DNA of 64,000 bases from Thalia democratica (taxonomy: Eukaryota), in assembly GCA_965202585.1 (NCBI GenBank), contig OZ241827.1, positions 58,280,001-58,344,000 of the forward strand, in the 5' to 3' direction. Below, piece after piece: positions 1-64,000 of this stretch. The position numbers and the translations under genes were made by a program. The notes beneath the pieces were generated by a model. That model made no database searches and was not told the origin of the DNA. It worked only from the letters and a program-made list of their open reading frames with translations. Numbering within the stretch: position 1 is the stretch's first letter; every line of letters starts with the position of its first letter.

Positions 1-59
1 TATTCTTCTAACTTTGAAAGTAGTATTTTTTCAAACTTTATACTAATTGAAACTTTCAG

Positions 60-1965
60 ACCGAAGTGACTGTGCTGGTTTCGAGAATTCCGTACTTGGA
101 ATCGAGCTCGATCAGAAGGTCAGAGTGTGGGAGGGTCGCAGTGATATGCCGATATGCAAAGACACTGCTGAACGTTACTTACGACAAATCAATTTGTTTA
201 GCTACACAGTAAGGATTTAAGTAGTTGAATTTTTTTATTTAAAGCTAAAAAGAAATGTCACTTTTAAATACCTACTTATTACTTGACTTAAAAACAGTTT
301 GAGACCTGTGTAAACACAGTATTTCTGGTTTAAAAAAACTTATCACATCAAAAAACTAAAATTTGGCCAAATTTTTTTTACAAAATTTTTTCTAGTGTTG
401 TTTTTTGTATAAATAACTCCCACTTAAAGTAAAAAAAAAAAAATTATACACATAAGAATGTTTATGTAAAAATTTATAACTAATTTAAAGTTGAAAAAAA
501 AGTTCTATTTTTTTTACGTGTAATCATGATATCTTTTAAGGTGATTTTAGATATATAATAAAACAAGTTTTTTTTTTTAATTAACAAAATTTATTTTAAC
601 CTGACTATGTCAGAGATTTTAATATTTTTAACATGAAACTTCTCTTTACAATATTCAATTTAAAAATTAGTTTTATTTAAGTTTATCTGCTGGGTGTAAT
701 TTTTTTTAAATAAACAGATGCTTTCTGCACAGTTCTAAGTGCCAATATCTTACTTTTTATTTTAACAGTGACCTCATAGGAGCAAACGTAACATCAAGCG
801 CAAATATAAGTGACATTGGCCTGTACTTAATTGAGGGTCCAGGAACTGGTTCTGCTGCAGGTACCGACGTATCCGCCGGTAAAGTTTACAGTCTGACAGA
901 TACAGTTTACGTTGAGGCGAGAATAGCAAATCATACGGACAAATTCGTGTCAACGGTTAGTGCACATAAGACTTGAATTTTTTCGTCAATGTTTAATTTC
1001 AATTATTTCTAGTTGTACAACTGCTTCGCATCTGAAACAGACAATTACGACGATAACTACGAGCTGATTGGAAGTAACGGGTAAGAAATGCTTTTGAGAC
1101 AAGTCGCGTTAATCCTATTAAACTTTACTTCAATAAGCTTTGATGTAGTTTTGTTGCGAGTATTAAAACGCTTATTTTTAGGTTCTGTACCAACTTTTCT
1201 TTTTAATTTTGCACTGTTTTCTTTGTTCTGTAAACAAAACTTTCCGCACCAGCTGCGGCAACGTCGCGGACGGCACGGTGCAAGTCGACAACGGCACGAC
1301 CCCGACCACCCCCAGGTACTTCCCCTACTTCAGCTTCGAGGCTTTCGTGTGGACGAGTTTTGAAACGGAAATTTACGTCCATTGCGAGGTCGACGTGTGC
1401 TTGGAGGGCGACAGCGCCTGCGTGGCTGACATGACAGTGAGTTACTAACTTGTGGTAAACTTTCTTATAAAGTAGTAGCATTTGTTTGTTAAACGATAAA
1501 ACAAAAACTCATTGATTTCAGGCTCTACAAATACACCATTTAAACTGTCAGAATACATTACGATTGCTTTAACTTGCAGCATTTTACCAAGCAACAAAGT
1601 TTTAAAAAAATTCCGCGATAATTAAATAACAAGACTTATAGATTTCAAAACGAACTTAACTTAATATTTACCGCGCAATGTTGCTTTTATGTTCAGAATA
1701 CACTTATTATTTATAATACAATTCGAACCGTTAGCTGTTGTAACCTATTTTATACAGTTATGATAAAAACTTAAACTACAATAAGTATAAATTAAATTTT
1801 ATAAGTTTTTTTCTTAACTTACAGACATGTCCTACTCTGATGAGTCGCTACCGAAGGGAAGCTAGCAGTTTAAAAACAATGTCACTAAGGTCGGGACCAA
1901 TCAGAGTAAGGAGGGCCAATGCTGTGAAAAATACACTTATCGGTGAAATGTCTATCAATATATAA
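60..1965 (+). CDS. 3' part of a ZP-domain protein gene (5' end outside window). Exons 60-208, 769-955, 1013-1080, 1253-1436, 1825-1965
   Basis: GT-AG exons join in frame. The translation shows the end of ZP-N (VICRYAK) and ZP-C hallmarks (VYSLTDTVYVEA, LYNCFAS, YELIGSNGC, FSFEAFVW, IYVHCEVDVC, C..TCP). These are followed by RYRR, an EHP-like SLRSGPIRV segment, TAA at 1963-1965 and AATAAA at 1994-1999. Confidence 0.9.
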
Positions 1966-3809
1966 ATCACTAAGTTAAATTTGTATTTTATGCAATAAAT
2001 ATTTAAAATAGCTTAATAAAAATATTTTAAAAATTTGCTCTTGCTTTTTGATAAACTCAGTTTTGCAAAACTAATGTTTAATTTAAACTACGGCAATATA
2101 AAACAAAAACAAATTAAAGTTTAACTGTTGTACAATTTATAGTTAACTTAAATTTATTTTAAAAACTCATGCTTTAATTGATAACAACATTTATGTCATG
2201 TTAAATTTTTAAAAGTTTTTAGAGCATGTATGCACTTGTTGACTTTTCATGTTCAACTATGTTAACCACTTTTATAATATTTAATAAATATAAATTGAAG
2301 AATTTTTTTGTTTTGATTTTTTATTATATGCTGTATTTAAAGTTGTAAATCAGCAAACTTTAAATTGTTTTTTTTTTTTGTTTTTAAAACTTTTAATTTT
2401 AATTTGTATTAAAATAGTGCAAAAACAAAAAAAAACAAATTTGCACAACAGTATATAGTAATCATTTAGAAACCTTAAATAATTACACCAAGAAGTATAA
2501 CACAAGTATAAAATATTTTAATAAAGCTTCTTTGTTTTTATGTGTATTTTTTTTTCTTCGTTTTTAAACGCATACTATGTAAACTTTTTTGGATGAAAAA
2601 AAAGTTTTAGTTAAACAGTTAAATTCTACTTAGTTTCAAATAAAAACATTTAGTCAAAATCAACAGAATTAGTTGCTTTTATTCACAAAGTATTTTTATT
2701 TTATTAAATCTATGAAAGTAAACGTACAAGTTTGTATTCTTTAAATAAAAAAACTGAAATATTGACAATTAATTTAATAATAACTAGCTTATAACTTTTT
2801 AGACTTTTACTTTTTTAAATACTTTAAATTCAAAACAGTATCGGCTAGTGTCTACCAACTATTAAGTAATATTTTATTAGTATTAGTAAACTTGATATAG
2901 CAAAAAGTACAATTGAATTATACAAAAATACGCACTTTAAGAGACCGCGTAAGGTACAAATTTAGTCTTAAAATGCGTGGGATAAAAATTTTTGATGAAA
3001 AAAAACTTGATTATAAGAAGACAAAAGTATAAAATTTTTTCGCAACAATCCTATAAAGTGAACTAGAATAAATCGTATTTTTGTTGAAAATAAGATTATA
3101 TTAGCTACTATTCGTTGTGAAAAGGGTAACATTTTCAAATCTTAGTGATACGCACTTTTGCCTGGGTCTAAGGTTTATACCTTATCGATGTCCAAAATGT
3201 GTGTTAAATAGCTTAATTTATTTAAAAAGTGTTAAGTATTTTTATTTAACATTTTTTACATTCCCAAATTATAAAAGTAAACTATTTAACATTTATTTTG
3301 AATAAAAACTAATGTTTTCAACTTATAATCTACTTTAAATTCCCTGGGACGTAGTAAAATAAACAACAACTGAAAAACGATGATAAGAAATTCTAGTTAA
3401 ATAATAATAAACTTCAATATTAAGATCTTTTTAACGAATTTGTAATACCAAGAGCTTTTTGCATTATAATAGAAGATAGTGTTAATAGTTTTGAAGTCAA
3501 ATGTGTTATTAAAAAGGTAGGGGCTGATTTATACACATAAAAGTATTTTTTTTTAATACAGAATGAACAATTTATAACTGTCAATAAAAAAAAAAGAAAG
3601 TCATCTACATAAATTCATTTTAATAATTTATTTTTATAAAAGTAAAATTTAAATTAGAATTTAGTTTTATATCATCTTAAAACTTTCGGATAAATTAAGT
3701 TTATGTAAGCCAAGCTTTAAAAAAAAATATTTTTTTTAACTTGTTGTAGTAAGTCGTCAAAAAATTTAAAGTTCTATTAAGTAAGACAAAAAAAATGTTT
3801 TTTTTTTCT

Positions 3810-4967
3810 TTATTGTAAGTCATCAAAAACATCATAAACATTTTTAAATTTTCTCCTTTGCTCCTTAACAACAAACTTCTCCAGCTCGGTTTCTTCGCTC
3901 CGGTCCCTTCTCAAGTGCATCTCGCTCCAATACACTTCTTCCAGCTGCCAAAACCTCGCGTTGGACCAGCTGGTCAGCGGCCTTTCAAGGCAATTCGTTC
4001 GGTCGAACCACCAGCCGGCCTTGTGGTGACCGGCGCAGTCCCAACTCCCAAAACCGTCCACGTCCAAGTAGGGAGTGCTGAAGGAGGAATTGTTCGGTAT
4101 CAGTTCGGTCGAGAACAAATAATTATAAATCTTCGGCTTCACCGAATCGTATGTGATCTTGTGGAAAGGCGACCTGCCCACTTTCACGCCCCGAAAGTAA
4201 AAGTAGCGGGTGTACCGCGTTCCGAACCACAGGGCGTTCACGCTCAGCCTCAGCGTGTACTTTCTCCCGTCGACCGCCGTCACCTGGTTCATTCTCCTCA
4301 GCCCGAGCCAGTACTCGCCTCGCTTGTTGCCGAAGCCCGTCTGGTAATCGGCGTGCGCGCGGAAGCGGTCCCTGTCGAAGACGTTTTCTCCATAAAATCC
4401 CTCCCGCTTCTTGCGCATCACCAGCAAGTACTCGTCTTTATTGCAATTAACTATGACGTCACTTTTGGCGAACGTCACGTGGTAGTCGCCTCCAGCGTAA
4501 CTGCTCTCGTTCAGCCCGCGGTACTTCAGCTTGATCGGACTTTCTCCCTCGGTTACGTCATTCGACACGTAGAGCATCTGCTCGTTCCTGTTCGTCACAA
4601 AGTCTCTGACGTCGCTGCAGTCGCGCGCCTCCTCCCCGAAAAAGCTCTCGTCGTTGTAGCCCGCGTAGCAGAAAGCTTTTCTCCCCGCTCTCCCGTCGCC
4701 CTTGTACAGCGTCTGCGCTCCTCCTCCCTGCGTCATCGGATGCATCAGCGCGCTTTCCCGGCAGCTCCTCAGTTTTTTCCCGCTTCCCAGCTCGTCTTTC
4801 GTCAGCGTGCGCTCGATGCTCTTCGCCGCGCGCATCGCGTACGAGTTTTTAGTGAAGAAAAGTTTTTCCGAAATTCTCTTGTTCGTCTGCTGCGTCGTTT
4901 CGAAGATGTTTTGAGCTGAACCATGAATGGCAAATAAAAATAAGAAAAATATTTGAATTAAACTCAT
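3810..4967 (-). CDS. Secreted fibrinogen C-terminal domain (FReD) protein, 385 aa, apparently single exon
   Basis: Signal peptide MSLIQIFFLFLFAIHGSA. FReD motifs RDCSD, YQTGFGNKRGEYWLGL, YTLRLSV and FSTPYLDVDG..WDCAGHHKAGWWFDRTNC. GC-rich coding island within AT-rich flanks. Confidence 0.88.
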   Translation of the reverse strand: MSLIQIFFLFLFAIHGSAQNIFETTQQTNKRISEKLFFTKNSYAMRAAKSIERTLTKDELGSGKKLRSCRESALMHPMTQGGGAQTLYKGDGRAGRKAFCYAGYNDESFFGEEARDCSDVRDFVTNRNEQMLYVSNDVTEGESPIKLKYRGLNESSYAGGDYHVTFAKSDVIVNCNKDEYLLVMRKKREGFYGENVFDRDRFRAHADYQTGFGNKRGEYWLGLRRMNQVTAVDGRKYTLRLSVNALWFGTRYTRYFYFRGVKVGRSPFHKITYDSVKPKIYNYLFSTELIPNNSSFSTPYLDVDGFGSWDCAGHHKAGWWFDRTNCLERPLTSWSNARFWQLEEVYWSEMHLRRDRSEETELEKFVVKEQRRKFKNVYDVFDDLQ

Positions 4968-7900
4968 TTTGAAGAAACAAAACTCTGCTTAGCTTTTACA
5001 AAAGTCTGTTTAAATCAGTTTTTAGAACTTTTTTATAGGTTAAGTTTAGCAAACGAAATCTAAATGCCTTTTTTTTTGTTATTATTTCTACTTTAATTAA
5101 CGTTATCTTATTTTATATTACATACAATGCATAGTTCACATTATGAGAATAGCTTTGTACTGAAAACTAGTTTGTATTAAACACATATAAACTATCATTG
5201 TCTAAAAAGCTATACAGCAACAATAAGCTTACTTTAATAAATTGAAACTAAGCTAATATATTAGCAAATTTGTGTAACTCAATAAAAAACTACTTTTGTT
5301 TGGTACATTTGTAATACTTACTACTTAACTATTATTACTTTAACTATAACTTAGCTTAAGTTGTATTTAAGTTTGTTTACGCTAAAACTAGACTTATTTT
5401 TGTAATTAACTTATATTTTAAAATATTCTGGTAAAAGATGTTTAAAAAAAAAAACTTACAACAACTATACCAAAATCAAATGTTTGGTTTATGTTTAAGA
5501 GTACTTAGGTATTTACTACAAAAAATACATAGACTTATTATGCCCATAAACTGTTTTAAACTTAATAAAACAAGAACTCGTTCAGTTTTTTTATATATCC
5601 TATTCTTGCAATTTAACAATTGTCAACAGTAAAAGAAGGAAAAGAACTATAATTTTGAGACGTTTATTATAATAAACAAATTCAAAACAAAAGGATTTAA
5701 AAACTGTAAGAATATTTTTAATTTTTAAAGCACCGTATTATAACAATATAACCTTGAAATTGAAACCACAGTTTAATTTAAGTTAATCCTAAGCACACTT
5801 TTAAACTTTTATTCCAATATATTTTCGTTTTTATTTGTTTAGTACACAAATAAAATTTAGTCGCTAGCTAAGTTGTTAATTGCATAACTATTTCACTTAA
5901 AAGAAAAATAAATTAATCATTTGACAAAATATAAACTGTTGCAATATATCAACCACAAGAAATATTCCTAGTTATTGAGAAGCTGTGTATTAGAATAAAT
6001 TGAAAACTGATGACTTATTTAGAAATAGTCTCCTTCTATGATATACAGTGAGGATTACACGACTGAAGATCTAAATCGTAAAAATACGTACTTTTACTAA
6101 ATATGTACTGTTTATATGAACTCAAATGAATTTAAATGAACTTGTTTTGTTTTAAGTTCTAAAAATTGTTAGTATATATTCATTAAACTGTAAACAAAAT
6201 TTGTGTTAAACTAAAGAAAATATGAAAATAAACATTTTTGGTTCTTTAATAAAGTTCAAACTAGTTACAAAATTTAAGCTACTTCGAATAACCGTTTATT
6301 AATATTAAACTAGCTCACCTTTTTTTGTTAAGTATCATTGCAAGTTTAAACCTAAGTAGTCTTACTTAAAATTTTTTTTTTATTTTTTAGCTTCTTTAAG
6401 TTTTTTTTTTTAGTTTTCTTAGTAGTACTAACGATAAGGTAGTTTTACTACCGCAATAAACTTTAAAGCAGTGCTCTACAAAGAAAAAATGAAAATGTCT
6501 AGTTACATGAGTTTAAACTCTAATTCTTTTGATTATACTGATGTTCTGATCTATCAATGCTTTTCATTAACAAGGCATAAAAAGTTAAAAAAAATTTTTA
6601 GATAGTATAATTTCTAAACCTAACAAATCAAAAATGAATTCTGGTGGACAAAAGGTTAAACTGTATCCGTGGATTATGACGCGATAACCGAAAGGATTTT
6701 CCGTACACTAGATTTTTGAACAAAAGTTGCTATTTAATAAACTTATAAGTTTAAAGCGAAAAATTTCAAATTTTCAATAATTAAGTTTTTTACAAACTCT
6801 ATTATTTTATAATTACTTAAAAGTATTAAATTTTAAAGTAAAAACGAAATTTTTAGTCTATAATAAAAAAAATACTTATTTATTTTTGACTTTAAGAAAA
6901 AAGTGTATGTTTATAGTTTTTGTAAACCTTCTAACTAACAAAAAAATGGCTTGTAAATTAATTTGTAGAAAACTCAGTTTTGTAACTCATAGTTTGTATC
7001 CGCTGACATTTAATACTTTATCACGTTTTAGCTCGTTGCCACTACACAACTTGATCAATCGACACTTACCTGTTACCTTTGCAATTTTCTGATTGTGCTA
7101 CTTAATTAAAAGCTAACTACGTTTTAAGTTAAAACTCAATTAAGCTTTTAAAATAGTGACAGTACGTATGTAGATTATCATTTGAAGTTTAAGTTCACTT
7201 ACTATAAAGAAATTAAAAGAATAAAGTCTAAATTAAAAATTTCTGACAGTTGTAAGAAAGTATTTTAATATTTATCATTTTAGTCAAAAAGATACGTATA
7301 TTTAACTCTTAAACGTATTTAAGAGATAGTTACTGATAATGAAACTATTTTACATCAAACTACTATTTGTTGCGGTTTTCAGTCATAATGTTGATTGACT
7401 TTCACATTTATTTTATTCATTTCACATTTGTTTTGTAGAAAAAAAGTTTATAAATGTAGAAATTAAAAATAAATAGATTCATCTAAAAGTAGTAATGAAC
7501 ACACATTCTTTATTTTTAAATGTTAAAAAAAGTAATGATTAATATAAAAACTTGTTTGTTATTAAGTTTTATTTTAGTAAACAATCCAATCATTTAAAAT
7601 TTCTATTGCTTTAATAGAAAAAGTTTTTATGTAAATAATTTTTTAAGGTGTTTTTTGATCATATGTAAACATTAGAAGTTTATGATAACATAGTTAGTTT
7701 AGGTTTGATGTTTGAAAAGTACGCAATTTGGTTGAACTTATAATTTAAGCTAATTTTAAAGTATGTAAACACACGGAAAACTTATGTGGTTGTCATAGCA
7801 AATATTATCATGTTTTGTAAAACTGTTTTAAGCTTCAGACCAAGTCATAACAACCAAATCTAAATAAGGTAAAACCTTATAACTAGTTATTAAAACAAAG

Positions 7901-9321
7901 TAACAAGGCCTTTTATTCAACATTGAATTACATTAAAGCTTTAATCTTTTCATTGTTAACTTTTTTTAGGCAGTAATTTGAGTAACTACAAGCTATGTTC
8001 GATGAACAAAAACACTTTATAAACTTTGATAATATTTATATTAAATTAACTTCCAAAAAAGCTTTTTACTAGAACAAAACAAAATACTAACTTCATATTT
8101 ACTTTTTATGAAAGTTACTAAATTTTAACTTGATATGCAAAACAGTTTTCTTTATGAAAAACTAAATTATCTATAACTTGTTATCAAGATTTTCTTTCAA
8201 AAAACTAGTTGATAAACAATTTCTTTTTAAACCGAAGTGAAGTTTTAAAGCTAAAAATATATTTGTATACAAACCCATTAAAAAAAAATTTTTAGTGTGT
8301 TGTGAGCTCGTAACTTCAGTTAGTTTGTCTGTAAATACAGTGTTTACTTTTTAGAAACATAAAGTCTTTTATGGTTATTTAAAATTACAAGCATTTTTTA
8401 ACCCAAAGTATAGTTTAAATATATGTTTGAAATGATAAACATTTTTTACAAATTGTTTAACAAACACTTTTTCTTATTATTATCAAAGTATTTTCTTATC
8501 ACAGTTATATCAGTGAACTAAAATAAAACAACCCAAGTAATATACTTTAGGTTTTTCATTAAGATTAATTTAATTTTTGTTTTTCAACGTATGCAAGTAT
8601 ATCTTACCGTTACAAACTAAAAACTTTAATGCTAAATATTCTTATTGTTTAGTAGTTTGCTATATTTTTAAACAATTTGTATCGATATACTAAATTGTTT
8701 TTCCTCTTAGATAAAATATGTTTTTATATAATTTTCGACATATTAAAAGACTAGAAGCTAAATTTTTATGTTGTTGTAAACTTAAGTACAACATTTTTTT
8801 CATAAACATGCTTTAACGCATGTGAAAATTTCTGGTTTAAATCTAAATTAGCGCTTTCACCATGGGTAGTTTAAAAATAAAAAAGCTTTAGTGTGCTAAG
8901 TATTTTAATTACTTTTCAAAGAAAAAACATAGTATAGTTGTTTAAACTTGATAACATTTTTTTAGACATGTACTATAATAAGTAAAAATGTTGCAATAAC
9001 ACTTTCAAAATTAATATCTAAAAAACTAAGCCGAAACTCCAAGGTCGTTTAAAACCAATTAATAAAAACTACAAGCAGCGAAGTTTTAAGGTGGCTTTTT
9101 CAAAATCCGAGAAAGTCAAGGGCTGGTGCGAACAATGGAAAGTTGAGAGAGAGCAGAAGAAAGCGCAAGGGTCTGGTTGGCAAGCCAAGTGGAAAAGCAC
9201 AACGAATAATAATCACTCTTGAAGAGTTTTTTTCCAAGTACGAACAAGAAGACAAATTTGTTTTGTTTTTTTAGTTGGTAAATAAAACAATATACTGATA
9301 AGAAGATTTTTTGTAGAAGAC

Positions 9322-9394
9322 ATGATTTTAGGCAGCAGAACGTTTTCGATTTTGTTCGTTCTGGCTTTTGCCTTCAGCTCGACTTATGGTCAAG
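9322..9394 (+). CDS. Mucin exon 1: signal peptide [24 protein letters not shown]
   Basis: ATG at 9322, hydrophobic core, TYG-Q cleavage-like site, and a phase-1 donor GTTAGT that matches the phase-1 exon at 11313-11435 ([19 protein letters not shown]...). Confidence 0.8.
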
Positions 9395-12300
9395 GTTAGT
9401 TTTGGTTATTTTTATTTGACTAGAATGTAATAATTTATATGTTTTAGTATTTTGTTTATCAGAAAACTTTAGGAAAAAATATCAACTAGCTTCTAATTTT
9501 TATTTTTGTTAATTTAAATTATTAATTTGTATACTTTTGTTATAATTCCTCAAAAACTCTTTACTTTAAGTTATGTAAAATAATTTTAAAACTAATATAA
9601 CAAAAAGTAATGAAAAATTATAGTTTATGAATTTGAAATATTTTGCTTATCTAGTGCTTATATTTGAATATACGTAAACTTTAACTGTAAAGCTGTGTTT
9701 TTTTTTTTTATTATTAAAACATTAAAATTAAGTATAAAAATATGCTTAAACAAAGTTTTTCTCCATATTAGTACTCGTTGTAGTTATGGAAACCAATATT
9801 TGCTGTTACTTTGTTTCTGCACCCTACGTAATAATGATACGACAAATTTTCTTTATTCACCCTACCTTTATAAATCTAATTTTCTTTTAACGAACACAAA
9901 ACGAATGAACAAACTTTGTTTTCTTAAACAACAAAAGCGCAAGAAATAAATGTACATAGGCTTGGTTCTATTGTGTTGCAAAATGTTTTTTGTTATGTTA
10001 TTTGTTTACTTGTGAATAATGTGTTTCTAGTATAAGGGCTAAGTCATTGTACGTATAACTTTTCAAAAACTTATAAAAATAATTTAAAGGTATACAACAT
10101 ATAAATTAAAAAAATTTAAAACTTGAACCCGTTAATTATATAAGTTTGTTTTTAAAATCAGGCTAAAAAAGTAAACTCGAATATTATCCAAAAATTTTAA
10201 ATGTTACATACAAATTAAATGTCAAGAGTATATAGGTTGTATACTGAAAACGATCATAAACTTTAAAACCAATTTTAAAATGTTATTGTGTTTGAGAAAA
10301 AAAATTTTTGTAGTTATACATCATAAGGCAGAAAACTAAATACAAGTTTTTATTTTCTAATGTAAAGAAAATTAACCATTTGTATAAAATCTAAAGTCAA
10401 AAACCTTAATTTGGCAACGATTGCAATATGCATTTAAATTTTATGAAACAAATAACATTATTCTATAACTAAAGCAAAACATAAGAAATAAATTTTGCAC
10501 TGCTTAGCTTTTAGTTAGTAAATTACTTATTAGTTTTATGAAAGTATTTTTATAGTACTTAAAGTATTTCAAATAACTCGTCTACAAAACGAAAGCTCTT
10601 AAGTTTTTTTTTTATGTTACTAAAGTATCGAAAACAATTTACATTTTTTTTTAAACTCTTGTTCGTTTGTCCTTTGAATTGTTTAATTAACATGTAAAAA
10701 CTGCTGACCCGAAAACTTTCTTTAAGACAACTTAAAGTTTTTAAAAAACACTTCTAACGGAAGTAGATCATAAATTAATTTAATTTCAAAAAGCAAATCA
10801 ACTATAATATGAACAAGTATCAAATGTTTTTCAAGTGTTCTAATTACATAATTAAGAAAAAAAAACTATTATCTGTTTCACTTTGTGCAATAATTTAAAT
10901 AAAATAGTATATCGTTATATACACTTAAGTTTTTCGAAAAACATTGAAAAGTAGTTTTAAGGTATGAAAAGTTTCAAAAAAATTGTCATTACACAAACAT
11001 TTCCCAGCTTTAGTATCTTATTACATAAATATTGTTAAAACAGTTTATAAACTTAAACAACTTAAACAAAAGTATACATGTTAATTTTAATGACATCTTT
11101 AGTTTTCGTTTGCTTACTAAAACTTAAAACAGAAACTTAATTAACACAAAACTTTTTAAACTCAAAGTCAGTTACTTACTGGTCGAACGCTTTCATATTA
11201 TTTTTTGAAACAGTCACTAGTTTAACCTAATTTTAAGCAATTTCAAACAACCAATAACATATTATAAAACAGTTTAGGCAAACTAATAACTGATAGCATT
11301 ATATTTTAACAGTAAACAGTGGAAGCAACAGCGTGGTGCTGGTTGTGGATCAGTGCGATTCGACTTGTCTGCAGCAAGTGCTCAACCTACTCAACCAGGC
11401 AGCCAATGAAACCGATAGCAACTTCACTATAGCTGGTTAGATTGCACGCGTTTGCTGCAACAACTAAAACTGTTTTGTATAAGTGCTGTCATGTATCATT
11501 AATCAGTGTAGAGTAAAATTTCAAGTTTAATTTTTCTAGTTTAAAATTTATTCGTGTTTTATAAATGCAAACTCCTGTAATTGTGTTGTAAAAAAGTTGA
11601 GAAACTAGAACTACTTAAAAGTTGTAATTAAAACAGAAGTTACGACAAAATTTTAGTTTCAAACCATACTCTACTTATATTTTGAACAATTTAGACTAAG
11701 AAAAATATACTTTATTTAATAAAAGCTTTTTTTTAAAGTATACTCAATTACAAACAACATAACTTAATAGATAATGTAGTTCCGTAAAATTGTTTTATTT
11801 TTTTAATTGATACTGTATGTGAGTTATCTAATTTAATTGCTAACAACCTAAAAAATTAATCCTTAAAAAGTTTTTATCAAACTATAAGTTCAAAGAACTA
11901 AAAATAATGTTTTATAAAACTTTATGTACCTTAGTAATTTTTTTATATGCCTTAAAGTTCTAAGGTACAAAAGTAGTTAAATACACAATTTTTTTTTATT
12001 CTTTCATAAATTTACACTATTAAAATGTTTTCGATAATTAAGAAAATTAAAGTATTAAAAAGAATGATTACTTATAAAAAAGTTCCCTTATCTCAAAAAC
12101 AAAATTTTAAAACATTTTTATACTGTAAGCAGATCTAAATTGCAATAAAAAACTTTATTCTCACATTAGATACTTTTTTTTTCTAAACGATTAACAATGT
12201 GGAATGTGCAATGAAATAAGTATAACATAAAATGTTGCAAAATAAGCAAAACGTGAGTGTTCGAATGAAAAGAAAACTATTAATCAAATATTTAAAGACA

Positions 12301-15300
12301 ACTCAAATTTGGATGTGTAAAATGAATAAAAAAATATATAATGTAAAACACCTACAAATGTTGCAAAAAATGATTCATGTGTATGAAAAAGTGATGTCAA
12401 TTTTTATGTACAGTACAAATTACTTAGATTTGAATAAGTTTAAAGTGTTGCAAAGAAATATTGATCTGTATGAAAAAATGCATTAACAACTAAAAAAGTG
12501 ATATTAACATTGTTTCGACGCTTGAAAAACCGTCAGATTTGGATGAGTGCGCTTTCGTTGAGCGCGGAAACTGCTCGGAGTTCGCCCACTGCAACAACAC
12601 TTTCTCAACTTACTTTTGCGAGTGCAAGGCAGGGTTCACTGACACGAGCGAAGACGTTGTCAACTTGCCGGGAAGAAACTGCACTGGTGCGCATGTTTTG
12701 TTTGTATGAATAAGTTGTATGTGTTAAATTAACGTTGGTTAAAATTAAAGCTTGTTAACTGTTTGATAAGTTTGCATGCATATAACTGTATTAATCAGGA
12801 TACTTCTATGATTTTATTATGTTAAATTTTTGTTTAAAGTAATGTTAACCATTTGTTTTAATAAGACAAAATTAAAAAAACAAATATTTTTGTTGGTAAA
12901 AGAAATTTAATGTATTCAATGTATTTAAATGCATAAAAGTATTGAAACTATAGTAACTTAAAAATAAAATATATGAAATTATTAAGTTGAAATTCTTGTT
13001 TTTATTTCCATTGAGTTGTTGAAGAAATTAAACACTTTTGAATCTAACGTTATATGTTTTAATGCATGCGCACAAATTTTGAAACCAAAAAATAATAAAA
13101 AAGAGCTCTGAAGATTTTAAATGATTCCTGTAACGACCGCAGAACCAAAATAAATAAAAAACTGCTTGAACATTAAAAATTTGTAAAGTTATTTTTAATC
13201 GCTTCAACTTATACAAAGATATCAACGAGTGCCTGTCCAGCCCGTGCTTGAACGATGACCGATTGTGCGTGAACACCAACGGATCTTACGAGTGCGTGTG
13301 TCCCCAGGGATTCCAGGACCTCGTCCCTGGCGATCCTACTTCGGATTGCGTTGACACCGACGAGTGCCTGGATAACACAAGGTATTAAGAGTTTTTTATT
13401 TTATATTTATTTTATGATTTTTTTTTTTCAAAATAACCGGAACAAAAAAGTAGGCAATATTAGGTATTAAGTTTTAATGGTGAATGTTAGTTCAAAACTG
13501 TACAAGCGTTAAAGATTTTAAACATTTTAATTTTTTCAGGAAAAACAATATACAAACAAGTCAATGAGTAACTTTAGGTTTTTCAGTTAAAAATTAGTAT
13601 CAGTTAATTGTGTAAGCTACTTCAACTTAACTAGTCTAGAGCTATTCTGCAGAGCTTCTATTTTAATTTACAGCAAAATTATATTACTTCAAAAATATAA
13701 GCTGTTAAAAAAGTCAGTTGAACTATCTATTAGAAAATGAATTAAAACAATTTCACAGCTGCGTCGCCAACTCAACCTGCCAGAACTCGATCGGCAGCTA
13801 CAGTTGCGAGTGCGACGACGGTTACCATGGCGACGGGGTGCAGCAGTGCGATGACGTGGACGAGTGCAGCAGCCAGCAGGGGGCGTGCGTGGGCACCAAC
13901 GAAGTTTGCACTAACACTCCGGGGTCGTTCGAATGCGTCTGTGACCAGGGATACGACCGAGTCGAGGTGAACGGAACTTTCAGCTGCGTGAACGTGAACG
14001 AGTGTGAGTTGGGTAGGGATGATTGCAACAGGACCACTGAGGTTTGCGTCGACGTCCAAGGAGGATTCAGATGCGAGTCAGTTTGGATTTATTGTTTTAG
14101 GACAAGTACTTTGTAGTTATAGGAAATTTCGGCGCCATTGTGAAATTATTAAGTTTTGAGTTAGTCTGTTAAATGTCAGTCTTTTCAAGCGTTGAAAATA
14201 CAAAATTTAGTTTGATACTTGTCAATTTAGGTTGAGCCGTAAAATTGTAATTTTGTTACAATGTTATACCTTTTTTGCTTGAAATTCAAAATATTGTTAT
14301 TGAAACGGATATTTTAAATTTATATTAAACACTTTTTCTTAAAATTTTAAAGTATCATGTTTCTAAATTTAGATATAATTATTTTTTGTGAAACATGTGT
14401 AGTTGAAAATAATTGTTTATATGTCTTAACATTATTATCTATAGATATAGTTTACATGTTTTTAATAAAATAATTTCAAACATTTTTTAAGCTACCACAC
14501 CTATCTGCTGCCACGCTTCAGTAAAACTGCGTATAATGAAATAATTCCACGCCCTGATGAACATATATGCCAAAATATCATTTTCTAAATTTAAATTTAG
14601 CGCACTGTCACGTAAAAGCAAACTCTGAAATTTTAATTCAAGTATGAGTTTAACGTTTTTTTGAAGTAACCTTTCGTAAAAATAAGTAAAACAAATACAC
14701 AAAAGTTTCAAATTTTGTTAATTAGCATTTGACAAGCTACATACAAATGAAGATGTAGTTTAAGAAAGTAGACAATTGTTACAAATATAGCTTCTTAAAT
14801 GTTAATTTACTAAATTTAGAAAACTTTGTTGAACTTGTTTGCTTTTATTTAACTTTAAAACAGGAACCACCAAGCAACCCATTAAAACCAAATAAAATAT
14901 ATATTAAAAGATGATATGTTATTGCAAATTTATTAATAAAAAAACGATCGTATAGATTAATGATTTATGTAAAATATAAACTGTTGGTTTAAATATTTAT
15001 CACTTTAATCTTATTCCAACAATTTTTTACCTAAAAAGCAAATAGTTTGAATCTTAGTGAGTTAAATATTATAATATACTAAAATAAAATAACAACGAAT
15101 AAACAGGTTTGCCGACGGCTTCTCGTTTCTACAATTATTTTTTTTTAAATTTATATACTTTTATTTTCTTCCATTTTTTCATTAAATGTTTTTTCAATAA
15201 TATTCGTCTAATTATTAAAAAACATTAAGAGAAACGTAAAAAATTTAAGGCATTACTTGTTCCCAACAGGTGTGCCGACAGCTTCTCCAAAAAGCTGAAA

Positions 15301-18300
15301 ATTCTTATATCATAATACTAGTAATCATTTTTGTCGAATTTTAATTTAAATTCTTCGTTTTTTTTAACAAAAAGCCTATTGCAAGTCATCGTTTTTCTAA
15401 AAATGAAACTCATACAACAATGCATCATCTATGTTTTGTACGACACGATAACGCAAAGGTTCTTTCGTGCACCAGCTCCTTAAACCGAACTTTTTTGAGC
15501 GCTTTGCCATTTTTGTCGTTAATTATGCAATACTTATACTTCAATTATACATTTTAAATAACAACACCATTTAACACTCTACTTCAAACAGGTGTGCCGA
15601 CGGTTTCTCCTCGCTCACCAGGGAGCTGTGCGTCGACATCGACGAGTGCGAGATGGGGGGATTCTGCCCTCCGACCCACGCGTGCGTCAACGCCTTCGGC
15701 TCGTTCGACTGCGTCTGCAACTCCACCGACTGCGACAACTCGACCCACGCGTGCGACCTCGCCGACACGTGCGCCGGCAACTCGGTGTGCGTCAGGGTGG
15801 GAGCCGGACACAAGTGCGCGTGCTTGGAAGGTAAATTGTTTTAATTGATATATTTTTCTTTAGATTTTTTTGACAAAATTTAAATAATTTATAAATTTTA
15901 TTTAATTTTTCTTCGCAGTTTGGTTTGATCATCTATAAAATAGTTTAAAAGCCAAGTATATTAGAAAAAATATAACTTATTTCAAACATTTAAGTTATGA
16001 TCTAACCAAACTAGCTTTAAAAAAATTGACATCAGCGTATTTGAAAGCTAATAAAAAAATTCAAGTTATTGTGATTCATCCACACACTAATCAAAAATTT
16101 AAATTATCAAAATCAGCCCTTAATCCTCCGTTTCAAACCCACAGGTTACGCGCTGAACGTGAGCGGCGGATGCGAGAACATCGACGAGTGCAACGCCCAG
16201 CTCTCCTTGTGCTCCAGCGCGGCCAACTGCACCGACACCGACGGTTCATACACGTGCGAGTGTCGGGACGGGTACACGGGTGACGGGTTCAACTGCGAGG
16301 ATTTGGACGAGTGCCAGGGAAATCCCTGCGGCGAGAACGCCACCTGTATTAACCTATCAGGCAGCTTCGTGTGCGACTGCCGGCCCGGGTTTGAGGGAGA
16401 CGGGTACAACTGTTTCGGTTTGTTTTTTTATTGAAATTTTGTTTTTTTTGAATTTAAACGCTAAATGAATAAACAGAGAGAAACGAGTGCGAGGTCGACC
16501 CTTGCGACAACGGTGCCACTTGCGTAGACAGAATAAGTTCTTACGAATGCCTTTGCCCGCCTGGTTTCAGCGGACAAAATTGCTCTGAAGGTAAGTTAAC
16601 AAACCCTGTTTTTTTTGAACACTTTAAAACTTCTACTATTTTTCAGAACTAGTCTGCCAGCAAGAGTGCCATTGCAACGCTCGTTGCGTGTTAGGAGAAG
16701 ACAACCGGCCCAAGTGCGAGTGCATCCCCGGCTTCTGCGGAAACGGTACTTCGTGCAAAGGTATTAAAAGTTCTAACCTAAATTTTCAGCTATTTTTTCC
16801 ACACTAACTAAAACTTAATGCATTTTTACTTTAATAGCCGACATCCCTCTTCCGATGATACTCGCCCCGCCTTTCCCTGTCGACTTCGATGAAGGCAGCA
16901 GCCCCCCACCCGCCATGCTTCCTCCATTCCCGGACTTCGACGACGCAATCACAGCACCGCCGCCCATCACTCTCCCGCCTCCGTTCCCCGAAGACATGGA
17001 TGAAGGTGGTGAACCCGTTCCACCTATACTGCCTCCGCCCTTCCCCGAAGACGATGGCGAAAGCGAGAACGCTGGACCTGTTCCTCCCATCCTTCCACCT
17101 CCGATGCCCGAGGACGATGTACTGAGTGATAACAGTGGCCCGGTGCCACCAATATTGCCACCACCGATGCCAGAAGAAGAAGTTGAGGACTCGAAAGACA
17201 CTCCGCCGCCGATCATTCTTCTGCCACCACCATTCCCAGATGATGAACCGTCAAGCGATAACAGCGGACCGGTTCCACCTATACTACCACCACCCATGCC
17301 AGAGGACGAAGTTGAAGAATCCAAGGATCAGCCTCCACCAGTGATCTTACTACCACCTCCCTTCCCTGAAGACTTGGGAGAGAGCCAGACCAGCGGCCCA
17401 GTACCACCAATCCTGCCACCACCCATGCCAGAGGACGAACCGGAAGAGTCTAAGGATCAACTACCACCAGTGATCTTACTACCACCTCCCTTCCCTGAAG
17501 ACCTAGGTGAAAGCCAAAACAACGGTCCTACTCCTCCTATTTTGCCACCACCCATGCCTGAGGAAGAACCTGAAGACTCTAAGGATCAACCTCCTCCGAT
17601 CATTCTTCTACCACCTCCGTTCCCAGAGGACTTAGGAGAGAGTGAGAACAATGGACCAGTTCCTCCTATTCTGCCACCTCCTATGCCTGAAGATCAATCT
17701 GAGGAGTCCAACGATCAACCTCCACCGGTTATCTTGTTACCACCTCCGTTTCCTGAAGACCTAGGAGAAAATGAAAATAGCGGCCCTGTACCACCAATAC
17801 TGCCTCCTCCTATGCCTGAGGATCAACCTGAAGACTCTAAAGACACTCCACCACCAGTGATTTTGTTACCACCACCCTTCCCTGAAGACATAGGAGAAAG
17901 TGAGAACAACGGCCCAGTACCACCAATATTGCCACCACCGATGCCTGAGGATGAAACCGAAGAGTCCACAGGGCCACCACCAGTGATCTTGTTGCCACCT
18001 CCGTTCCCTGAGGATTTGGACGACGGCCAGAACAACGGTCCAGTACCACCGATCCTACCACCACCCATGCCGGAGGACGAAGTTGAAGGATCCAAGGATG
18101 AGCCACCACCGATTATTTTGTTGCCGCCACCGTTCCCAGAAGAGTTGGAAGACAGCAGCAGCGTCGCGCCTCCGCTTGTGCCACCACCACCTCCCCAGGA
18201 GGACGAGGAAGACGAACCACTTCCGCCCTTCCTGCCGCCGCCTCCGTTCCCCGAAGACGCATTCGTGGTTTGTGCTTTAAGTTGTTGGTTTCTGAGAAAT

Positions 18301-21300
18301 AAGAAAGCATAACTGGAAATGTTAAAAACTTTCAAGTGTAGTTTAAACAGTTTTTCGAGATTCATACAATGTGAACTTGTTTCACATACTCACTTATAAG
18401 CATTAATATAAATATAAACTGTTTTATCGGTTTTTCAGTGTGAAGACGGTGAAATCTTCGACGACAACATGTGCAAATGTATAGGTAAGAGAGCGTTTAT
18501 TAAGTTAACACATTTAAAACGAACTTTGTCAAATTAAATCAGCTTTTGTTATATTTTCAAACCACCATTGCCGTGTTCATCTAAACTCTTTTATATTCAG
18601 TTGTCGACGGTTGCCTGGCCCAAGGTGAACCTTGCAACGACGATGAGGTCTGCGTGGAAAGTTCTGGAAACTTCACTTGCGAGTGTCAATCTAACTTTGT
18701 TAAGTTCAATGGAACCTGCACTGGTAAGTTCGACCTGCGTTCAGTTTTTATGCATAAATTGACTGATTGCATATAGTTTTTTTTAATATATTGCTTTTTT
18801 CTTATTAGTTTTTGTCAAAATACTTTTACTGGATTTAAAATAACTAATTTATAAAAAAAAAACTGTTTAATATAATCTTGCTTGAATAGTTTAAATCATC
18901 CTAACAAACTGTTAGTAATATGTTGTTTAAGTCTTAACTCTTAATCTTTTAGTACAAAGCTACATTTGGTTTCAGTTTAACTAAGCAAATAATTTAAAAA
19001 TGTAGAAGTTAGCTGTTTGACGCACCCTGATGCTTGCAATGAAAATGAACAATGCGCTTTGAGTCTTGAAAGTGGAAACTATACTTGCGTCTGTCCTCAA
19101 GGGTTCACCAATGCCAGCGGAAACTGTAACCGTAAGTAAAGCTTACCATGCAGTAGAGTACTTTGAAATACAATTGTTTATAAAAAGACTGCTCTATGCG
19201 TTTTAAAAATTTTCAAATCAGGGTTTTAACTTTTAACTTATATCCAGCTACATGCGCTGAGCTGAGTTGCACGGCAGTTGAAGAATGCTTCGACACTCAA
19301 ATCGGCGGTCAGTGCGAATGCCAGCCCGGCTACGAACGAGACGAGAACAAAATATGCCAGCGTGAGTGATAAAACGTTTTTTTTTTGTAAAACCGAGAGA
19401 TTTCCTTTTTGTATACAATAAAGCTTTTATAAGCCTTCTAAAAGTGTCTATGAGTTCGAGTGGGATATCACATTATAAACAACATTATTCCTTTTTTTCT
19501 TGCAAAACTAAAGTTAAGTTAAAAAAATATAGTTTTTGTTTTGTTTACTTTTATGAGCGCTGTTTAAATGGAAGTTAATGAGTAAAATGTTTTGGTTTTA
19601 CATAGATTGTTTACGATAACTAAGCTAAGAGACTGAAATAAATTAGTTGTCGATGGATGCGTTGCAAACGGTCTTGAGTGCAGAGAAGATCAAATTTGTG
19701 TTGGAAACCAAATATCTGGAAATTACACTTGTTCATGCAGATCTAACTTTGTTGAATTTGAAGGAGTTTGCACTCGTAAGTTAATACTATTTTAGTTTTT
19801 AATTGTACTTTTATTAAAAATACTTTAAATTTCAGCTGTGAGTTGTCAGACACAGCCTGATGCTTGTAATGCAAACGAAGAATGTTTTTTGAATATTGAA
19901 AGTGGAAATTATACTTGTGTTTGCCCGCAAGGATTTACTACCTTTAATGGAATTTGTAACCGTAAGTAAAATTTCGATACAGTAAAAAAAAATGTTTTAA
20001 TTCATCTAAAAAAAAAATTAAACACATAAATGTATAACAATACAAGTTTTGCTTATATTTTGTTTAATAACATAGTTATTATGTATTAAGAGAAACTAAA
20101 TGAGTATTTTGCTGTTTGAGCTATAAATGTAGTTAACATTTGTTTAAACATTATTAGCAGTAAACATTTTTTAAACACTTTAATATAAAGATACGCTATT
20201 TATTTTAACAACAAAACACTTAAGTTTTTAGCGATCATCATATAACTGTTTTAAATTGATCAAAAAGGTTTATAGTTGATAATTTTACAGCAACTTGCTT
20301 GAATGTGAATTGTTCCACAAATGAAAATTGTGTTGATCTTGAAAATGGTGGACAATGTCAATGTAACGATGGTTACGAAAAAGATGAAGCTAATATCTGT
20401 CAAAGTTGGTTTTTTAAATTTTTCTAAACTTTACAGTATATAAGTTTTAAAGTTTTAGTTTGATTTAAAACAAAAACAAACAAATACTATAAAAGTTTTT
20501 GTTTTTGGCAAACCTGAAGTATGTATAGCTAAATCTAGATACTGTTAAACGTTTTATGAGTTTTTTAAAAACACTAATTACATTTTAAAGTTAAAAATTA
20601 AAAAAATAATAAAAACTATACTAAATACTCCTTAGTATAGGAAGCAAACATTCCATACACTTTGAACTTTTGTTACATAAACTATTTTAAAGCAGATATT
20701 AGTTTTATCTACAAAATTTTATTTTTATTAAGCTCTTATCTTAATGTATCATAAATTGACACGTTTTATAACTTTATAACTTTAGTTCATATGTATGTAC
20801 TAATTTATGATGCAACCAATAAAAGTTAATATATTCATCATCTCCAGTTGTTGACGGATGCGTTGCAGACGGTCTTGAATGCAGACAAGATCAGATTTGT
20901 ATTGGAAACCAAATATCTGGATACAACTGTTCATGCAGACCCAACTTTGTTGAATTTGAAGGAGTTTGCACTCGTAAGTTAATATTATTTTAGTTTTTAA
21001 TTGTACTTCTATTAAAAATATTCTTAATTTCAGCTGTGAGTTGTCAGACACATCCTGATGCTTGTAACGCAAATGAAGAATGTATTTTGAATATTGAAAG
21101 TGGAAATTATACTTGTGTTTGCCCGCAAGGATTTACTACCTTCAATGGAAACTGTAACCGTAAGTTAAACAAAAATATAGAACTTTTACAGCTAATGTAG
21201 TGAGTTTTAAATTCATGAGTTTTTATTTATGTTAACACAAAGTTATACTCTGATAATCGTACTAAGTGCCTTTCAAGCTTAGATTATAAACATATTTTCT

Positions 21301-24300
21301 TGTAGTTAGTTTTGTTTGTTAGTAAATCACATGAATGCTATATCTGTTTTAAAAGAAAATTGAGTTCAAAATTATATAAAAATGATGTGTTTCCAATTGA
21401 TTACTTCTGTGTAATAGCAACAATATTTTTACAGCAACTTGCTTGAATGTGAACTGTTCTACAAATGAAAATTGTGTTGATATTGAAAATGGTGGACAAT
21501 GTCAATGTAACGATGGTTACGAAAAAGATGAAGCTAATATCTGTCAAAGTTGGTTTTTAAAAATATTGGGCTCTCTAGCTTAAATTTAGCTGTAGCTTTT
21601 AGTTTAATTCTTAAGGAACAAAAAATGTTTTCAAGACTTCTTAATATTTAATCAATCCAAAATTTAACTCACAAACTATAAATCAATAAATATACACTTA
21701 TAGATAATATAAGTTTTGTTTTGTACTTTAATATTAATGTAACACTGACTATATCAAAACAGTTGTTGACGGATGTGTTGCGTTTGGACTGGAATGCAGA
21801 CAAGATCAGATTTGTGTTGGAAACCAAATATCTGGATACAATTGTTCATGCAGATCCAACTTTGTTGAATTTGAAGGAGTTTGCACTCGTAAGTTAATAT
21901 TATTTTTCATTCTTAATTGTACTTCTATTAAAAATGTTCTAAATTTCAGCTGTGAGTTGTCAGACACATCCTGATGCTTGTAACGCAAACGAAGAATGTA
22001 TTTTGAATATTGAAAGTGGAAATTATACTTGTGTTTGCCCGCAAGGATTTACTACCTTTAACGGAAACTGTAACCGTAAGTTAAACAAAAATATGGAACT
22101 TTTACAGCTAATGTTGTGTGTTTAAAACTAATGAGTCTATATTTATGTCAACACTAAGTTATACTTTGATAAGTTTCTTTCAAGCTTAAATTATAAAAAT
22201 ATTTTCTTGTAGTTAGTTTTGTTTGTTAGTTAATCACATGAATGCTATATCTGTTGTAAAAGAAAATTGAATTCAAAATTGTATAAAAATGATGTGTTTC
22301 CAATTGATTACTTCTGTGTAATAGCAATAATATTTTTACAGCAACTTGCTTGAATGTGAATTGTTCCACAAATGAAAATTGTGTTGATCTTGAAAATGGT
22401 GGACAATGTCAATGTAACGATGGATACGAAAAAGATGAAGCTAATATCTGTCAAAGTTTGTTTTTAATTTTTTTAAATTTATAAGTTTTTAAATTTTAGT
22501 TTTATTTAACAAAACGAGATTTTTTTTATGGCAAACCTGAAAAATATAAATCTCAGTTTAGATACTGTTTAACGTTTTATGAGTTTGTTAACTTAAGTTA
22601 GTTTTTATAGTTTTATATAGAAAATTAACTACATTAGTAAAATAAAAAATGACTTAGATTAAATAACAATCCTAAATATGTAAAGTAATATTTATACACT
22701 TTAACTTTCAGTTCGTGAACTACTTTATAACAAGTGTAAGCTTTATCTATATAATTAGTTTTTCCTGCAAAACTTTTCATTTAATTAAAAAAAGCTATTT
22801 CTTTAACTTATTTACCTTAGTAAACATGTATTAACTGATTTTTTTATGCAACCTACTAAAGTTGTGCTGTATCTTATCTTCTCCAGTTGTTGATGGATGC
22901 GTTGCAAACGGTCTTGAATGCAGAGAAGATCAGATTTGTATTGGAAACCTAATATCTGGATACAACTGTTCATGCAGATCCAACTTTGTTGAATTTGAAG
23001 GAGCATGTACTCGTAAGTTAATGCTGTTTTTCGTATAGTACTTTTATATAGTTGTAGTTTTTAAGCATGCAGGTAATTTTTAATTGAGTCATAATTTAAA
23101 ACTAGTTAACTTTTCAAAAAAATGCATTAGAAAATTAAACCTTTAGTTTAATTGTAAGTTATATGTAGTTGAGAGCTGCCAGACCAACGTCGAAGCTTGC
23201 AACATGAATGAAATTTGCGAATTGGTAGATGAAAGTTACACATGCGTCTGCCCACAAGGATTCATTGTTGTCGACGAAAGCTGTGTCGGTGAGTAACACC
23301 TTCCAATGTAATTACAATGTCTTATTGCATCTAAAAAACTATTATAATTTCATTCAACCTTATTTTATGAAATAGTTTATAATTTTGTTTACCTTTTAAA
23401 ATCGACAACTAGAGTTCTCAGCTTTAATTCAAATGTATAAAAACTAATCTAATGTTTCAAAGTATACCGTTGTAAAGTTCTGTAACGATACTCTTTGTAA
23501 CTTTTAGAAGTCTATATAACAATTTGATTTTTGATAGCAACAGATTAATACTAACATAACTTTTTTAAGTATACAGTTATAAAATTCTGTAATATAATTC
23601 TTTTAATTTAAAAACGTATAAACAACAAACATGTTTTGATAGCAACATGCGCAAAGACGAACTGCTCTTCAGTAGAAACTTGTGAAGACACTTCAACTGG
23701 AGCGCAATGTGTCTGCAACGACGGTTACACCCGCAACCAAACTTCTGGCCTTTGTCAAAGTGAGTTGACAAGCTATGGCTGTGTTCAAAAATAACTTAGA
23801 TTTTTATGTACTTAGTATATTATCTGTACTTAAGTTTTGATGCTAAACAAACTTTAAACGAATTTTAATTGTCTTGTATTTCTAACTTTTTTTGTTTCAA
23901 TTATATACATTGTATTTCATTAACGTTTTTTCTTAAATTTATATTTAACAAAGGAATTGTAAAAGTTTCAAAGTCGTTTTTCAGTTTTGGTTTAAAAGTT
24001 CATTTGAAATTCGTGCGTGGTTTTACGCAAAAATAACTAACTATTTAAAAACGATTTTTCATTATTGTATTCGTTTTTGTCAAGTAAAATATTTTAAACG
24101 GTAAAAATGTAACTACTTTTTAAAAAAAAAATAACTTTCTTCAATAAACTAAAGCTAACTAAAACTCTTGAATCGGTGGTTACAACATTTTCGGACAAAC
24201 TTAAAATGTAACTACTTCTTATAAGGTGAAAATACTTAATTTTTAGTATCTGACGGCTGTGTTGCCGGTGGGTTCCCATGCGGAACCAACCAGGTTTGCA

Positions 24301-27300
24301 CCGAACAACAAGCAGGAGTTTACACTTGCGAGTGCCAGCAAGGATTCCTGCGCGGTGACAACGACACCTGCATTGGTTTGTGATAGCTTTCCTTGAGAAA
24401 TAATACTAGTTCTAAATATATTAACTAATAAAAGATTTTTGTTTTTACTTTCTAACTATTTCAATTATCAAAAAAGCGGAACTATCAAACAGCTTAAAAA
24501 GTACACGGCTGTCAGTTATAGAACTAGTGTTTTTATATTAGCTTTTGCAAATTGAAATTAAAAATTTCAAGAAATCATATCTTGCAACGAGCTGAACTGC
24601 GAGAGCCTGGCAAACGAGGAGTGTGTTGAGAACAGCGACGGTCAGGGCAGGTGCGTTTGTTCGAGCGGCTACGAAAGAAATCAGCTCGGTGGCGCTTGTA
24701 CCGGTGAGTTTTTAATTATTATCAAAAAAATTGTTATGTATTTTCTATTTACGTGCAGTAAAACTAAAAAGCGTTGAAAATCAGTTTGAATTTAGTTTTG
24801 TTTCTTTACTCTTGCAAATGCATACAAAGCTTTTTCAAACAAGCCACTAACGAGGGCCGCCTCAAGTTTTCAAACTTTTATGCTTACATGCCAAACTTTC
24901 TAACCGAAAACCTATTTTTGAAACAACAATTTTATTGTTTTACAATGTTATTTTATAACGAACAGACATAGACGAGTGCAACGATCAGATACTGAACACT
25001 TGCGACCAGTTAGCGACTTGCGTCAACAAGGCAGGCTCCTTCTCTTGCCAGTGTCCCTGCGGATACGTTGACGAGTTTGGAAACGGAACTAGCTGCTGTT
25101 AGTATGAAACAAAATATTTATTTTAAGTATACATATTATAAATATATGCTAATTAAACAAAAATAAAAGCAGTTTATATTGAAAACCATCAATAGTACGT
25201 TAAGTAGTTCTAACAGTATTTTTAGACAGTATTTTTTTAAGTTAACTTGCATCTGTACTACATTAAAACAATTATTCATAAATTTTAACTTATACCTATC
25301 GCAGATGAAAACAGTTGCTTGAGTGCTGGGGATGTTTGCGACCACACATGCGTTCCTTTCAACGGCGGGTTCAATTGTGAGTGCGACGAGCATTTCGACC
25401 TTGTTGGAAACGGAACGTGCCAACGTGAGTGATTGTTGCTTATAAGTATGAAGGGTGTAAAAATTTGATATATTTAATAAGTTCAAAGCTGCAAACGATT
25501 TTATTGACGTCACAATTCCCTATGAGCTTTCTCTTTAAAACTTTGAGCTTTTTGCATACTTGGGATCTTTAATGTAGTTTATTAAGGTTAAGCTGCAGAT
25601 ATTTAATAAATTAAATAGTTTCTCAAAACTGCATAAGGTTACTATAAAAATGGTTTACTAAAGAATTAAACAGACTTTAACTTGTTGTTAATCAACTACA
25701 TCTACCAGCATTAAGAAGTTCACTTTATACTGTAAACGTCACGAGAAGAAAATAAAATCAGAAATTCAATAAATAATAAACCACCAGGTGTTAATTTGAA
25801 TCTTAAGCTCGGTGTTTTAGATAGTATAAAACAAAAAACGTGAAAATTTATTAGTATAAACCACAAAAAAAACTATTTAGTTTTACTAACTGTAGATAGT
25901 ATTTAGTATTTAAAAGACTTAATGATTTGTTTAAATTACTGGTTTTAAAAGAGTTAAGAATAATACAACTTAGTAATAAAAATTTCAAAAAAAAAGAAAA
26001 ATTTTAAACCCAAGTTTTGATTAACACTGATGTTTTACTGACAATCGCTCTGTTGTGTTGGTACTCACAACTCATCTGACCAAAAACTGTAACTTTTCAC
26101 AGCGGTCAACCCATGCTCCGAAGTGTCGGCTGCGATGTGCACCAACAGCGACTGCTACCTTCTACCCGATGACTCGCCCCAGTGCAGGTGCAGGCCGGGG
26201 TACCAGGAATCCGAAGTTCCCGGGTTGTGCGTCGAACAAGACGGGTGCGTTGCCAACAGCTTCTGCGACGAGTCTTCATCCGTGAGTTGATAAAAAAGAA
26301 TATTTTTGTTAAATTTTCTTCTAAACTAGCTTTGAAAAAGCAAGTTTTATAGATGCATCACCAAAAGTAGTTACTTGTTATTGCTTGACAAACGGAGTAT
26401 CTAAAAAACTTCTTGCATTCAAAAAATTGAATATTCAAAAACACTCAAACACCAAATGCTAAATACAACAGGTTTGCGAAGACACGGACTCGGGTTTCGA
26501 GTGCCAGTGCCGACCCGGTTTCGTCCCCACGCTCGCGGCGCCGAACTACTGCTGCGTGCCGGGCGCCAACCCCTGCCTGGACTCCCCGTGCGGCAACGGA
26601 ACCTGCCAGTTCTCCTTCAGCAACGCGAACATGTACGAGTGCACCTGCGACGACGGGTACCAGGGAGACAACTGCGAACGGGGTCGGTCCGACAGTTTTG
26701 TTTTCAACGAGCGTTTTGTTTAAAAGCTAGCTTGAGAAAAAAATAAAAGAAATTTTTAGTAGATGCTGTCGTCAATGCTATCATTATAGTTTGACATAAG
26801 TTATCAAAAAAAATGATTCCTAGTCCATTTATTTTATTTAATGTTTTAGAAGTTTTTTCGAACATGTTGATATTTTTATTTTATTTAACTCAATATTAGG
26901 ATTTAATTCTTTGTTCCTAATTTTGTTGTTAATTATTCAGATATTGATGAGTGCTCCCAACTGCAGTCGACTGAAATAAGAATTTGTGGAGAGTACGGTG
27001 AATGCATGAACACGATTGGTTCATACTTCTGCTCTTGTCAAGACGGCATCACTGGTGAAAACTGCGAGGTAGCTTTGGTTTTCAAATTATTTTTTTATTT
27101 AGATGACTGAATCTTTGAAATCCTCTTTTTACAATGTAATCAGTATTTAAGAACCACACCATCCTTAGTTATTAAAAATAAAAAAGTTTAAGGAAACAAA
27201 AGATATCGTTTTGAGTAAATCATTGATGGCTAAAAAAAATTCCTAACCCTTTTTTTATATTAACAGGAAGACATCAACGAATGTTTGGACGATTCGCTGA

Positions 27301-30300
27301 ACAACTGTTCCGAGTTTGCCGTTTGTAACAACACGACCCCAGGGTTCACTTGCTCGTGTATTGACATGTACCAAGTGCCCAGCAATGGTCCTTTCGACGG
27401 ATCAGTCTGCCAACGTTAGTTTGTTTACTTAAGTAGGTAACAATGGAAACACAATATATGGATTTAGAAAAGTGTATCTGTTAAATAACTTTCTTGTCAA
27501 TTTCATAGTCGAGTAAGCTAGTTTAGGTTTTTGACTTAAACTGTACTAAATATGGTCAAGTTTCTAGTTTAGACTTAAATAGTTATACTTCGGTCGTTAT
27601 TATTGTTCTTAATAACGCATGCACTTTGAAAAAATAATTTATGATATTATTGCAGCCATCGAACTGCAGCCATTCGGACCAATGTTCGGCGATATTTTGC
27701 TCGCCAAAGGAGCCTTCAGTCCCGATGCTTTGACGCCCTTGTTCGTCAGTCAGACCGGAATACCCGTTGGTTCAACTACCTATGAGAGGTGAAAATAAAA
27801 ATATAAATTTGTTACGCGTTATTAAAACTTTTATCTACTACATCTTTTATTTCAAACAAAATTGAAATCTTTTTTTGAGGTTTAGAGTTTTTAAATACTG
27901 GAACATAAGTGACCAGCAGTTATACAATAAGATAGTAATAAAACTAGATATATTTCGAGCAATTCTCATCAGTAGAATATAAAGCAAACAAGATATAAGA
28001 CTTTACTAACTTATATAGTAACCAAGTAATCATAAAGTAATTAAGGATTAACAAAAGACAAAAGCAATTAGTAGCAGCTAAAATCATTTAAGTTTACTTA
28101 CGTTTTAATTAATCTACATTGAAACTAAACTAAAGTTTAGTTGTTGTTACTGTTTTTGTTTGGTAATATCTTATGTTATTTTAACCTTTTAAACAATCAA
28201 GTTGCTTTTCTTTGTCATACGTTTTTTAGTAAAAACATTATTATTTTATCTATACAATAATATTTTTCAAACGCTATCTTTTATTGATCAAACAAAACTT
28301 ATCATTTAAACAATACGAATGCTTTATTATGTCGTTAAGCCGACATTGTATAGCTGGCCTATAAACTTAAAACTAAGTTTATATTTTAAACTATCAAACA
28401 TTTTCCTATAAATATAAATTCTTATAAACAGTAACAACAAAAATTAAAAATGTCAAATTAAAAAAAAAATTAAAGGTTGTATTTTTCGTTAATCTATTTA
28501 TTTAAAACAAACAGGATTTACTTCTCATCGAACGGGTTGTTCGTGCTCCAGCCGGCCATCACCTCCACCGCCCAGTTCACCTACTTCGGCCCTCCCGCCG
28601 TCTTCTCGAGCGTGCAGGAGTTCAGGGACTTCGTTCCGACCAACCAGAACGCCCTGGTCGCTCCCTTCTGGTTCAGCATGGACTACTCGGGTCAGGACAG
28701 CAGGATCTACTACCAGTTCATACAGAGGGGCAGCGCCGACCAAGGTAGTGACTTTATATTTACTCTTGATAAAGTTTTCAAACTAATGACAAGGTAGTAT
28801 TTTACAGTCAGTGCTAACTCTGTCAAGAAAAACTATGTGTTCTAAAAAGATTAAAATGTCAAGATGATACTTGAGTAAAACATATATTTTAAAACTAGCA
28901 AATAACAACTTGTTAATACTTTGTTTAATTTTAGTTGAAAAAGTTTTATGGATTCCGCTCTACTCTTTTTAAGTTATATACAGTAAAAACAATTAATTTA
29001 ACATGTGAGTACACTAAGACTAAATAATTTAAAGTTACAAAGACAAAAAAAAAACTTTTATTGTAGCCGCTTTAACTCTGATGGATAATCTCAGAGACAC
29101 TATTCGATTGAGCGCTGAAAATGAGACTTCATTGTTGAACTTTATTCCTCTTGAAGTTTTCAAGATCACAGTTGAGAAACTTTCTTACTTCTCCGATGAC
29201 TTCCGACTACCAACCGACACTGTAAGTTTTATAAAGAAACTTTAAAGGTTAAAAATAATTTAAGTGTGCTACTAAACTTAGTTTAATATAAAATTTAGCA
29301 CAATGTATAAGTGTATGTAAAAAACAGTAAAACGTATAAAATTAAAACAGAAAACTGCAAATTATTCTAATACTTCTTATTACCCAGGGTATAACCTACC
29401 AAGCGTTCCTTGTGACCGACGGACAACGCTCGTTCATGATAACCAGGTACTTGGACATGAACGCGAACAACATCTTCAACAAGCAGGCCTCCATCGGTTA
29501 CGTCACTCCGAACAGCAACGAACTGCACCCTGCCGCTTTGACTTCAATCATCAACAGACCCGACCTTTTCACAGAGGAAAGCACAGGTAATGATATTCAT
29601 TGTAATAATTAGACATATTAATAATCTATCTAGTAGCAATTATATCGGAAAAAAAAACAACTTCAAATTTTTTCATTATTGTTTTCAATTCATTATAAAA
29701 AATACATCAATCACAGGTGTCAAGGGAAGGATCGTTCTGAGGTTGGACAGCTTGGGCGACGTCGTCCAGGAAAGTCCCGAGCAAAGATGCCAGAGGTGGT
29801 TCGAGTCAGAACCCGATCCGTCAGAATGGCTTTTTGAGAGAACCGTAAGTTTGATGTTTGACTAAAACTGTTTCCTTAATTTTATTGTTTACCTTTTTCT
29901 AGAGATAGTCATTGCTGCTTTATAAGTTAGTTCAAATTAATGGCTGCAAAAAAGAACTACATTTAAAATATTAAAAACGGAAAGTTTTTGTACATGACAA
30001 ACAAAACAGTTTTAAATTTTGTTCTGTTTTGAAGTTATAAGTATATACTTTGTGTTCTTATTGTAAATAAAAAAACCTTAAAGTATATTTTAGAAATAAG
30101 CAATTTAAATAATTTATTATAAACACCTAGGCTTGCCCACCAACCATATTTGACGTTTCAATGGACTTTTCGTTTGTTCGCCCGACCTACCTGACGGCTC
30201 CTGGACTCAGCGATGAAGTAAAAACAACCCTTCAAACGTGGACTGGTTTGTAAGACTGCTTATTCAATAATCACTAGCAATAACAATATTAAAATTATAA

Positions 30301-33300
30301 CTTTTTATAAAAGTACATATTTACCAAACTTATTAAACTTTTTATACAAATATCACTAACAATATACTAACATTTCCTACTTCGCAGGTTCAAACTGCTT
30401 CGTGCAGCTGTTCGGAGTCAACCCCGCAACCTGCTGCTACGACCAGGTGTTCGGAAGTCTCTTGACGGGGGGATACCCGTTTGGAGGGGGACACTTCGCC
30501 AGGAATCCGGTTCCTACGCTGTCGTACTTCGACTACACTGATGCCGTCGTTCAAGCCAGCATCGGTAAGTTTTTGCATTTTATAAATTAGGATAAAACAG
30601 AATACATTAAGGGCGAAGTGTGGAATAGATCAATGGAGCAGTTGCTTTAATTACAAAAATTAAAAGAATTACAAAAATTACAAAAATTAAAAGAAAACAG
30701 TTCACCTTTTTTTCTGATGTAAACTTGAGCTAGAACTCCTATTTCGATTAAAATATTCATTGAATACTTTTGCACCACAAGCTTAAAATAGTCAACTTAA
30801 ATCATACTGTTAAGAGTTTTTAGTTGTGTACAAAATGAGTTGTGATAAATTGAATTACAACCGGTTATTAACAGAGTCTGACGTTCAACCTGGAATTGAC
30901 TGCTGCGTGAATTCTGAAAACCCGATCTGGTGCTTAAGATACCAGCAAAAACGACCATCAACTTCTTCTTTCGGATATTCAAGATCACGATTCGGTAAGT
31001 TTTATGTTTTAGATAAGCCATAACTACAAATTATTTAAAATTAAGTAAAAAGCTTAAGTAAATATTTTTATCAATTATTGTGTAAAACGTTTTTCCTTCC
31101 GCATAACCAATAAAACAAAAACTGACTGTGAAAATTAAATTAAAGCTTTTGGGTTCCTCGATCCGCAGATGATCACTTTGGACGACGTCAAGTACCAATA
31201 CTCTGGAGTTGGAGAATACACTCTGTCCACTAACAACCAGGGATTCGATGTTCAGGTTGGTCATATAAACTGTTCATATTTATTCAAATTGCTTGAAAAT
31301 AAGCTGTAAATTATATCTTAACGCTACTCTGGTTTTTCAAAATCTCGAAAACAAGATTTCTTGTGTTTATAAAAGTTGAAACTATTAATATTTTATTAAG
31401 AACTAAAACTTGAATAAAAATAATGCAGGCTCGCATGACCAAGAGCTTAGACGACGCAGGAAACGAACTTAACACGACGGTCTTCACGTCTGTAGCTTTC
31501 AGCTTACCTTACGAAGGTGGCTCTATGGTTGTTCAGGTCGATCTCGACAATTCGGAAACGAACGATTTCGACAACATGTCGGTTTCAATTGATCGAGTGA
31601 GGTTCAATTCGACTCAAGTTGCAAATTTGAATGGTGGATGTAAGTTGTAAAAATCAATTAAAATCATAGACAATTTTCTATTTAATTTAAAATTTTAGTT
31701 TTGACACAACCGACGGGAGGAAATATCATTGTTTACTTTGTATCGACTGAAGTAGCTGGGAACCCAGCATTATTGGTACTTACTAACAACAACAGCATTC
31801 CTCGAATAGCAATATACGCTACTGACAACAGACTTTCAATTCAAGTTTCTGCTCCTAACGACGTCACTTTAAGTGGTCTTTATGGTAAGTATTCGTTTTC
31901 AGCGGATAAAATACATGTTTATACTTGTTTAGGTTCGTAAATCTACTTCGTTGTTAAAGTATAGAGAAATACATGCAAAGTTTTAAATAAACGCCTTTTT
32001 ACACTCATACATACTTGAAGGTTTCGCCGACGACATGGTGTCAAACGACTTCACGTTGAGGAACGGAAGCGTGTTGGATCTTTTAAGCGTCAGGTACATG
32101 CCACTAATGTCACCCAGCTCCGATGAAGAACAGAGGTGGAATAACTACATTAGTGATGAGTGGGTGGTCAGCTCCAGGATAAGGAGATTCGCCGAATCAT
32201 GTGAGTTAAAGCTTTTCCTGAACATATGACTTTTCCCATAATAGTTATTTAATTTAGACTTATTATATATGAATAAGTAAGACTTAGTGTTTGTGTTAGT
32301 AAACATTATTGAAGTAGATAAAATATGTGTTTTAAATGATAAACATTGAAAAGCGTTCTAAATTTTAGTTATTAATAATCAACATTTAACCAGTTTACTA
32401 AAAATGGTTAAATTTTAAAAACATAATAATTATATTTTTTGTACCTAATAGGGCGAGTTGCAGAAGCAGAGTCATTGTTTACATACACAACCGGATCTTA
32501 CGCCAGTTTCAACGATCCCAGCTTCCAGCAAGCGGACATTGTATCCTTGCTTAGATCCGTCGATCAAACTTTCCTTGATCCTGCTATTGCTAGCTGCAAC
32601 TTTGATGGAAGTTTTGTTGAGGTTAGTATGTTCAAGCGTTTTTAAAATCTATAACAAATTAGCATAAAAAATTGTTACAATGAAAAATTTTCAACTAAAT
32701 ATTTAACTTTGATATGGTAATGTATCTAACTCTACATTCTAGTTAGTTATAAAAAATTGATAATGTACTTTTTTTAATGCTAGCTGATCAACAAAGTTCC
32801 AACTTAAATTAACAGGGAAGCGCATCATACAAGTTCACCGGTTGCATTTACACCTTGCTCAACACAAACGATTTGTCACGTGCTTCGAGCATCATCGCCG
32901 AAATAACCACCAATGAAGAGCTGAGTAGCGGTAATTAGTTAGACGTGTTAAAAATTAACTTAGAACAAATGTATGTTACGTTCTGCTAACAGATTATTTT
33001 ATTAAAATGAAGAACATGCTATAAAATAAAAAAGTCACCAAAATAAGTTTGATAGAAAGATTTTTTTTTCATTTTAATAACTTACTAAATTTCTCTCTAA
33101 ACATCAATTACTCTTTTCAGACAAACAGCTGTAAACAATTTATTTTGTTGTTCTTGAAAGCATTTATCGTTTTTCTGCTGATAAATAAATAATTAACGCT
33201 ATAATTACAAAATTGAACAGCTTTTAAAATATTTGAAACTATAGTTTATATGTATAAAAAATCGCTAATTTCTAAACTGAATCATAAATAATTATTAAAC

Positions 33301-36300
33301 TTTAAAAAAATAGACAGTCTATGTATCATTAACGAACTGAACTTTGAACTTGACTCAAGAGAATATCTATCATCAATTTCTTTCCAGGCAACACGGCACC
33401 ATCGTTTGATGCTGAGAGAATCACGATTCGAGTGAAAGTCGGCCAACTGTTCACGCTTCAGTTGAATGCTTCTGACCCTGATGAAGGTGACGTCATCACT
33501 TACCTCATGACTGGCGACGCAGCTTCGGAAGCCACTCTCAACTCGACAAGTTAGAACTTGCGACTTGTACTTTTGTTTAAAAAGTAAATAACAAAAAAAA
33601 TAAATTTATTAATTTCTTTCATTATATTTTAAAGCAAACTCAGTTTCCATAATTTCTCCTCTAGAAGTGAGACAATTTTATTAGTTTTCAAAAATCAAAA
33701 CATTTAACAATAAAATATAGGCTAGTTTCAGTTTAACTTACAACAAACCTTACTATAAAACGTTAAAACAAATAAAAACATTTAAACGATTATTATTAAA
33801 AAAACAATTTCAATTATACTATTTTGATTATGAATGTATTCTTTAAGGTGGTCTCTTCTCATGGACTCCCGTCTCATACGCAACGCCAACAAGTCCACTG
33901 ACCTTCTACGCTGCTGATGCGAGAAACCAAACTACAAGACTCATTGTCATAACTGAGCTTTGTGGATGCGAGAACGGAGGAGGTTGCAACTTTGAAACCC
34001 TCGTCATCAATCAAGCTGACTTCAGGGTTGGTTGAAAAAATTACACCAATTTTAAAGTTTTTTTCTGTGTGGGGATAACTTTGTTTTAACATGTTGACTT
34101 AAATTTACACTTAATTAGTATAGTGTTAAAGTTAAAACATTAGTTATTAGTTTTCATAAATGTCATTCAAACATCTTATTGTTTTCAAACACAATGTACA
34201 TCAGTAATGCATCATAGTTCATTTTATTTCACAAAGAAAATATTAACAACCCGATATTAAATTCCAGCTTGCATCTTGCGATTGTCCCGAGGATTTCGGG
34301 GGCGCTGTGTGCAACGAAACAATTTCAGGGTGCTCTATAAACCCCTGCTACCCCAATGTTACCTGCACCGACACCGCAGGGGGAAGGGAGTGTGGAGCTT
34401 GCCCGGACGGATTCTCCGGTAATGGTGCAGTCTGCTACGAAGATCGTTAGTTTTCTATCGTTTTGTATATAAATATATGTATATACAAATTTGTCTAAAG
34501 CTTTTATGAAAAAAAGATAAGAAAAAATAGTTTCGTAAACCATCATTCTAATAACTTTATTATATAAAGTATTTCATTTAAGAAGACAATACACGATTTT
34601 CACTAATAGTATCAACAACTTTAAATAAAAAACAAACAAACTAATAGCAGTTTTGTCAACCGACCAAGCCAACAGTTAAAACTTACCGTGCAATTTTTAC
34701 TCACAGCTTGCTTGAGCAACCCGTGCAGCCAGGAGTGTAAGCCGGAGAACGTCGTGGCAGGAACTTTCGCTTGTTCCTGCCAAACCGGATACCAGCTGGC
34801 AGGCGACAACGTGACGTGTGATGACGTCAACGAGTGTGACGCAACGCCGTGCAGCAACTCAACCGAAACTTGCTTGAACACCATCGGCAGCTTCCAGTGA
34901 GTTTGTTGTAATGGCTCTTAGAAAACTATTTACTGCTTGAATAGGACTAAAATTTGAAGATTATATTGATACTCTTTTAAAATACTGGTAATGTTTTAAA
35001 GTTTCTATTAGTAAGAATTTTTAACAAATCATATTTTTTTACCGAACTATAAACAACAGATATCATTTGTCTAAGTTAAATTAACAAGCAATAATGTTAA
35101 CTTTGAAAGATAAACCAGTTTATTTTGTGTTATAATAGACTGTCTTTGGAAAAATACTTATTTACAAACACTCTGCACAGAATAATCAAAAACTTGTGCA
35201 ACAAAGTGTGTCTTAAACAGTCTTATAATTTATTTAGGTGTCTGTGCCGTCCAGGATACAACGTATCAGCAATGGAAGAATCATGTGTTGATATTAACGA
35301 GTGTCTTGAAGACCTGAGTGAGTGCAACATCGCAACAACTTCTTGTGTGAACGAACCCGGAACTTACTCGTTAGTACTTGTAAACTAGTTAACATCATGT
35401 TCATTATTTAAGTTTTATCTTTACACAATGTCAGTGTACAGCAAATCATAAAGTAGCTTTATGTATGTTTGTGTGCATCTTTAAATTTTATTTTCTATAC
35501 TTATTTAACAATACTTTTCACAGTTGTAAATGTTTGGACGGATTTGTGCCTTCATCGAGCAATCAGACTTGTAACGACATAAACGAATGTGAAAGCAACG
35601 TCACAAATACTTGTAATCCATCCAACAGTGAATGTAACAATCTACCTGGCTCTTTTGAGTACGAGAATTTGTAAATTAAAAATAAGTTTTGTAAATGATT
35701 TATTTAGGTTAAACTTACGAAATAAAGGACATTACTATATTTTGTAGACGTTTTCTTTCTTTTTAATCAAAAAGACCAAACATAGTGAGTTTCTTTTTAA
35801 ACTATTTAAAAAAATATAATGTTATATATTACATTGAAACAAAAAACACAAAATTAATGTAAACATTTACAGTTTTTTAAAAACACAAAAGTCTACATAT
35901 TCAATTTATACTTGAAATTCAATTATCTAATGTCAACTCAGGTGTGTGTGTTTGGAAGGATATACGAAGGACAATGTGTCTGAAACTTGCGTTGATATTG
36001 ACGAGTGCGAACTTGAAAAGTGCGGAACCGCAATCTGCATCAACTTTAGTGGAGGATACAAGTGTGTTTTAATTTTTACTAAAAAATCTTTATAATTAAA
36101 TCTATTAAAATATTTAAAATAATTTTAAGTAACAACCTTGTGTTTTTTATAGTTTTCAGTACTTACATATAGTTTAAATTTAAAAGTAAGTTCTTTAAAA
36201 TGCTGGTCAGTTTTGTAGTACGTAGAAATAATAAAAGTATCAAAATCCAAGTTTTCTTGCTTATAACATGCTAGCAGTTATTTTATACAAAAACGCCAAT

Positions 36301-39300
36301 ATATTCCAGTTGCACATGTATCGAGGGATTCACCTTCAATGAAACAGCCCTCAGTTGCGATGACAACGACGAATGTGTGGTTGAAAACGGTGGATGCAGT
36401 CATATTTGCACTAACTCACTAGGTTAGCTTATAAGTTGAAACAAAAGTTAAATACTTTTAATTAAGAGAAAACCTCTTGTAAAATATATTTTACAAAAAG
36501 GTACTGCAAACTTATTTAGTTGTTCAAATTTTTGACAAATTTCGTTGGCATCGATAGTACATTTTTTTGTAGTATATTAAAATAGTTAATTCCTTCTTTT
36601 TTATTTTGATTACCCTAGACTAAATTAAATTTAAGTCTTATTTTAAAATACAACCGACAATACAAATGTTTTGCAGGTTCTTTCGATTGTAGCTGTCCAG
36701 AAGGGCTGAGGCTTTCTTTGGACATGAAGACTTGCACAGACGTTGACGAATGCGATGGATCTCCTTGTCAGCAATTATGTGCAAACACTGAAGGTTCGTT
36801 AGTTTAAACAAATACTTGTAAAACGCTTATATTAAGTAATTTTAGCTATGAGTTATATAAACCGTAACATTTTTCAAATAATAAAATAATATTCTTTGCA
36901 TAATTATAATTTTGTGGTAAAAGTCCTTATAAGACCCGAACCAACTAACCTAGGACCTATATAACAAAAATAAATACTAACAACTTGCATTAACGTTTCA
37001 AGGTTCTTACGTGTGTTCGTGTGAGGACGGGTTCCTGCTGGTTGATGGCGTGAACTGCGAAGCAAACGTCACGTGTTCCAACGATGAAGCGCAATCATGC
37101 GTGAATGCGGCATGCAAGAGGAATGAGGAAGCTGAAGTCGTATGCGTCTGCAATAATGGTACGAATAGTTTGAACAACTTAGATTAGATATAGTTCGAAT
37201 TTTTAAATCTTCAATAATGCAGAATTTAAGTACTTTTTATTGATTTTGCTCAGTGTCGAGTGAAAATTTAGTTTTATTTAGACTAATAGATATTTTTTAG
37301 ATAACAATGGTTTTATTAAATTTGTGTACTTTCAAGAATAAAACTTTTAAGAATTCAACACTAATTATGTCTTACTATTAGTCCTTATAAACCTGGTAAA
37401 GGTTTTAAAACTTTCTTCTTTTATCTTTAAAAAAAATAAGTTCAAAATTACACTACATTTTCTAATACATACTACCATTTTTAGTTTTAAGATAATAAAA
37501 CTTATCTATAAGTAACTAACTAAGCAAACTCCTTTTACTATAAGATTATGTATGTTTGAGTTCTTTCAATCGTAACAACACCATGATAAAATAATTTTAA
37601 AGGGTACGAACAAGTGAATGCAACATTCTGTCAAGACATCAACGAATGTAACGGTAATAACACTTGCGATGCAAACGCACTGTGCACAAACACTGATGGT
37701 TCTTATGAGTAAGTTTGCATTTTCTTTTGCCGGACAAAAACACTCTGTTGTTTTTAAATTAATTGACTGTTTAAAAAATAATATCAAAAACTATTCTAAC
37801 TTAATTTTTCCGGTTCTAATTTTTTGAACATTGCTAGTTTTTTAAGAAAAAGTTGTTTAAACGTTAAATGTTTATTGGAATCAACTTTTAAGGTGCCTTG
37901 TTTTGGTACTGATTTCCTTAACCATTGCTCATATGTATAAGTAAAATATTCTAATGATGCCGAAAAATAAAAATATTTAAAAAAAATCACAGGTGTCAAT
38001 GTAACGAGTACTTTGCCTCTCGGTCTGAACCAAGCGGAAGGGTTTGCACAGGTAAGAGCAGCAAAAACGCCGTTAAACTTTAACAAACTAATAAGTTGTA
38101 CATGCTATTTTACAAAAGGCTAGTAGATGAACAAAATTGAATACATTTAATTTTAACAGAGCTCACGCCGCCAGTGGTCGCTGTTCCGGTTGTGGTTTAC
38201 AACAACGTCACCATCACGTGGAGCTCCGTGTCCGTCGGACAGTTCTTCGAGTGAGTTTCAAGAAATAATATTTTCCACCAGTTAAGTTATTAGGAGGTAT
38301 GAATTTATTTTTTTCAGCATCTACCTGCAGCTGGACGGAATTGAAACTCGCCTGTTCGAGCAGAGGCTCAACTCGACACAGACTTCGATCACCTTCACCG
38401 GTCTCGACCTCTCTTCAACGTACAGATGTAAGCCTTTTATTTTGAATCATTTTATTTTAACTAAGTTGATTAAGAAGCCTTAAATGCATAAAACGAAAAC
38501 AGTTTTATTAAAAATCGTGATTTTTAAAATAACTAAAATATTGTTTAATAAGCTACTTTATTTTTATCAGTTTTTATTGTGACTGCTTTTGGTGAAGCCT
38601 TGAGCAGACCCGCTCAGCAGTCTTTCAAGACTCCCGAAGGTCTCAGTCCACCGACATTCGAGAGCATTAACCTTGTTGAAGATGTTACTAGCAATAGTAT
38701 CACTGTGAGTTTTAATAAATGCTTGTATCTTTACTCCTTTTTGGTGATATACCTTTTTATTTTTTCTAGAAATTTAAAAACCTTCTCTGATGTTAAAATT
38801 TGTTAGTAGTTCACTTTAAACAAGAAAAATCAAGTTTGTTGCATTTATTTATGTTACTTTTTTTTTCATTCTCGCTTTAGGTGAGCTGGGTACTTTCGGA
38901 AACATCTCCTGCTATAGGATTTAGATTGAATGTTACAGAGGAAATTTCAGGAGATCTAGTCAGACAAACCGGTCCTTCCATTGGCGCTAAATCCGTTAGT
39001 TACAACGCTTCTATGCTACTATGTTGCTAATAAATTAGTTATTTTTATTCCTAGTATACCTTCGATGAATTGAGTCCTACAACTCTGTACCGTTTCTCAA
39101 TTGCAAGTTACGTTGGGGAGGAAGTTAGTGAAGTTAGAACAGTCACACAGTACACAGGTTTTTAATATTTTTCTGGTTTTTAGTTTTGTTTTATTTCGTA
39201 AAAAAAAATTGGCAAAAACTTTTGCAGTTAATCCTTTTAATATCTTGATATTTGAAGAAGTACTTTTAGCCAGTTTCAATTGTCTTACTTTCACTTGTCA

Positions 39301-42300
39301 TTAAAATACAAACTTTTAAATAATAACTTGAGAATTTATTTTCAGACTTGCTCTTCATGCAGTACAGCTAAATAGTTTATTTAAATTATCCAAACAGCTC
39401 CCGAGGCACCGACGAATCTTGTCATAACAACTGACTCGGTCGTTTACACGAACGCTCAGCTGTCATGGTCAGCACCAGTTAACGGTAGCGTTGACAGTTA
39501 CCTGGTCAGTACAAGGCCCGAGGTTGAAGTTTCTGTAGGTAAGTGTATGATGTGTGAGTCACTTAAAAAAACTAGTAAGGAATTTTCGATTCATTTAACT
39601 TTTCCTAAAAACTTTTATTATAAAGTATTATTTTATAGTTCAAAAATTTTTATATAGTGTTTTTTTACTTCAAGAGTTTTGTTTTTTTTCAAGTATATTG
39701 AATCAATGAAATCAATTTCAACTACCTTATAAGAAAATTTATTCAAATATTTTTTCAGACAACAACTCGAGAACAGCAAGTATCGTTGGTCTTGTGCCAG
39801 GCCGAACTTACTCCTTCACCGTTACTTCTTTTTTCCAAGGAATTGAAAGCGCGGGCGCAGTACTAACACGTGAGATTTTTTTTAAAGTAAAATCTAAGCT
39901 TATCCAAAATATTAAAACACACAAAGTTATTTACAACGTAAAACACTAATTGATTCGTATATTGACTTTCTCAAACTGCAAAAAACGTACTACTTATACG
40001 AAAACGTGCTTAAATAAACAAAAACAACGAGTTGTTAATCGGTTGGATAATTTTAACCTACAACTGTAAATACACATTTAACAGATGTACTTCCAGTTAC
40101 ACCCACTCCTGTTACAACTACTCCGGAAACAACAACAGATGGTAAGTTTTGGCAAGTAAGAATAACAAAACAGAGTCTTTAGAGAAATCGAAGAAAAAAT
40201 GTACAATTTATACTTTAAATAAATGAATTAAGCAATTGTTTGAACTTAGTTTAAAAACATTGTTCTAGAAAAAAAAAATTTAATGTTGGGGTTCTTTTGT
40301 GATGAATAAGACAATTTGAAAAATTAAAAGTAAAAACAGTTGCACAAAAAACAAACTAATATCTTTCAATTTCACAATATAAAAGTCAACAACTTAAACT
40401 AATGTTCAGTTATACATTAGTATTCAAACTTTATATAATAGACATAAAAAAAAAACAATTATGAGTTTAATTTTAAGTTTAAAAATTAATCATAAAGAAT
40501 TAAAAATGAACTTAAAAACAAGTGTAGTGATAATTAACGCCTTCAAAAAACTTTACACCTCATAATGACAATAGGACCTATTATAATCACAACAACTGAG
40601 GATCCTTTGGTTACCACGACAACTGAAGAACCTGTTGTTACTACGACAACTGAAGAGCCTATTGTTACTACGACTACTGAAGAACCTGTTGTTACTACGA
40701 CAACTGAAGAGCCTGTTGTTACCACGACAACTGAAGAACCTGTTGTTACTACTACAACTGAAGAACCTGTTGTTACAACGACAACTGAAGAACCTGTTGT
40801 TACTACGACAACTGAAGAACCTGTCGTTACTACGACAACTGAAGAGCCTGTTGTTACTACGACAACTGAAGAGCCTGTTGTTACTACGACTACTGAAGAG
40901 CCTGTTGTTACTACGACAACTGAAGAGCCTGTTGTTACTACGACAACTGAAGAGCCTGTTGTTACAACGACAACTGAAGAGCCTGTTGTTACCACAACAA
41001 CTGAAGAACCTATTGTTACTACGACAACTGAAGAACCTGTTGTTACTACGACAACTGAAGAACCTGTTGTTACTACGACAACTGAAGAACCTGTTGTTAC
41101 TACTACAACTGAAGAACCTGTTGTTACAACGACAACTGAAGAACCTGTTGTTACTACGACAACTGAAGAGCCTGTTGTTACTACGACAACTGAAGAACCT
41201 GTTGTTACTACTAACACTGAAGAACCTGTTGTTACAACGACAACTGAAGAACCTGTTGTTACTACGACAACTGAAGAGCCTGTTGTTATAACGACAACTG
41301 AAGAACCTGTTGTTACTACTACAACTGAAGAACCTGTTGTTACAACGACAACTGAAGAACCTATTATTACTACAACAACTGAAGAACCTGTTGTAACTAC
41401 TACAACTGAAGAACCTGTTGCTACTACAACAACTGAAGAGCCTGTTGTTACTACGACAACTGAAGAACCTGTTGTTACCACAACAACTGAAGAGCCTGTC
41501 GTTACTACGACTACTGAAGAGCCTGTTGTTACAACGACAACTGAAGAACCTGTTGTTACTACGACTACTGAAGAACCTGTTGTTACTACGACTACTGAAG
41601 AGCCTGTTGTTACAACGACAACTGAAGAACCTGTTGTTACTACGACTACTGAAGAACCTGTTGTTACTACGACTACTGAAGAACCTGTTGTTACTACGAC
41701 AACTGAAGAGCCTGTTGTTACCACGACAACTGAAGAACCTGCGGTTACCACGACAACTGAAGGTACTGGTTAAGACTAAGGATGCACTTGCGGCTGCATG
41801 AAGAAGTATTGGCACACTTACTACAAAAGCTTGGTATCAAAATTAATAAAATCTAACAAAGGATTATTACAGATTGTTTGTTTTAACCACTAACAAAAGT
41901 TTTGTGTTCGCACTGATAAGCATGAATTTTTAGATGGCTAGTTTTAACTTTGTTTAACTTTGCCAGCTTAAAGTTGTGTTTTTACTAAAAAGTAGTTGTT
42001 AGATTTTTTTTGTTAACATAGATTAGTTTTACAGGTTTACTTCGTTGAAAGAGCGCTAGTGTATAGTAAGCTTTGACAAACATAAAACAACATTGATTAC
42101 ACTAACACTACAATCAGTCTTAACATATTTTCTAAAATTATTTGCTTTTTATACTCGTGACCAACCAAATGTTTGTTACAACTTAATGTATGTTTGTGTT
42201 CATGTGCATATCAAATTTGTTGTAAACACTTGCTTTTAAATGCATCCATGAATTGTGAAAAATAAGTATCTATGACGTTTAAGTTTTACTATCTACTTTT

Positions 42301-45114
42301 CAATCTTTTTTAATGATTTAGTAAAAAAAATTATATTAAATTTTAAATAAATTATCTAAAACAAAAACTCCAAACAGTCTACATATTAAGTTTGTTCATG
42401 TTCTTGAAACAATGCATGTTTTTATAAAATTTTGCTTAAATGAAAAATTTTTGTTTCCATAAAAAATAATAATACACAAATACTGCAACACTGAAAAGCT
42501 ACTTGAAACTAACAACAAAACAAAACAAACAAAGCTAAATTTTAAAATAGTGAATTTTTTTTTTAATATATATAATAATTAATATATATATAATATTTTT
42601 AAAGATATTCTTCTGTGAATTTTAACAACGTTGATTAAATTGTTTGCCAAAATCAAAAAATTAAGTGTAATTGCAAGTCTGTCTGTGTTATGTTCTACTT
42701 GTACTATTTTAATAAAGTTTACACTTTTTTTTCTGTGCACACCTAACCTTACAAAAACATCTTAGTAACTCCGGCTCCAGTCGTCTGCTCAGGATTTGAA
42801 GTTGCCCTCAACGGAACGTGTGTCGGTAAGTTTCACTTTTAACTATTTTTCTTAAACTTAAAACAATCACTGTCAACTTTGATGCTTGCAGAAACAAGCC
42901 GGTTCGAACTCACCATTACTTTCGATTCGACTTTCGACGAATCTCTCACAAACAGCAGTTCGAGCGGATACCTCGATTTCCTCGCCCGCTACAATCAGCT
43001 GGTAATAAACTAGAAAAAATATAACCTAGATATATATTAAAATCATTAACGTTTTTATTGCTGTAAAACATAAAGTCTAATCGACAGCTTTAATTTGTGT
43101 GTACAAGCAAACTAAACTTCACTGTGCAGTCTATTGAACAAAAGTAGAAAAAAACTTTTGAATAAAACATATAAATTATACTATTATTCGGACTGTCACT
43201 CTAACTTCCTTACTATACGACAAAAACTAAAAACAGGTGAAACAAATACTCGACACGCTCAACCTCAGCTACGTCAGCATCGACTCCGTGACTCTGTCGA
43301 GCGGAAGCGTCATAGCAACGTCTGACGTCATGGTCGTCAACGACGATTCGTTCACCACCACCGATGACGTCATAAGAAATATCAACGAGACGTTCGTCAA
43401 CGACCCGGCTACTTCCGGTTTGGCAGCCAGCATCAACGCGGTCGCTGTTGGCGTCATGGGTTTGTAACTATATATCGTCTATTAGAACTTGTGGTTCTTA
43501 ATAATTTATTTTCTAGTTCTGTTTTGCTTTCGTAAGCGTTAACCTAAACCGATAGAGCTGTTTATATAAACAACTAAACTAAATACATTCAAAACTTATA
43601 ATGAATAAAATTAATATTCGAAATCTATTCAGTTTCAAAAAATAAGATTTTTTACTGTTCGCTACTAAATCTAAAACGTTTCCAGCAATTGACGAGTGTT
43701 CAAGCTCTGATGCCAGATCTACGTGCAACTCAACTTTCGCCCAATGTTCCAACACAGACACCTTCCCTAATTTCGCTTGCAGCTGTAAGGATGGGTACAC
43801 AGACCTTGATACCACCAACCCCGGTACAAAGTTGGTAAAGTTTTTGCTTTTTATTGCTATTTTTTTACCTATTGTTTAAGACTGCTAAGTTAAGACCTGT
43901 TAAGTTTGGTATAAAGTAAAATCTGTAATACTATTACTTTTTTGATCAATACTACTTTTTATAGATTATTTTTATTTATTTTGTACTTGTTTAGAAAGTT
44001 ATAATAAGAGGTTGAAACGTAAGCAAAGTCTTTATTAGATATAAAGTTATAAGATAAAATATTAAAGTGCTTTATTTTCTAAGCAAAAATATTTTGTGAG
44101 TTCAAAAACTATTTTAGAATGCACATTTAAAACAAAACTTATTATTCAGCTGTGAGCTGACGCCCGTTGCAACAACATCAGAACCAGTAGAAACAACATC
44201 AGAACCAGTTGTAACAACCACTGCACCAGAAGCGACACCTTTTATCACTACAACTACTCCACTGAGATGTCCTGATGGGTTCCGTGACAGAGACCCAGAA
44301 AATCCCGGAACAGAGTAACTTACATTATTTTTTGCGTTAAAGTTATTAAATTTTTGTTCTATCATGGCGTATATACTTATGACATTGTTTGTTTTGATAA
44401 GAATTTTTAAATATAATTAAGTGCCTTTTTAATTCTAAACAATTGAAGTAAGTTAAAGGCATTTTGAGTAGTATTTTTCCACTTGTAACCAGTGTATATA
44501 ACTAGCTTTGTATACGCGAACAACTCTAAAACTTTGCCATGCACTTTATTTACTACGAGCACTAAACATAAACGCTTATGAATCAAACTGTCAAACAACT
44601 TTCAGCTGCGAGGATCAGTGCTTGTTGGACGGAGCTGACTACTGTCAGAACGGAGCGACTTGCACGAGGAGGCCCGCCGAAGAGAACCCGGTGTGCGTGT
44701 GCGGTACTTGGTACACTGGCGACCGTTGCCAGTCACTCAGTGAGTTCAATTGGACTTTGATAACTTTTAAATTAATTAGAAAAATCCTAAAGTATTTAAA
44801 AGAGTAAGTCATTGAATTTAAAAACTGTTATAAGCAAAAAGAATCAGGCACACTTGTGACCGCTGAAAGCTATTTTATTGAGTGTTTTTGAACATAATAT
44901 TTAGAACGTGTTTTATATAAAATAACTTGTTCCAAAAAACATAAAATCTTTAACTAGTTTGGAAATAAAATAAGTTTGTGAAAAAACACTTGTGAACTAA
45001 CTAAACGTATATTTAGTAAGTACAGCCGCCCTATGGACATTTGGAGTCAGAGGTCAGAATTTTTTTGTGTGAAATCATCATTCACACATTATAGATAAAT
45101 TCATTAAGTTTATC

Positions 45115-45150
<36 letters not shown>

Positions 45151-48100
45151 GTATACATCTATATATCACATTTTGTCATTAGTTCGAGCATTTGAGTTTA
45201 GGGACTTCACCTAGCCTACAAATATTCATATAGTATAAACGTATTAAAAGTAAAGTAACTAAAAAAAAATAATTTCGTTTACGTTTTAAAAGCTTAAATG
45301 CATATGCTGCTAAAAATTATTTTTGAAATGATGTAAAACTAGATAGTTAATCTAAAATATGTTTGAAATTGAATAAATTTCAACAAATTTACTTTAAACT
45401 TTATAAGAATAAATTTATCTTAAATATCTTCTGAGCTTTTTAATAACATAACGATCACAGTTCTTTTTTGGGTTTTTATTAACTAAAGAGTGCTTGTTTC
45501 ATTTTGTTACTAACCCACTAACATTTCTTTTATAAAATACTAAAAGCATTCTATAAAACCTTTTGATAATGTAAAAAAGTTAGCCGTTTAACATTTTTTC
45601 TTCTATTATTTTAAACTTAAAAAAAAGTGATAAGTGAGACGCTATAAAGCTGTAAACGCATATACTTGTTCTAAATCAATGTACATTTTGACTAATTAAA
45701 GGAACTGTGCACGTTTAAAACGATTGCTTCAGCTTAAAATCAATTATTGTGTTTTTGCTTTTAGAGTCTCGCTAATCATCTAAGCTTTTTAATGATGCGA
45801 GAAACTATTTTTTTAAACTTTTATTTACTATTTTCTGCATACTACTAAAACATTTTGTTCCTTTTTTAAATTTTACTGTTTTTGTTAACATTCATTTACT
45901 TACTAACAAATATTGTATTTAAGTGTTAGATTTTTTTGTGTGTTTTAAGTTTTTTAAAACATATATTTAGTTTTTGCTTTAAAAAAATAAATTAGAAAAT
46001 TTTTAAATCTTTGACCTCTTTTTGTTTGTTTTAACTTTTAAACACATATAATCAAATTTTTTTTGTCTTACACTTTCAATTTTTTTTATACTAAATGCAC
46101 GTTTTTTATAACTCTTTTTCTTACGACTAACAAAACTTTCAATTTTCTCGTTGACCCTACAGACCCCCTGCTGATCGGGCTGATATGTGGACTGGTGGTA
46201 GCTGTGGTTGTTATTCTCATGCTCACTGTTGCCGTCTGCACCAAGTAAACACAAAACTTCCAAAAATTCCGCCAAATTTGTAGTGGCATAGATGCTATAG
46301 TGCTTTGATTGAATTAAATTGCTCTACACTTTAGAAAGTCTTGTAGATTTAGTGCATGTTGTTTTGAGATTTTACTATTTACTTACAATTATTTTTTAAC
46401 ATTTAATTTGTTTAAAAATTATTCTAATAAAGTAATCATAGATCTACTTGCAATAATTATGATAATTACTTTCTTTACTGTTATATACTTTTTCATTTTA
46501 AATAAAATCGTACTGAAGAACCAAAAAACTAAACCAAAAGTTAACAAAAGGAATAAAGATAATTTTTACTAACAATCTTATTTCTAAGGTATTAAAAAAA
46601 TACAATTTTCGCGACAGACGACGGCTTATAAAAAATAAAGATATTTGTTTTAACCAAATACCAAAAACTACCAAATAGGTTTGTTTGAGTGTGTATTTTT
46701 CAAATTTGAACTTTGTCTTTAAAAATGCAAAGATTGTAGTTAAACCCATATTTTTGAATATATATAATTTGTGCAAACATTATTATTATTTTATGCATAG
46801 AAAAAAAAACTTTTATTGTAACAAAAAGTTTTAATGCAGTTTAGTAGCATGAATTAGTAATTGTCACAAAAAAAAAATTGAAAACTTAAGTTTGTTAAAA
46901 AAAACTAGTAGCTGTTTTTTCTTTAGTATTTTTCAAAGTTTTTAAACATTGTAGTATTTTTTATAGTTAAAAATAATTAATTGTTAAATCCACTTGTAGC
47001 AAATGGTTTTACATAATACAAATGATAAAAAATGTTTTAATTTTAAATTACAACATCTTTTAAGTCATAGTAACAGAAAATTCATACAAAACTTAAAATA
47101 TCTTCTATTTGACATTTTTTAACCTGAAATAGTTATAAAACCGTCTTTAACAACTTTATTTTTCATATTTCACCAGTATTAAAAAAGCAGTTTAGCATAG
47201 CATTAAAAAAAAAATTTAGTAGTTTTTATTTATTTTTACCTACTTATTTGTATCATATATTATATGTTGCATATACTATAGGTGTGTTGCATATACTGTA
47301 GATTTAAAAAAAATTCACAACAAGTCTAAATTAAATAATAAAAATATTTAGCAAGCTTTTAGACGTACAAAACTAAATTCCATCCCCACATCACTTTCTG
47401 TTTTTTTATTTAAAAGCAGCTAAACACGAAATAATTATTAATTATAGTAAAGTATCAATGGTTGTTTATTTTAACAAACTCTTATGATTCTTAGCTTTCA
47501 AAGTACAAAAAAAAATTCTTGTTGACTATTTCTGAAAGTTATTTTGTTGTAAAATTTTAGTAAGTTTAATTAAGCTTTGTATCAATTTTTTCATAGAAGA
47601 AAAATCTCAATAATTTTTAAACACAGTATTTTTTTCTCCACCAGACGGCGCGCTCGTAGCAGGAGTAGTTATTGGAATCCTGGCAGGAATTATCGTCATC
47701 GTGGCCATTATGGTGGTAGTGTGGGTTCGGGTTATTCGGACCGATTCCACCGCCTTCCTGCATGATGACACCACCAAACAGAGAGCTCAGCTTTACAGGT
47801 ATGTTTGTTATATATACATATTTTTTTTTGGATTGTTTCGATGACTTTGTATATGTTTTTATGGTGTTTTTTATCATCTTTTTAATTTTTATATTTTTTC
47901 AGTTTGTATACAAAATGTTTTATAAGTCTTATACTCAATTGTTAAGCAATATAAATCCTTTTGTTTGGCTGAAGAACTTTTGACCAATTTAAAGTGACAA
48001 AATCAAAAGTTGTCAAAAGCTTAAGAAATTTTAAGATAAACGGTAATAATTAGAATTATGTTTTACCATAAACTTAGCTTAAAATTTTAAAGTTATTTTT

Positions 48101-48261
48101 TGGAGTCAACTAAAAAATATTGATTGTAGGCAAAACCGTTAACTTAAATATAGAAAATTTAATTTAAACTCAAACAATTATTAGAAAAGTTTTTTTTTAG
48201 GCCAGCCGATATCAACGAATCAGGAAACGTCAAAACTGTTTCTCATCGTGACCTGGTGTGA
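9322..48261 (+). CDS. Giant EGF/NIDO/AMOP/VWD/FN3/PTS/SEA type I transmembrane mucin-like protein (77 exons with the TM-B1 ending, about 4,340 aa)
   Basis: Manually assembled chain of GT-AG exons with continuous phases. The summed length (13,026 nt) is divisible by 3. Starts with a signal-peptide exon and ends in a TM exon plus a stop. Domain evidence is listed in the sub-features. Confidence 0.88.
12537..16760 (+). CDS. Mucin N-terminal EGF block, mostly calcium-binding type. Exons 12537-12686, 13219-13381, 13759-14076, 15592-15830, 16145-16417, 16477-16590, 16647-16760
   Basis: Repeated D(I/L/V)(D/N)EC...C...CxNTxGSYxCxC motifs. Confidence 0.92.
16838..18267 (+). CDS. Mucin exon 10: 1.43-kb proline/acidic repeat domain (eight 42-43-aa units [43 protein letters not shown] plus degenerate flanks)
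   Basis: Acceptor TTAATAG at 16837 (phase 1). Continuous ORF to a phase-0 donor that matches the phase-0 exon at 18439-18484. Confidence 0.85.
18601..24703 (+). repeat. Tandemly amplified three-exon (A-B-C) non-calcium EGF cassette. A at 18601, 19647, 20848, 21763, 22887, 24247; B at 19006, 19836, 21034, 21950, 23169; C at 19248, 20291, 21435, 22342, 23643
   Basis: All exons are phase 1-1 and 114-132 nt long. The central copies are nearly identical (VDGCVA.GLECR.DQIC / [15 protein letters not shown] / [13 protein letters not shown]), and parts of their introns are too. Confidence 0.9.
24966..27414 (+). CDS. Mucin second EGF block. Exons 24966-25097, 25305-25424, 26103-26281, 26472-26682, 26941-27068, 27267-27414
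   Basis: DIDEC/DINEC EGF-Ca motifs and classical EGF cysteine spacing, in frame across GT-AG junctions. Confidence 0.9.
27656..29586 (+). CDS. NIDO domain. Exons 27656-27788, 28515-28744, 29067-29221, 29388-29586
   Basis: Motifs [35 protein letters not shown] and [19 protein letters not shown]. Confidence 0.85.
29717..30994 (+). CDS. AMOP domain. Exons 29717-29844, 30131-30245, 30388-30564, 30875-30994
   Basis: [10 protein letters not shown]...ACPPT...D..F, CF...TCCYD..GSLL and DCC..S....WC..YQQKRP, placed between NIDO and VWD as in MUC4-type proteins. Confidence 0.85.
31146..32930 (+). CDS. VWD domain. Exons 31146-31255, 31429-31639, 31699-31884, 32021-32200, 32452-32621, 32816-32930
   Basis: [59 protein letters not shown] and FAESWRV...SLFTY. 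Confidence 0.8.
33388..34026 (+). CDS. Cadherin-like/Ig-like domain followed by the start of an EGF. Exons 33388-33549, 33848-34026
   Basis: NTAPSF...[14 protein letters not shown]...GLFSWTP...FYAAD, then [10 protein letters not shown]. Confidence 0.7.
34268..38051 (+). CDS. Third EGF block (10 exons, 34268-38051)
   Basis: [11 protein letters not shown]...[12 protein letters not shown] followed by repeated DVNEC/DINEC/DIDEC/DVDEC EGF-Ca units. Confidence 0.9.
38160..39869 (+). CDS. Three fibronectin type III repeats (7 exons, 38160-39869)
   Basis: VTITWS...[13 protein letters not shown]; SITVSW...[16 protein letters not shown]; [16 protein letters not shown]...[15 protein letters not shown]. 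Confidence 0.85.
40575..41762 (+). repeat. Mucin PTS exon: about 44 tandem 27-bp units encoding EEPVVTTTT
   Basis: ORF 40565-41773. Acceptor ACAATAG at 40574 (phase 1). Donor at 41763, or 6 nt later at 41769. Confidence 0.93.
42892..43459 (+). CDS. SEA domain with intact G|SVI motif. Exons 42892-43011, 43237-43459
   Basis: [27 protein letters not shown]...[23 protein letters not shown] is at 43303-43314. Confidence 0.85.
43686..44739 (+). CDS. Juxtamembrane EGF region with a mini-PTS insert. Exons 43686-43830, 44150-44314, 44606-44739
   Basis: AIDECSS...CSCKDGY..NPGTNC; [17 protein letters not shown]; YCQNGATC...[13 protein letters not shown]. The last exon ends in phase 1. Confidence 0.88.
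45117..45150. repeat. (ACAT)n(AT)n microsatellite in a mucin intron
   Basis: Directly visible. Confidence 0.9.
46163..46678 (+). CDS. Anchor cassette TM-A: TM exon 46163-46244 ([28 protein letters not shown]) plus candidate tail exon 46618-46678 ([19 protein letters not shown])
   Basis: Phase-1 acceptor CCCTACAG before a hydrophobic helix; phase-2 donor GTAAAC overlapping an in-frame TAA. The tail exon has TACTAAC about 45 nt upstream of GCGACAG and gives a KRR stop-transfer. The tail exon is less certain than the TM exon. Confidence 0.7.
47645..48261 (+). CDS. Anchor cassette TM-B1: TM exon 47645-47798 ([51 protein letters not shown]) plus terminal exon 48201-48261 ([20 protein letters not shown])
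   Basis: Phase-1 acceptor after a long pyrimidine tract, GTATGT donor, in-frame phase-2 terminal exon, and AATAAA at 48316-48321. Confidence 0.85.
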
Positions 48262-49433
48262 ACGAGCTTTTGAATTTACAACAATTCCCACTAATTCTGT
48301 ATATATCTAAATTTCAATAAAATTGCACACTTATTCACGACTCATTTTTTTATAAGTAAAGTGTTAGTACATTTTTAAAATGAGCTAACCTATACGAAAA
48401 AAAGGAAAAAACTAAAATTAACTTTTCTATAATTAAAAAAAAATTTGTCTTTCCTAAAACTTTAAATACTTATAAAAAATAAACATTTTCTTGTTTTACT
48501 AAGTTTTGTAACTGTATAGTACTATACTTCTAAGATTCTAACATTTATGTTTTCAAAAGTATAAAAAAAAACTTCTGACAACCTGCAACTTACTTAATTT
48601 GTTAAAAGAAACAACTCCCTTGGTAAAAAGTGATGTTTTTGAATTTTGTTTGAAACAAAAACTTGATTTCGTATAGCTAAAATAGCTCAGTTAGGAAGTT
48701 TATAAACTATTGCTTTGATTCTTCTGAAAGTAGAACATTTTAAGCAAAGTATTTTTGATTTAAAAAATACTAAAGTTTTTCAATAAAGAAAAATATAGCA
48801 AATTATTATGTTTGCACTAAGGCGTAAGTAAAATTTTACTTTGAGCCCATTTAAAAATGTTCATTTAATAACCTATAGATCAGGGTTTCCCAAAGTGGGC
48901 GATATCGCCCCCCTGGGGGCGATTTTAGTAAGTCGGGGGGCGATAATTAGTAAGGGGGCGAAAGGGTGGGCGATAACTAGTAAGGGGGCGATTTTAAAAT
49001 TTTGGGCAGTTATAAAATTTTTACTTTTTATCTTGCTTTTTTACTAGTTTTAGCTTGCTATTAAATATTTGACTCTGAGGTAAAACTTAAACAAAAAAGT
49101 TTATTTTGTTTATGTAAAATGTAGAAAAAAAACCGATTGCTTATGATTCCTACTTTCAAGTAAATTACATATTTTCATTCACGCCGTTAGTTGAAATAAA
49201 GTTTTAGCACAAGAACATCTGTGGTATTTTCATTCAGATATTTTTTTACTCAAAAATTACATAAATCATAGACGATCGGAATCCATCTCGACATTTTTTA
49301 ACCTGAGATATATGTTATTTGTTATCATAAATGGTTTATAAAAATCTATGGTGTCTATTATTAAGTATCACCTCATGATATTTCCAATTTTTTTTTGAAA
49401 ATTTACCAAGTTAGACTAAGAAATAAAACTATA

Positions 49434-49515
49434 CAGGGTTGCCAATTTACCTAGAAACCTGGAAAAACCTGGAGTTTGACAATTTAGGCAAAAAAAAACC
49501 TGGAAAAATCTGGAA
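49434..49515 (+). mobile_element. Solo end of another hAT-like element
   Basis: CAGGGTTGCCA terminus followed by AACCTGGAAAA subterminal repeats. I did not find a matching opposite end in the window. Confidence 0.5.
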
Positions 49516-49597
49516 TGTTTAACAATTTTGAATTATTAAAAAGTAAAATTTCGATTTGTCACAATAAAGCTATCATATAGATAAAAATATGAATCCC

Positions 49598-49944
49598 TTT
49601 GAGGCAGATCTTTTTAAAGTAAACGACTTACAGGAAACGTTCTCAGACTTACAAACTGACCTTGAACTTAAAGTAAATTTTTCCAAAGAACGATCTGAAA
49701 GCTTTTAGACTCAACAAAAACTAAGACAAAAGCTTCCAATCATTTAAGAGAAATTTAGATTGTTCTTTATAGCTTTTCCTTCTAGCTATGGTATTAAAAA
49801 AACTTTCAGTTCAGTTATTAACATTTTGAGCAAAAGATTTTATCTAGATATTTGTAAAGGAGGTGACTTAAAGCTTTATTTTACTGATTTAGAATCAGAT
49901 TAGAAAAACTTGCAAGAATTCATGAACCTCATCCTTCGCATTAT
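49598..49944 (+). pseudogene. Relic of the C-terminal dimerisation domain of a Buster/Charlie-type hAT transposase
   Basis: Translates to ...ESF*...EKFRLFFIAFPSSYGIKKTFSSVINILSKRFYLDICKGGDLKLYFTDLESD, then after a frameshift LEKLARIHEPHPSH. This matches the AFPxSY...FS...RGDLRL...HPSH end of this family. In-frame stops are present. Confidence 0.8.
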
Positions 49945-50121
49945 ATTTGAATTCAGTAGCAGACAGCATTTTATGAAAGTTTTTTTATTTTTTTGATCTT
50001 TTAAAATACTTCTTGTTTAACCTGGGTTTGTATTGTATTTAAGTAGTCTTTTTATATTAAAAATTCTTTTAAGTTATTTATTCTATAACAGGTTTGCATA
50101 ATGCCTAATTAATATTAATTA

Positions 50122-50440
50122 CGGTAGACTTTCTCTTGAGTTCGCATTTTTTACCTAAAAAAAGTGCAAATTTATATTTTCTTAAGTTTAAGATAAAAAA
50201 AAGTCTAACACTAACTAAGTATCAATAAAACAAAAAAGAATATAATATTTTACAGCTCATATAGATCTATTTTTTAAATGAATGTTTGTTTTATGTTTTA
50301 GTTGATTTCATGTTTATTCATAACATTATTGCATATAAAATATTGAAATTTGTCATTTTGTAAAAATAAATGATAATGCATTTTTGAGTTCGCCTTTTTT
50401 CGATTTTGTTCAAAGTGCGAACTTAAGCGGAAGTCTACTG
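50122..50440. mobile_element. Degenerate Tc1/mariner (pogo/Tigger-like) MITE, about 319 bp
   Basis: Imperfect TIRs of about 28 bp (CGGTAGACTTTTCTCTTGAGTTCGCATT versus the reverse complement CAGTAGACTTCCGCTTAAGTTCGCACTT). TA precedes the left end; the right TA is mutated. Confidence 0.65.
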
Positions 50441-52053
50441 AAACTATTAGATGGTTTATGTTTTAAAAATGTTAATAGTTTTTTTTGACCTGGTTAATTT
50501 TGTAGTTTATATTTGTCGTTTTACATTACACTAAAAGTTTTTAAAGCATAGTGATTAAAATATTTGTTTGAAAATTATTTATTTAATCTTGTTTAATCTG
50601 TTTATTTAATAAATAAAAAAATCTTGATAACCATTAAAGTTTTTATGTCAAAAAAGATTTTTTGGTTTTGAAAGAGTATAGATTTAAGGTCTTTATTTGA
50701 GATGACTTAAAATTTTTCATCAAAAAGATTCTTAAACTCATTTTTATTTTCTAACTTGATTTATTATTGTTAAGAAATTCATATATTGAGGATTTTCAAA
50801 CTATTAATACAACTGTTTTTTGTTTTATCTTAATTCAAAGTATCTTAGCAATTAGAATGTGTTGTTTATTTTAATATTTCAACACTAGCTTTTAGTTTTT
50901 CACTATTTTTCTCTGATAAATTATTATAGGCTAATAGCTAGAAAAAAAAATAAACACAATTAAATAAGCCATCAAAAAAAATGCTACAGTTACAAAACAA
51001 AATTTTAACCTAATTAACAGTTTTTTTTTAATTGATTACTATCTGTTCACAGAATTAACTGTAAAACATTTGATTTTTTTTAAATTTAAATTAAGATAAA
51101 AATTTTTGTTAGAATTAAGGTTTAGTTTCCTTAAGGTTATTCCAAGTCAAATACTATTTCATGGTATTCTACTACGCAACATATATTTTAAAATGTTTAA
51201 AATTAAAATTTTAACTTTATAGCTAACTTGCTTATAATATATCTTCGCATTGAAATTTATAATTTTACTGCATTTACTGAAGCTGTTGATGAAACTACTT
51301 TTAATGTGAGATAATCAATCAGTCGGTCAAACTTCCTCAAACTAGATCAGAAATTATGTTTTAATATTTATTTCATTATGTGTAAAATAAACTGTTCATT
51401 CTTTTATAGTTTTTTAATCTCTGGTATAGTAATTTTACAATATGCCTGTTTATAAAAAAAAAATTAAGTATTTTGTGCGGCTTAAATAAGTTACTTAGTA
51501 TTAACTACTAAATGTCCAAAATTTGTTATATGAGAGATTATTACAATGCCAGGTTTCAGTTAAGATTTTAGATGGGTAACGTACGGTTCGGATTCAGTCA
51601 AATTTCGACCCGCTAATTAACTTGAAAACTACTTTCTGAAAAATAAATAAAATTAGTTTTTTGATACTTAATATTTTGAAATACGCTTTCAACTTGGGTA
51701 TCAGTTCACAATAGTATTTCTTAGATCACAATAATACTAAACATTTTATTACAATTTCCCTCCAGTTTTTTTATTTTCTTATACGTTATTTTTTTAAATT
51801 ATGCAGCCCGCAATCTTATTTTTTAACGAGTTGAAACTAGAAAAGACTTTTTAGTAAATATGAATTGCTGACTACAAAAGTTGTCCACCACTAACCTAAA
51901 AGTTTTATTAGTTTTGAAAGAATTCATATTTAAAAAGGATTGATTACAAGTTACTAAAGAATTTTTAATAATTAAGTATTTTTATACACTTTACTGGGCT
52001 TATAAGAAAATAACTGTAGATTATTTTCTAAAGCCCTGTAAACTACTTTAAAC

Positions 52054-55000
52054 GGGAACGGGTCACTTTTGCACGAGCGTCACTTTTGCACGAGCGTCAC
52101 TTTTGCACGAAGGGACACTTTTGCACGAGCGTCACTTTTGCACGAGGGGTCACTTTTGCACGATGGGACACTTTTGCACGGAGACACCTTTGCACGAGCG
52201 TCACTTTTACACGAGGGGACACTTTTGCACGGCGTCACTTTTGCACGGTCGTCACTTTTGCACGAGGGGACACTTTTGCACGGCGACTCTTTTGCACGCA
52301 GGGTCACTTTTGCACGAGTGGACACTTTTGCACGGCGACACTTTTGCACGGAGGGTCACTTTTGCACGAGGGGACACTTTTGCACGGCGACTCTTTTGCA
52401 CGGCGTCACTTTTGCAAGAGGGGACACTTTTGCACGGCGTCAGTTTTGCACGAGGAGACATATTTTCACGGCGACATTTTTACACGATGACAATTTTTTT
52501 GGCAGCTTTCTTGCACAACGACACTTTTGCACGGAGAGTCACATTTGCACGAGGTGACACTACTGCACTTTCGTCATTTTTGCACGGCGTCATTTTTGCA
52601 CGATGGGACATTTTTGCACGGCAAAATTTTTTCACGATGACAAATTTTACGGCAGCTTTCTTGCACAACGACACTTTTGCAGGGAGGTACATTTTTGCAC
52701 GAGGGGACTCTTTTGCACGGCTTCTTTTTTGCACGAGGAGAAACTTATGCACGCAGTCATTTTTCCAAGAGGAGACACTTTTTCTAGGCGACATTTTTCA
52801 TAATGAAAATTTTTTACGGCAGCTTTGTTGCACAACGACACTTTTGCACAACGTCACTTTTTTAAGATCAATTTTTACACAGCGACATTTTGGCACTATG
52901 ACTTTTTCGCACGGAACATCAATTTTGCATGCAGGCCAATTAAAAGTCTTTTTTAGCTAGTATCAAATCTGTAGCATAAAAAGAAACTGAAAACTAAAGT
53001 TTTATAACATATTTTAAAAATTGATTGTGTAGGTGGGAATCATGTAAAAATCATGTAGTTTTTATCATTCCAGTTAAATCGAAGTCACAGCATCAATATT
53101 ATTACCAAATATTAAGAATGTTTTTTTATATTTAAGGAAAAAAACTAAAGATTTAAGATTTTAAACAGTAAAAATTGATGTTAGAAACAAACTAACGAGA
53201 AAATAAATTAAAGTTATTTATAAAAGATTTATACAAGGGACAAAAAATTTGATTTATTTAGGAAATAGGATATAAAAATACATTAAGTGTAGGTAAATTG
53301 TTCTAGTTAACTTTGAATTTTAATATACTAATCAACAACTATGCCTTTTTATATAGTTTACTATACGGTTACAAGTTTATCGTCCACAAAAAGAAAAAAA
53401 ATTAATAAAAATTCTTAATTTATTAAAACAAAGATAAAAACATAATTTGATATAAAATTTATAGGTTAGCATAGAGAGCAAAATTTTAATCACAAACTTA
53501 TACTTATTTACGCTTTGATGTAGAACGATCAACATCAAATATTTAAATGCATTGACTAACAACAAAAATAAAAACCTAACGCTCCAAAGACATTAACAAT
53601 AGACCGGCCGGATAAATAATCATTAATACATTGATATATGAGTCATCATTAATAGAGTAAAGGTGCTGCTAATAAAATTGAACTATAAACTAAGCTAAAT
53701 CCTAAAATTAAATCAATAGTTGATAAAAATTACTTAACTAATTTATTTTTAATACGGTTAAGAACTTAAAAATTTTGTTAACCATAATATAACACAGATA
53801 AAACGTTTTTAACTTTAATCGAAATTAAATAAAATTTTTGCAAGATACTAATTCATTAGGAAGTTTGCACCATATTTCAACTGACCAATATAAAAAAAAG
53901 AACTTTACCAAGCCTCATTGTTGAAATATTGCAGCGGTTTTCCTTGAACAGTTTCTATTTGGTTAATATCTTTATTTTATTATGTATAACAAATTGGTGT
54001 TTTATATTTTAACTTAGGACGAATTTAAAAGAGAAAAAAAAAGCTTATTAAGACTGTTCATATCCGGAGACTGAATGAATGAAATGTGGTTGTTTTATAA
54101 TGAAATTTAAATATAAAGCTTTTTTTTTGAAGTTTTACGTAGAACAATATAATAACGTACCACATTTCTTTAATTAATGTTTATAATCTAAATTTAAATA
54201 AAGTAGATGAATGAATTTAATCTCTCAATAAATTATCTTACAAACTAAGTTTTGATCAACTATATCTTCAGTGCTTCAATAAATTTAAAAAGATATGTGA
54301 CAGTCATGGAAAATAGCATTTAAACAATTGAAACAGATGAATAAGATTTTTTTAATTTAAATATAAACAATTTAGAATACTTTAAACAAAACCAATCTGT
54401 ATTTCGTTAATTAAAAAAAAAAAAAAAAACTTAATTTAGTAAGGCTTTAAAACACGAATCTTAAGTATTATGTTTTACTTTTATTCTCCTGATGTTAAAA
54501 CTAGCATTATATGTTTGTTAAACAAATATTTTAATTTTAAACAATTGTTAAATTGGTAAAATAAAAATAATAATTAGTTTATGAAGTGTAAAGGTATTTA
54601 AGATTTTACTTGATGTTTATTTTTAGTTTACTTTTTAACTCAGCGTGAGAATAAAAAGAGCAGTAAAATAGCTTATTTTTCATGAGTTAAACTTGGATTA
54701 TTTCATTACTTTAATGTTGCATAACCGTGATAAGCTAATGAGAGAGTAACATTTTGAAGTTTGAACTTATGTTTATTCAAAGTATCAAGAGATACTAATA
54801 CCAGCACCACGTGATCATGAAATAAGCCAATGAGAGAGTAACATTTGCAAGATCAAATACGCCGTACAAAAGAGTCCCCTCGTGCAAAAATGTACCTCCG
54901 TGCAAAACGTCCCCTCGTGCAAAAGTGACTTTCCGTGCATAAGTGTCGTTGTGCAACAAAGCTGCCATAAAAATTTGTCATCGTGAAAAAATGTCGCCGT

Positions 55001-55603
55001 GCAAGAGTGTCTCCTCGTGCAAAAATGACCCTGCATGCAGAAAAGTATCCTAGTGCAGAATGACGCCGTGCAAAAGAGTCATCTCGTGCAAATGTGACTC
55101 TCCGTGCAAAAGTGTCGTTGTGCAACAAAGCTGCCGTAAAAAAATTGTCATCGTGAAAAAATGTCGCCGTACCAAAATGTCTCCTCGTGCAAAAGTGGCG
55201 CCGTGCAAAAGTGTCCCCTCGTGCAAAAGTGACCCTCCGTGCAAAAGAGTCGCCGTGCAAAAGAGTCGTCGTGCAAAAGTGTCCCCTCGTGCAAAAGTGA
55301 CCCTCCGTGCATAAGAGTCGCCGTGCAAAAGTGTCCCCTCGTGCAAAAGTGACCCTGCGTGCAAAAGTGACGCTGTGCAAAAGTGTCCCCTCGTGCAAAA
55401 GTGACCCTGCGTGCAAAAGTGACGCCGTGCAAAAGTGTCCCCTCGTGCAAAAGTGACGCTCGTGCAAAGGTGTCGCCGTGCAAAAGTGTCCCTTCGTGCA
55501 AAAGTGACCCCTCGTGCAAAAGTGACGCTCGTGCAAAAGTGTCCCTTCGTGCAAAAGTGACGTTCGTGCAAAAGTGACGGTCGTGCAAAAGTGACACCCA
55601 CCC
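52054..55603. mobile_element. Mutator/Foldback-like element, 3,550 bp, with internally repetitive inverted arms of about 0.75-0.9 kb
   Basis: 9-bp TSD ACTTTAAAC (52045-52053 and 55604-55612) and GGG termini. The left arm is an array of 15-16-bp units with core TTTTGCACG; the right arm is the inverse CGTGCAAAA array. The AT-rich interior has no long ORF. Confidence 0.88.
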
Positions 55604-56327
55604 ACTTTAAACATAGCCCAAAAGTGCGTGCATAAGAAGTACCGGACTGAATTACATTTCAAACACAACTTTTTTGGCTTAAAATTTTGTACTCAAGAGA
55701 AAAACTACTTTGTAAAATCGTGGGGGGCGATTTTTTTTCAAATTTCTGAAAAGGGGGCGATTTAGTAAATAAGTTTGGGAAACCCTGCTATAGATATTGG
55801 TTACTTAAATATAACTTTTAATGCTCATAGTATGTTTTACACCTACACTAATGACCATAATAACTAAATAACAACTTATCTAGTTTTCTGACTTTTGACT
55901 AGTTTTATTTAGATGATATACACTTTATCCAAATCTTTTCACCTACTAATTTGAAATGACATAAAACTTGTACTAGAGTGAAATTGCTTTTAGTAAGCTA
56001 TTTTAAAAATGGTTGATTTTAAAAAATTGGTGCAGAAACAATTTTAATAAAGTTTGATTATTATTAATGTAATAGAAATTTGTAATTTTTATTATTATAA
56101 CTAAATATAATAAAGATTATAGCAAAAGAAAATTTATGATAAAAATGTATTTAATTATAATTAAGAAAATTGTGTGAAGTGGAAAATAAATAAAAATTGG
56201 AGTTTGTTAGCATAGTAACAAAATGTTATTAAAAATATAAAAATTATAAAATGCATTTGAAATGGCAAATTACGTAAGAGAGTTTTTTTTAAGAAAAAAA
56301 AAAATTTCGCTCAGTATGAGTTTGGCT

Positions 56328-56373
56328 AAAGCTTTAGGGTGGAGGAGGGGAAAGCTTTAGGGTGGAGGAGGGG
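56328..56373 (+). repeat. Perfect 23-bp tandem duplication AAAGCTTTAGGGTGGAGGAGGGG x2 (G-rich)
   Basis: Directly visible. Confidence 0.9.
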
Positions 56374-58602
56374 ACGTGGAGGAATGGAACAGCGACATCG
56401 TGTGGTGAAAAAACAAGTAAATTAATTTAATTTTTATTTTCTAAAAGCGATATGGTGCATTCCTGTGGATTTGCGACACCTAGCGGTTAAAAAATTTAAA
56501 AATTATTAAAAAATGATATAATCTTTAATAAACTTTTTTTTGCGCTGTGTTAAAAATGCGTACTTAAGCGACAGGTTGACTACACCTAAAATTTACACAT
56601 TTTTCTAGAAGTTAGAGTTTTAAAACTTCGGAAGTTCGTGCATTTTTTTAAAAGTAAAGATTAACGGCTCTATCGTAAAGTAAAAGTAAAGTTTGAGTTT
56701 TAATAAGTTTTTTAACATGAACAAGTAAAACTACATACACCTCAAGCCCTTTTGAGTAATAAAGCGTGTGACTTTGAAGATTAAATAATTACTTTTGTAT
56801 CTTTTTTTTTTAAATTTATGTAAAATAGTTGTATAAACTTATTTATTTAACTAACAAAATAAATATACCTGCAAATTCATTCAGTTTGAATTTAAACTAT
56901 AAATAATTTCGGCATATTTACTTATTAACAGGTCAAAAATGTTTTGTTTATCTACATACTATTTAAACTTTTACTAGTTTTAATTTTTATAGTTGTGCTT
57001 AGTTTTTATTATAAAAAATTCTTAAAAGCCGTTATACCAGTTAGTTTAAGTTGTTTTAAGTTCTTTCGGTTGTAATTTTCAATAACATTTTAAAAACGTG
57101 TGTTAAAAATTCGAACAGATCAAAGCCTAATAAGGAATAAACTTTTCTATGCACTTGATAAAAATTTTGTTTTGTATTTGTACGCTTAAACGTATTTTTA
57201 AGAATTTATATGCAGAAAATATATTTAAAGATAATTACAGAAATCAGTGATATCTTGCAGAGTAATGAACAAACACTATGATTAGTTCATAATTTTTATT
57301 ACTTTATTGCTACAAGAAAGTAAAATCTTTAAACAACTTGTCTCTCTAAGTATGAATAACTATATATGTTAAATATATTTTACAGTATTTAAACTTTAAT
57401 AATAAAAAAACACATTATTTCAAAGCTTACATAAGTTTAAACTTCTTTTATTTTCATTAAACGGTTACGTACAAAAAAAAAGGTTTACAGTATAATTAAT
57501 CATATACTTTTTTGAATGAATTGTTGGTTATTTTCTCTTAAATTGGACTAAGATTTTTAAATAAATGAATACTTCTAAGCATATAATTACTAAAACAGTA
57601 TTCATTACAGTCATAATAGCAGACTAAGCAAGGCCATGGAGTACAATACAAACCCAGACAAAGTAGGTTTTAACCTCGGCAAAACTTTTCCTTAAATTTT
57701 ACGTAAAAGTTTTATTGTTATGATCAGGTTCTTAATACATAATTGTAATTACTCGTCCTTTACAAGAAAACTTTTTCCTATATTCATCGAGCAGTTTTTT
57801 CAAGGAACATTGACCTGTTACTTATAAAAAGCTGCCGTACCCTGTACTTTACTCATGTGGAATAAATAGTCTATCTTGTAAACAGTATCAATGATTTTAT
57901 TATAAAATGTGTTATCTACGTCTGGTGTGTTTACTTGACAAAAAGTAAGCCGTGTTTGTTGTAAACAAATTATAAGTAGTTTATAAACTAATTACAACAT
58001 GATTAAACATATTAAGTTGTTAACATTTTACATTAAACTATGTAATTTGATTAAAATTAGCCGAAATAAAAATGAGCTAAATATTAAATAAACTATACTT
58101 TATAGATCTTTTAATTTTGAACTTGTCATAAGCAACAAGCTAAGAACTATTTTATCGAAAGTTTGAGATGTCAGCTTTAGCTAGTTAACATATACTTTGA
58201 TACTGAAAATAGAAGCTGACCTAAGCTCTAACTAAGTAAGTATAGCATAAACAATTACGTTTGTATTAAACAGCTTGTAAATAAAACTAATTATGTTTTT
58301 AATTTGCGCTATCCTAATTTTGAGAAATTTTATTATGTAACTTTGATAAAGTTTGGCGATTTAATACTTAAACTTTATCTAATCAATGTTAATCATCATA
58401 AAATAGAGTTTACTGAAGCTAATTAAGTACTTTACCATAAACTAGAAAATATTATACTCAACATTCATTCTTTCTAATATTAAAGTATTAATTACACAAA
58501 GATTTGATAGAAACTAAAAGCGTATATTTACAAACAGATAATCTTCAAACCCTAACTAATATTATACCAGCAATTATTTTCGTGGTTCTTTGTTATTCGT
58601 TA

Positions 58603-60026
58603 AAGTTTAATTAAGCTGTGTATCAATTTTTTCATAGAAGAAAAATCTCAATAATTTTTAAACACAGTATTTTTTTCTCCACCAGACGGCGCGCTCGTAG
58701 CAGGAGTAGTTATTGGAATCCTGGCAGGAATTATCGTCATCGTGGCCATTATGGTGGTAGTGTGGGTTCGGGTTATTCGGACAGATTCCACCGCCTTCCT
58801 GCATGATGACACCACCAAACAGAGAGCTCAACTTTACAGGTATGTTTGTTTTATATATATTTTTTTTTTTGGATTGTTTCGATGACTTTGTATATGTTTT
58901 TATGGTGTTTTTTATCATCTTTTTAATTTTTATATTTTTCAGTTTGTATACAAAATGTTTTATAAGTCTTATAATCAATTGTTAGCCAACATAATTGCTT
59001 TTATTTGGCTGAAGAACTTTTTGACCAATTTAAAGTGACAAAATCAAAAGTTGTCAAACGCATAAGAAATTTAAGATAAACGATACTAATTAGAATTATG
59101 TTTTACCATAAACTTAGCTTAAAATTTTTAAAGTTTCACTTTTTTTGGAGTCAACTAAAAAATATTGATTGTACGCAAAACCGTTAACTTAAATACAGAA
59201 AATTTAACTTAAACTCAAACAATTATTAGAAAAGTTTTTTTTTAGGCCAGCCGATATCAACGAATCAGGAAACGTCAAAACTGTTTCTCATCGTGACCTG
59301 GTGTGAACGAGCTTTTGAATTTACAACAATTCCCACTAATTCTGTATATATCTAAATTTCAATAAAATTGCACACTTATTCACGACTCATTTTTTTATAA
59401 GTAAAGTGTTAGTATTAAAACATTTTTAAAATGAGCTAATCTATACGATAAAAAGAAAAAAATTAAAATCAACGTTTTTATTATTCCAAAACAACTTTGT
59501 CTTTCCTAAAACTTTAAATACTTAGTTTTATTTTTATATAGTACTTAATAAGTTTTTAGTAAGTTTTATAACTGTATAGTACTATATTTCTAAGATTCTA
59601 ACATTTATGTTTTCAAAAGTATAAAAAAAAACTTCTGACAACCTGCAATTTACTTAATTTGTTAAAAGAAACAACTCCCTTGGTAAAAAGTGATGTTTTT
59701 GAAATTTGTTTGTTTGAAACAAAAACTTGATTTCGTATAGCTAAAATAGCTCAGTTAGGAAGTTTATAAACTATTGCTTTGATTCTTCTGAAAGTATAAC
59801 ATTTTAAGCAAAGTATTTTTGATTTAATAAATACTAAAGTTTTTCAAAAAAGAAAAATATAGTAAGTTATTTTGTTTGCACTAAGGCGTAAGTAAAATTT
59901 TACTTTGAGCCCATTTGAAAATATTCATTTAATAACCTATAGATATTGGTTACTTAAATATAACTTTTAATGCTCATAGTATGTTTTACACATACACTAA
60001 TGACCATAATAACTAAATAACAACTT
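58603..60026 (+). repeat. 1.42-kb segmental duplicate of 47562-48880 plus 55796-55877
   Basis: Colinear similarity from AAGTTTAATTAAGCT to ACAACTT. Copy 1 is interrupted by the hAT element; copy 2 has the empty site AATAACCTATAGATATTGG. Confidence 0.92.
58686..59306 (+). CDS. Anchor cassette TM-B2: duplicate TM exon 58686-58839 and terminal exon 59246-59306, encoding the same protein as TM-B1
   Basis: Only two exon differences from TM-B1 (ACC>ACA, CAG>CAA), both synonymous. Splice sites, stop and AATAAA (59361-59366) are intact. Confidence 0.75.
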
Positions 60027-60281
60027 TAACCTAAATAAAACTGATCTAAACAATATTTAGGGCTACTTTATATATGACATGCCAATGATTGAGTTTATGT
60101 TACATTAAAGAACAATTGAAACACTAACGAACATAAAAAAAAACATTTTACTTTATAATAGATAGATATATGTAAAAGTGTACAGTGTGCAACTACAAGT
60201 ATTAGTTTGTATTAAAAATAATATTATGAATGAACTAACACAGTCTTTTATGGACCCAATTTAAGAAAAAATATGCTAATA

Positions 60282-60996
60282 CAGTAACCTCTCGCTTATT
60301 TACGCACATTGTGTCCACAAAAAAATGCGTAAAGATACGAGAGATCGTAAAGATACGAGAGGTATCAAATATACATACTGTAATGGCTGTAAGGTATCAA
60401 ATGTACTTACTTTCCTACTTTTAATAATTTTTTTATATTATCTATGATTATGAAAACAAAAGATAAAGTTATACATCTATAAAAAAAAGGTTTAAATTTA
60501 TATAAAATAATTTTTTCTAATTTTAGTAACATATAGATTTTATCTTTATCTTTATTTATATTTGACTTATTTGATACTTAACATTTATATTATATTGTAC
60601 TTAGCAAATTCAACTTGTAATTAAGCATTTGTTTACAATTAAGAAATGGTATGATTTCTATATTAAAATTTGTTTCTATATTCATATACAAAAGTCAAAA
60701 TACAAATTTAAGTTTAAGGAAAACTTAAATTTTATCTCTTATTGTCAACAAAATTTTCTGATATACTGAGGAATAACTTAATGTTCATCAATTAGTCAAG
60801 GAACATAAATTTACACAGTCTAAAGATATAGAGAGGTGAGTTAGTATTTAAAAACATATTTTAAATTAAAAATATACAATAAACCTAATTTGTGCAATAT
60901 AAAAAAAAATATTTTTGAATTTTTTAGAATTCTAAAATGCGTAACTAAACGAAAGTGCGTAACGTCACGAGTGCGTAAAGATGCGAGAGGTTACTG
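60282..60996. mobile_element. Tc1/mariner (pogo/Tigger-like) MITE, 715 bp
   Basis: 26-bp TIRs with 2 mismatches (CAGTAACCTCTCGCTTATTTACGCAC versus the reverse complement CAGTAACCTCTCGCATCTTTACGCAC), TA TSD on both sides, and subterminal GCGTAAAGAT-like repeats. Confidence 0.9.
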
Positions 60997-61535
60997 TAAC
61001 GTGCAAATTGAAAATGCAAAACACGCCCCTGCACGTTTGCTTAAGATCTAAACTATAAAATTAAGACTTTAAAACTTAGTTTAGCTTCACCTTTCATGCC
61101 ACCAGGGTTTTGCTAACTACTCTCGACACAGTAAATTGTCTAACAGTTGTAAATATAATCATTTATGATTTTTGCTAATTTCTTTAAAATTTTCATTTAT
61201 ATGTAAAATATATCTTACTTTATTTATTTATAATCAACAAAAGCAAAACGAGTAGAATTCTTGGAGTTTTATTGTTGAAGCGATGAAGTAAGTACGTTTA
61301 AGAAATTATGATTGCCAAACAAACACATATAAACTAGAAAATATTTTAACTTTTTATATCTATAGTCATTAAGATAAGATTGAAGAAATACCTATTTGAA
61401 ATAAACTTATAATGAAAATGTACGACGATGCTCCACAACTTTTAAAAACATCATTAAAGCAAGTTTTATCATGAAGATAATATATAATTACACAAAAAAC
61501 ATAACAATAAAAATCGAGTTGCCTGGCTTTTAGAA

Positions 61536-61973
61536 CTACCGTTCGCCACGGATGCGACCGGCAAGCTGCATGTCCTTGGGCGAAATGGTCACTCTGTTGG
61601 CGTGGATGGCGCACAGGTTTGTGTCCTCGAACAATCCCACCAGGTAGGCTTCGGCGGCTTCTTGAAGAACGCTGATTGCTGCCACTTGAAAACGCAGGTC
61701 GGTTTTAAAACGCTGTGCGATTTCGCGAACGAGGCGCTGGAAGGGCAACTTGCGGATCAGAAGCTCAGCTGACCTCTGGTACCTGCGTATCTCGCGAAGA
61801 GCCACTGTTCCTGGGCGGTAGCGATTGGGCTTCTTGACGCTGCCAATTTTACTAACTCTGGGTGATCTTTTACCTCTAGGATTTTTGACACCTCCGACTT
61901 TGTTACCTCCTGGTGGCCCATTACCTCTGTTACCTTCTTCTTCAAATCTACGGGGCCTCACTTTTACTTTCAT
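61536..61973 (-). CDS. Divergent histone H3 variant (H3.3-derived fold, novel N-terminal tail), 145 aa
   Basis: Unmistakable histone fold: [21 protein letters not shown]...[17 protein letters not shown]...[26 protein letters not shown]. Uninterrupted ORF. Confidence 0.93.
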
Positions 61974-62067
61974 GTTTACGTTAGTTCAAACACCTGTTAA
62001 AAGTATACCTACTGCTTTCAGAGCTGATAAACTTTTAGTTAACTTGTAACAAGTATTAGATTCTACA

Positions 62068-62076
62068 CTGATTGGG
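62068..62076 (-). promoter_or_regulatory. Candidate CCAAT/NF-Y box upstream of the H3 variant
   Basis: CCCAATCAG on the minus strand about 95 nt upstream of the ATG. A single short motif only. Confidence 0.4.
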
Positions 62077-63784
62077 CAGACTTGTATTTCGGTTGCCTAA
62101 GTGAAGTTTAAAATATAATTATCTTTAATTTTTTTTCGAATAAAAATTGTGCAATAAGCTGTTATTAATTTTTGAATTCTAGTATGTATCTTAATAAATT
62201 GTACCATGGTGAGCAATCTTTAACACAAAAAAAAGTTTTTCACATGAAACTAAAAAGCTTAAAAACAAATAGTCCTACTTTATAAAACTTAAGAATGCAG
62301 GTAAATAAGTTATTGATGCTAATATAAACCTACTCCTAAAGAGTAACCATTTAGTTCAAAGTACTACTTGATAAAATAAATTTATTTAAAAGTTGACTCT
62401 TTCTGCCCAGACTGAACCTAATCTTACTTCGTTAAAGGTTATATACAAATGTAGTAAAATATAACACTTATCATCATTGATAAATTAAAGTTTGCATTTT
62501 GTCAACTCTGAAAACAGATTTGGTAGTTTATATAAAAAAACAGCAATGAATATATATTATAACTTTTTTGTCTAAAATTAAATACTTTTTTATAAATTAT
62601 TTTGCTGGAATAAGAAATACTGTAACATTGATTAGGGAGTTTACCAATCAAATGGTATGACTATTAAATAGCCTTCAGTGAGAAAAACTTATGAAACTTA
62701 CTATATACCTGCAACTAAGTAAAATTAAAAGAAAATAAAAACACCATTACAAAGTACACAGTAAATAAAAAATATTTTTGTTTACAACCTTCAAATTAAA
62801 TACCACGTTTTTCAAAAGGATTTTGTAACATAACATTTTAACTACTAACTTAAACAGTTTAGTCTTACCATAGATACACTTTTAGTATTTTCTTAATACT
62901 TTTCATAAATGACAAAACTAAACAGCTTATTTTATTTATGTAGACGAGTTTACTCAGAGTATAATATTTTACACTTACTGCGCTTAAAATACTTTTGTTG
63001 TACTTGTAGAGCTTAAAAAAGTATACATTTAATTATTTTTTGCGTTTGTACTTTGTCCAGTCTTTTTTTAAAGCGTTCAATTTGAAAACTTTACAAAATG
63101 TATCTACAGTTTAAAATGTATTATACAGTGTTATACAAAATAAGTATCGGTTATAAATTGTAAATGTTTTTATAAAAATCAGGAAACTGTTACTTTTGTA
63201 TTTGATTCTAAAACACCATTACAATTGAATATGTTGACTAAAGTACTCGATCCTTTAACAAAACATTTTTTAAATTAAGCACTTTAGATTTTTTACATCA
63301 TACGTCCACATATTATTTTGTTTATTAAAAACACCGTAAGTTATATAAATATCGCCACAATATTTACTAAATCATATTCGTATACATTCTAGCTGTATCA
63401 ATTTATAACGTAAAAAGTAACATTTAATTTGAACAGTATACAAATCTAATAAATTAAACGATTTAGTTTTACCAAGTAAAAACAAATGTATAAAACAAAA
63501 AATATTTAAGTGCTTTAAAAGTGTTTAAGTTTTAAATAACTATTTTTTATCAAATTTCCTACAGTTTATAGATAAGTAAAACTAATTCAACAATCTTTAA
63601 AGCATTACTATCACAAAATTCCTGGAAAATTAGTTTTAAATTTGGGAGTTTATTACTTGCAACTCTCTTATTAAAAATGTAATAAAAATTTTACAACTAC
63701 CTTTTTTTACTATATTTATTCTAAACAGTTAGTATCAAAGAAACATTTAAATAAACAAATGATATGCAATAAAAACGGTTCACT

Positions 63785-63931
63785 ATCATCTCTAACTCGA
63801 TCATTTCTAATCCGATCAATTCTAACTCGATCACTTCTTACCCGATCACTTCTAACCCGATCATTTCTAACTCGATCACTTCTAATACGATCACTTATAA
63901 CCCGATCACTTATAACCCGATCATTTCTAAC
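63785..63931. repeat. 15-bp tandem array (ATCACTTCTAACCCG), about 10 copies
   Basis: Nine full degenerate units and one partial unit are directly visible. Confidence 0.9.
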
Positions 63932-64000
63932 AATTTATAGTTCAACAAAAGTTCATGATTTATATTTTGATATTTATAGTTGTAAATATCAGGTTTTTAT

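Follow-up and report, generated by a model that had tools for sequence, protein, structure and literature searches.

In a 64,000-nucleotide window of the Thalia democratica genome (the whole stretch of DNA analysed) we identified a gene model that fairly likely represents one gene of this marine planktonic animal, encoding a type I transmembrane (TM) surface glycoprotein of about 3,900-4,300 residues with the architecture and mechanism proposed below. The predicted protein combines a MUC4-type NIDO-AMOP-VWD module with a probable SEA-type membrane anchor, and its Thr/Glu-rich PTS segment is encoded by an optional cassette exon and is no fixed domain. The features of the model are collected in Table 1.

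Table 1. Features of the gene model, with positions in the window
Feature	Position	Strand	Basis or remark
Exon 1, start codon and signal peptide (24 aa)	9322..9394	+	best-chain start; hydrophobic N-terminus ending ..TYGQ
Exon 2, 40-aa segment, no domain type given	11313..11435	+	gene model
EGF/cbEGF array I, 8 exons, about 11 units	12537..16760	+	EGF_CA, DxD/NEC and CxC motifs
Pro/acidic repeat, single exon, 476 aa	16838..18267	+	TRF period 129 nt; composition
Six-Cys EGF-like exons in three-exon units	18439..25424	+	gene model; direct repeats
EGF/cbEGF array II, 4 exons	26103..27414	+	gene model, Cys motifs
Probable NIDO domain, 4 exons	27656..29586	+	sub-threshold Pfam matches
Putative AMOP domain, about aa 2245-2395, eight Cys in 4 exons	29717..30994	+	position between NIDO and VWD; Cys count
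Probable Cys-free VWD and linker, 6 exons	31146..32930	+	Pfam VWD, composition
Candidate Ig-like/cadherin-like (He_PIG-type) domain, 2 exons, about aa 2730-2830	33388..34026	+	Atlas lead
EGF/cbEGF array III, 11 exons	34268..38051	+	gene model, DxD/NEC motifs
Three probable FN3 domains, 7 exons	38160..39869	+	Pfam fn3; first domain by sequence pattern
Thr/Pro linker exon	40085..40141	+	last 27 nt identical to RNA sequence directly upstream of exon 42766
PTS cassette exon, 1,194 nt, frame-neutral	40575..41768	+	TRF; weak splice sites; skipped in RNA
Short Cys-bearing linker exon	42766..42825	+	exact in RNA contigs of X1, X2
Probable SEA domain, 2 exons, about aa 3988-4098, SSG|SVIAT	42892..43459	+	both exons exact in RNA contigs; Atlas lead
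cbEGF after SEA	43686..43830	+	Pfam EGF_CA 21.2 bits; exon exact in RNA
Mini Thr/Pro/Glu stretch	44150..44314	+	exon exact in RNA
Membrane-proximal EGF	44606..44739	+	exon exact in RNA; the two contigs end where it ends
Alternative TM exon A, 82 nt	46163..46244	+	RNA contigs; in frame with tail exon
TM exon B, 154 nt, longer juxtamembrane segment	47645..47798	+	hydropathy peak; phases as exon A
Tail exon and stop (..HRDLV*)	48201..48261	+	best-chain end

Splice-aware chaining on the plus strand of 9322-48261 gave a model of 77 exons and 4,317 aa, with an ATG at 9322, a stop at 48259-48261 and an unbroken frame between them, the terminal stop being the sole one. A first pass of the dynamic programme with generic parameters had returned 71 exons and 4,071 aa, to which a retrained pass contributed six more phase-1/phase-1 EGF exons, again with no internal stop. 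The chain scored 1871, whereas the reverse complement reached 420 and three shuffled sequences 55-76, and this bears out the single continuous reading frame of 77 exons that a preliminary description of this DNA had proposed. Output of the retrained gene finder with 82-103 exons was rejected as overfitting, as it added tiny exons.

The N-terminal part consists of a signal peptide followed by EGF and cbEGF arrays that are interrupted by a Pro/acidic repeat. Motif counts over the whole model were 35 for CxC..G[FYW] and 16 for DxD/NEC, and exon 13760-14074 matched Pfam EGF_CA at 3.8e-22 (78.7 bits), in keeping with the many EGF units described earlier. The Pro/acidic repeat was likewise confirmed: TRF detected about 6.7 copies of a 43-aa unit (period 129 nt), and the composition is P 34%, E 13% and D 9%. 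A search with this exon returned no homologue of 262-833 aa. Within the six-Cys EGF-like array, direct repeats are 88-95% identical, introns included, and the array is in part of recent tandem-duplicate origin.

Domain profile searches were made exon by exon, and the NIDO, VWD, FN3, Ig/cadherin-like and SEA domains are each split across small exons; these five calls come from sub-threshold or lead-level matches and should be read as tentative. Pfam NIDO matched two colinear exons at 13.8 bits (profile 19-51) and 16.1 bits (profile 102-148), each below the cut-off of 25 and in rough sum above it, and a wild fragment (P0001) that is 72% identical also matched Pfam NIDO, at 15.5 bits. Searching the whole library with the NIDO exon yielded only wild fragments the size of an exon and two bacterial proteins that are unrelated. 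The other NIDO loci of the genome, considered as paralogues with larger AMOP/VWD exons, were rejected, one being nidogen-like and one having a Sushi-like exon. Pfam VWD matched the first VWD exon only (14.1 bits, profile 6-32). The VWD region contains no Cys over about 285 aa, and the VWD of MUC4 is likewise Cys-free (PMC1552070). GDPH is absent from the entire model, LDPQ being found instead at aa 2410-2413.

The roughly 140 aa between NIDO and VWD hold exactly eight Cys, which fits the four strictly conserved disulfides of AMOP (PMC12000326), and from these eight Cys at the expected place we infer an AMOP domain. The AMOP profile matched none of the four exons, and a six-frame search of the genome with PF03782 gave no match. 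One AMOP exon compared with solved structures gave chance matches and nothing relevant, and the same exon found no paralogue in its own genome. Of the NIDO-AMOP-VWD module claimed earlier, NIDO and VWD are probable, from sub-threshold matches, and AMOP was recognised by no HMM.

Downstream of the module, an Atlas feature search with the Ig-like domain placed He_PIG/Big_9/cadherin-like annotations on 10 of the 10 best named clusters (score 0.83). Pfam found no match on these exons, and a BLASTP comparison of the Ig-like exon with a bacterial cadherin-like protein was not significant, so that the cadherin-like domain of the preliminary description stands as an Atlas lead. Three FN3 domains had also been described. 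The two halves of the third matched Pfam fn3 at 22.9 and 17.7 bits and the second matched at 15.1 bits, whereas the first gave no Pfam fn3 match and was called from its sequence pattern. The sub-threshold NIDO, VWD and fn3 matches fall in the right order along the model, which supports the order of modules given before.

The Thr/Glu repeat is contained in a single exon comprising 43 copies (43.4 by TRF) of a 9-aa unit, TTTEEPVVT, with a period of 27 nt, a match of 91% and a composition of T 44% and E 21%. The only RNA contigs found to cross its position skip the exon, splicing 40085-40141 to 42766, and a wild metagenome contig (L004) is without 40175-42605, the 2.4 kb holding the exon. Since the exon is skipped in these RNA contigs and absent from this wild contig, the PTS cannot be counted among the constant parts of the protein; the constant Thr-rich part is limited to the 54-aa exon at 44150-44314. 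The repeat does lie C-terminal to the MUC4 module as had been stated, but not as a fixed domain. The same skipping and genomic absence could also be explained if the gene product were functionally no mucin but, like MUC4 and SNED1, a receptor for adhesion or matrix, the Thr/Glu exon then being an insertion that is recent, seldom used or confined to a lineage. The exon has weak splice sites on both sides (0.5 and -0.5), and similar repeats at other loci, which could be the source of the RNA word matches that the repeat also has, are a possible source of the exon itself. This explanation is arguable but unlikely in our view, as the exon is open and frame-neutral with its 43 units at 91% match, DNA contigs of two runs (X3 and X5) cover the intron downstream of it, and the short Thr-rich stretch at 44150-44314 is constitutive. 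We favour a surface glycoprotein in which the mucin-type cassette is optional.

For the anchor, we infer a SEA domain from an Atlas lead together with a GSV motif. The Atlas search with the SEA exon placed SEA-named clusters at ranks 2 and 3, that is, two of the three best named clusters, with a score of 0.83, below the tool's line of 0.9. A G|SVVV-like autoproteolysis motif is present in the putative domain as SSGSVIAT; it is invariant across five sequences, and its G-S-V-I lies in a predicted beta-hairpin. The SEA exon is 91% identical to L006, compared with 72-79% for the introns. An AlphaFold prediction of the larger SEA exon alone (74 aa) gave a pLDDT of 45.6 and no usable fold. Pfam SEA matched neither exon, a genome-wide six-frame search with PF01390 gave a match at another locus and none here, and a word-index search with the SEA exon returned genomic fragments of 76-78 aa only. 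Against solved structures, the exon and a five-sequence profile gave chance matches and nothing relevant. These profile and structure results, and the Atlas score, would suit an alpha/beta module at 42892-43459 of unrelated or new fold, with no SEA-type self-cleavage. We think this rather improbable in view of the SEA-named clusters, the motif in its predicted hairpin and the location between PTS and EGF-TM, which is the position of SEA in membrane mucins (PMC9080433). The SEA domain of the earlier claim is thus a probable one, from the Atlas lead and the motif, with no Pfam match on either exon.

Six exons of this region (42766-44739) were matched to the base by marine metatranscriptome contigs of 1,082 and 1,061 nt from two runs (X1 and X2), in which splicing is exact at all six; the X1 contig carries 21 additional in-frame nt in the mini Thr/Pro/Glu exon. 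MUC1 has no EGF units. With EGF units beside the probable SEA domain, in the order SEA, EGF, mini-PTS, EGF, the anchor is closer to the MUC3/12/13/17 type, and the former label of a MUC1-type anchor does not hold.

The TM segment noted before is found as a single hydropathy peak at aa 4246-4261. Two exons can supply it, with equal phases and a common tail exon, giving a tail of 22 or 48 aa, and the two are mutually exclusive. RNA contigs of 139 nt in both runs cover exactly exon A, with 29 and 28 nt mapping elsewhere, and RNA depth is present in the bin 47500-47699, the region of exon B.

The RNA contigs extend 221 nt upstream of exon 42766, of which 30 nt were compared, the last 27 nt being identical to window positions 40114-40140. 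Exon 40085-40141 is thus joined directly to exon 42766, which links the FN3 side to the SEA side. That the N-terminal part is continuous with NIDO-AMOP-VWD and these with FN3 is read from the open frame, RNA support beginning at 40085. Two scans of JGI metagenome contigs, one for a spliced junction and one for a conserved exon word, gave no match. It is quite improbable that the model artificially chains at least two adjacent genes through symmetric phase-1 exons, say one for a secreted EGF/Pro-rich protein at the N-terminal end, a MUC4-like one and one for FN3-SEA-TM. In favour of such a fusion, most EGF exons are phase 1/1 and chain trivially, the RNA is confined to 40085 and downstream and several splice sites score poorly. 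Against it, 4,317 codons run without an in-frame stop, the NIDO-AMOP-VWD and FN3 exons fit although all three phases occur among them, a second signal peptide is not seen in the model, and RNA ties the linker exon on the FN3 side to the exons on the SEA side.

Queries with the NIDO or SEA exon retrieved no full-length relative, and the likeness to MUC4 is thus one of architecture. The gene resembles vertebrate MUC4 in the order of its probable NIDO, putative AMOP and probable, Cys-free VWD, and shares with it, after the VWD, EGF units, a single TM and a short tail (EGF_CA, hydropathy). In MUC4, however, the PTS is N-terminal to the module, cleavage occurs at GDPH, and SEA and FN3 are lacking, whereas here LDPQ occupies the site, a SEA domain is probable, and no large PTS precedes NIDO, the N-terminal repeat being Pro/Glu/Asp-rich and the Thr-rich one C-terminal and optional. 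The MUC3/12/13/17 type resembles the present gene in its PTS, SEA with a G|SV motif (here a lead), adjoining EGF units, TM and short tail, but is without NIDO-AMOP-VWD, FN3 and long cbEGF arrays. SNED1, described from vertebrates only, has NIDO, then a long EGF/cbEGF array, then three FN3 domains, an order that the probable domains of the present gene would repeat, but it is secreted, contains Sushi and lacks AMOP-VWD, PTS, SEA and TM (bioRxiv 10.1101/440081); the present gene departs from this pattern in that a TM is present, Sushi is not seen in the model and further domains follow FN3.

A similar architecture is published for mucin4-like proteins from Actinia tenebrosa and three other sea anemones, in which NIDO-AMOP-VWD, a C-terminal SEA and a TM occur in one protein, other members have FN3, CUB or ZP, and PTS length is variable (PMC9080433). 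Those are transcript models with FN3, CUB or ZP at the N-terminal side, their description mentions neither a Pro/acidic repeat nor an Ig-like domain nor long cbEGF arrays, and their likeness to the present gene is one of architecture. The same paper cites the hypothesis that MUC4 derived from a SEA-bearing ancestor. The suggestion of a possibly undescribed combination is therefore weakened and only partly supported: the pairing of a MUC4-type module with SEA, or with FN3, is already published, and the full set (N-terminal EGF arrays, Pro/acidic repeat, Ig-like, three FN3, PTS, SEA-EGF-TM) was not found in the searchable literature.

Taken from the outside inwards, the proposed protein would present cbEGF rods, a Pro/acidic spacer, further EGF-like units, the MUC4-type module and the Ig-like domain, and then, towards the membrane, a cbEGF rod, three FN3 domains, the optional Thr/Glu O-glycosylation cassette and an anchor in which SEA, EGF, a short Thr-rich stretch and a second EGF precede the TM helix and its short tail. 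Such a molecule may stand on the apical face of an epithelium as a long glycosylated rod stiffened by calcium. Self-cleavage of SEA at G|S during folding would leave the ectodomain held non-covalently, to be shed under force, after the model of SEA-type membrane mucins, while the GDPH cleavage site of MUC4 would have been lost from the VWD. Glycan load and anchoring could then be tuned by whether the PTS exon is included, skipped or lost and by which TM exon is used.

Two lines of membrane mucins are usually distinguished, one with SEA and one of the MUC4 kind, and the arguments for a link between the two have come chiefly from sea anemones. Should the domains hold, a tunicate gene with both parts would place this link within the chordates. 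A concrete, testable on/off switch for a mucin domain, by splicing or by a 2.4-kb indel, is offered by the optional PTS exon, and a second switch by the paired TM exons. The reference genome has the PTS exon, a wild genome lacks it, and RNA contigs skip it. It would be speculative, and we hold it doubtful, to propose that a chordate here retains the postulated ancestral MUC4, with NIDO-AMOP-VWD and a self-cleaving SEA, and a one-exon mucin domain caught mid-gain or mid-loss. If this were true, the loss of SEA from MUC4 would be dated to the vertebrate stem, and the gene would show a surface receptor turning into a mucin by way of one exon.

The window holds one large, at least partly expressed gene on the + strand, coding for a MUC4-like transmembrane glycoprotein whose SEA-EGF anchor is probable. 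Base composition across the window is AT-rich, broken by short GC-richer blocks, and numerous short open stretches on the + strand show cysteine patterns resembling those of EGF. The gene was modelled using a splice-aware dynamic programme that took introns as GT-AG, tracked phase, and scored codons by a log-odds table and splice sites by generic matrices. For the interval 8,500-49,500 we obtained a single chain from an ATG at 9322 to a stop at 48261 (71 exons, 4,071 aa), to which a retrained pass added six EGF-type exons, all phase 1 at both ends and well scored at their splice sites. The final model has 77 exons and 4,317 aa, its only stop being the terminal one; tiny exons from looser gene-finder settings were set aside as overfitting. 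The chain scored 1871, against 420 for the reverse complement and 55-76 for three locally shuffled copies with the same parameters, and chance is ruled far out as the source of this reading frame. The gene ends and exon number of the preliminary description were reproduced by this independent model.

Part of the stretch is present in two marine metatranscriptome runs, which were aligned over 41700-47699; the introns of this interval are also covered by DNA runs. Each run yielded one long RNA contig (1,082 and 1,061 nt) whose piece ends coincide exactly with modelled exon ends. Upstream of 42766, each contig carries a further 221 nt, of which the 30 nt compared match 40111-40140, the last 27 being identical; exon 40085-40141 is therefore spliced directly to 42766. 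This junction joins the FN3 side and the SEA side in one RNA, and the frame-neutral PTS exon between them (40575-41768) is skipped in those contigs. Its splice sites are weak, and read-through of its donor meets a TAA at once, two codons on (41768-41773), so that an unused donor could possibly give a secreted form without SEA and TM. In the contig from one run (X1), the Thr-rich exon 44150-44314 has 21 extra in-frame nt, a repeat-number variant.

Exons confirmed by RNA, and loci elsewhere in the genome resembling the PTS exon
Feature	Position	Strand	Remark
RNA-confirmed exon	42766-42825	+	exact in RNA contig of each run
RNA-confirmed exon	42892-43001	+	exact in RNA contig of each run
RNA-confirmed exon	43237-43459	+	exact in RNA contig of each run
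RNA-confirmed exon	43686-43830	+	exact in RNA contig of each run
RNA-confirmed exon	44150-44314	+	exact in RNA contig of each run
RNA-confirmed exon	44606-44739	+	exact in RNA contig of each run
Thr/Glu-repeat locus	G000 C1:104034982-104082102		64-84% identical to PTS exon
Thr/Glu-repeat locus	G000 C10:26128356-26129045		64-84% identical to PTS exon
Thr/Glu-repeat locus	G000 C10:35717262-35723439		64-84% identical to PTS exon
Thr/Glu-repeat locus	G000 C115:60690-67715		64-84% identical to PTS exon

Independently of RNA skipping, the PTS exon is absent from a wild metagenome contig in ENA (L004, 93% identical), where 40124-40174 runs straight into ~42606-43766; this wild genome therefore lacks 2.4 kb (40175-42605) holding the whole exon. 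The intron sequence on its flanks occurs nowhere else in the genome. Relatives of the Thr/Glu repeat are found at other loci, and short RNA contigs on this repeat are therefore no proof that the PTS exon is used. The four other loci probably represent a family of mucin-type genes, and might have been the source of the PTS cassette.

Both long RNA contigs end at 44739, the branch point of two TM exons. The first (46163-46244, 82 nt) is covered exactly by 139-nt RNA contigs with short spliced flanks, and the second (47645-47798, 154 nt) has RNA depth on its start. Each is entered with carry 1, left with carry 2, and is in frame with the tail exon; by phase, the two are mutually exclusive. They provide two TM helices with a tail of 22 or 48 aa and the common end ..HRDLV. 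The gene product has one strong hydrophobic segment near its C-terminus. The segment 47562-48894, which holds the second TM exon, the tail exon and some 600 nt of 3' flanking sequence, has a duplicate 11 kb downstream (58603-59958) that is 94-99% identical; the interval between the copies showed no upstream exons that would belong to a second gene.

For the SEA part (42892-43459), two of the three best named clusters in the Atlas feature search were SEA (score 0.83), and the SSG|SVIAT motif is unchanged in the window and four wild fragments. Its larger exon is 91% identical to a more distant wild contig (L006), its introns 72-79%. Nothing usable for this part came from Pfam, from searches against solved structures or from folding the larger exon on its own. 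Since SEA precedes EGF units, as in MUC3/12/13/17, the anchor is closer to that type than to MUC1, to which it had been assigned earlier.

The first exon is signal-peptide-like. The model contains 35 CxC..G[FYW] and 16 DxD/NEC motifs, and one exon gave a calcium-binding EGF match at 3.8e-22. A three-exon EGF-like unit is tandemly duplicated at 19790-23030, its copies 88-95% identical, introns included, which points to recent duplication or to an array possibly hard to assemble. Two other repeats are each confined to one exon: a Pro/acidic repeat with a 129-nt (43-aa) unit in 1,430 nt, and the Thr/Glu repeat with 43.4 copies of a 27-nt unit (9 aa, TTTEEPVVT) in 1,194 nt.

Domains other than EGF are split into exons of 20-76 aa, and profiles were scanned exon by exon. 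Weak matches were obtained for NIDO (a pair of exons scoring 13.8 and 16.1 bits at colinear profile positions), VWD (14.1 bits, first VWD exon) and fn3 (22.9 and 17.7 bits for the third domain's two halves, 15.1 bits for the second domain). AMOP found no profile match in these scans or in a six-frame genome search. The stretch between NIDO and VWD has exactly eight cysteines, the number forming the four strictly conserved disulfides of AMOP in MUC4 and SUSD2 (PMC12000326). The putative VWD has no cysteines, as in MUC4 (PMC1552070), and carries LDPQ in place of the GDPH of MUC4-type proteins. For the cadherin-like domain all top Atlas clusters were He_PIG/Big_9/cadherin-like (score 0.83), a lead short of proof. 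Of the domain set described earlier, EGF, both repeats and TM are directly supported, NIDO, VWD and FN3 weakly so, and the cadherin-like and SEA domains stand as leads.

Several neighbouring features were observed. Upstream of the gene, a GC-richer block holds a 392-aa open frame (3813-4988, minus strand). Downstream lie two minisatellite arrays (52064-52885 and 54882-55581) of 17-18-nt units (CACTTTTGCACGAG-like) and a 149-aa open frame (61539-61985, minus strand) whose C-terminal half is histone H3-like and whose N-terminal part is unusual. Elsewhere in the genome, G000 C2:72415001-72445000 (minus strand; loci L010, L007 and L009) carries a nidogen-like gene in which NIDO scores 72 bits, together with a G2-like exon, EGF exons and several exons of the CWCV thyroglobulin type.

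A literature search turned up no publication describing a tunicate protein of this sort, and exon-sized queries found no full-length relative in protein libraries. In earlier work cited by PMC4948705, proteins resembling mammalian Muc4 were traced no deeper among animals than Xenopus. The pairing of the MUC4 module with SEA, previously thought possibly undescribed, is already published: mucin4-like proteins of four sea-anemone species have NIDO-AMOP-VWD and a C-terminal SEA, others having FN3, CUB or ZP, and the SEA-bearing ones are tied to a proposal in which SEA was ancestral to MUC4 and was lost from it (PMC9080433). Coral mucin4-like proteins add TSP1 (PMC4890752), and the order of NIDO, EGF array and three FN3 domains recalls SNED1 (bioRxiv 10.1101/440081). 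Taken as a whole, the domain set seems to be a variant within a modular family already known, not a kind of its own. Among its most interesting points, new here, are the optional or polymorphic mucin exon, the alternating TM exons and, in the predicted protein, the apparent loss of GDPH with the SEA motif retained.

Follow-up and report, generated by a model that had tools for sequence, protein, structure and literature searches.

Exon Structure of the 3′ End

The window analyzed here is a 64,000-nt stretch of Thalia democratica DNA in which the 3′ end of one gene carries two exons, TM-A and TM-B, each able to encode a membrane helix. The locus raises the question of how one gene uses two such exons. 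An initial annotation read them as mutually exclusive. The features of the region are listed below.

44606..44739, + strand: last EGF exon, 134 nt, constitutive, ends in phase 1
45017..45052, + strand: candidate micro-exon, 36 nt, phase 1 to phase 1, flanked by ag and gt
46163..46244, + strand: TM-A cassette exon, 82 nt, phase 1 to phase 2, 25-residue helix
46618..46676, + strand: candidate exon of the initial annotation (KRRLIKNK...), unsupported, no joint and essentially no RNA depth
47645..47798, + strand: TM-B exon, read here as dual-coding, 154 nt, phase 1 to phase 2, constitutive, in all RNA runs
47646..47765, + strand: two-frame overlap, 39 frame-A codons (117 nt) and the frame-A stop
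48201..48261, + strand: terminal coding part, ends tail B (...SHRDLV), stop at 48259-48261
48262..48335, + strand: 3′UTR, AATAAA at 48316-48321

The coordinates and phases first given for the EGF exon, TM-A, TM-B and the terminal exon were exact when checked on the sequence, and in the RNA contigs each splice site named for these exons forms a GT..AG junction. The hydrophobic segments of TM-A and TM-B are both of transmembrane grade (GRAVY 2.9). TM-A was considered as a duplicate of TM-B and this was rejected, as the local alignment score was not above the level of shuffled codons (P = 0.14) and the lengths are 82 and 154 nt. Upstream exon pieces were present in RNA contigs at 43236-43458, 43685-43830, 44150-44314 and 44606-44739. 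Contigs running through the EGF exon end 2 nt past 44739, which marks a graph branch. The 3′ end of the contig from run X2 is at 48330. An Rfam search of the window gave no match.

Inclusion and Skipping of TM-A

The RNA evidence came from short Logan unitigs and contigs of mixed wild marine metatranscriptomes, representing animals other than the reference one. Runs X1, X2 and X3 represent two samples. Four GT..AG joints were found in the RNA contigs: 44739 to 46163, 46244 to 47645, 44739 to 47645 and 47798 to 48201. The last of these was present in four of four runs of the second RNA set. The two joints of TM-A, 44739 to 46163 and 46244 to 47645, had depths of 27.1 (X2), 11.2 (X3) and 10.4 (X1).

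A unitig of 139 nt, found in X1, X2 and X3, consists of 44712-44739, 46163-46244 and 47645-47673 and places the EGF exon, TM-A and TM-B in one molecule. The skipped form is represented by a 57-nt unitig of 44712-44739 and 47645-47673 in X2 and X3. This unitig was also present in X1, where only its TM-B half was placed on the window. In X8, where the skipped form is the sole one seen, a 277-nt contig runs from the EGF exon through TM-B into the terminal exon. The loose ends in X9 show EGF-exon letters preceding TM-A and TM-B letters coming after it. TM-B and the terminal exon were in every transcript seen. Since the included and the skipped forms both carry TM-B, TM-B is constitutive and TM-A is the cassette. 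Transcripts either carry this 82-nt exon between the EGF exon and TM-B or lack it. Two population variants inside TM-A, 46200 A>C and 46212 T>C, leave its protein sequence unchanged.

Inclusion of TM-A was 74%, 68% and 51%, and 0% in X8, figures which are rough because unitig depth is a poor measure of isoform ratio. By the same measure the included form was the commoner one in X1 and X2.

The only junction found leaving TM-A in the RNA contigs was 46244 to 47645. Three other fates had been proposed for this exon, namely read-through to a tail-less CTK* stop, joining to the exon at 46618 and direct joining to the terminal exon at 48201. No contig continues past 46244, and neither joint occurs in the RNA contigs. 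RNA depth beyond TM-A was zero over 46349-46545 in one set and next to nothing over 46253-46776 in the other. Of the junctions suggested as a check, 44739 to 46163 and 44739 to 47645 were thus recovered, and those from 46244 to 46618 and to 48201 were absent.

Two Readings of the 154-nt Exon

With TM-A included, the downstream sequence is read in the +1 frame. Without it, the 154-nt exon is in frame B, which specifies the TM-B helix followed by the first part of tail B. This tail has about 45 amino acids, is near neutral and has the C-terminus HRDLV. The terminal coding part at 48201..48261 is read in this skipped isoform only. When TM-A is included, the exon is read in frame A as a strongly basic tail A with no helix. 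Tail A has 40 amino acids, of which 39 codons lie in the 154-nt exon, and a net charge of about +9. It contains SSYWNP, GGSVGSG and, at the C-terminus, SDRFHRLPA. Its unusual content of Arg, Gly, Ser, Tyr and His would follow from reading Val, Ile, Ala and Gly codons in the +1 frame. The frame-A stop, a TGA at 47763-47765 with another TGA after it, lies 33 nt upstream of the last exon junction.

The cassette of 82 nt is non-triplet, and the included and skipped forms are both expressed as RNA. The overlap of the two frames is 117 nt (at least 60 nt being the threshold for dual coding), and each frame ends in a proper stop (47763-47765 and 48259-48261). Three population variants fall in the exon, and none of 47651 C>G, 47696 T>C and 47742 C>A alters the frame-A protein. 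In frame B the first gives A>G, the second V>A, and the third is silent. The open shifted frame was rejected as evidence in itself, as synonymous resampling of the TM-B protein kept at least 39 codons open in 51% of trials (P = 0.51).

Conservation in Relatives

The window was compared to relatives of two species, P0005 (protein only) and P0008/L001, of which L001 is DNA. The transcripts of both end with an EGF domain, a TM-A-like helix, a 24-letter protein sequence and a stop. In P0005 and P0008 the tail A reading is kept right up to its final residue. As the shifted reading is conserved in two other species, the frameshift is a working mechanism and not a forbidden product. It is the form with both exons, which the initial annotation had set aside as a frameshift.

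In the corresponding L001 DNA, frame 3 encodes a TM-B-like helix and a tail ending ...SHREIV, then a stop. Frame B of L001 is open for about 30 further codons through the nominal 3′UTR of that transcript, up to the aligned stop. The conserved end of tail B between the window and L001 is ...GNV..VSHR[DE][IL]V, and the similarity is gone beyond the aligned frame-B stop. The distinct tail ending in D-L-V that had been described is thus conserved as E-I-V in this relative. The catalogued transcripts of P0005 and P0008/L001 are of the included form, and frame conservation suggests that a skipped isoform also exists there.

DNA identity between the window and L001 was 79% in the overlap. The EGF exon was at 61%, the terminal exon at 59%, and the flanking single-coding parts were at 59-63%. 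Synonymous sites between the two are saturated. Fourfold sites were identical at 12 of 16 positions in the overlap; for the ectodomain the count was 11 of 32 (P = 0.013, Fisher test). Null simulations were run for 20,000 trials in each direction, with one frame kept per direction. With only frame A constrained, the simulated frame B identity had a mean of 12.7/39 and a maximum of 24, compared to the observed 28/39 (0/20,000). With only frame B constrained, the frame A identity had a mean of 12.8/39 and a maximum of 22, compared to the observed 27/39 (0/20,000). This test used a single DNA pair, window and L001. As constraint on a single frame is rejected in each direction for this species pair, both frames are under constraint. 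Judged from these comparisons, the 154-nt exon is a conserved dual-coding exon with both frames under selection. P0005 was tested by a weak codon-compatibility argument from protein alone, and the "TM-compatible" measure gave no discrimination.

Protein searches with single exons (the TM-B frame and the shifted-frame ORF) gave no match, within a length window and against references that lack spliced proteins. Scans of metagenome contigs by tail alignment and by a conserved two-block DNA pattern also gave no match, in a collection evidently without short transcript contigs.

Alternative Explanations and Proposed Mechanism

Mutual exclusion of the Dscam exon 17 type would have each mRNA carry TM-A or TM-B and never both, with TM-A ending by read-through, at 46618 or at 48201. 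The phase arithmetic permits this and the EGF to TM-B skipped form exists, but it is contradicted by the 139-nt unitig, by the exit from TM-A to 47645 without other joints or read-through depth, and by the transcripts of two relatives, which have the both-included reading. The two exons also differ in length and have no detectable homology. This explanation, which was that of the initial annotation, can be given almost no weight. The anchor switch that it was meant to explain holds, in that one gene has two helices and two cytoplasmic tails; its mechanism is of another kind.

Two further explanations would leave a single functional isoform. If the included isoform alone were functional, skipping would be noise in splicing, and the TM-B reading would have arisen by chance from the codon composition. 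The catalogued transcripts of both relatives are of the included form, and Arg, Gly, Ser and Tyr codons readily yield hydrophobic +1 frames. However, the observed identity of frame B was never reached in the resamplings that preserved frame A, frame B of L001 runs open into the nominal 3′UTR to an aligned stop with a conserved end, and the skipped form accounted for 26-49% of the unitig depth in two samples in addition to being the sole form in X8. This makes the explanation very unlikely. The converse, in which only the skipped isoform with TM-B and the DLV tail is functional and inclusion of TM-A is an unproductive poison-exon event, is scarcely credible. Inclusion does make the stop early relative to the TM-B frame, but P0005 and P0008 conserve the helix and the 39-residue tail down to its last residue, the identity of frame A was never reached when frame B alone was preserved, the frame-A stop is 33 nt from the last junction, and the included form is the commoner one in X1 and X2.

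The preferred explanation is that a non-triplet cassette at the 3′ end switches the anchor and tail of a large type I membrane glycoprotein, and this is very probably correct. With TM-A skipped, the 154-nt exon would supply the TM-B helix and tail B ending in HRDLV. With TM-A included, TM-A would supply the helix and the 154-nt exon would be read one base later as tail A. With its stop 33 nt upstream of the last junction, the included isoform should escape junction-dependent mRNA decay. Its abundance and its conserved tail are further indirect signs that it may escape decay and be translated. The same ectodomain on different helices and tails may then meet different sorting or binding partners. 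Tail B resembles a [DE]-x-hydrophobic PDZ ligand. A more extended proposal, to which we give an even chance, is an anchor-and-tail swap device in which one exon has long been selected in two frames and the 82-nt helix cassette acts as the frame selector, letting cells send one giant ectodomain to different membrane domains or partners. PDZ scaffolds would bind the [DE]-x-V tail and other binders the alternative tail with its 14-letter sequence.

Relation to Known Dual-Coding Systems

Dual coding through frame-shifting splicing is customarily interpreted as truncation, decay or disorder. To our knowledge no switch by overprinting of a transmembrane helix and a tail has been described, and no example of a transmembrane swap by dual coding was found in the literature searched. 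Dual coding by non-triplet alternative splicing is found in exon 8 of Caenorhabditis elegans tnt-3 (PMC13247117), and human dual-coding regions include CDKN2A and GNAS (PMC13160074). In the cases treated there the alternative frame mostly truncates domains or replaces them with disorder (PMC13247117, PMC13160074). As in those regions, a non-triplet cassette here determines how a shared exon downstream is read, both forms are expressed, the wobble positions of the overlap are unusually conserved and one reading is a disordered C-terminal peptide. Unlike those regions, the cassette itself supplies a replacement helix, so that either isoform would still be a type I membrane protein. Depending on the frame, the shared exon encodes a helix within the membrane or a basic tail that is soluble.

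Exons 17.1 and 17.2 of Drosophila Dscam1 are alternative transmembrane exons thought to direct subcellular localization (PMC8787164). The present gene is similar to Dscam1 in having two alternative membrane helices. The Dscam1 exons are strictly exclusive and use one frame, whereas the exons here are non-exclusive and the exon of the second helix has a further reading in a different frame.

The locus, where both products are predicted to be complete membrane proteins of type I and a structured helix is among the overlapping readings, bears on the reach of overprinting under double constraint. It would provide a natural case of helix codons (GUN, AUN, GCN, GGN) setting the composition of the peptide in the +1 frame (Arg, Ser, Gly, Tyr, His), and of an anchor and tail steering the sorting of a mucin-like protein. 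Annotation pipelines would drop the "frameshifted" isoform, and real proteins would be lost.

Mucin-like Features of the Gene Product

The gene product is predicted to be a large type I membrane glycoprotein with EGF, FN3 and SEA-like domains and mucin repeats. FN3 and many calcium-binding EGF exons are located upstream. The ORF at 40565-41773 encodes approximately 44 copies of a 9-residue Thr-rich unit and may be part of the mRNA; the relative P0002 is without the repeat. In P0002, which is 88% identical, Pfam SEA scored 20.3 bits, below the cut-off of 26.4, over profile positions 3-92 of 106. Pfam SEA gave no match on single exons of the window. On single exons and fragments NIDO (13.9 and 16.3 bits) and VWD (15.1 bits) were sub-threshold but collinear, and no AMOP domain was found by Pfam on exon fragments.

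Transmembrane mucins of the MUC3/12/13/17 type have SEA-EGF-TM ends, and those of the MUC4 type have NIDO-VWD in a NIDO-AMOP-VWD module. The gene product is similar to the SEA-EGF-TM mucins in its Thr-rich tandem repeats and in the order of a possible juxtamembrane SEA-like domain, EGF, a Thr-rich linker, EGF, and then a single helix with a short tail. The possible PDZ-type C-terminus of tail B is a further similarity to transmembrane mucins. Unlike in the named mucins, the SEA, NIDO and VWD matches here are all below Pfam thresholds, and the upstream FN3 and calcium-binding EGF exons are a further difference. The likeness is one of architecture.

Downstream Duplicate of the Module

The module is present a second time in the window.

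58603..60026, + strand: second module copy, with 83 nt of acceptor region, exon 58686-58839, intron, terminal exon from 59246, UTR and flank

Copy 2 retains the acceptor, both frames, the terminal exon (stop at 59304-59306) and the UTR. Divergence between the copies is 0-1.3% in the exons and UTR, 6.4% in the intron and 9.8% downstream. Neither of the two exon differences changes the protein, and for 47742 C/A this holds in both frames. Over its initial 29 nt TM-B is identical in both copies, and the junction unitigs fit either copy (47645 or 58686). At 47742 every RNA run has the copy-2 letter, which is also the only one in DNA run X4.

The two copies (47562-48880 and 58603-59944) might divide the work, for example by isoform- or tissue-specific splicing to copy 1 or copy 2, which would refine the cassette switch and not deny it. 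Such a division would fit the retention of the copy 2 acceptor, frames, terminal exon and UTR at 0-1.3% versus 6-10% in intron and flank, and the RNA contigs with the copy-2 letter. It is nevertheless improbable, as the letter in X4 may be a common allele of both copies, the proteins from both would be identical and the exon identity can be explained by gene conversion.

Candidate Micro-Exon

P0005 has an extra 13 residues between the EGF domain and TM-A. The best translated match to these residues in the intron is 45017-45052, with a score of 56. This conserved candidate was missing from the initial exon list. RNA depth over 45017-45052 was nil in five runs. If included in the mRNA, the micro-exon is predicted to swap the junction Asn for a 13-residue juxtamembrane insert. 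The gene model at this locus should hold two C-terminal isoforms and possibly the micro-exon form.

Gene layout

The window was of eukaryotic composition, with GC-rich exons and introns of approximately 25% GC. The 3' part of the gene and the upstream repeat exon were as follows.

40565-41773, + strand: upstream exon, Thr-rich array of a 9-residue repeat
44606-44739, + strand: last EGF exon, ending in phase 1
45017-45052, + strand: candidate micro-exon of 36 nt, phase 1 to phase 1, with ag before it and gt after it, near-identical to an extra piece in relative P0005
46163-46244, + strand: TM-A exon, 82 nt
47645-47798, + strand: TM-B (dual-coding) exon, 154 nt
From 48201, + strand: terminal exon, stop at 48259-48261, AATAAA at 48316-48321

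The exons 44606-44739, 46163-46244 and 47645-47798 and the phase of the EGF exon agreed exactly with the initial annotation. The hydrophobic stretches of TM-A and TM-B both had a GRAVY of 2.9, which is membrane-helix grade. Same-strand exons upstream encoded many EGF modules, FN3 domains, an SEA-like region and one further EGF. NIDO and VWD pieces were collinear upstream of the TM exons, both below threshold. In P0002, an 88%-identical transcript protein of a relative, the FN3 match was significant and the SEA match fell just below threshold. The last FN3 of P0002 led through a short Thr-rich linker directly to the SEA-like region, without the 400-residue Thr-rich repeat exon (40565-41773), which may be alternatively spliced or confined to Thalia democratica. 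The large exon 16855-18312 codes for a Pro-rich, acidic higher-order repeat.

Splicing in RNA

Short contigs assembled from five marine metatranscriptome runs containing the gene, all mixed wild samples, were placed on the locus. Only four junctions were found in the region and all were GT..AG: 44739 to 46163, 46244 to 47645, 44739 to 47645 and 47798 to 48201. A 139-nt unitig in runs X1, X2 and X3 carried the EGF exon end, the whole of TM-A and the TM-B start in a single piece. A 57-nt unitig in X2 and X3 joined the EGF exon end directly to the TM-B start; in X1 the TM-B half alone was placed. These lengths (28+82+29 and 28+29) are exactly those expected for a cassette-exon bubble in a k=31 graph. 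A 277-nt contig in X8 led from the EGF exon across TM-B into the terminal exon. In the very highly expressing run X9, TM-A was flanked by letters from the end of the EGF exon and from the start of TM-B. These findings make TM-A a cassette exon, with TM-B constitutive. The two are not mutually exclusive as had been proposed, since the 139-nt unitig has TM-A spliced to TM-B. TM-A had also been given three fates, namely read-through beyond 46244 and joining to 46618 or to 48201; none of these was seen in the contigs of the five runs, and 46244 to 47645 was the sole exit. Unitig depth gave rough TM-A inclusion values of 74% (X1), 68% (X2) and 51% (X3), with none in X8. The gene was expressed in X9 at word depths of several hundred, and the reads represented either a number of alleles or a sibling lineage. 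In one of the alleles the end of the EGF exon (44606-44739) carried Gln>Glu; five differences lay inside TM-A.

Two predicted protein ends

Conceptual translation of the form skipping TM-A gave a junction codon, the TM-B helix and a tail of approximately 45 residues (tail B) ending HRDLV (frame B). With TM-A included, the TM-A helix and a Lys were followed by 39 codons of the 154-nt exon in a frame shifted one base downstream (frame A). The resulting tail A was very basic, with a pI of 11.7 and a net charge of +9, and ended SDRFHRLPA. Its composition is simply explained: with U or C in third position, the codons for Arg, Gly, Ser(AGY), Tyr, His and Asn become codons for Val, Ala, Gly, Ile, Met and Thr when the frame moves on by one base. 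The frame A stop was TGA at 47763-47765, with a second TGA immediately after, and lay 33 nt upstream of the last exon junction. Under junction-dependent decay an mRNA with a stop at this distance should stay stable, and the included form would be expected to persist. The C-terminus of tail B, [DE]-x-V (DLV; EIV in L001, the transcript DNA of relative P0008), is a possible PDZ ligand. The two tails may differ in function, with tail A engaging putative partners of its own.

Conservation in relatives

With the SEA-like exon as query, relatives were reached among ocean-transcript proteins. Of these, P0005 belongs to another species, and P0008 was approximately 42% identical to it. In both, the EGF domain at the C-terminal end led into a TM-A-like helix, then Lys and the basic tail of frame A. 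The tail A blocks SSYWNP, GGSVGS and SDRFHRLPA were invariant up to the stop. The other frame of L001 over the identical bases encoded a TM-B-like helix, passed the frame A stop and the nominal 3'UTR, and reached GNV..VSHREIV and an aligned stop, past which similarity to the window vanished. The relatives supply the decisive evidence that the shifted reading is no accident. Openness of the shifted frame was rejected as evidence; with the TM-B protein recoded by random synonymous codons, the frame was open over this distance in 51% of trials.

P0005 had 13 extra residues between the EGF domain and TM-A. No RNA covered the matching 45017-45052 in the five runs, so an optional micro-exon in Thalia democratica is predicted only.

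Double-frame statistics were based on one species pair, the window and L001. Nucleotide identity was 61% in the EGF exon, 72% in TM-A, 79% in the overlap, 63% after the frame A stop and 59% in the terminal exon. Four-fold sites within identical residues agreed at 11/32 in the ectodomain, which is saturation, compared to 12/16 in the overlap (Fisher P=0.013). When the L001 frame A protein was fixed and its codons redrawn (20,000 trials), frame B identity to the window averaged 12.7/39 with a maximum of 24; 28 was observed. The reverse redraw, with the frame B protein fixed, gave a frame A mean of 12.8/39 and a maximum of 22; 27 was observed. Both maxima were exceeded, and the conservation of neither frame can therefore be a by-product of the other. 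The within-species RNA variants 47651 C>G, 47696 T>C and 47742 C>A were all silent in frame A (3/3); in frame B they gave Ala>Gly, Val>Ala and no change, respectively. Both RNA variants in TM-A were silent.

Comparison with known systems

Cassette exons that shift the frame and so produce dual-coding regions form a recognised class, marked by a wobble-conservation signature (PMC13247117, PMC13160074), and the locus showed every testable feature of it, including wobble conservation. In contrast, it lacked the defining features of the mutually exclusive Dscam1 exon 17 cluster (PMC8787164). The locus is unusual in that the frame selector itself codes for a replacement helix, so that both helix and tail are swapped without a change of topology. 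It is also unusual for one overlapping reading to be a membrane helix and not a disordered stub. Full-text literature searches found no comparable frame-selecting exon with a replacement helix, which is weak evidence that the helix-and-tail swap is novel.

Downstream copy and inserted element

The segment 47562-48880 (copy 1) was repeated at 58603-59944 (copy 2), with the duplicated stretch including flank at 58603-60026. Divergence was 1.2% in the 83-nt acceptor region, 1.3% in the dual-coding exon, 0% in the terminal coding part and the UTR, 6.4% in the intron and 9.8% in the downstream flank. The two exon differences were both silent, one of them in both frames. This uneven divergence and the silent differences suggest that copy 2 is either used and under selection or held similar by gene conversion. 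Junction unitigs fitted either copy equally, and the letter at 47742 in RNA was the sole letter in the DNA run X4. Of the joints proposed from 44739, those to 46163 and 47645 were seen, with 58686 indistinguishable from 47645 by unitigs.

The copy 1 flank contained a 6,907-bp insertion (48881-55787). Its 14-bp terminal inverted repeats (CAGGGTTTCCCAAA...) were perfect, and its 8-bp target site, CTATAGAT, was duplicated at 48873-48880 and 55788-55795. The insertion site was empty in copy 2 (59930-59955). The insertion looks like a hAT-type DNA transposon, and DNA-run depth of approximately 1000 at its left end indicates a high-copy element. Inside it were two arrays of an approximately 17-nt unit (CACTTTTGCACGAG...), at 52060-52930 and 54860-55595, inverted to each other; the long ORFs on both strands of these arrays are a repeat artefact.

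An intronless ORF on the minus strand (61536-61973) encoded a histone H3-like protein whose N-terminal tail was unusual, being long and Gly/Lys/Pro-rich. At the window end (63770-63946), a 15-nt unit was tandemly repeated approximately 12 times.

Follow-up and report, generated by a model that had tools for sequence, protein, structure and literature searches.

Several known variants of histone H3 invite comparison with the locus considered here, among them variants of the tunicate Oikopleura dioica and of plants. In O. dioica, the gene for H3t.3 is an orphan that has no introns, retains only a degenerate stem-loop, and is enriched in testis, and its product carries 10 substitutions in the fold, including changes around K79 and at I124 (PMC3156773, Moosmann et al. 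2011). The same species has H3sh, a truncated H3 for which expression was not detectable and which is considered a pseudogene (PMC3156773). The sperm-specific H3.10 of Arabidopsis (HTR10/MGH3) has a tail that cannot take K27 methylation, and it contributes to the loss of H3K27me3 in sperm (PMC8015243). The main heritable chromatin marks sit on the N-terminal tail, and for this reason the tail is nearly unchanged in those animal H3 variants of our comparison that are not centromeric. Here we describe a gene for an H3-like protein with an entirely different tail, which has, in our judgment, about an even chance of being a lineage-restricted, replication-independent tunicate H3 variant like Oikopleura H3t.3.

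The window analyzed is a stretch of 64,000 nucleotides (C2:58280001-58344000), and the candidate gene within it is single-copy in the 800-Mb assembly. The candidate is an intact, single-exon ORF running from ATG to TAG (Table 1), and the translation of 61536-61973 on the minus strand given in a preliminary description of this DNA was reproduced exactly. Reading of the ORF and 3' flank in the reference haplotype revealed no stop, frameshift, or poly(A) tract. The predicted protein matched the Pfam Histone family PF00125 over residues 32-142 (E 9.5e-41). The best-scoring solved chain was mouse H3mm7, followed by H3.3, and the alignment was gap-free from residue 39-40 to 145. The Pfam match and the gap-free alignment to H3.3 and H3mm7 identify a fold of the H3 type. 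The AlphaFold2 monomer had a low mean pLDDT of 49.5, with helices at the expected positions. Candidate residue n aligns with H3 residue n-11, and the tail therefore exceeds the canonical one by 11 residues, close to the figure of about 10 given earlier. The C-terminus reads ...RGER and lacks the usual final residue.

Table 1 Features of the candidate H3-like locus, with positions numbered within the window.
Feature	Position	Strand	Basis
Complete H3-like ORF, 145 codons and TAG	61536..61973	-	ORF, Pfam, and solved-structure relatives; one copy in the 800-Mb assembly
Novel N-terminal tail, codons 1-43	61845..61973	-	Boundary of paralogue homology; no match elsewhere in the genome
Two in-frame 51-nt units, approximately codons 21-37 and 38-54, probably an old internal duplication	61812..61914	-	Appearance; match at the 51-nt offset
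H3 residues 35-134 (end of tail, alpha-N, histone fold), codons 46-145	61539..61838	-	Alignment
TTTTAACAG, possible acceptor for 3' splicing or trans-splicing, 20 nt upstream of the ATG	61994..62002	-	Read from the sequence
3' flank lacking a histone stem-loop	61400..61535	-	Rfam scan

GC content is about 25% in the flanking DNA and climbs to 54% in the candidate's fold, and the fold GC3 of 0.66 was the highest among the H3 genes compared. Across the fold the candidate is 79-84% identical to the other H3 genes of the genome. Identity to the genome's own H3.3 is 84%, with 12 differences within the 100 fold codons (46-145). Thirteen changes relative to H3.3 had been listed in the preliminary description (G34S, H39N, K56R, T58A, D77R, S86V, G90S, A91V, S96A, K115N, M120S, I124M, and R128G), and all of them were recovered in comparisons with the genome's own H3.3 genes, L003 and L005. 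They are not all equally characteristic of the candidate. A96 is found also in the canonical H3 of this genome and in many paralogues, so S96A is not candidate-specific. T58A, M120S (T in other haplotypes), and R128G occur in the reference haplotype only, and the sequenced animal is heterozygous for R128G and for S/T120.

The tail is basic, rich in glycine and proline, and contains no K4, K9, or K27 context. The motifs ARTK and ARKS are absent, as had been reported, and so is KQTARK; the candidate does not have the canonical ARTKQTARKS...ARKS tail. In a DNA search of the candidate against its own genome, identity to other H3 copies was 77-81% and began only at query position 253-263, that is, from codon 42-46 onward. 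A six-frame search of the same genome with the tail peptide matched only the tail itself. Local alignments of the tail to the 5' regions of twelve paralogues likewise detected nothing in common with their tails or promoters (z < 1). The earlier claim that the tail has been replaced is thus borne out for DNA and peptide. Beyond this genome, a search with the full-length protein yielded only P0023 and P0048 as near relatives, and in a tail-restricted search of 5.8 billion proteins the tail was shared only with P0023. An exact-pattern scan of JGI metagenome contigs for further orthologues returned 0 matches.

Two properties of the tail DNA bear on its history. Its GC content at the three codon positions is 0.51, 0.51, and 0.23 (Fisher p = 0.0026), which is the pattern left by evolution as coding DNA under the AT-biased mutation of this genome. 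Furthermore, no other offset gave as good a match as 51 nt (17 codons), at which 24 of 36 bases agree (p = 0.002 by base shuffle and 0.007 by codon shuffle). A gapped local-alignment test of the same duplicated region was not significant (p = 0.27). The match at the 17-codon offset suggests that the second copy of the K36 motif (GGVK) is probably an old in-frame 51-nt duplication of the K36-proximal segment.

The genome contains more than 150 other H3 loci, and perhaps up to several hundred, many of them in tandem arrays, and the ARTKQTARKS-type tail is kept in every other H3 copy that was translated. Long tandem arrays of near-identical H3 genes with periods of about 6.6-10 kb are located at C7:14.67-14.91 Mb, at C8:46.19-46.31, 46.98-47.12, and 54.37-54.45 Mb, at C10:25.64-25.77 Mb, and at C7:31.37-31.41 Mb. 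At least six distinct paralogue groups are present, and the histone 3' stem-loop is found in some groups and absent from others. One pair of H3 genes, L004 and L009 (C1:47354561-47354935 and 47391109-47391492), has a tail that is seven residues longer (…GGKAPRKPVGGKALKIGSMAARKS…), STAVM in alpha-2, and a C-terminal G. At the DNA level the candidate's fold is matched best by this pair (81%), whereas the tails are unrelated, and no stem-loop was found at L004. Of two other loci, L056 (C342:25321-25653) and L055 (C2:81885722-81886063), one has a shifted-frame tail (VNRRQGSKETARHQGRS…) and the other is missing roughly its first 20 codons, so that each is probably a broken copy.

The preliminary description called the candidate H3.3-derived. 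The H3.3 markers A87, A88, and I89 are indeed present, G90 and A91 are replaced by S and V, and residue 31 has no counterpart. The derivation comes down to the AAI motif, which several multi-copy paralogue groups of this genome also have, some of them stem-loop-bearing; AAIG, too, occurs in multi-copy paralogues with a stem-loop. Phylogeny of the H3 genes, which had been proposed as a check, did not join the candidate to the H3.3 genes of the genome. In the maximum-likelihood tree the candidate clade falls, with 100% support, outside the rest of the H3 genes, and its branch measures 0.24 substitutions per site. Its dS to every paralogue is at least 0.9. The long outside branch and the high dS point to an old duplicate for which no parent can be named.

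The immediate setting of the gene is that of an orphan. No other histone gene was found in the 64-kb window or in 6 kb beyond it. In an Rfam scan the histone 3' stem-loop (RF00032) was present at six paralogue loci and gave no match at E <= 1 at the candidate locus. A solitary gene without this stem-loop is an H3.3-type trait, and the candidate has it. Capture by a retroelement was considered and rejected: the surrounding 10 kb contains no LTR-like long direct repeat or retroelement-sized ORF, and the 3' flank has no poly(A) tract. Upstream, a stop codon is present in all three frames between TTTTAACAG and the ATG, and the counterpart of this element in L031, one of two Tara Oceans plankton metagenome contigs that carry the candidate locus (the other is L032), is retained as TTTCAACAG. 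We infer only that TTTTAACAG would fit a short 5' UTR, perhaps a trans-spliced one. Conservation is lowest between positions -163 and -45 (77-85% identity), and no conserved proximal promoter is present there. A search for sequencing runs that contain the stretch listed three, none of them recorded as RNA; all three are DNA-like, with flat depth over the flanks, and their contigs yielded allelic variants only.

Elsewhere in the window, a tandem array with a 15-nt period, reported as 8 overlapping repeat windows, extends over about 175 nt at 63770-63946 and falls within an 89-codon ORF whose translation shows LTRS/LIRS repeats. Two long low-complexity, coding-like repeats are found at 40543-41815 and 16815-18365; one is a TTTEEPVV-type repeat of Thr, Glu, Pro, and Val of about 400 codons, and the other is Pro-rich, spans 485 codons, and is open on both strands. 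A single-exon ORF of 385 codons at 3810-4967 (-) has a signal-peptide-like start, and its C-terminal part resembles a fibrinogen-related domain (…GEYWLGL…DCAGHHKAGWWF…).

The mitochondrial COX1 gene of the assembly (C1833:8315-9631; L047:1501-2817) contains five in-frame TGA codons and has AGA or AGG at invariant glycine positions, for example in GGFGN, HLAGVSS, and DPxGGGDP. Reading of AGR as glycine together with the in-frame TGA codons indicates the tunicate mitochondrial code and places the animal among the tunicates. Given that the locus also occurs in two contigs from Tara Oceans plankton, a pelagic tunicate is most likely. The nearest database relatives of this COX1 are sequences from marine catalogues, at 86-92% identity. 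COX1-like fragments with many TAA and TAG stops were also found on nuclear contigs, at C4:56842736-56945724 (L048 and L049) and C757:31294-32138 (L050), and these look like nuclear copies of mitochondrial DNA.

The foremost alternative to a working variant is that the candidate is a decaying relic, a long-functional H3 that lost its original 5' end and promoter by rearrangement and is now drifting, with the open frame surviving by chance and through ascertainment. We consider this quite possible, at somewhat short of an even chance. The absence of the stem-loop at the locus and of a conserved proximal promoter would be expected of such a gene. Ascertainment has to be kept in mind as well, in that the candidate was noticed for being intact in a genome with hundreds of H3 loci. 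The composition of the gene speaks against this alternative, insofar as the codon-position signature of the tail and its old in-frame duplication imply a long coding history and the GC3 of the fold has not decayed.

Comparison of haplotypes provides evidence on both sides. The ORF is intact in the haplotype of the window, in the second allele of the sequenced animal, and in L031. The second allele differs from the first by E12D, G22R, G23V, S131T, and G139R (with R128 restored) and by one silent change, so that five of the six differences in the coding sequence of a single animal alter the protein, a point in favor of a relic. Also consistent with a relic are replacements, in different haplotypes, at residues that are otherwise invariant or nearly so in H3: T80I, E105Q, and L126F in both L031 and L032, Y99N only in L031, R116I only in L032, and R128G in the reference haplotype. 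In L032 there is a 1-bp insertion in the tail, and GTG takes the place of the ATG at the extreme end of the contig; this frameshift and lost start codon likewise favor a relic, with the reservation that L032 is a single metagenome contig of uncertain quality. An internal ATG in L032 could still yield a protein with a shorter tail.

The tail itself is nearly unconstrained, with about ten replacement and four silent differences (replacements E12D/A, P21T, G22R, G23V, K25E, K30N, S37P, P38S, K42I, and I43V). The preliminary description had stressed the second GGVKNP copy, the KRSPR site, and R128G. The first two are present in the reference, and none of the three holds across haplotypes: the lysine of the second GGVK is N in L031 and L032, the SP site reads KRPSR in L032 and is changed by P38S in the run labeled organism B, and R128G is restricted as described above. 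What this variation leaves conserved is no more than the tail's overall nature, basic and Gly/Pro-rich. In the 600 bases that cover the tail and upstream DNA, divergence between the sequenced animal's two haplotypes is about 2.3%, and over 61200-62400 divergence from the window is 5-10% for the organism-B run and for the contigs from Tara Oceans. Values of this size within an animal and between samples point to very high nucleotide diversity in the lineage.

Selection on the fold was estimated with a three-ratio branch codon model applied to 100 fold codons in 17 sequences. Omega was 0.022 for the background H3 genes, which served as the reference class, 0.088 for the stem of the candidate clade, and 0.50 for its crown. 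For the stem, both omega = 1 (LRT 21.6) and equality with the background (LRT 6.95) were rejected. For the crown, equality with the background (LRT 24.3) and with the stem (LRT 6.1) was rejected, and omega = 1 was not (LRT 1.5). Despite dS values of at least 0.9, only about 12 fold residues differ from the paralogues. The fold was strongly constrained for most of its history and is now weakly constrained. The candidate protein evolves faster than other H3 genes, at about 20 times their omega, with the ORF retained. A relic would account for a crown omega of 0.5 that cannot be distinguished from 1 in the fold, and the nine fixed fold changes could have accumulated neutrally in as little time as about 0.04 substitutions per site, which is of the same order as the divergence between haplotypes.

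A comparison that takes the flanks as the neutral reference has more power than the fold-only branch test, and it gave a different outcome. L031 is colinear with the window over 1.5 kb, with identities of 93.0% upstream, 95.7% in the coding sequence, and 89.8% downstream. Pairwise maximum-likelihood estimates were dS 0.088, dN 0.032, and omega 0.37 (LRT 3.9 against omega = 1). Divergence at synonymous sites (0.081) was close to that of the flanks (0.076), whereas divergence at non-synonymous sites (0.032) was 0.42 of the flank rate. By Fisher tests, non-synonymous sites differed from the flanks over the whole coding sequence (p = 0.003) and over the fold (p = 0.013); the difference was not significant for the tail. 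Gaps were distributed in a similar manner, with 0 indels in the 438-nt coding sequence and 7 gap openings in 880 nt upstream. The reduced non-synonymous rate and the absence of coding indels indicate that some purifying selection persists, far weaker than that on the other H3 genes of the genome. The preliminary description would have taken a dN/dS near 1 as evidence of a young pseudogene. The ratios found were 0.37-0.5, indistinguishable from 1 in the fold-only branch test and below 1 when the flanks were the reference.

The reduced non-synonymous rate and the absence of coding indels count against a drifting relic. From 7 gap openings and 81 substitutions per approximately 1,080 flank bases, and a nonsense fraction of 0.03-0.04, we estimate that about three disabling events per lineage would be predicted, and the haplotype of the window, the second allele, and L031 contain no indel or stop in the coding sequence. 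On the side of a working gene, then, are the constraint on the fold, the constraint relative to the flanks, the intact haplotypes, the coding-like tail, the undecayed GC3, and the precedent in Oikopleura, which together make a case that we regard as evenly balanced. On the data at hand, a working variant and a relic cannot be told apart.

Two other explanations assume that the gene is translated and differ in what the protein does. It could act outside bulk nucleosomes, for example as a decoy that titrates chaperones or readers, or as a partner in another histone-fold complex. The patch recognized by DAXX and HIRA is changed (G90S, A91V), and residues that contact DNA differ (H39N, K115N), in keeping with this idea. 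However, the residues of the H3-H4 and H3-H3' interfaces are almost all kept, and the fold is as close to the other H3 genes of the genome as given above. We consider this explanation very unlikely. That the candidate is the centromeric H3 (CenH3, or CENP-A) of the species, as its divergent N-terminal tail and its status as an orphan gene without a stem-loop might suggest, is extremely improbable and had already been dismissed in the preliminary description, for loop 1 is not lengthened, the residues Q68, F84, and T107 have been retained, and a fold identity of 79-84% to the other H3 genes of the genome compares with about 50% for CenH3 folds (PMC3156773).

For a replication-independent tunicate variant, a possible course of events can be outlined. 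An old H3 copy of the AAI type would have come to stand alone, as an intronless gene that lacks the stem-loop of histone mRNAs. Roughly the first 33 of its codons would have been replaced, or remodeled beyond recognition, to give a basic, Gly/Pro-rich tail of 43-44 codons, partly through the in-frame 51-nt duplication adjoining K36. If translated, the protein would be expected to pair with H4 and to enter nucleosomes independently of replication. Such nucleosomes would be unable to carry marks at K4, K9, K14, K18, K23, and K27, which takes in methylation of K4, K9, and K27 as well as the usual acetylations of the tail. Methylation of K36 would probably also be poor owing to G34S, as the tunnel through which SETD2 threads G33-G34 of H3 fits only glycine (PMC4973290). 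In addition, K56R would block acetylation of K56, K115N would remove a positive charge and a DNA contact at the dyad, H39N would remove a contact at the DNA entry point, and G90S and A91V would be predicted to alter the patch read by H3.3 chaperones.

By analogy with O. dioica H3t.3, expression of the candidate would most likely be in the germline. A more specific proposal is that nucleosomes blind to K4, K9, and K27 marks and impaired in K36 methylation serve in the tunicate germline to erase chromatin states or to shield them from the methylation systems. We think this proposal rather unlikely. If it were correct, the candidate would parallel plant H3.10 in an animal and would take the same principle considerably further. 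More generally, if the gene is expressed, it would represent a natural experiment, a nucleosome beyond the reach of the proteins that write and read methylation at K4, K9, and K27, and it would extend the innovation in histone variants documented in the tunicate Oikopleura. If it is instead becoming a pseudogene, it would be nothing out of the ordinary where a genome carries H3 copies by the hundreds.

Among known systems, the candidate is most readily compared with H3t.3 of O. dioica, a male-specific replacement variant. Both are tunicate, orphan, intronless, and lineage-restricted genes with a degenerate or absent stem-loop, and each has about 10-13 substitutions in the fold, among them the neighbors of K79 (here D77R, and T80I in other haplotypes) and I124. 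H3t.3, unlike the candidate, keeps the canonical tail with three substitutions only and is highly enriched in testis (PMC3156773), whereas the tail of the candidate is replaced to approximately H3 residue 32. The resemblance is a likeness only and does not imply orthology. H3sh, the model for a relic, is also a tunicate H3 copy with an altered N-terminal part, but it is truncated and lies within a cluster, whereas the candidate is full-length, has a longer tail, and shows measurable constraint. Arabidopsis H3.10, an H3.3-like variant, offers a parallel for the mark-blind function proposed for the candidate. H3.10 differs in being altered only near K27, with the rest of the tail kept; it is a plant protein of independent origin, and its expression and function have been demonstrated.

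The mammalian H3.3-derived variants H3.Y, H3.5, and H3t/H3.4 and mouse H3mm7 are, like the candidate, lineage-specific H3 copies with few changes in the fold. They are young, their fold changes loosen DNA ends or destabilize nucleosomes, and, unlike the candidate, they all keep the ARTK...ARKS tail. An unrelated, fast-evolving tail on an H3-type fold, encoded by a gene without a stem-loop, is a combination that the candidate shares with CenH3, although only the latter has an extended loop 1, changes of the F84W type, and a fold whose identity to H3 is about 50% (PMC3156773). The candidate otherwise behaves like lineage-specific, replication-independent variants of H3, which are often germline proteins. 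As read from its sequence, it is replacement of the whole tail that sets the candidate apart from O. dioica H3t.3, H3t, H3.5, H3.Y, H3mm7, and H3.10, and such replacement is otherwise typical of CenH3.
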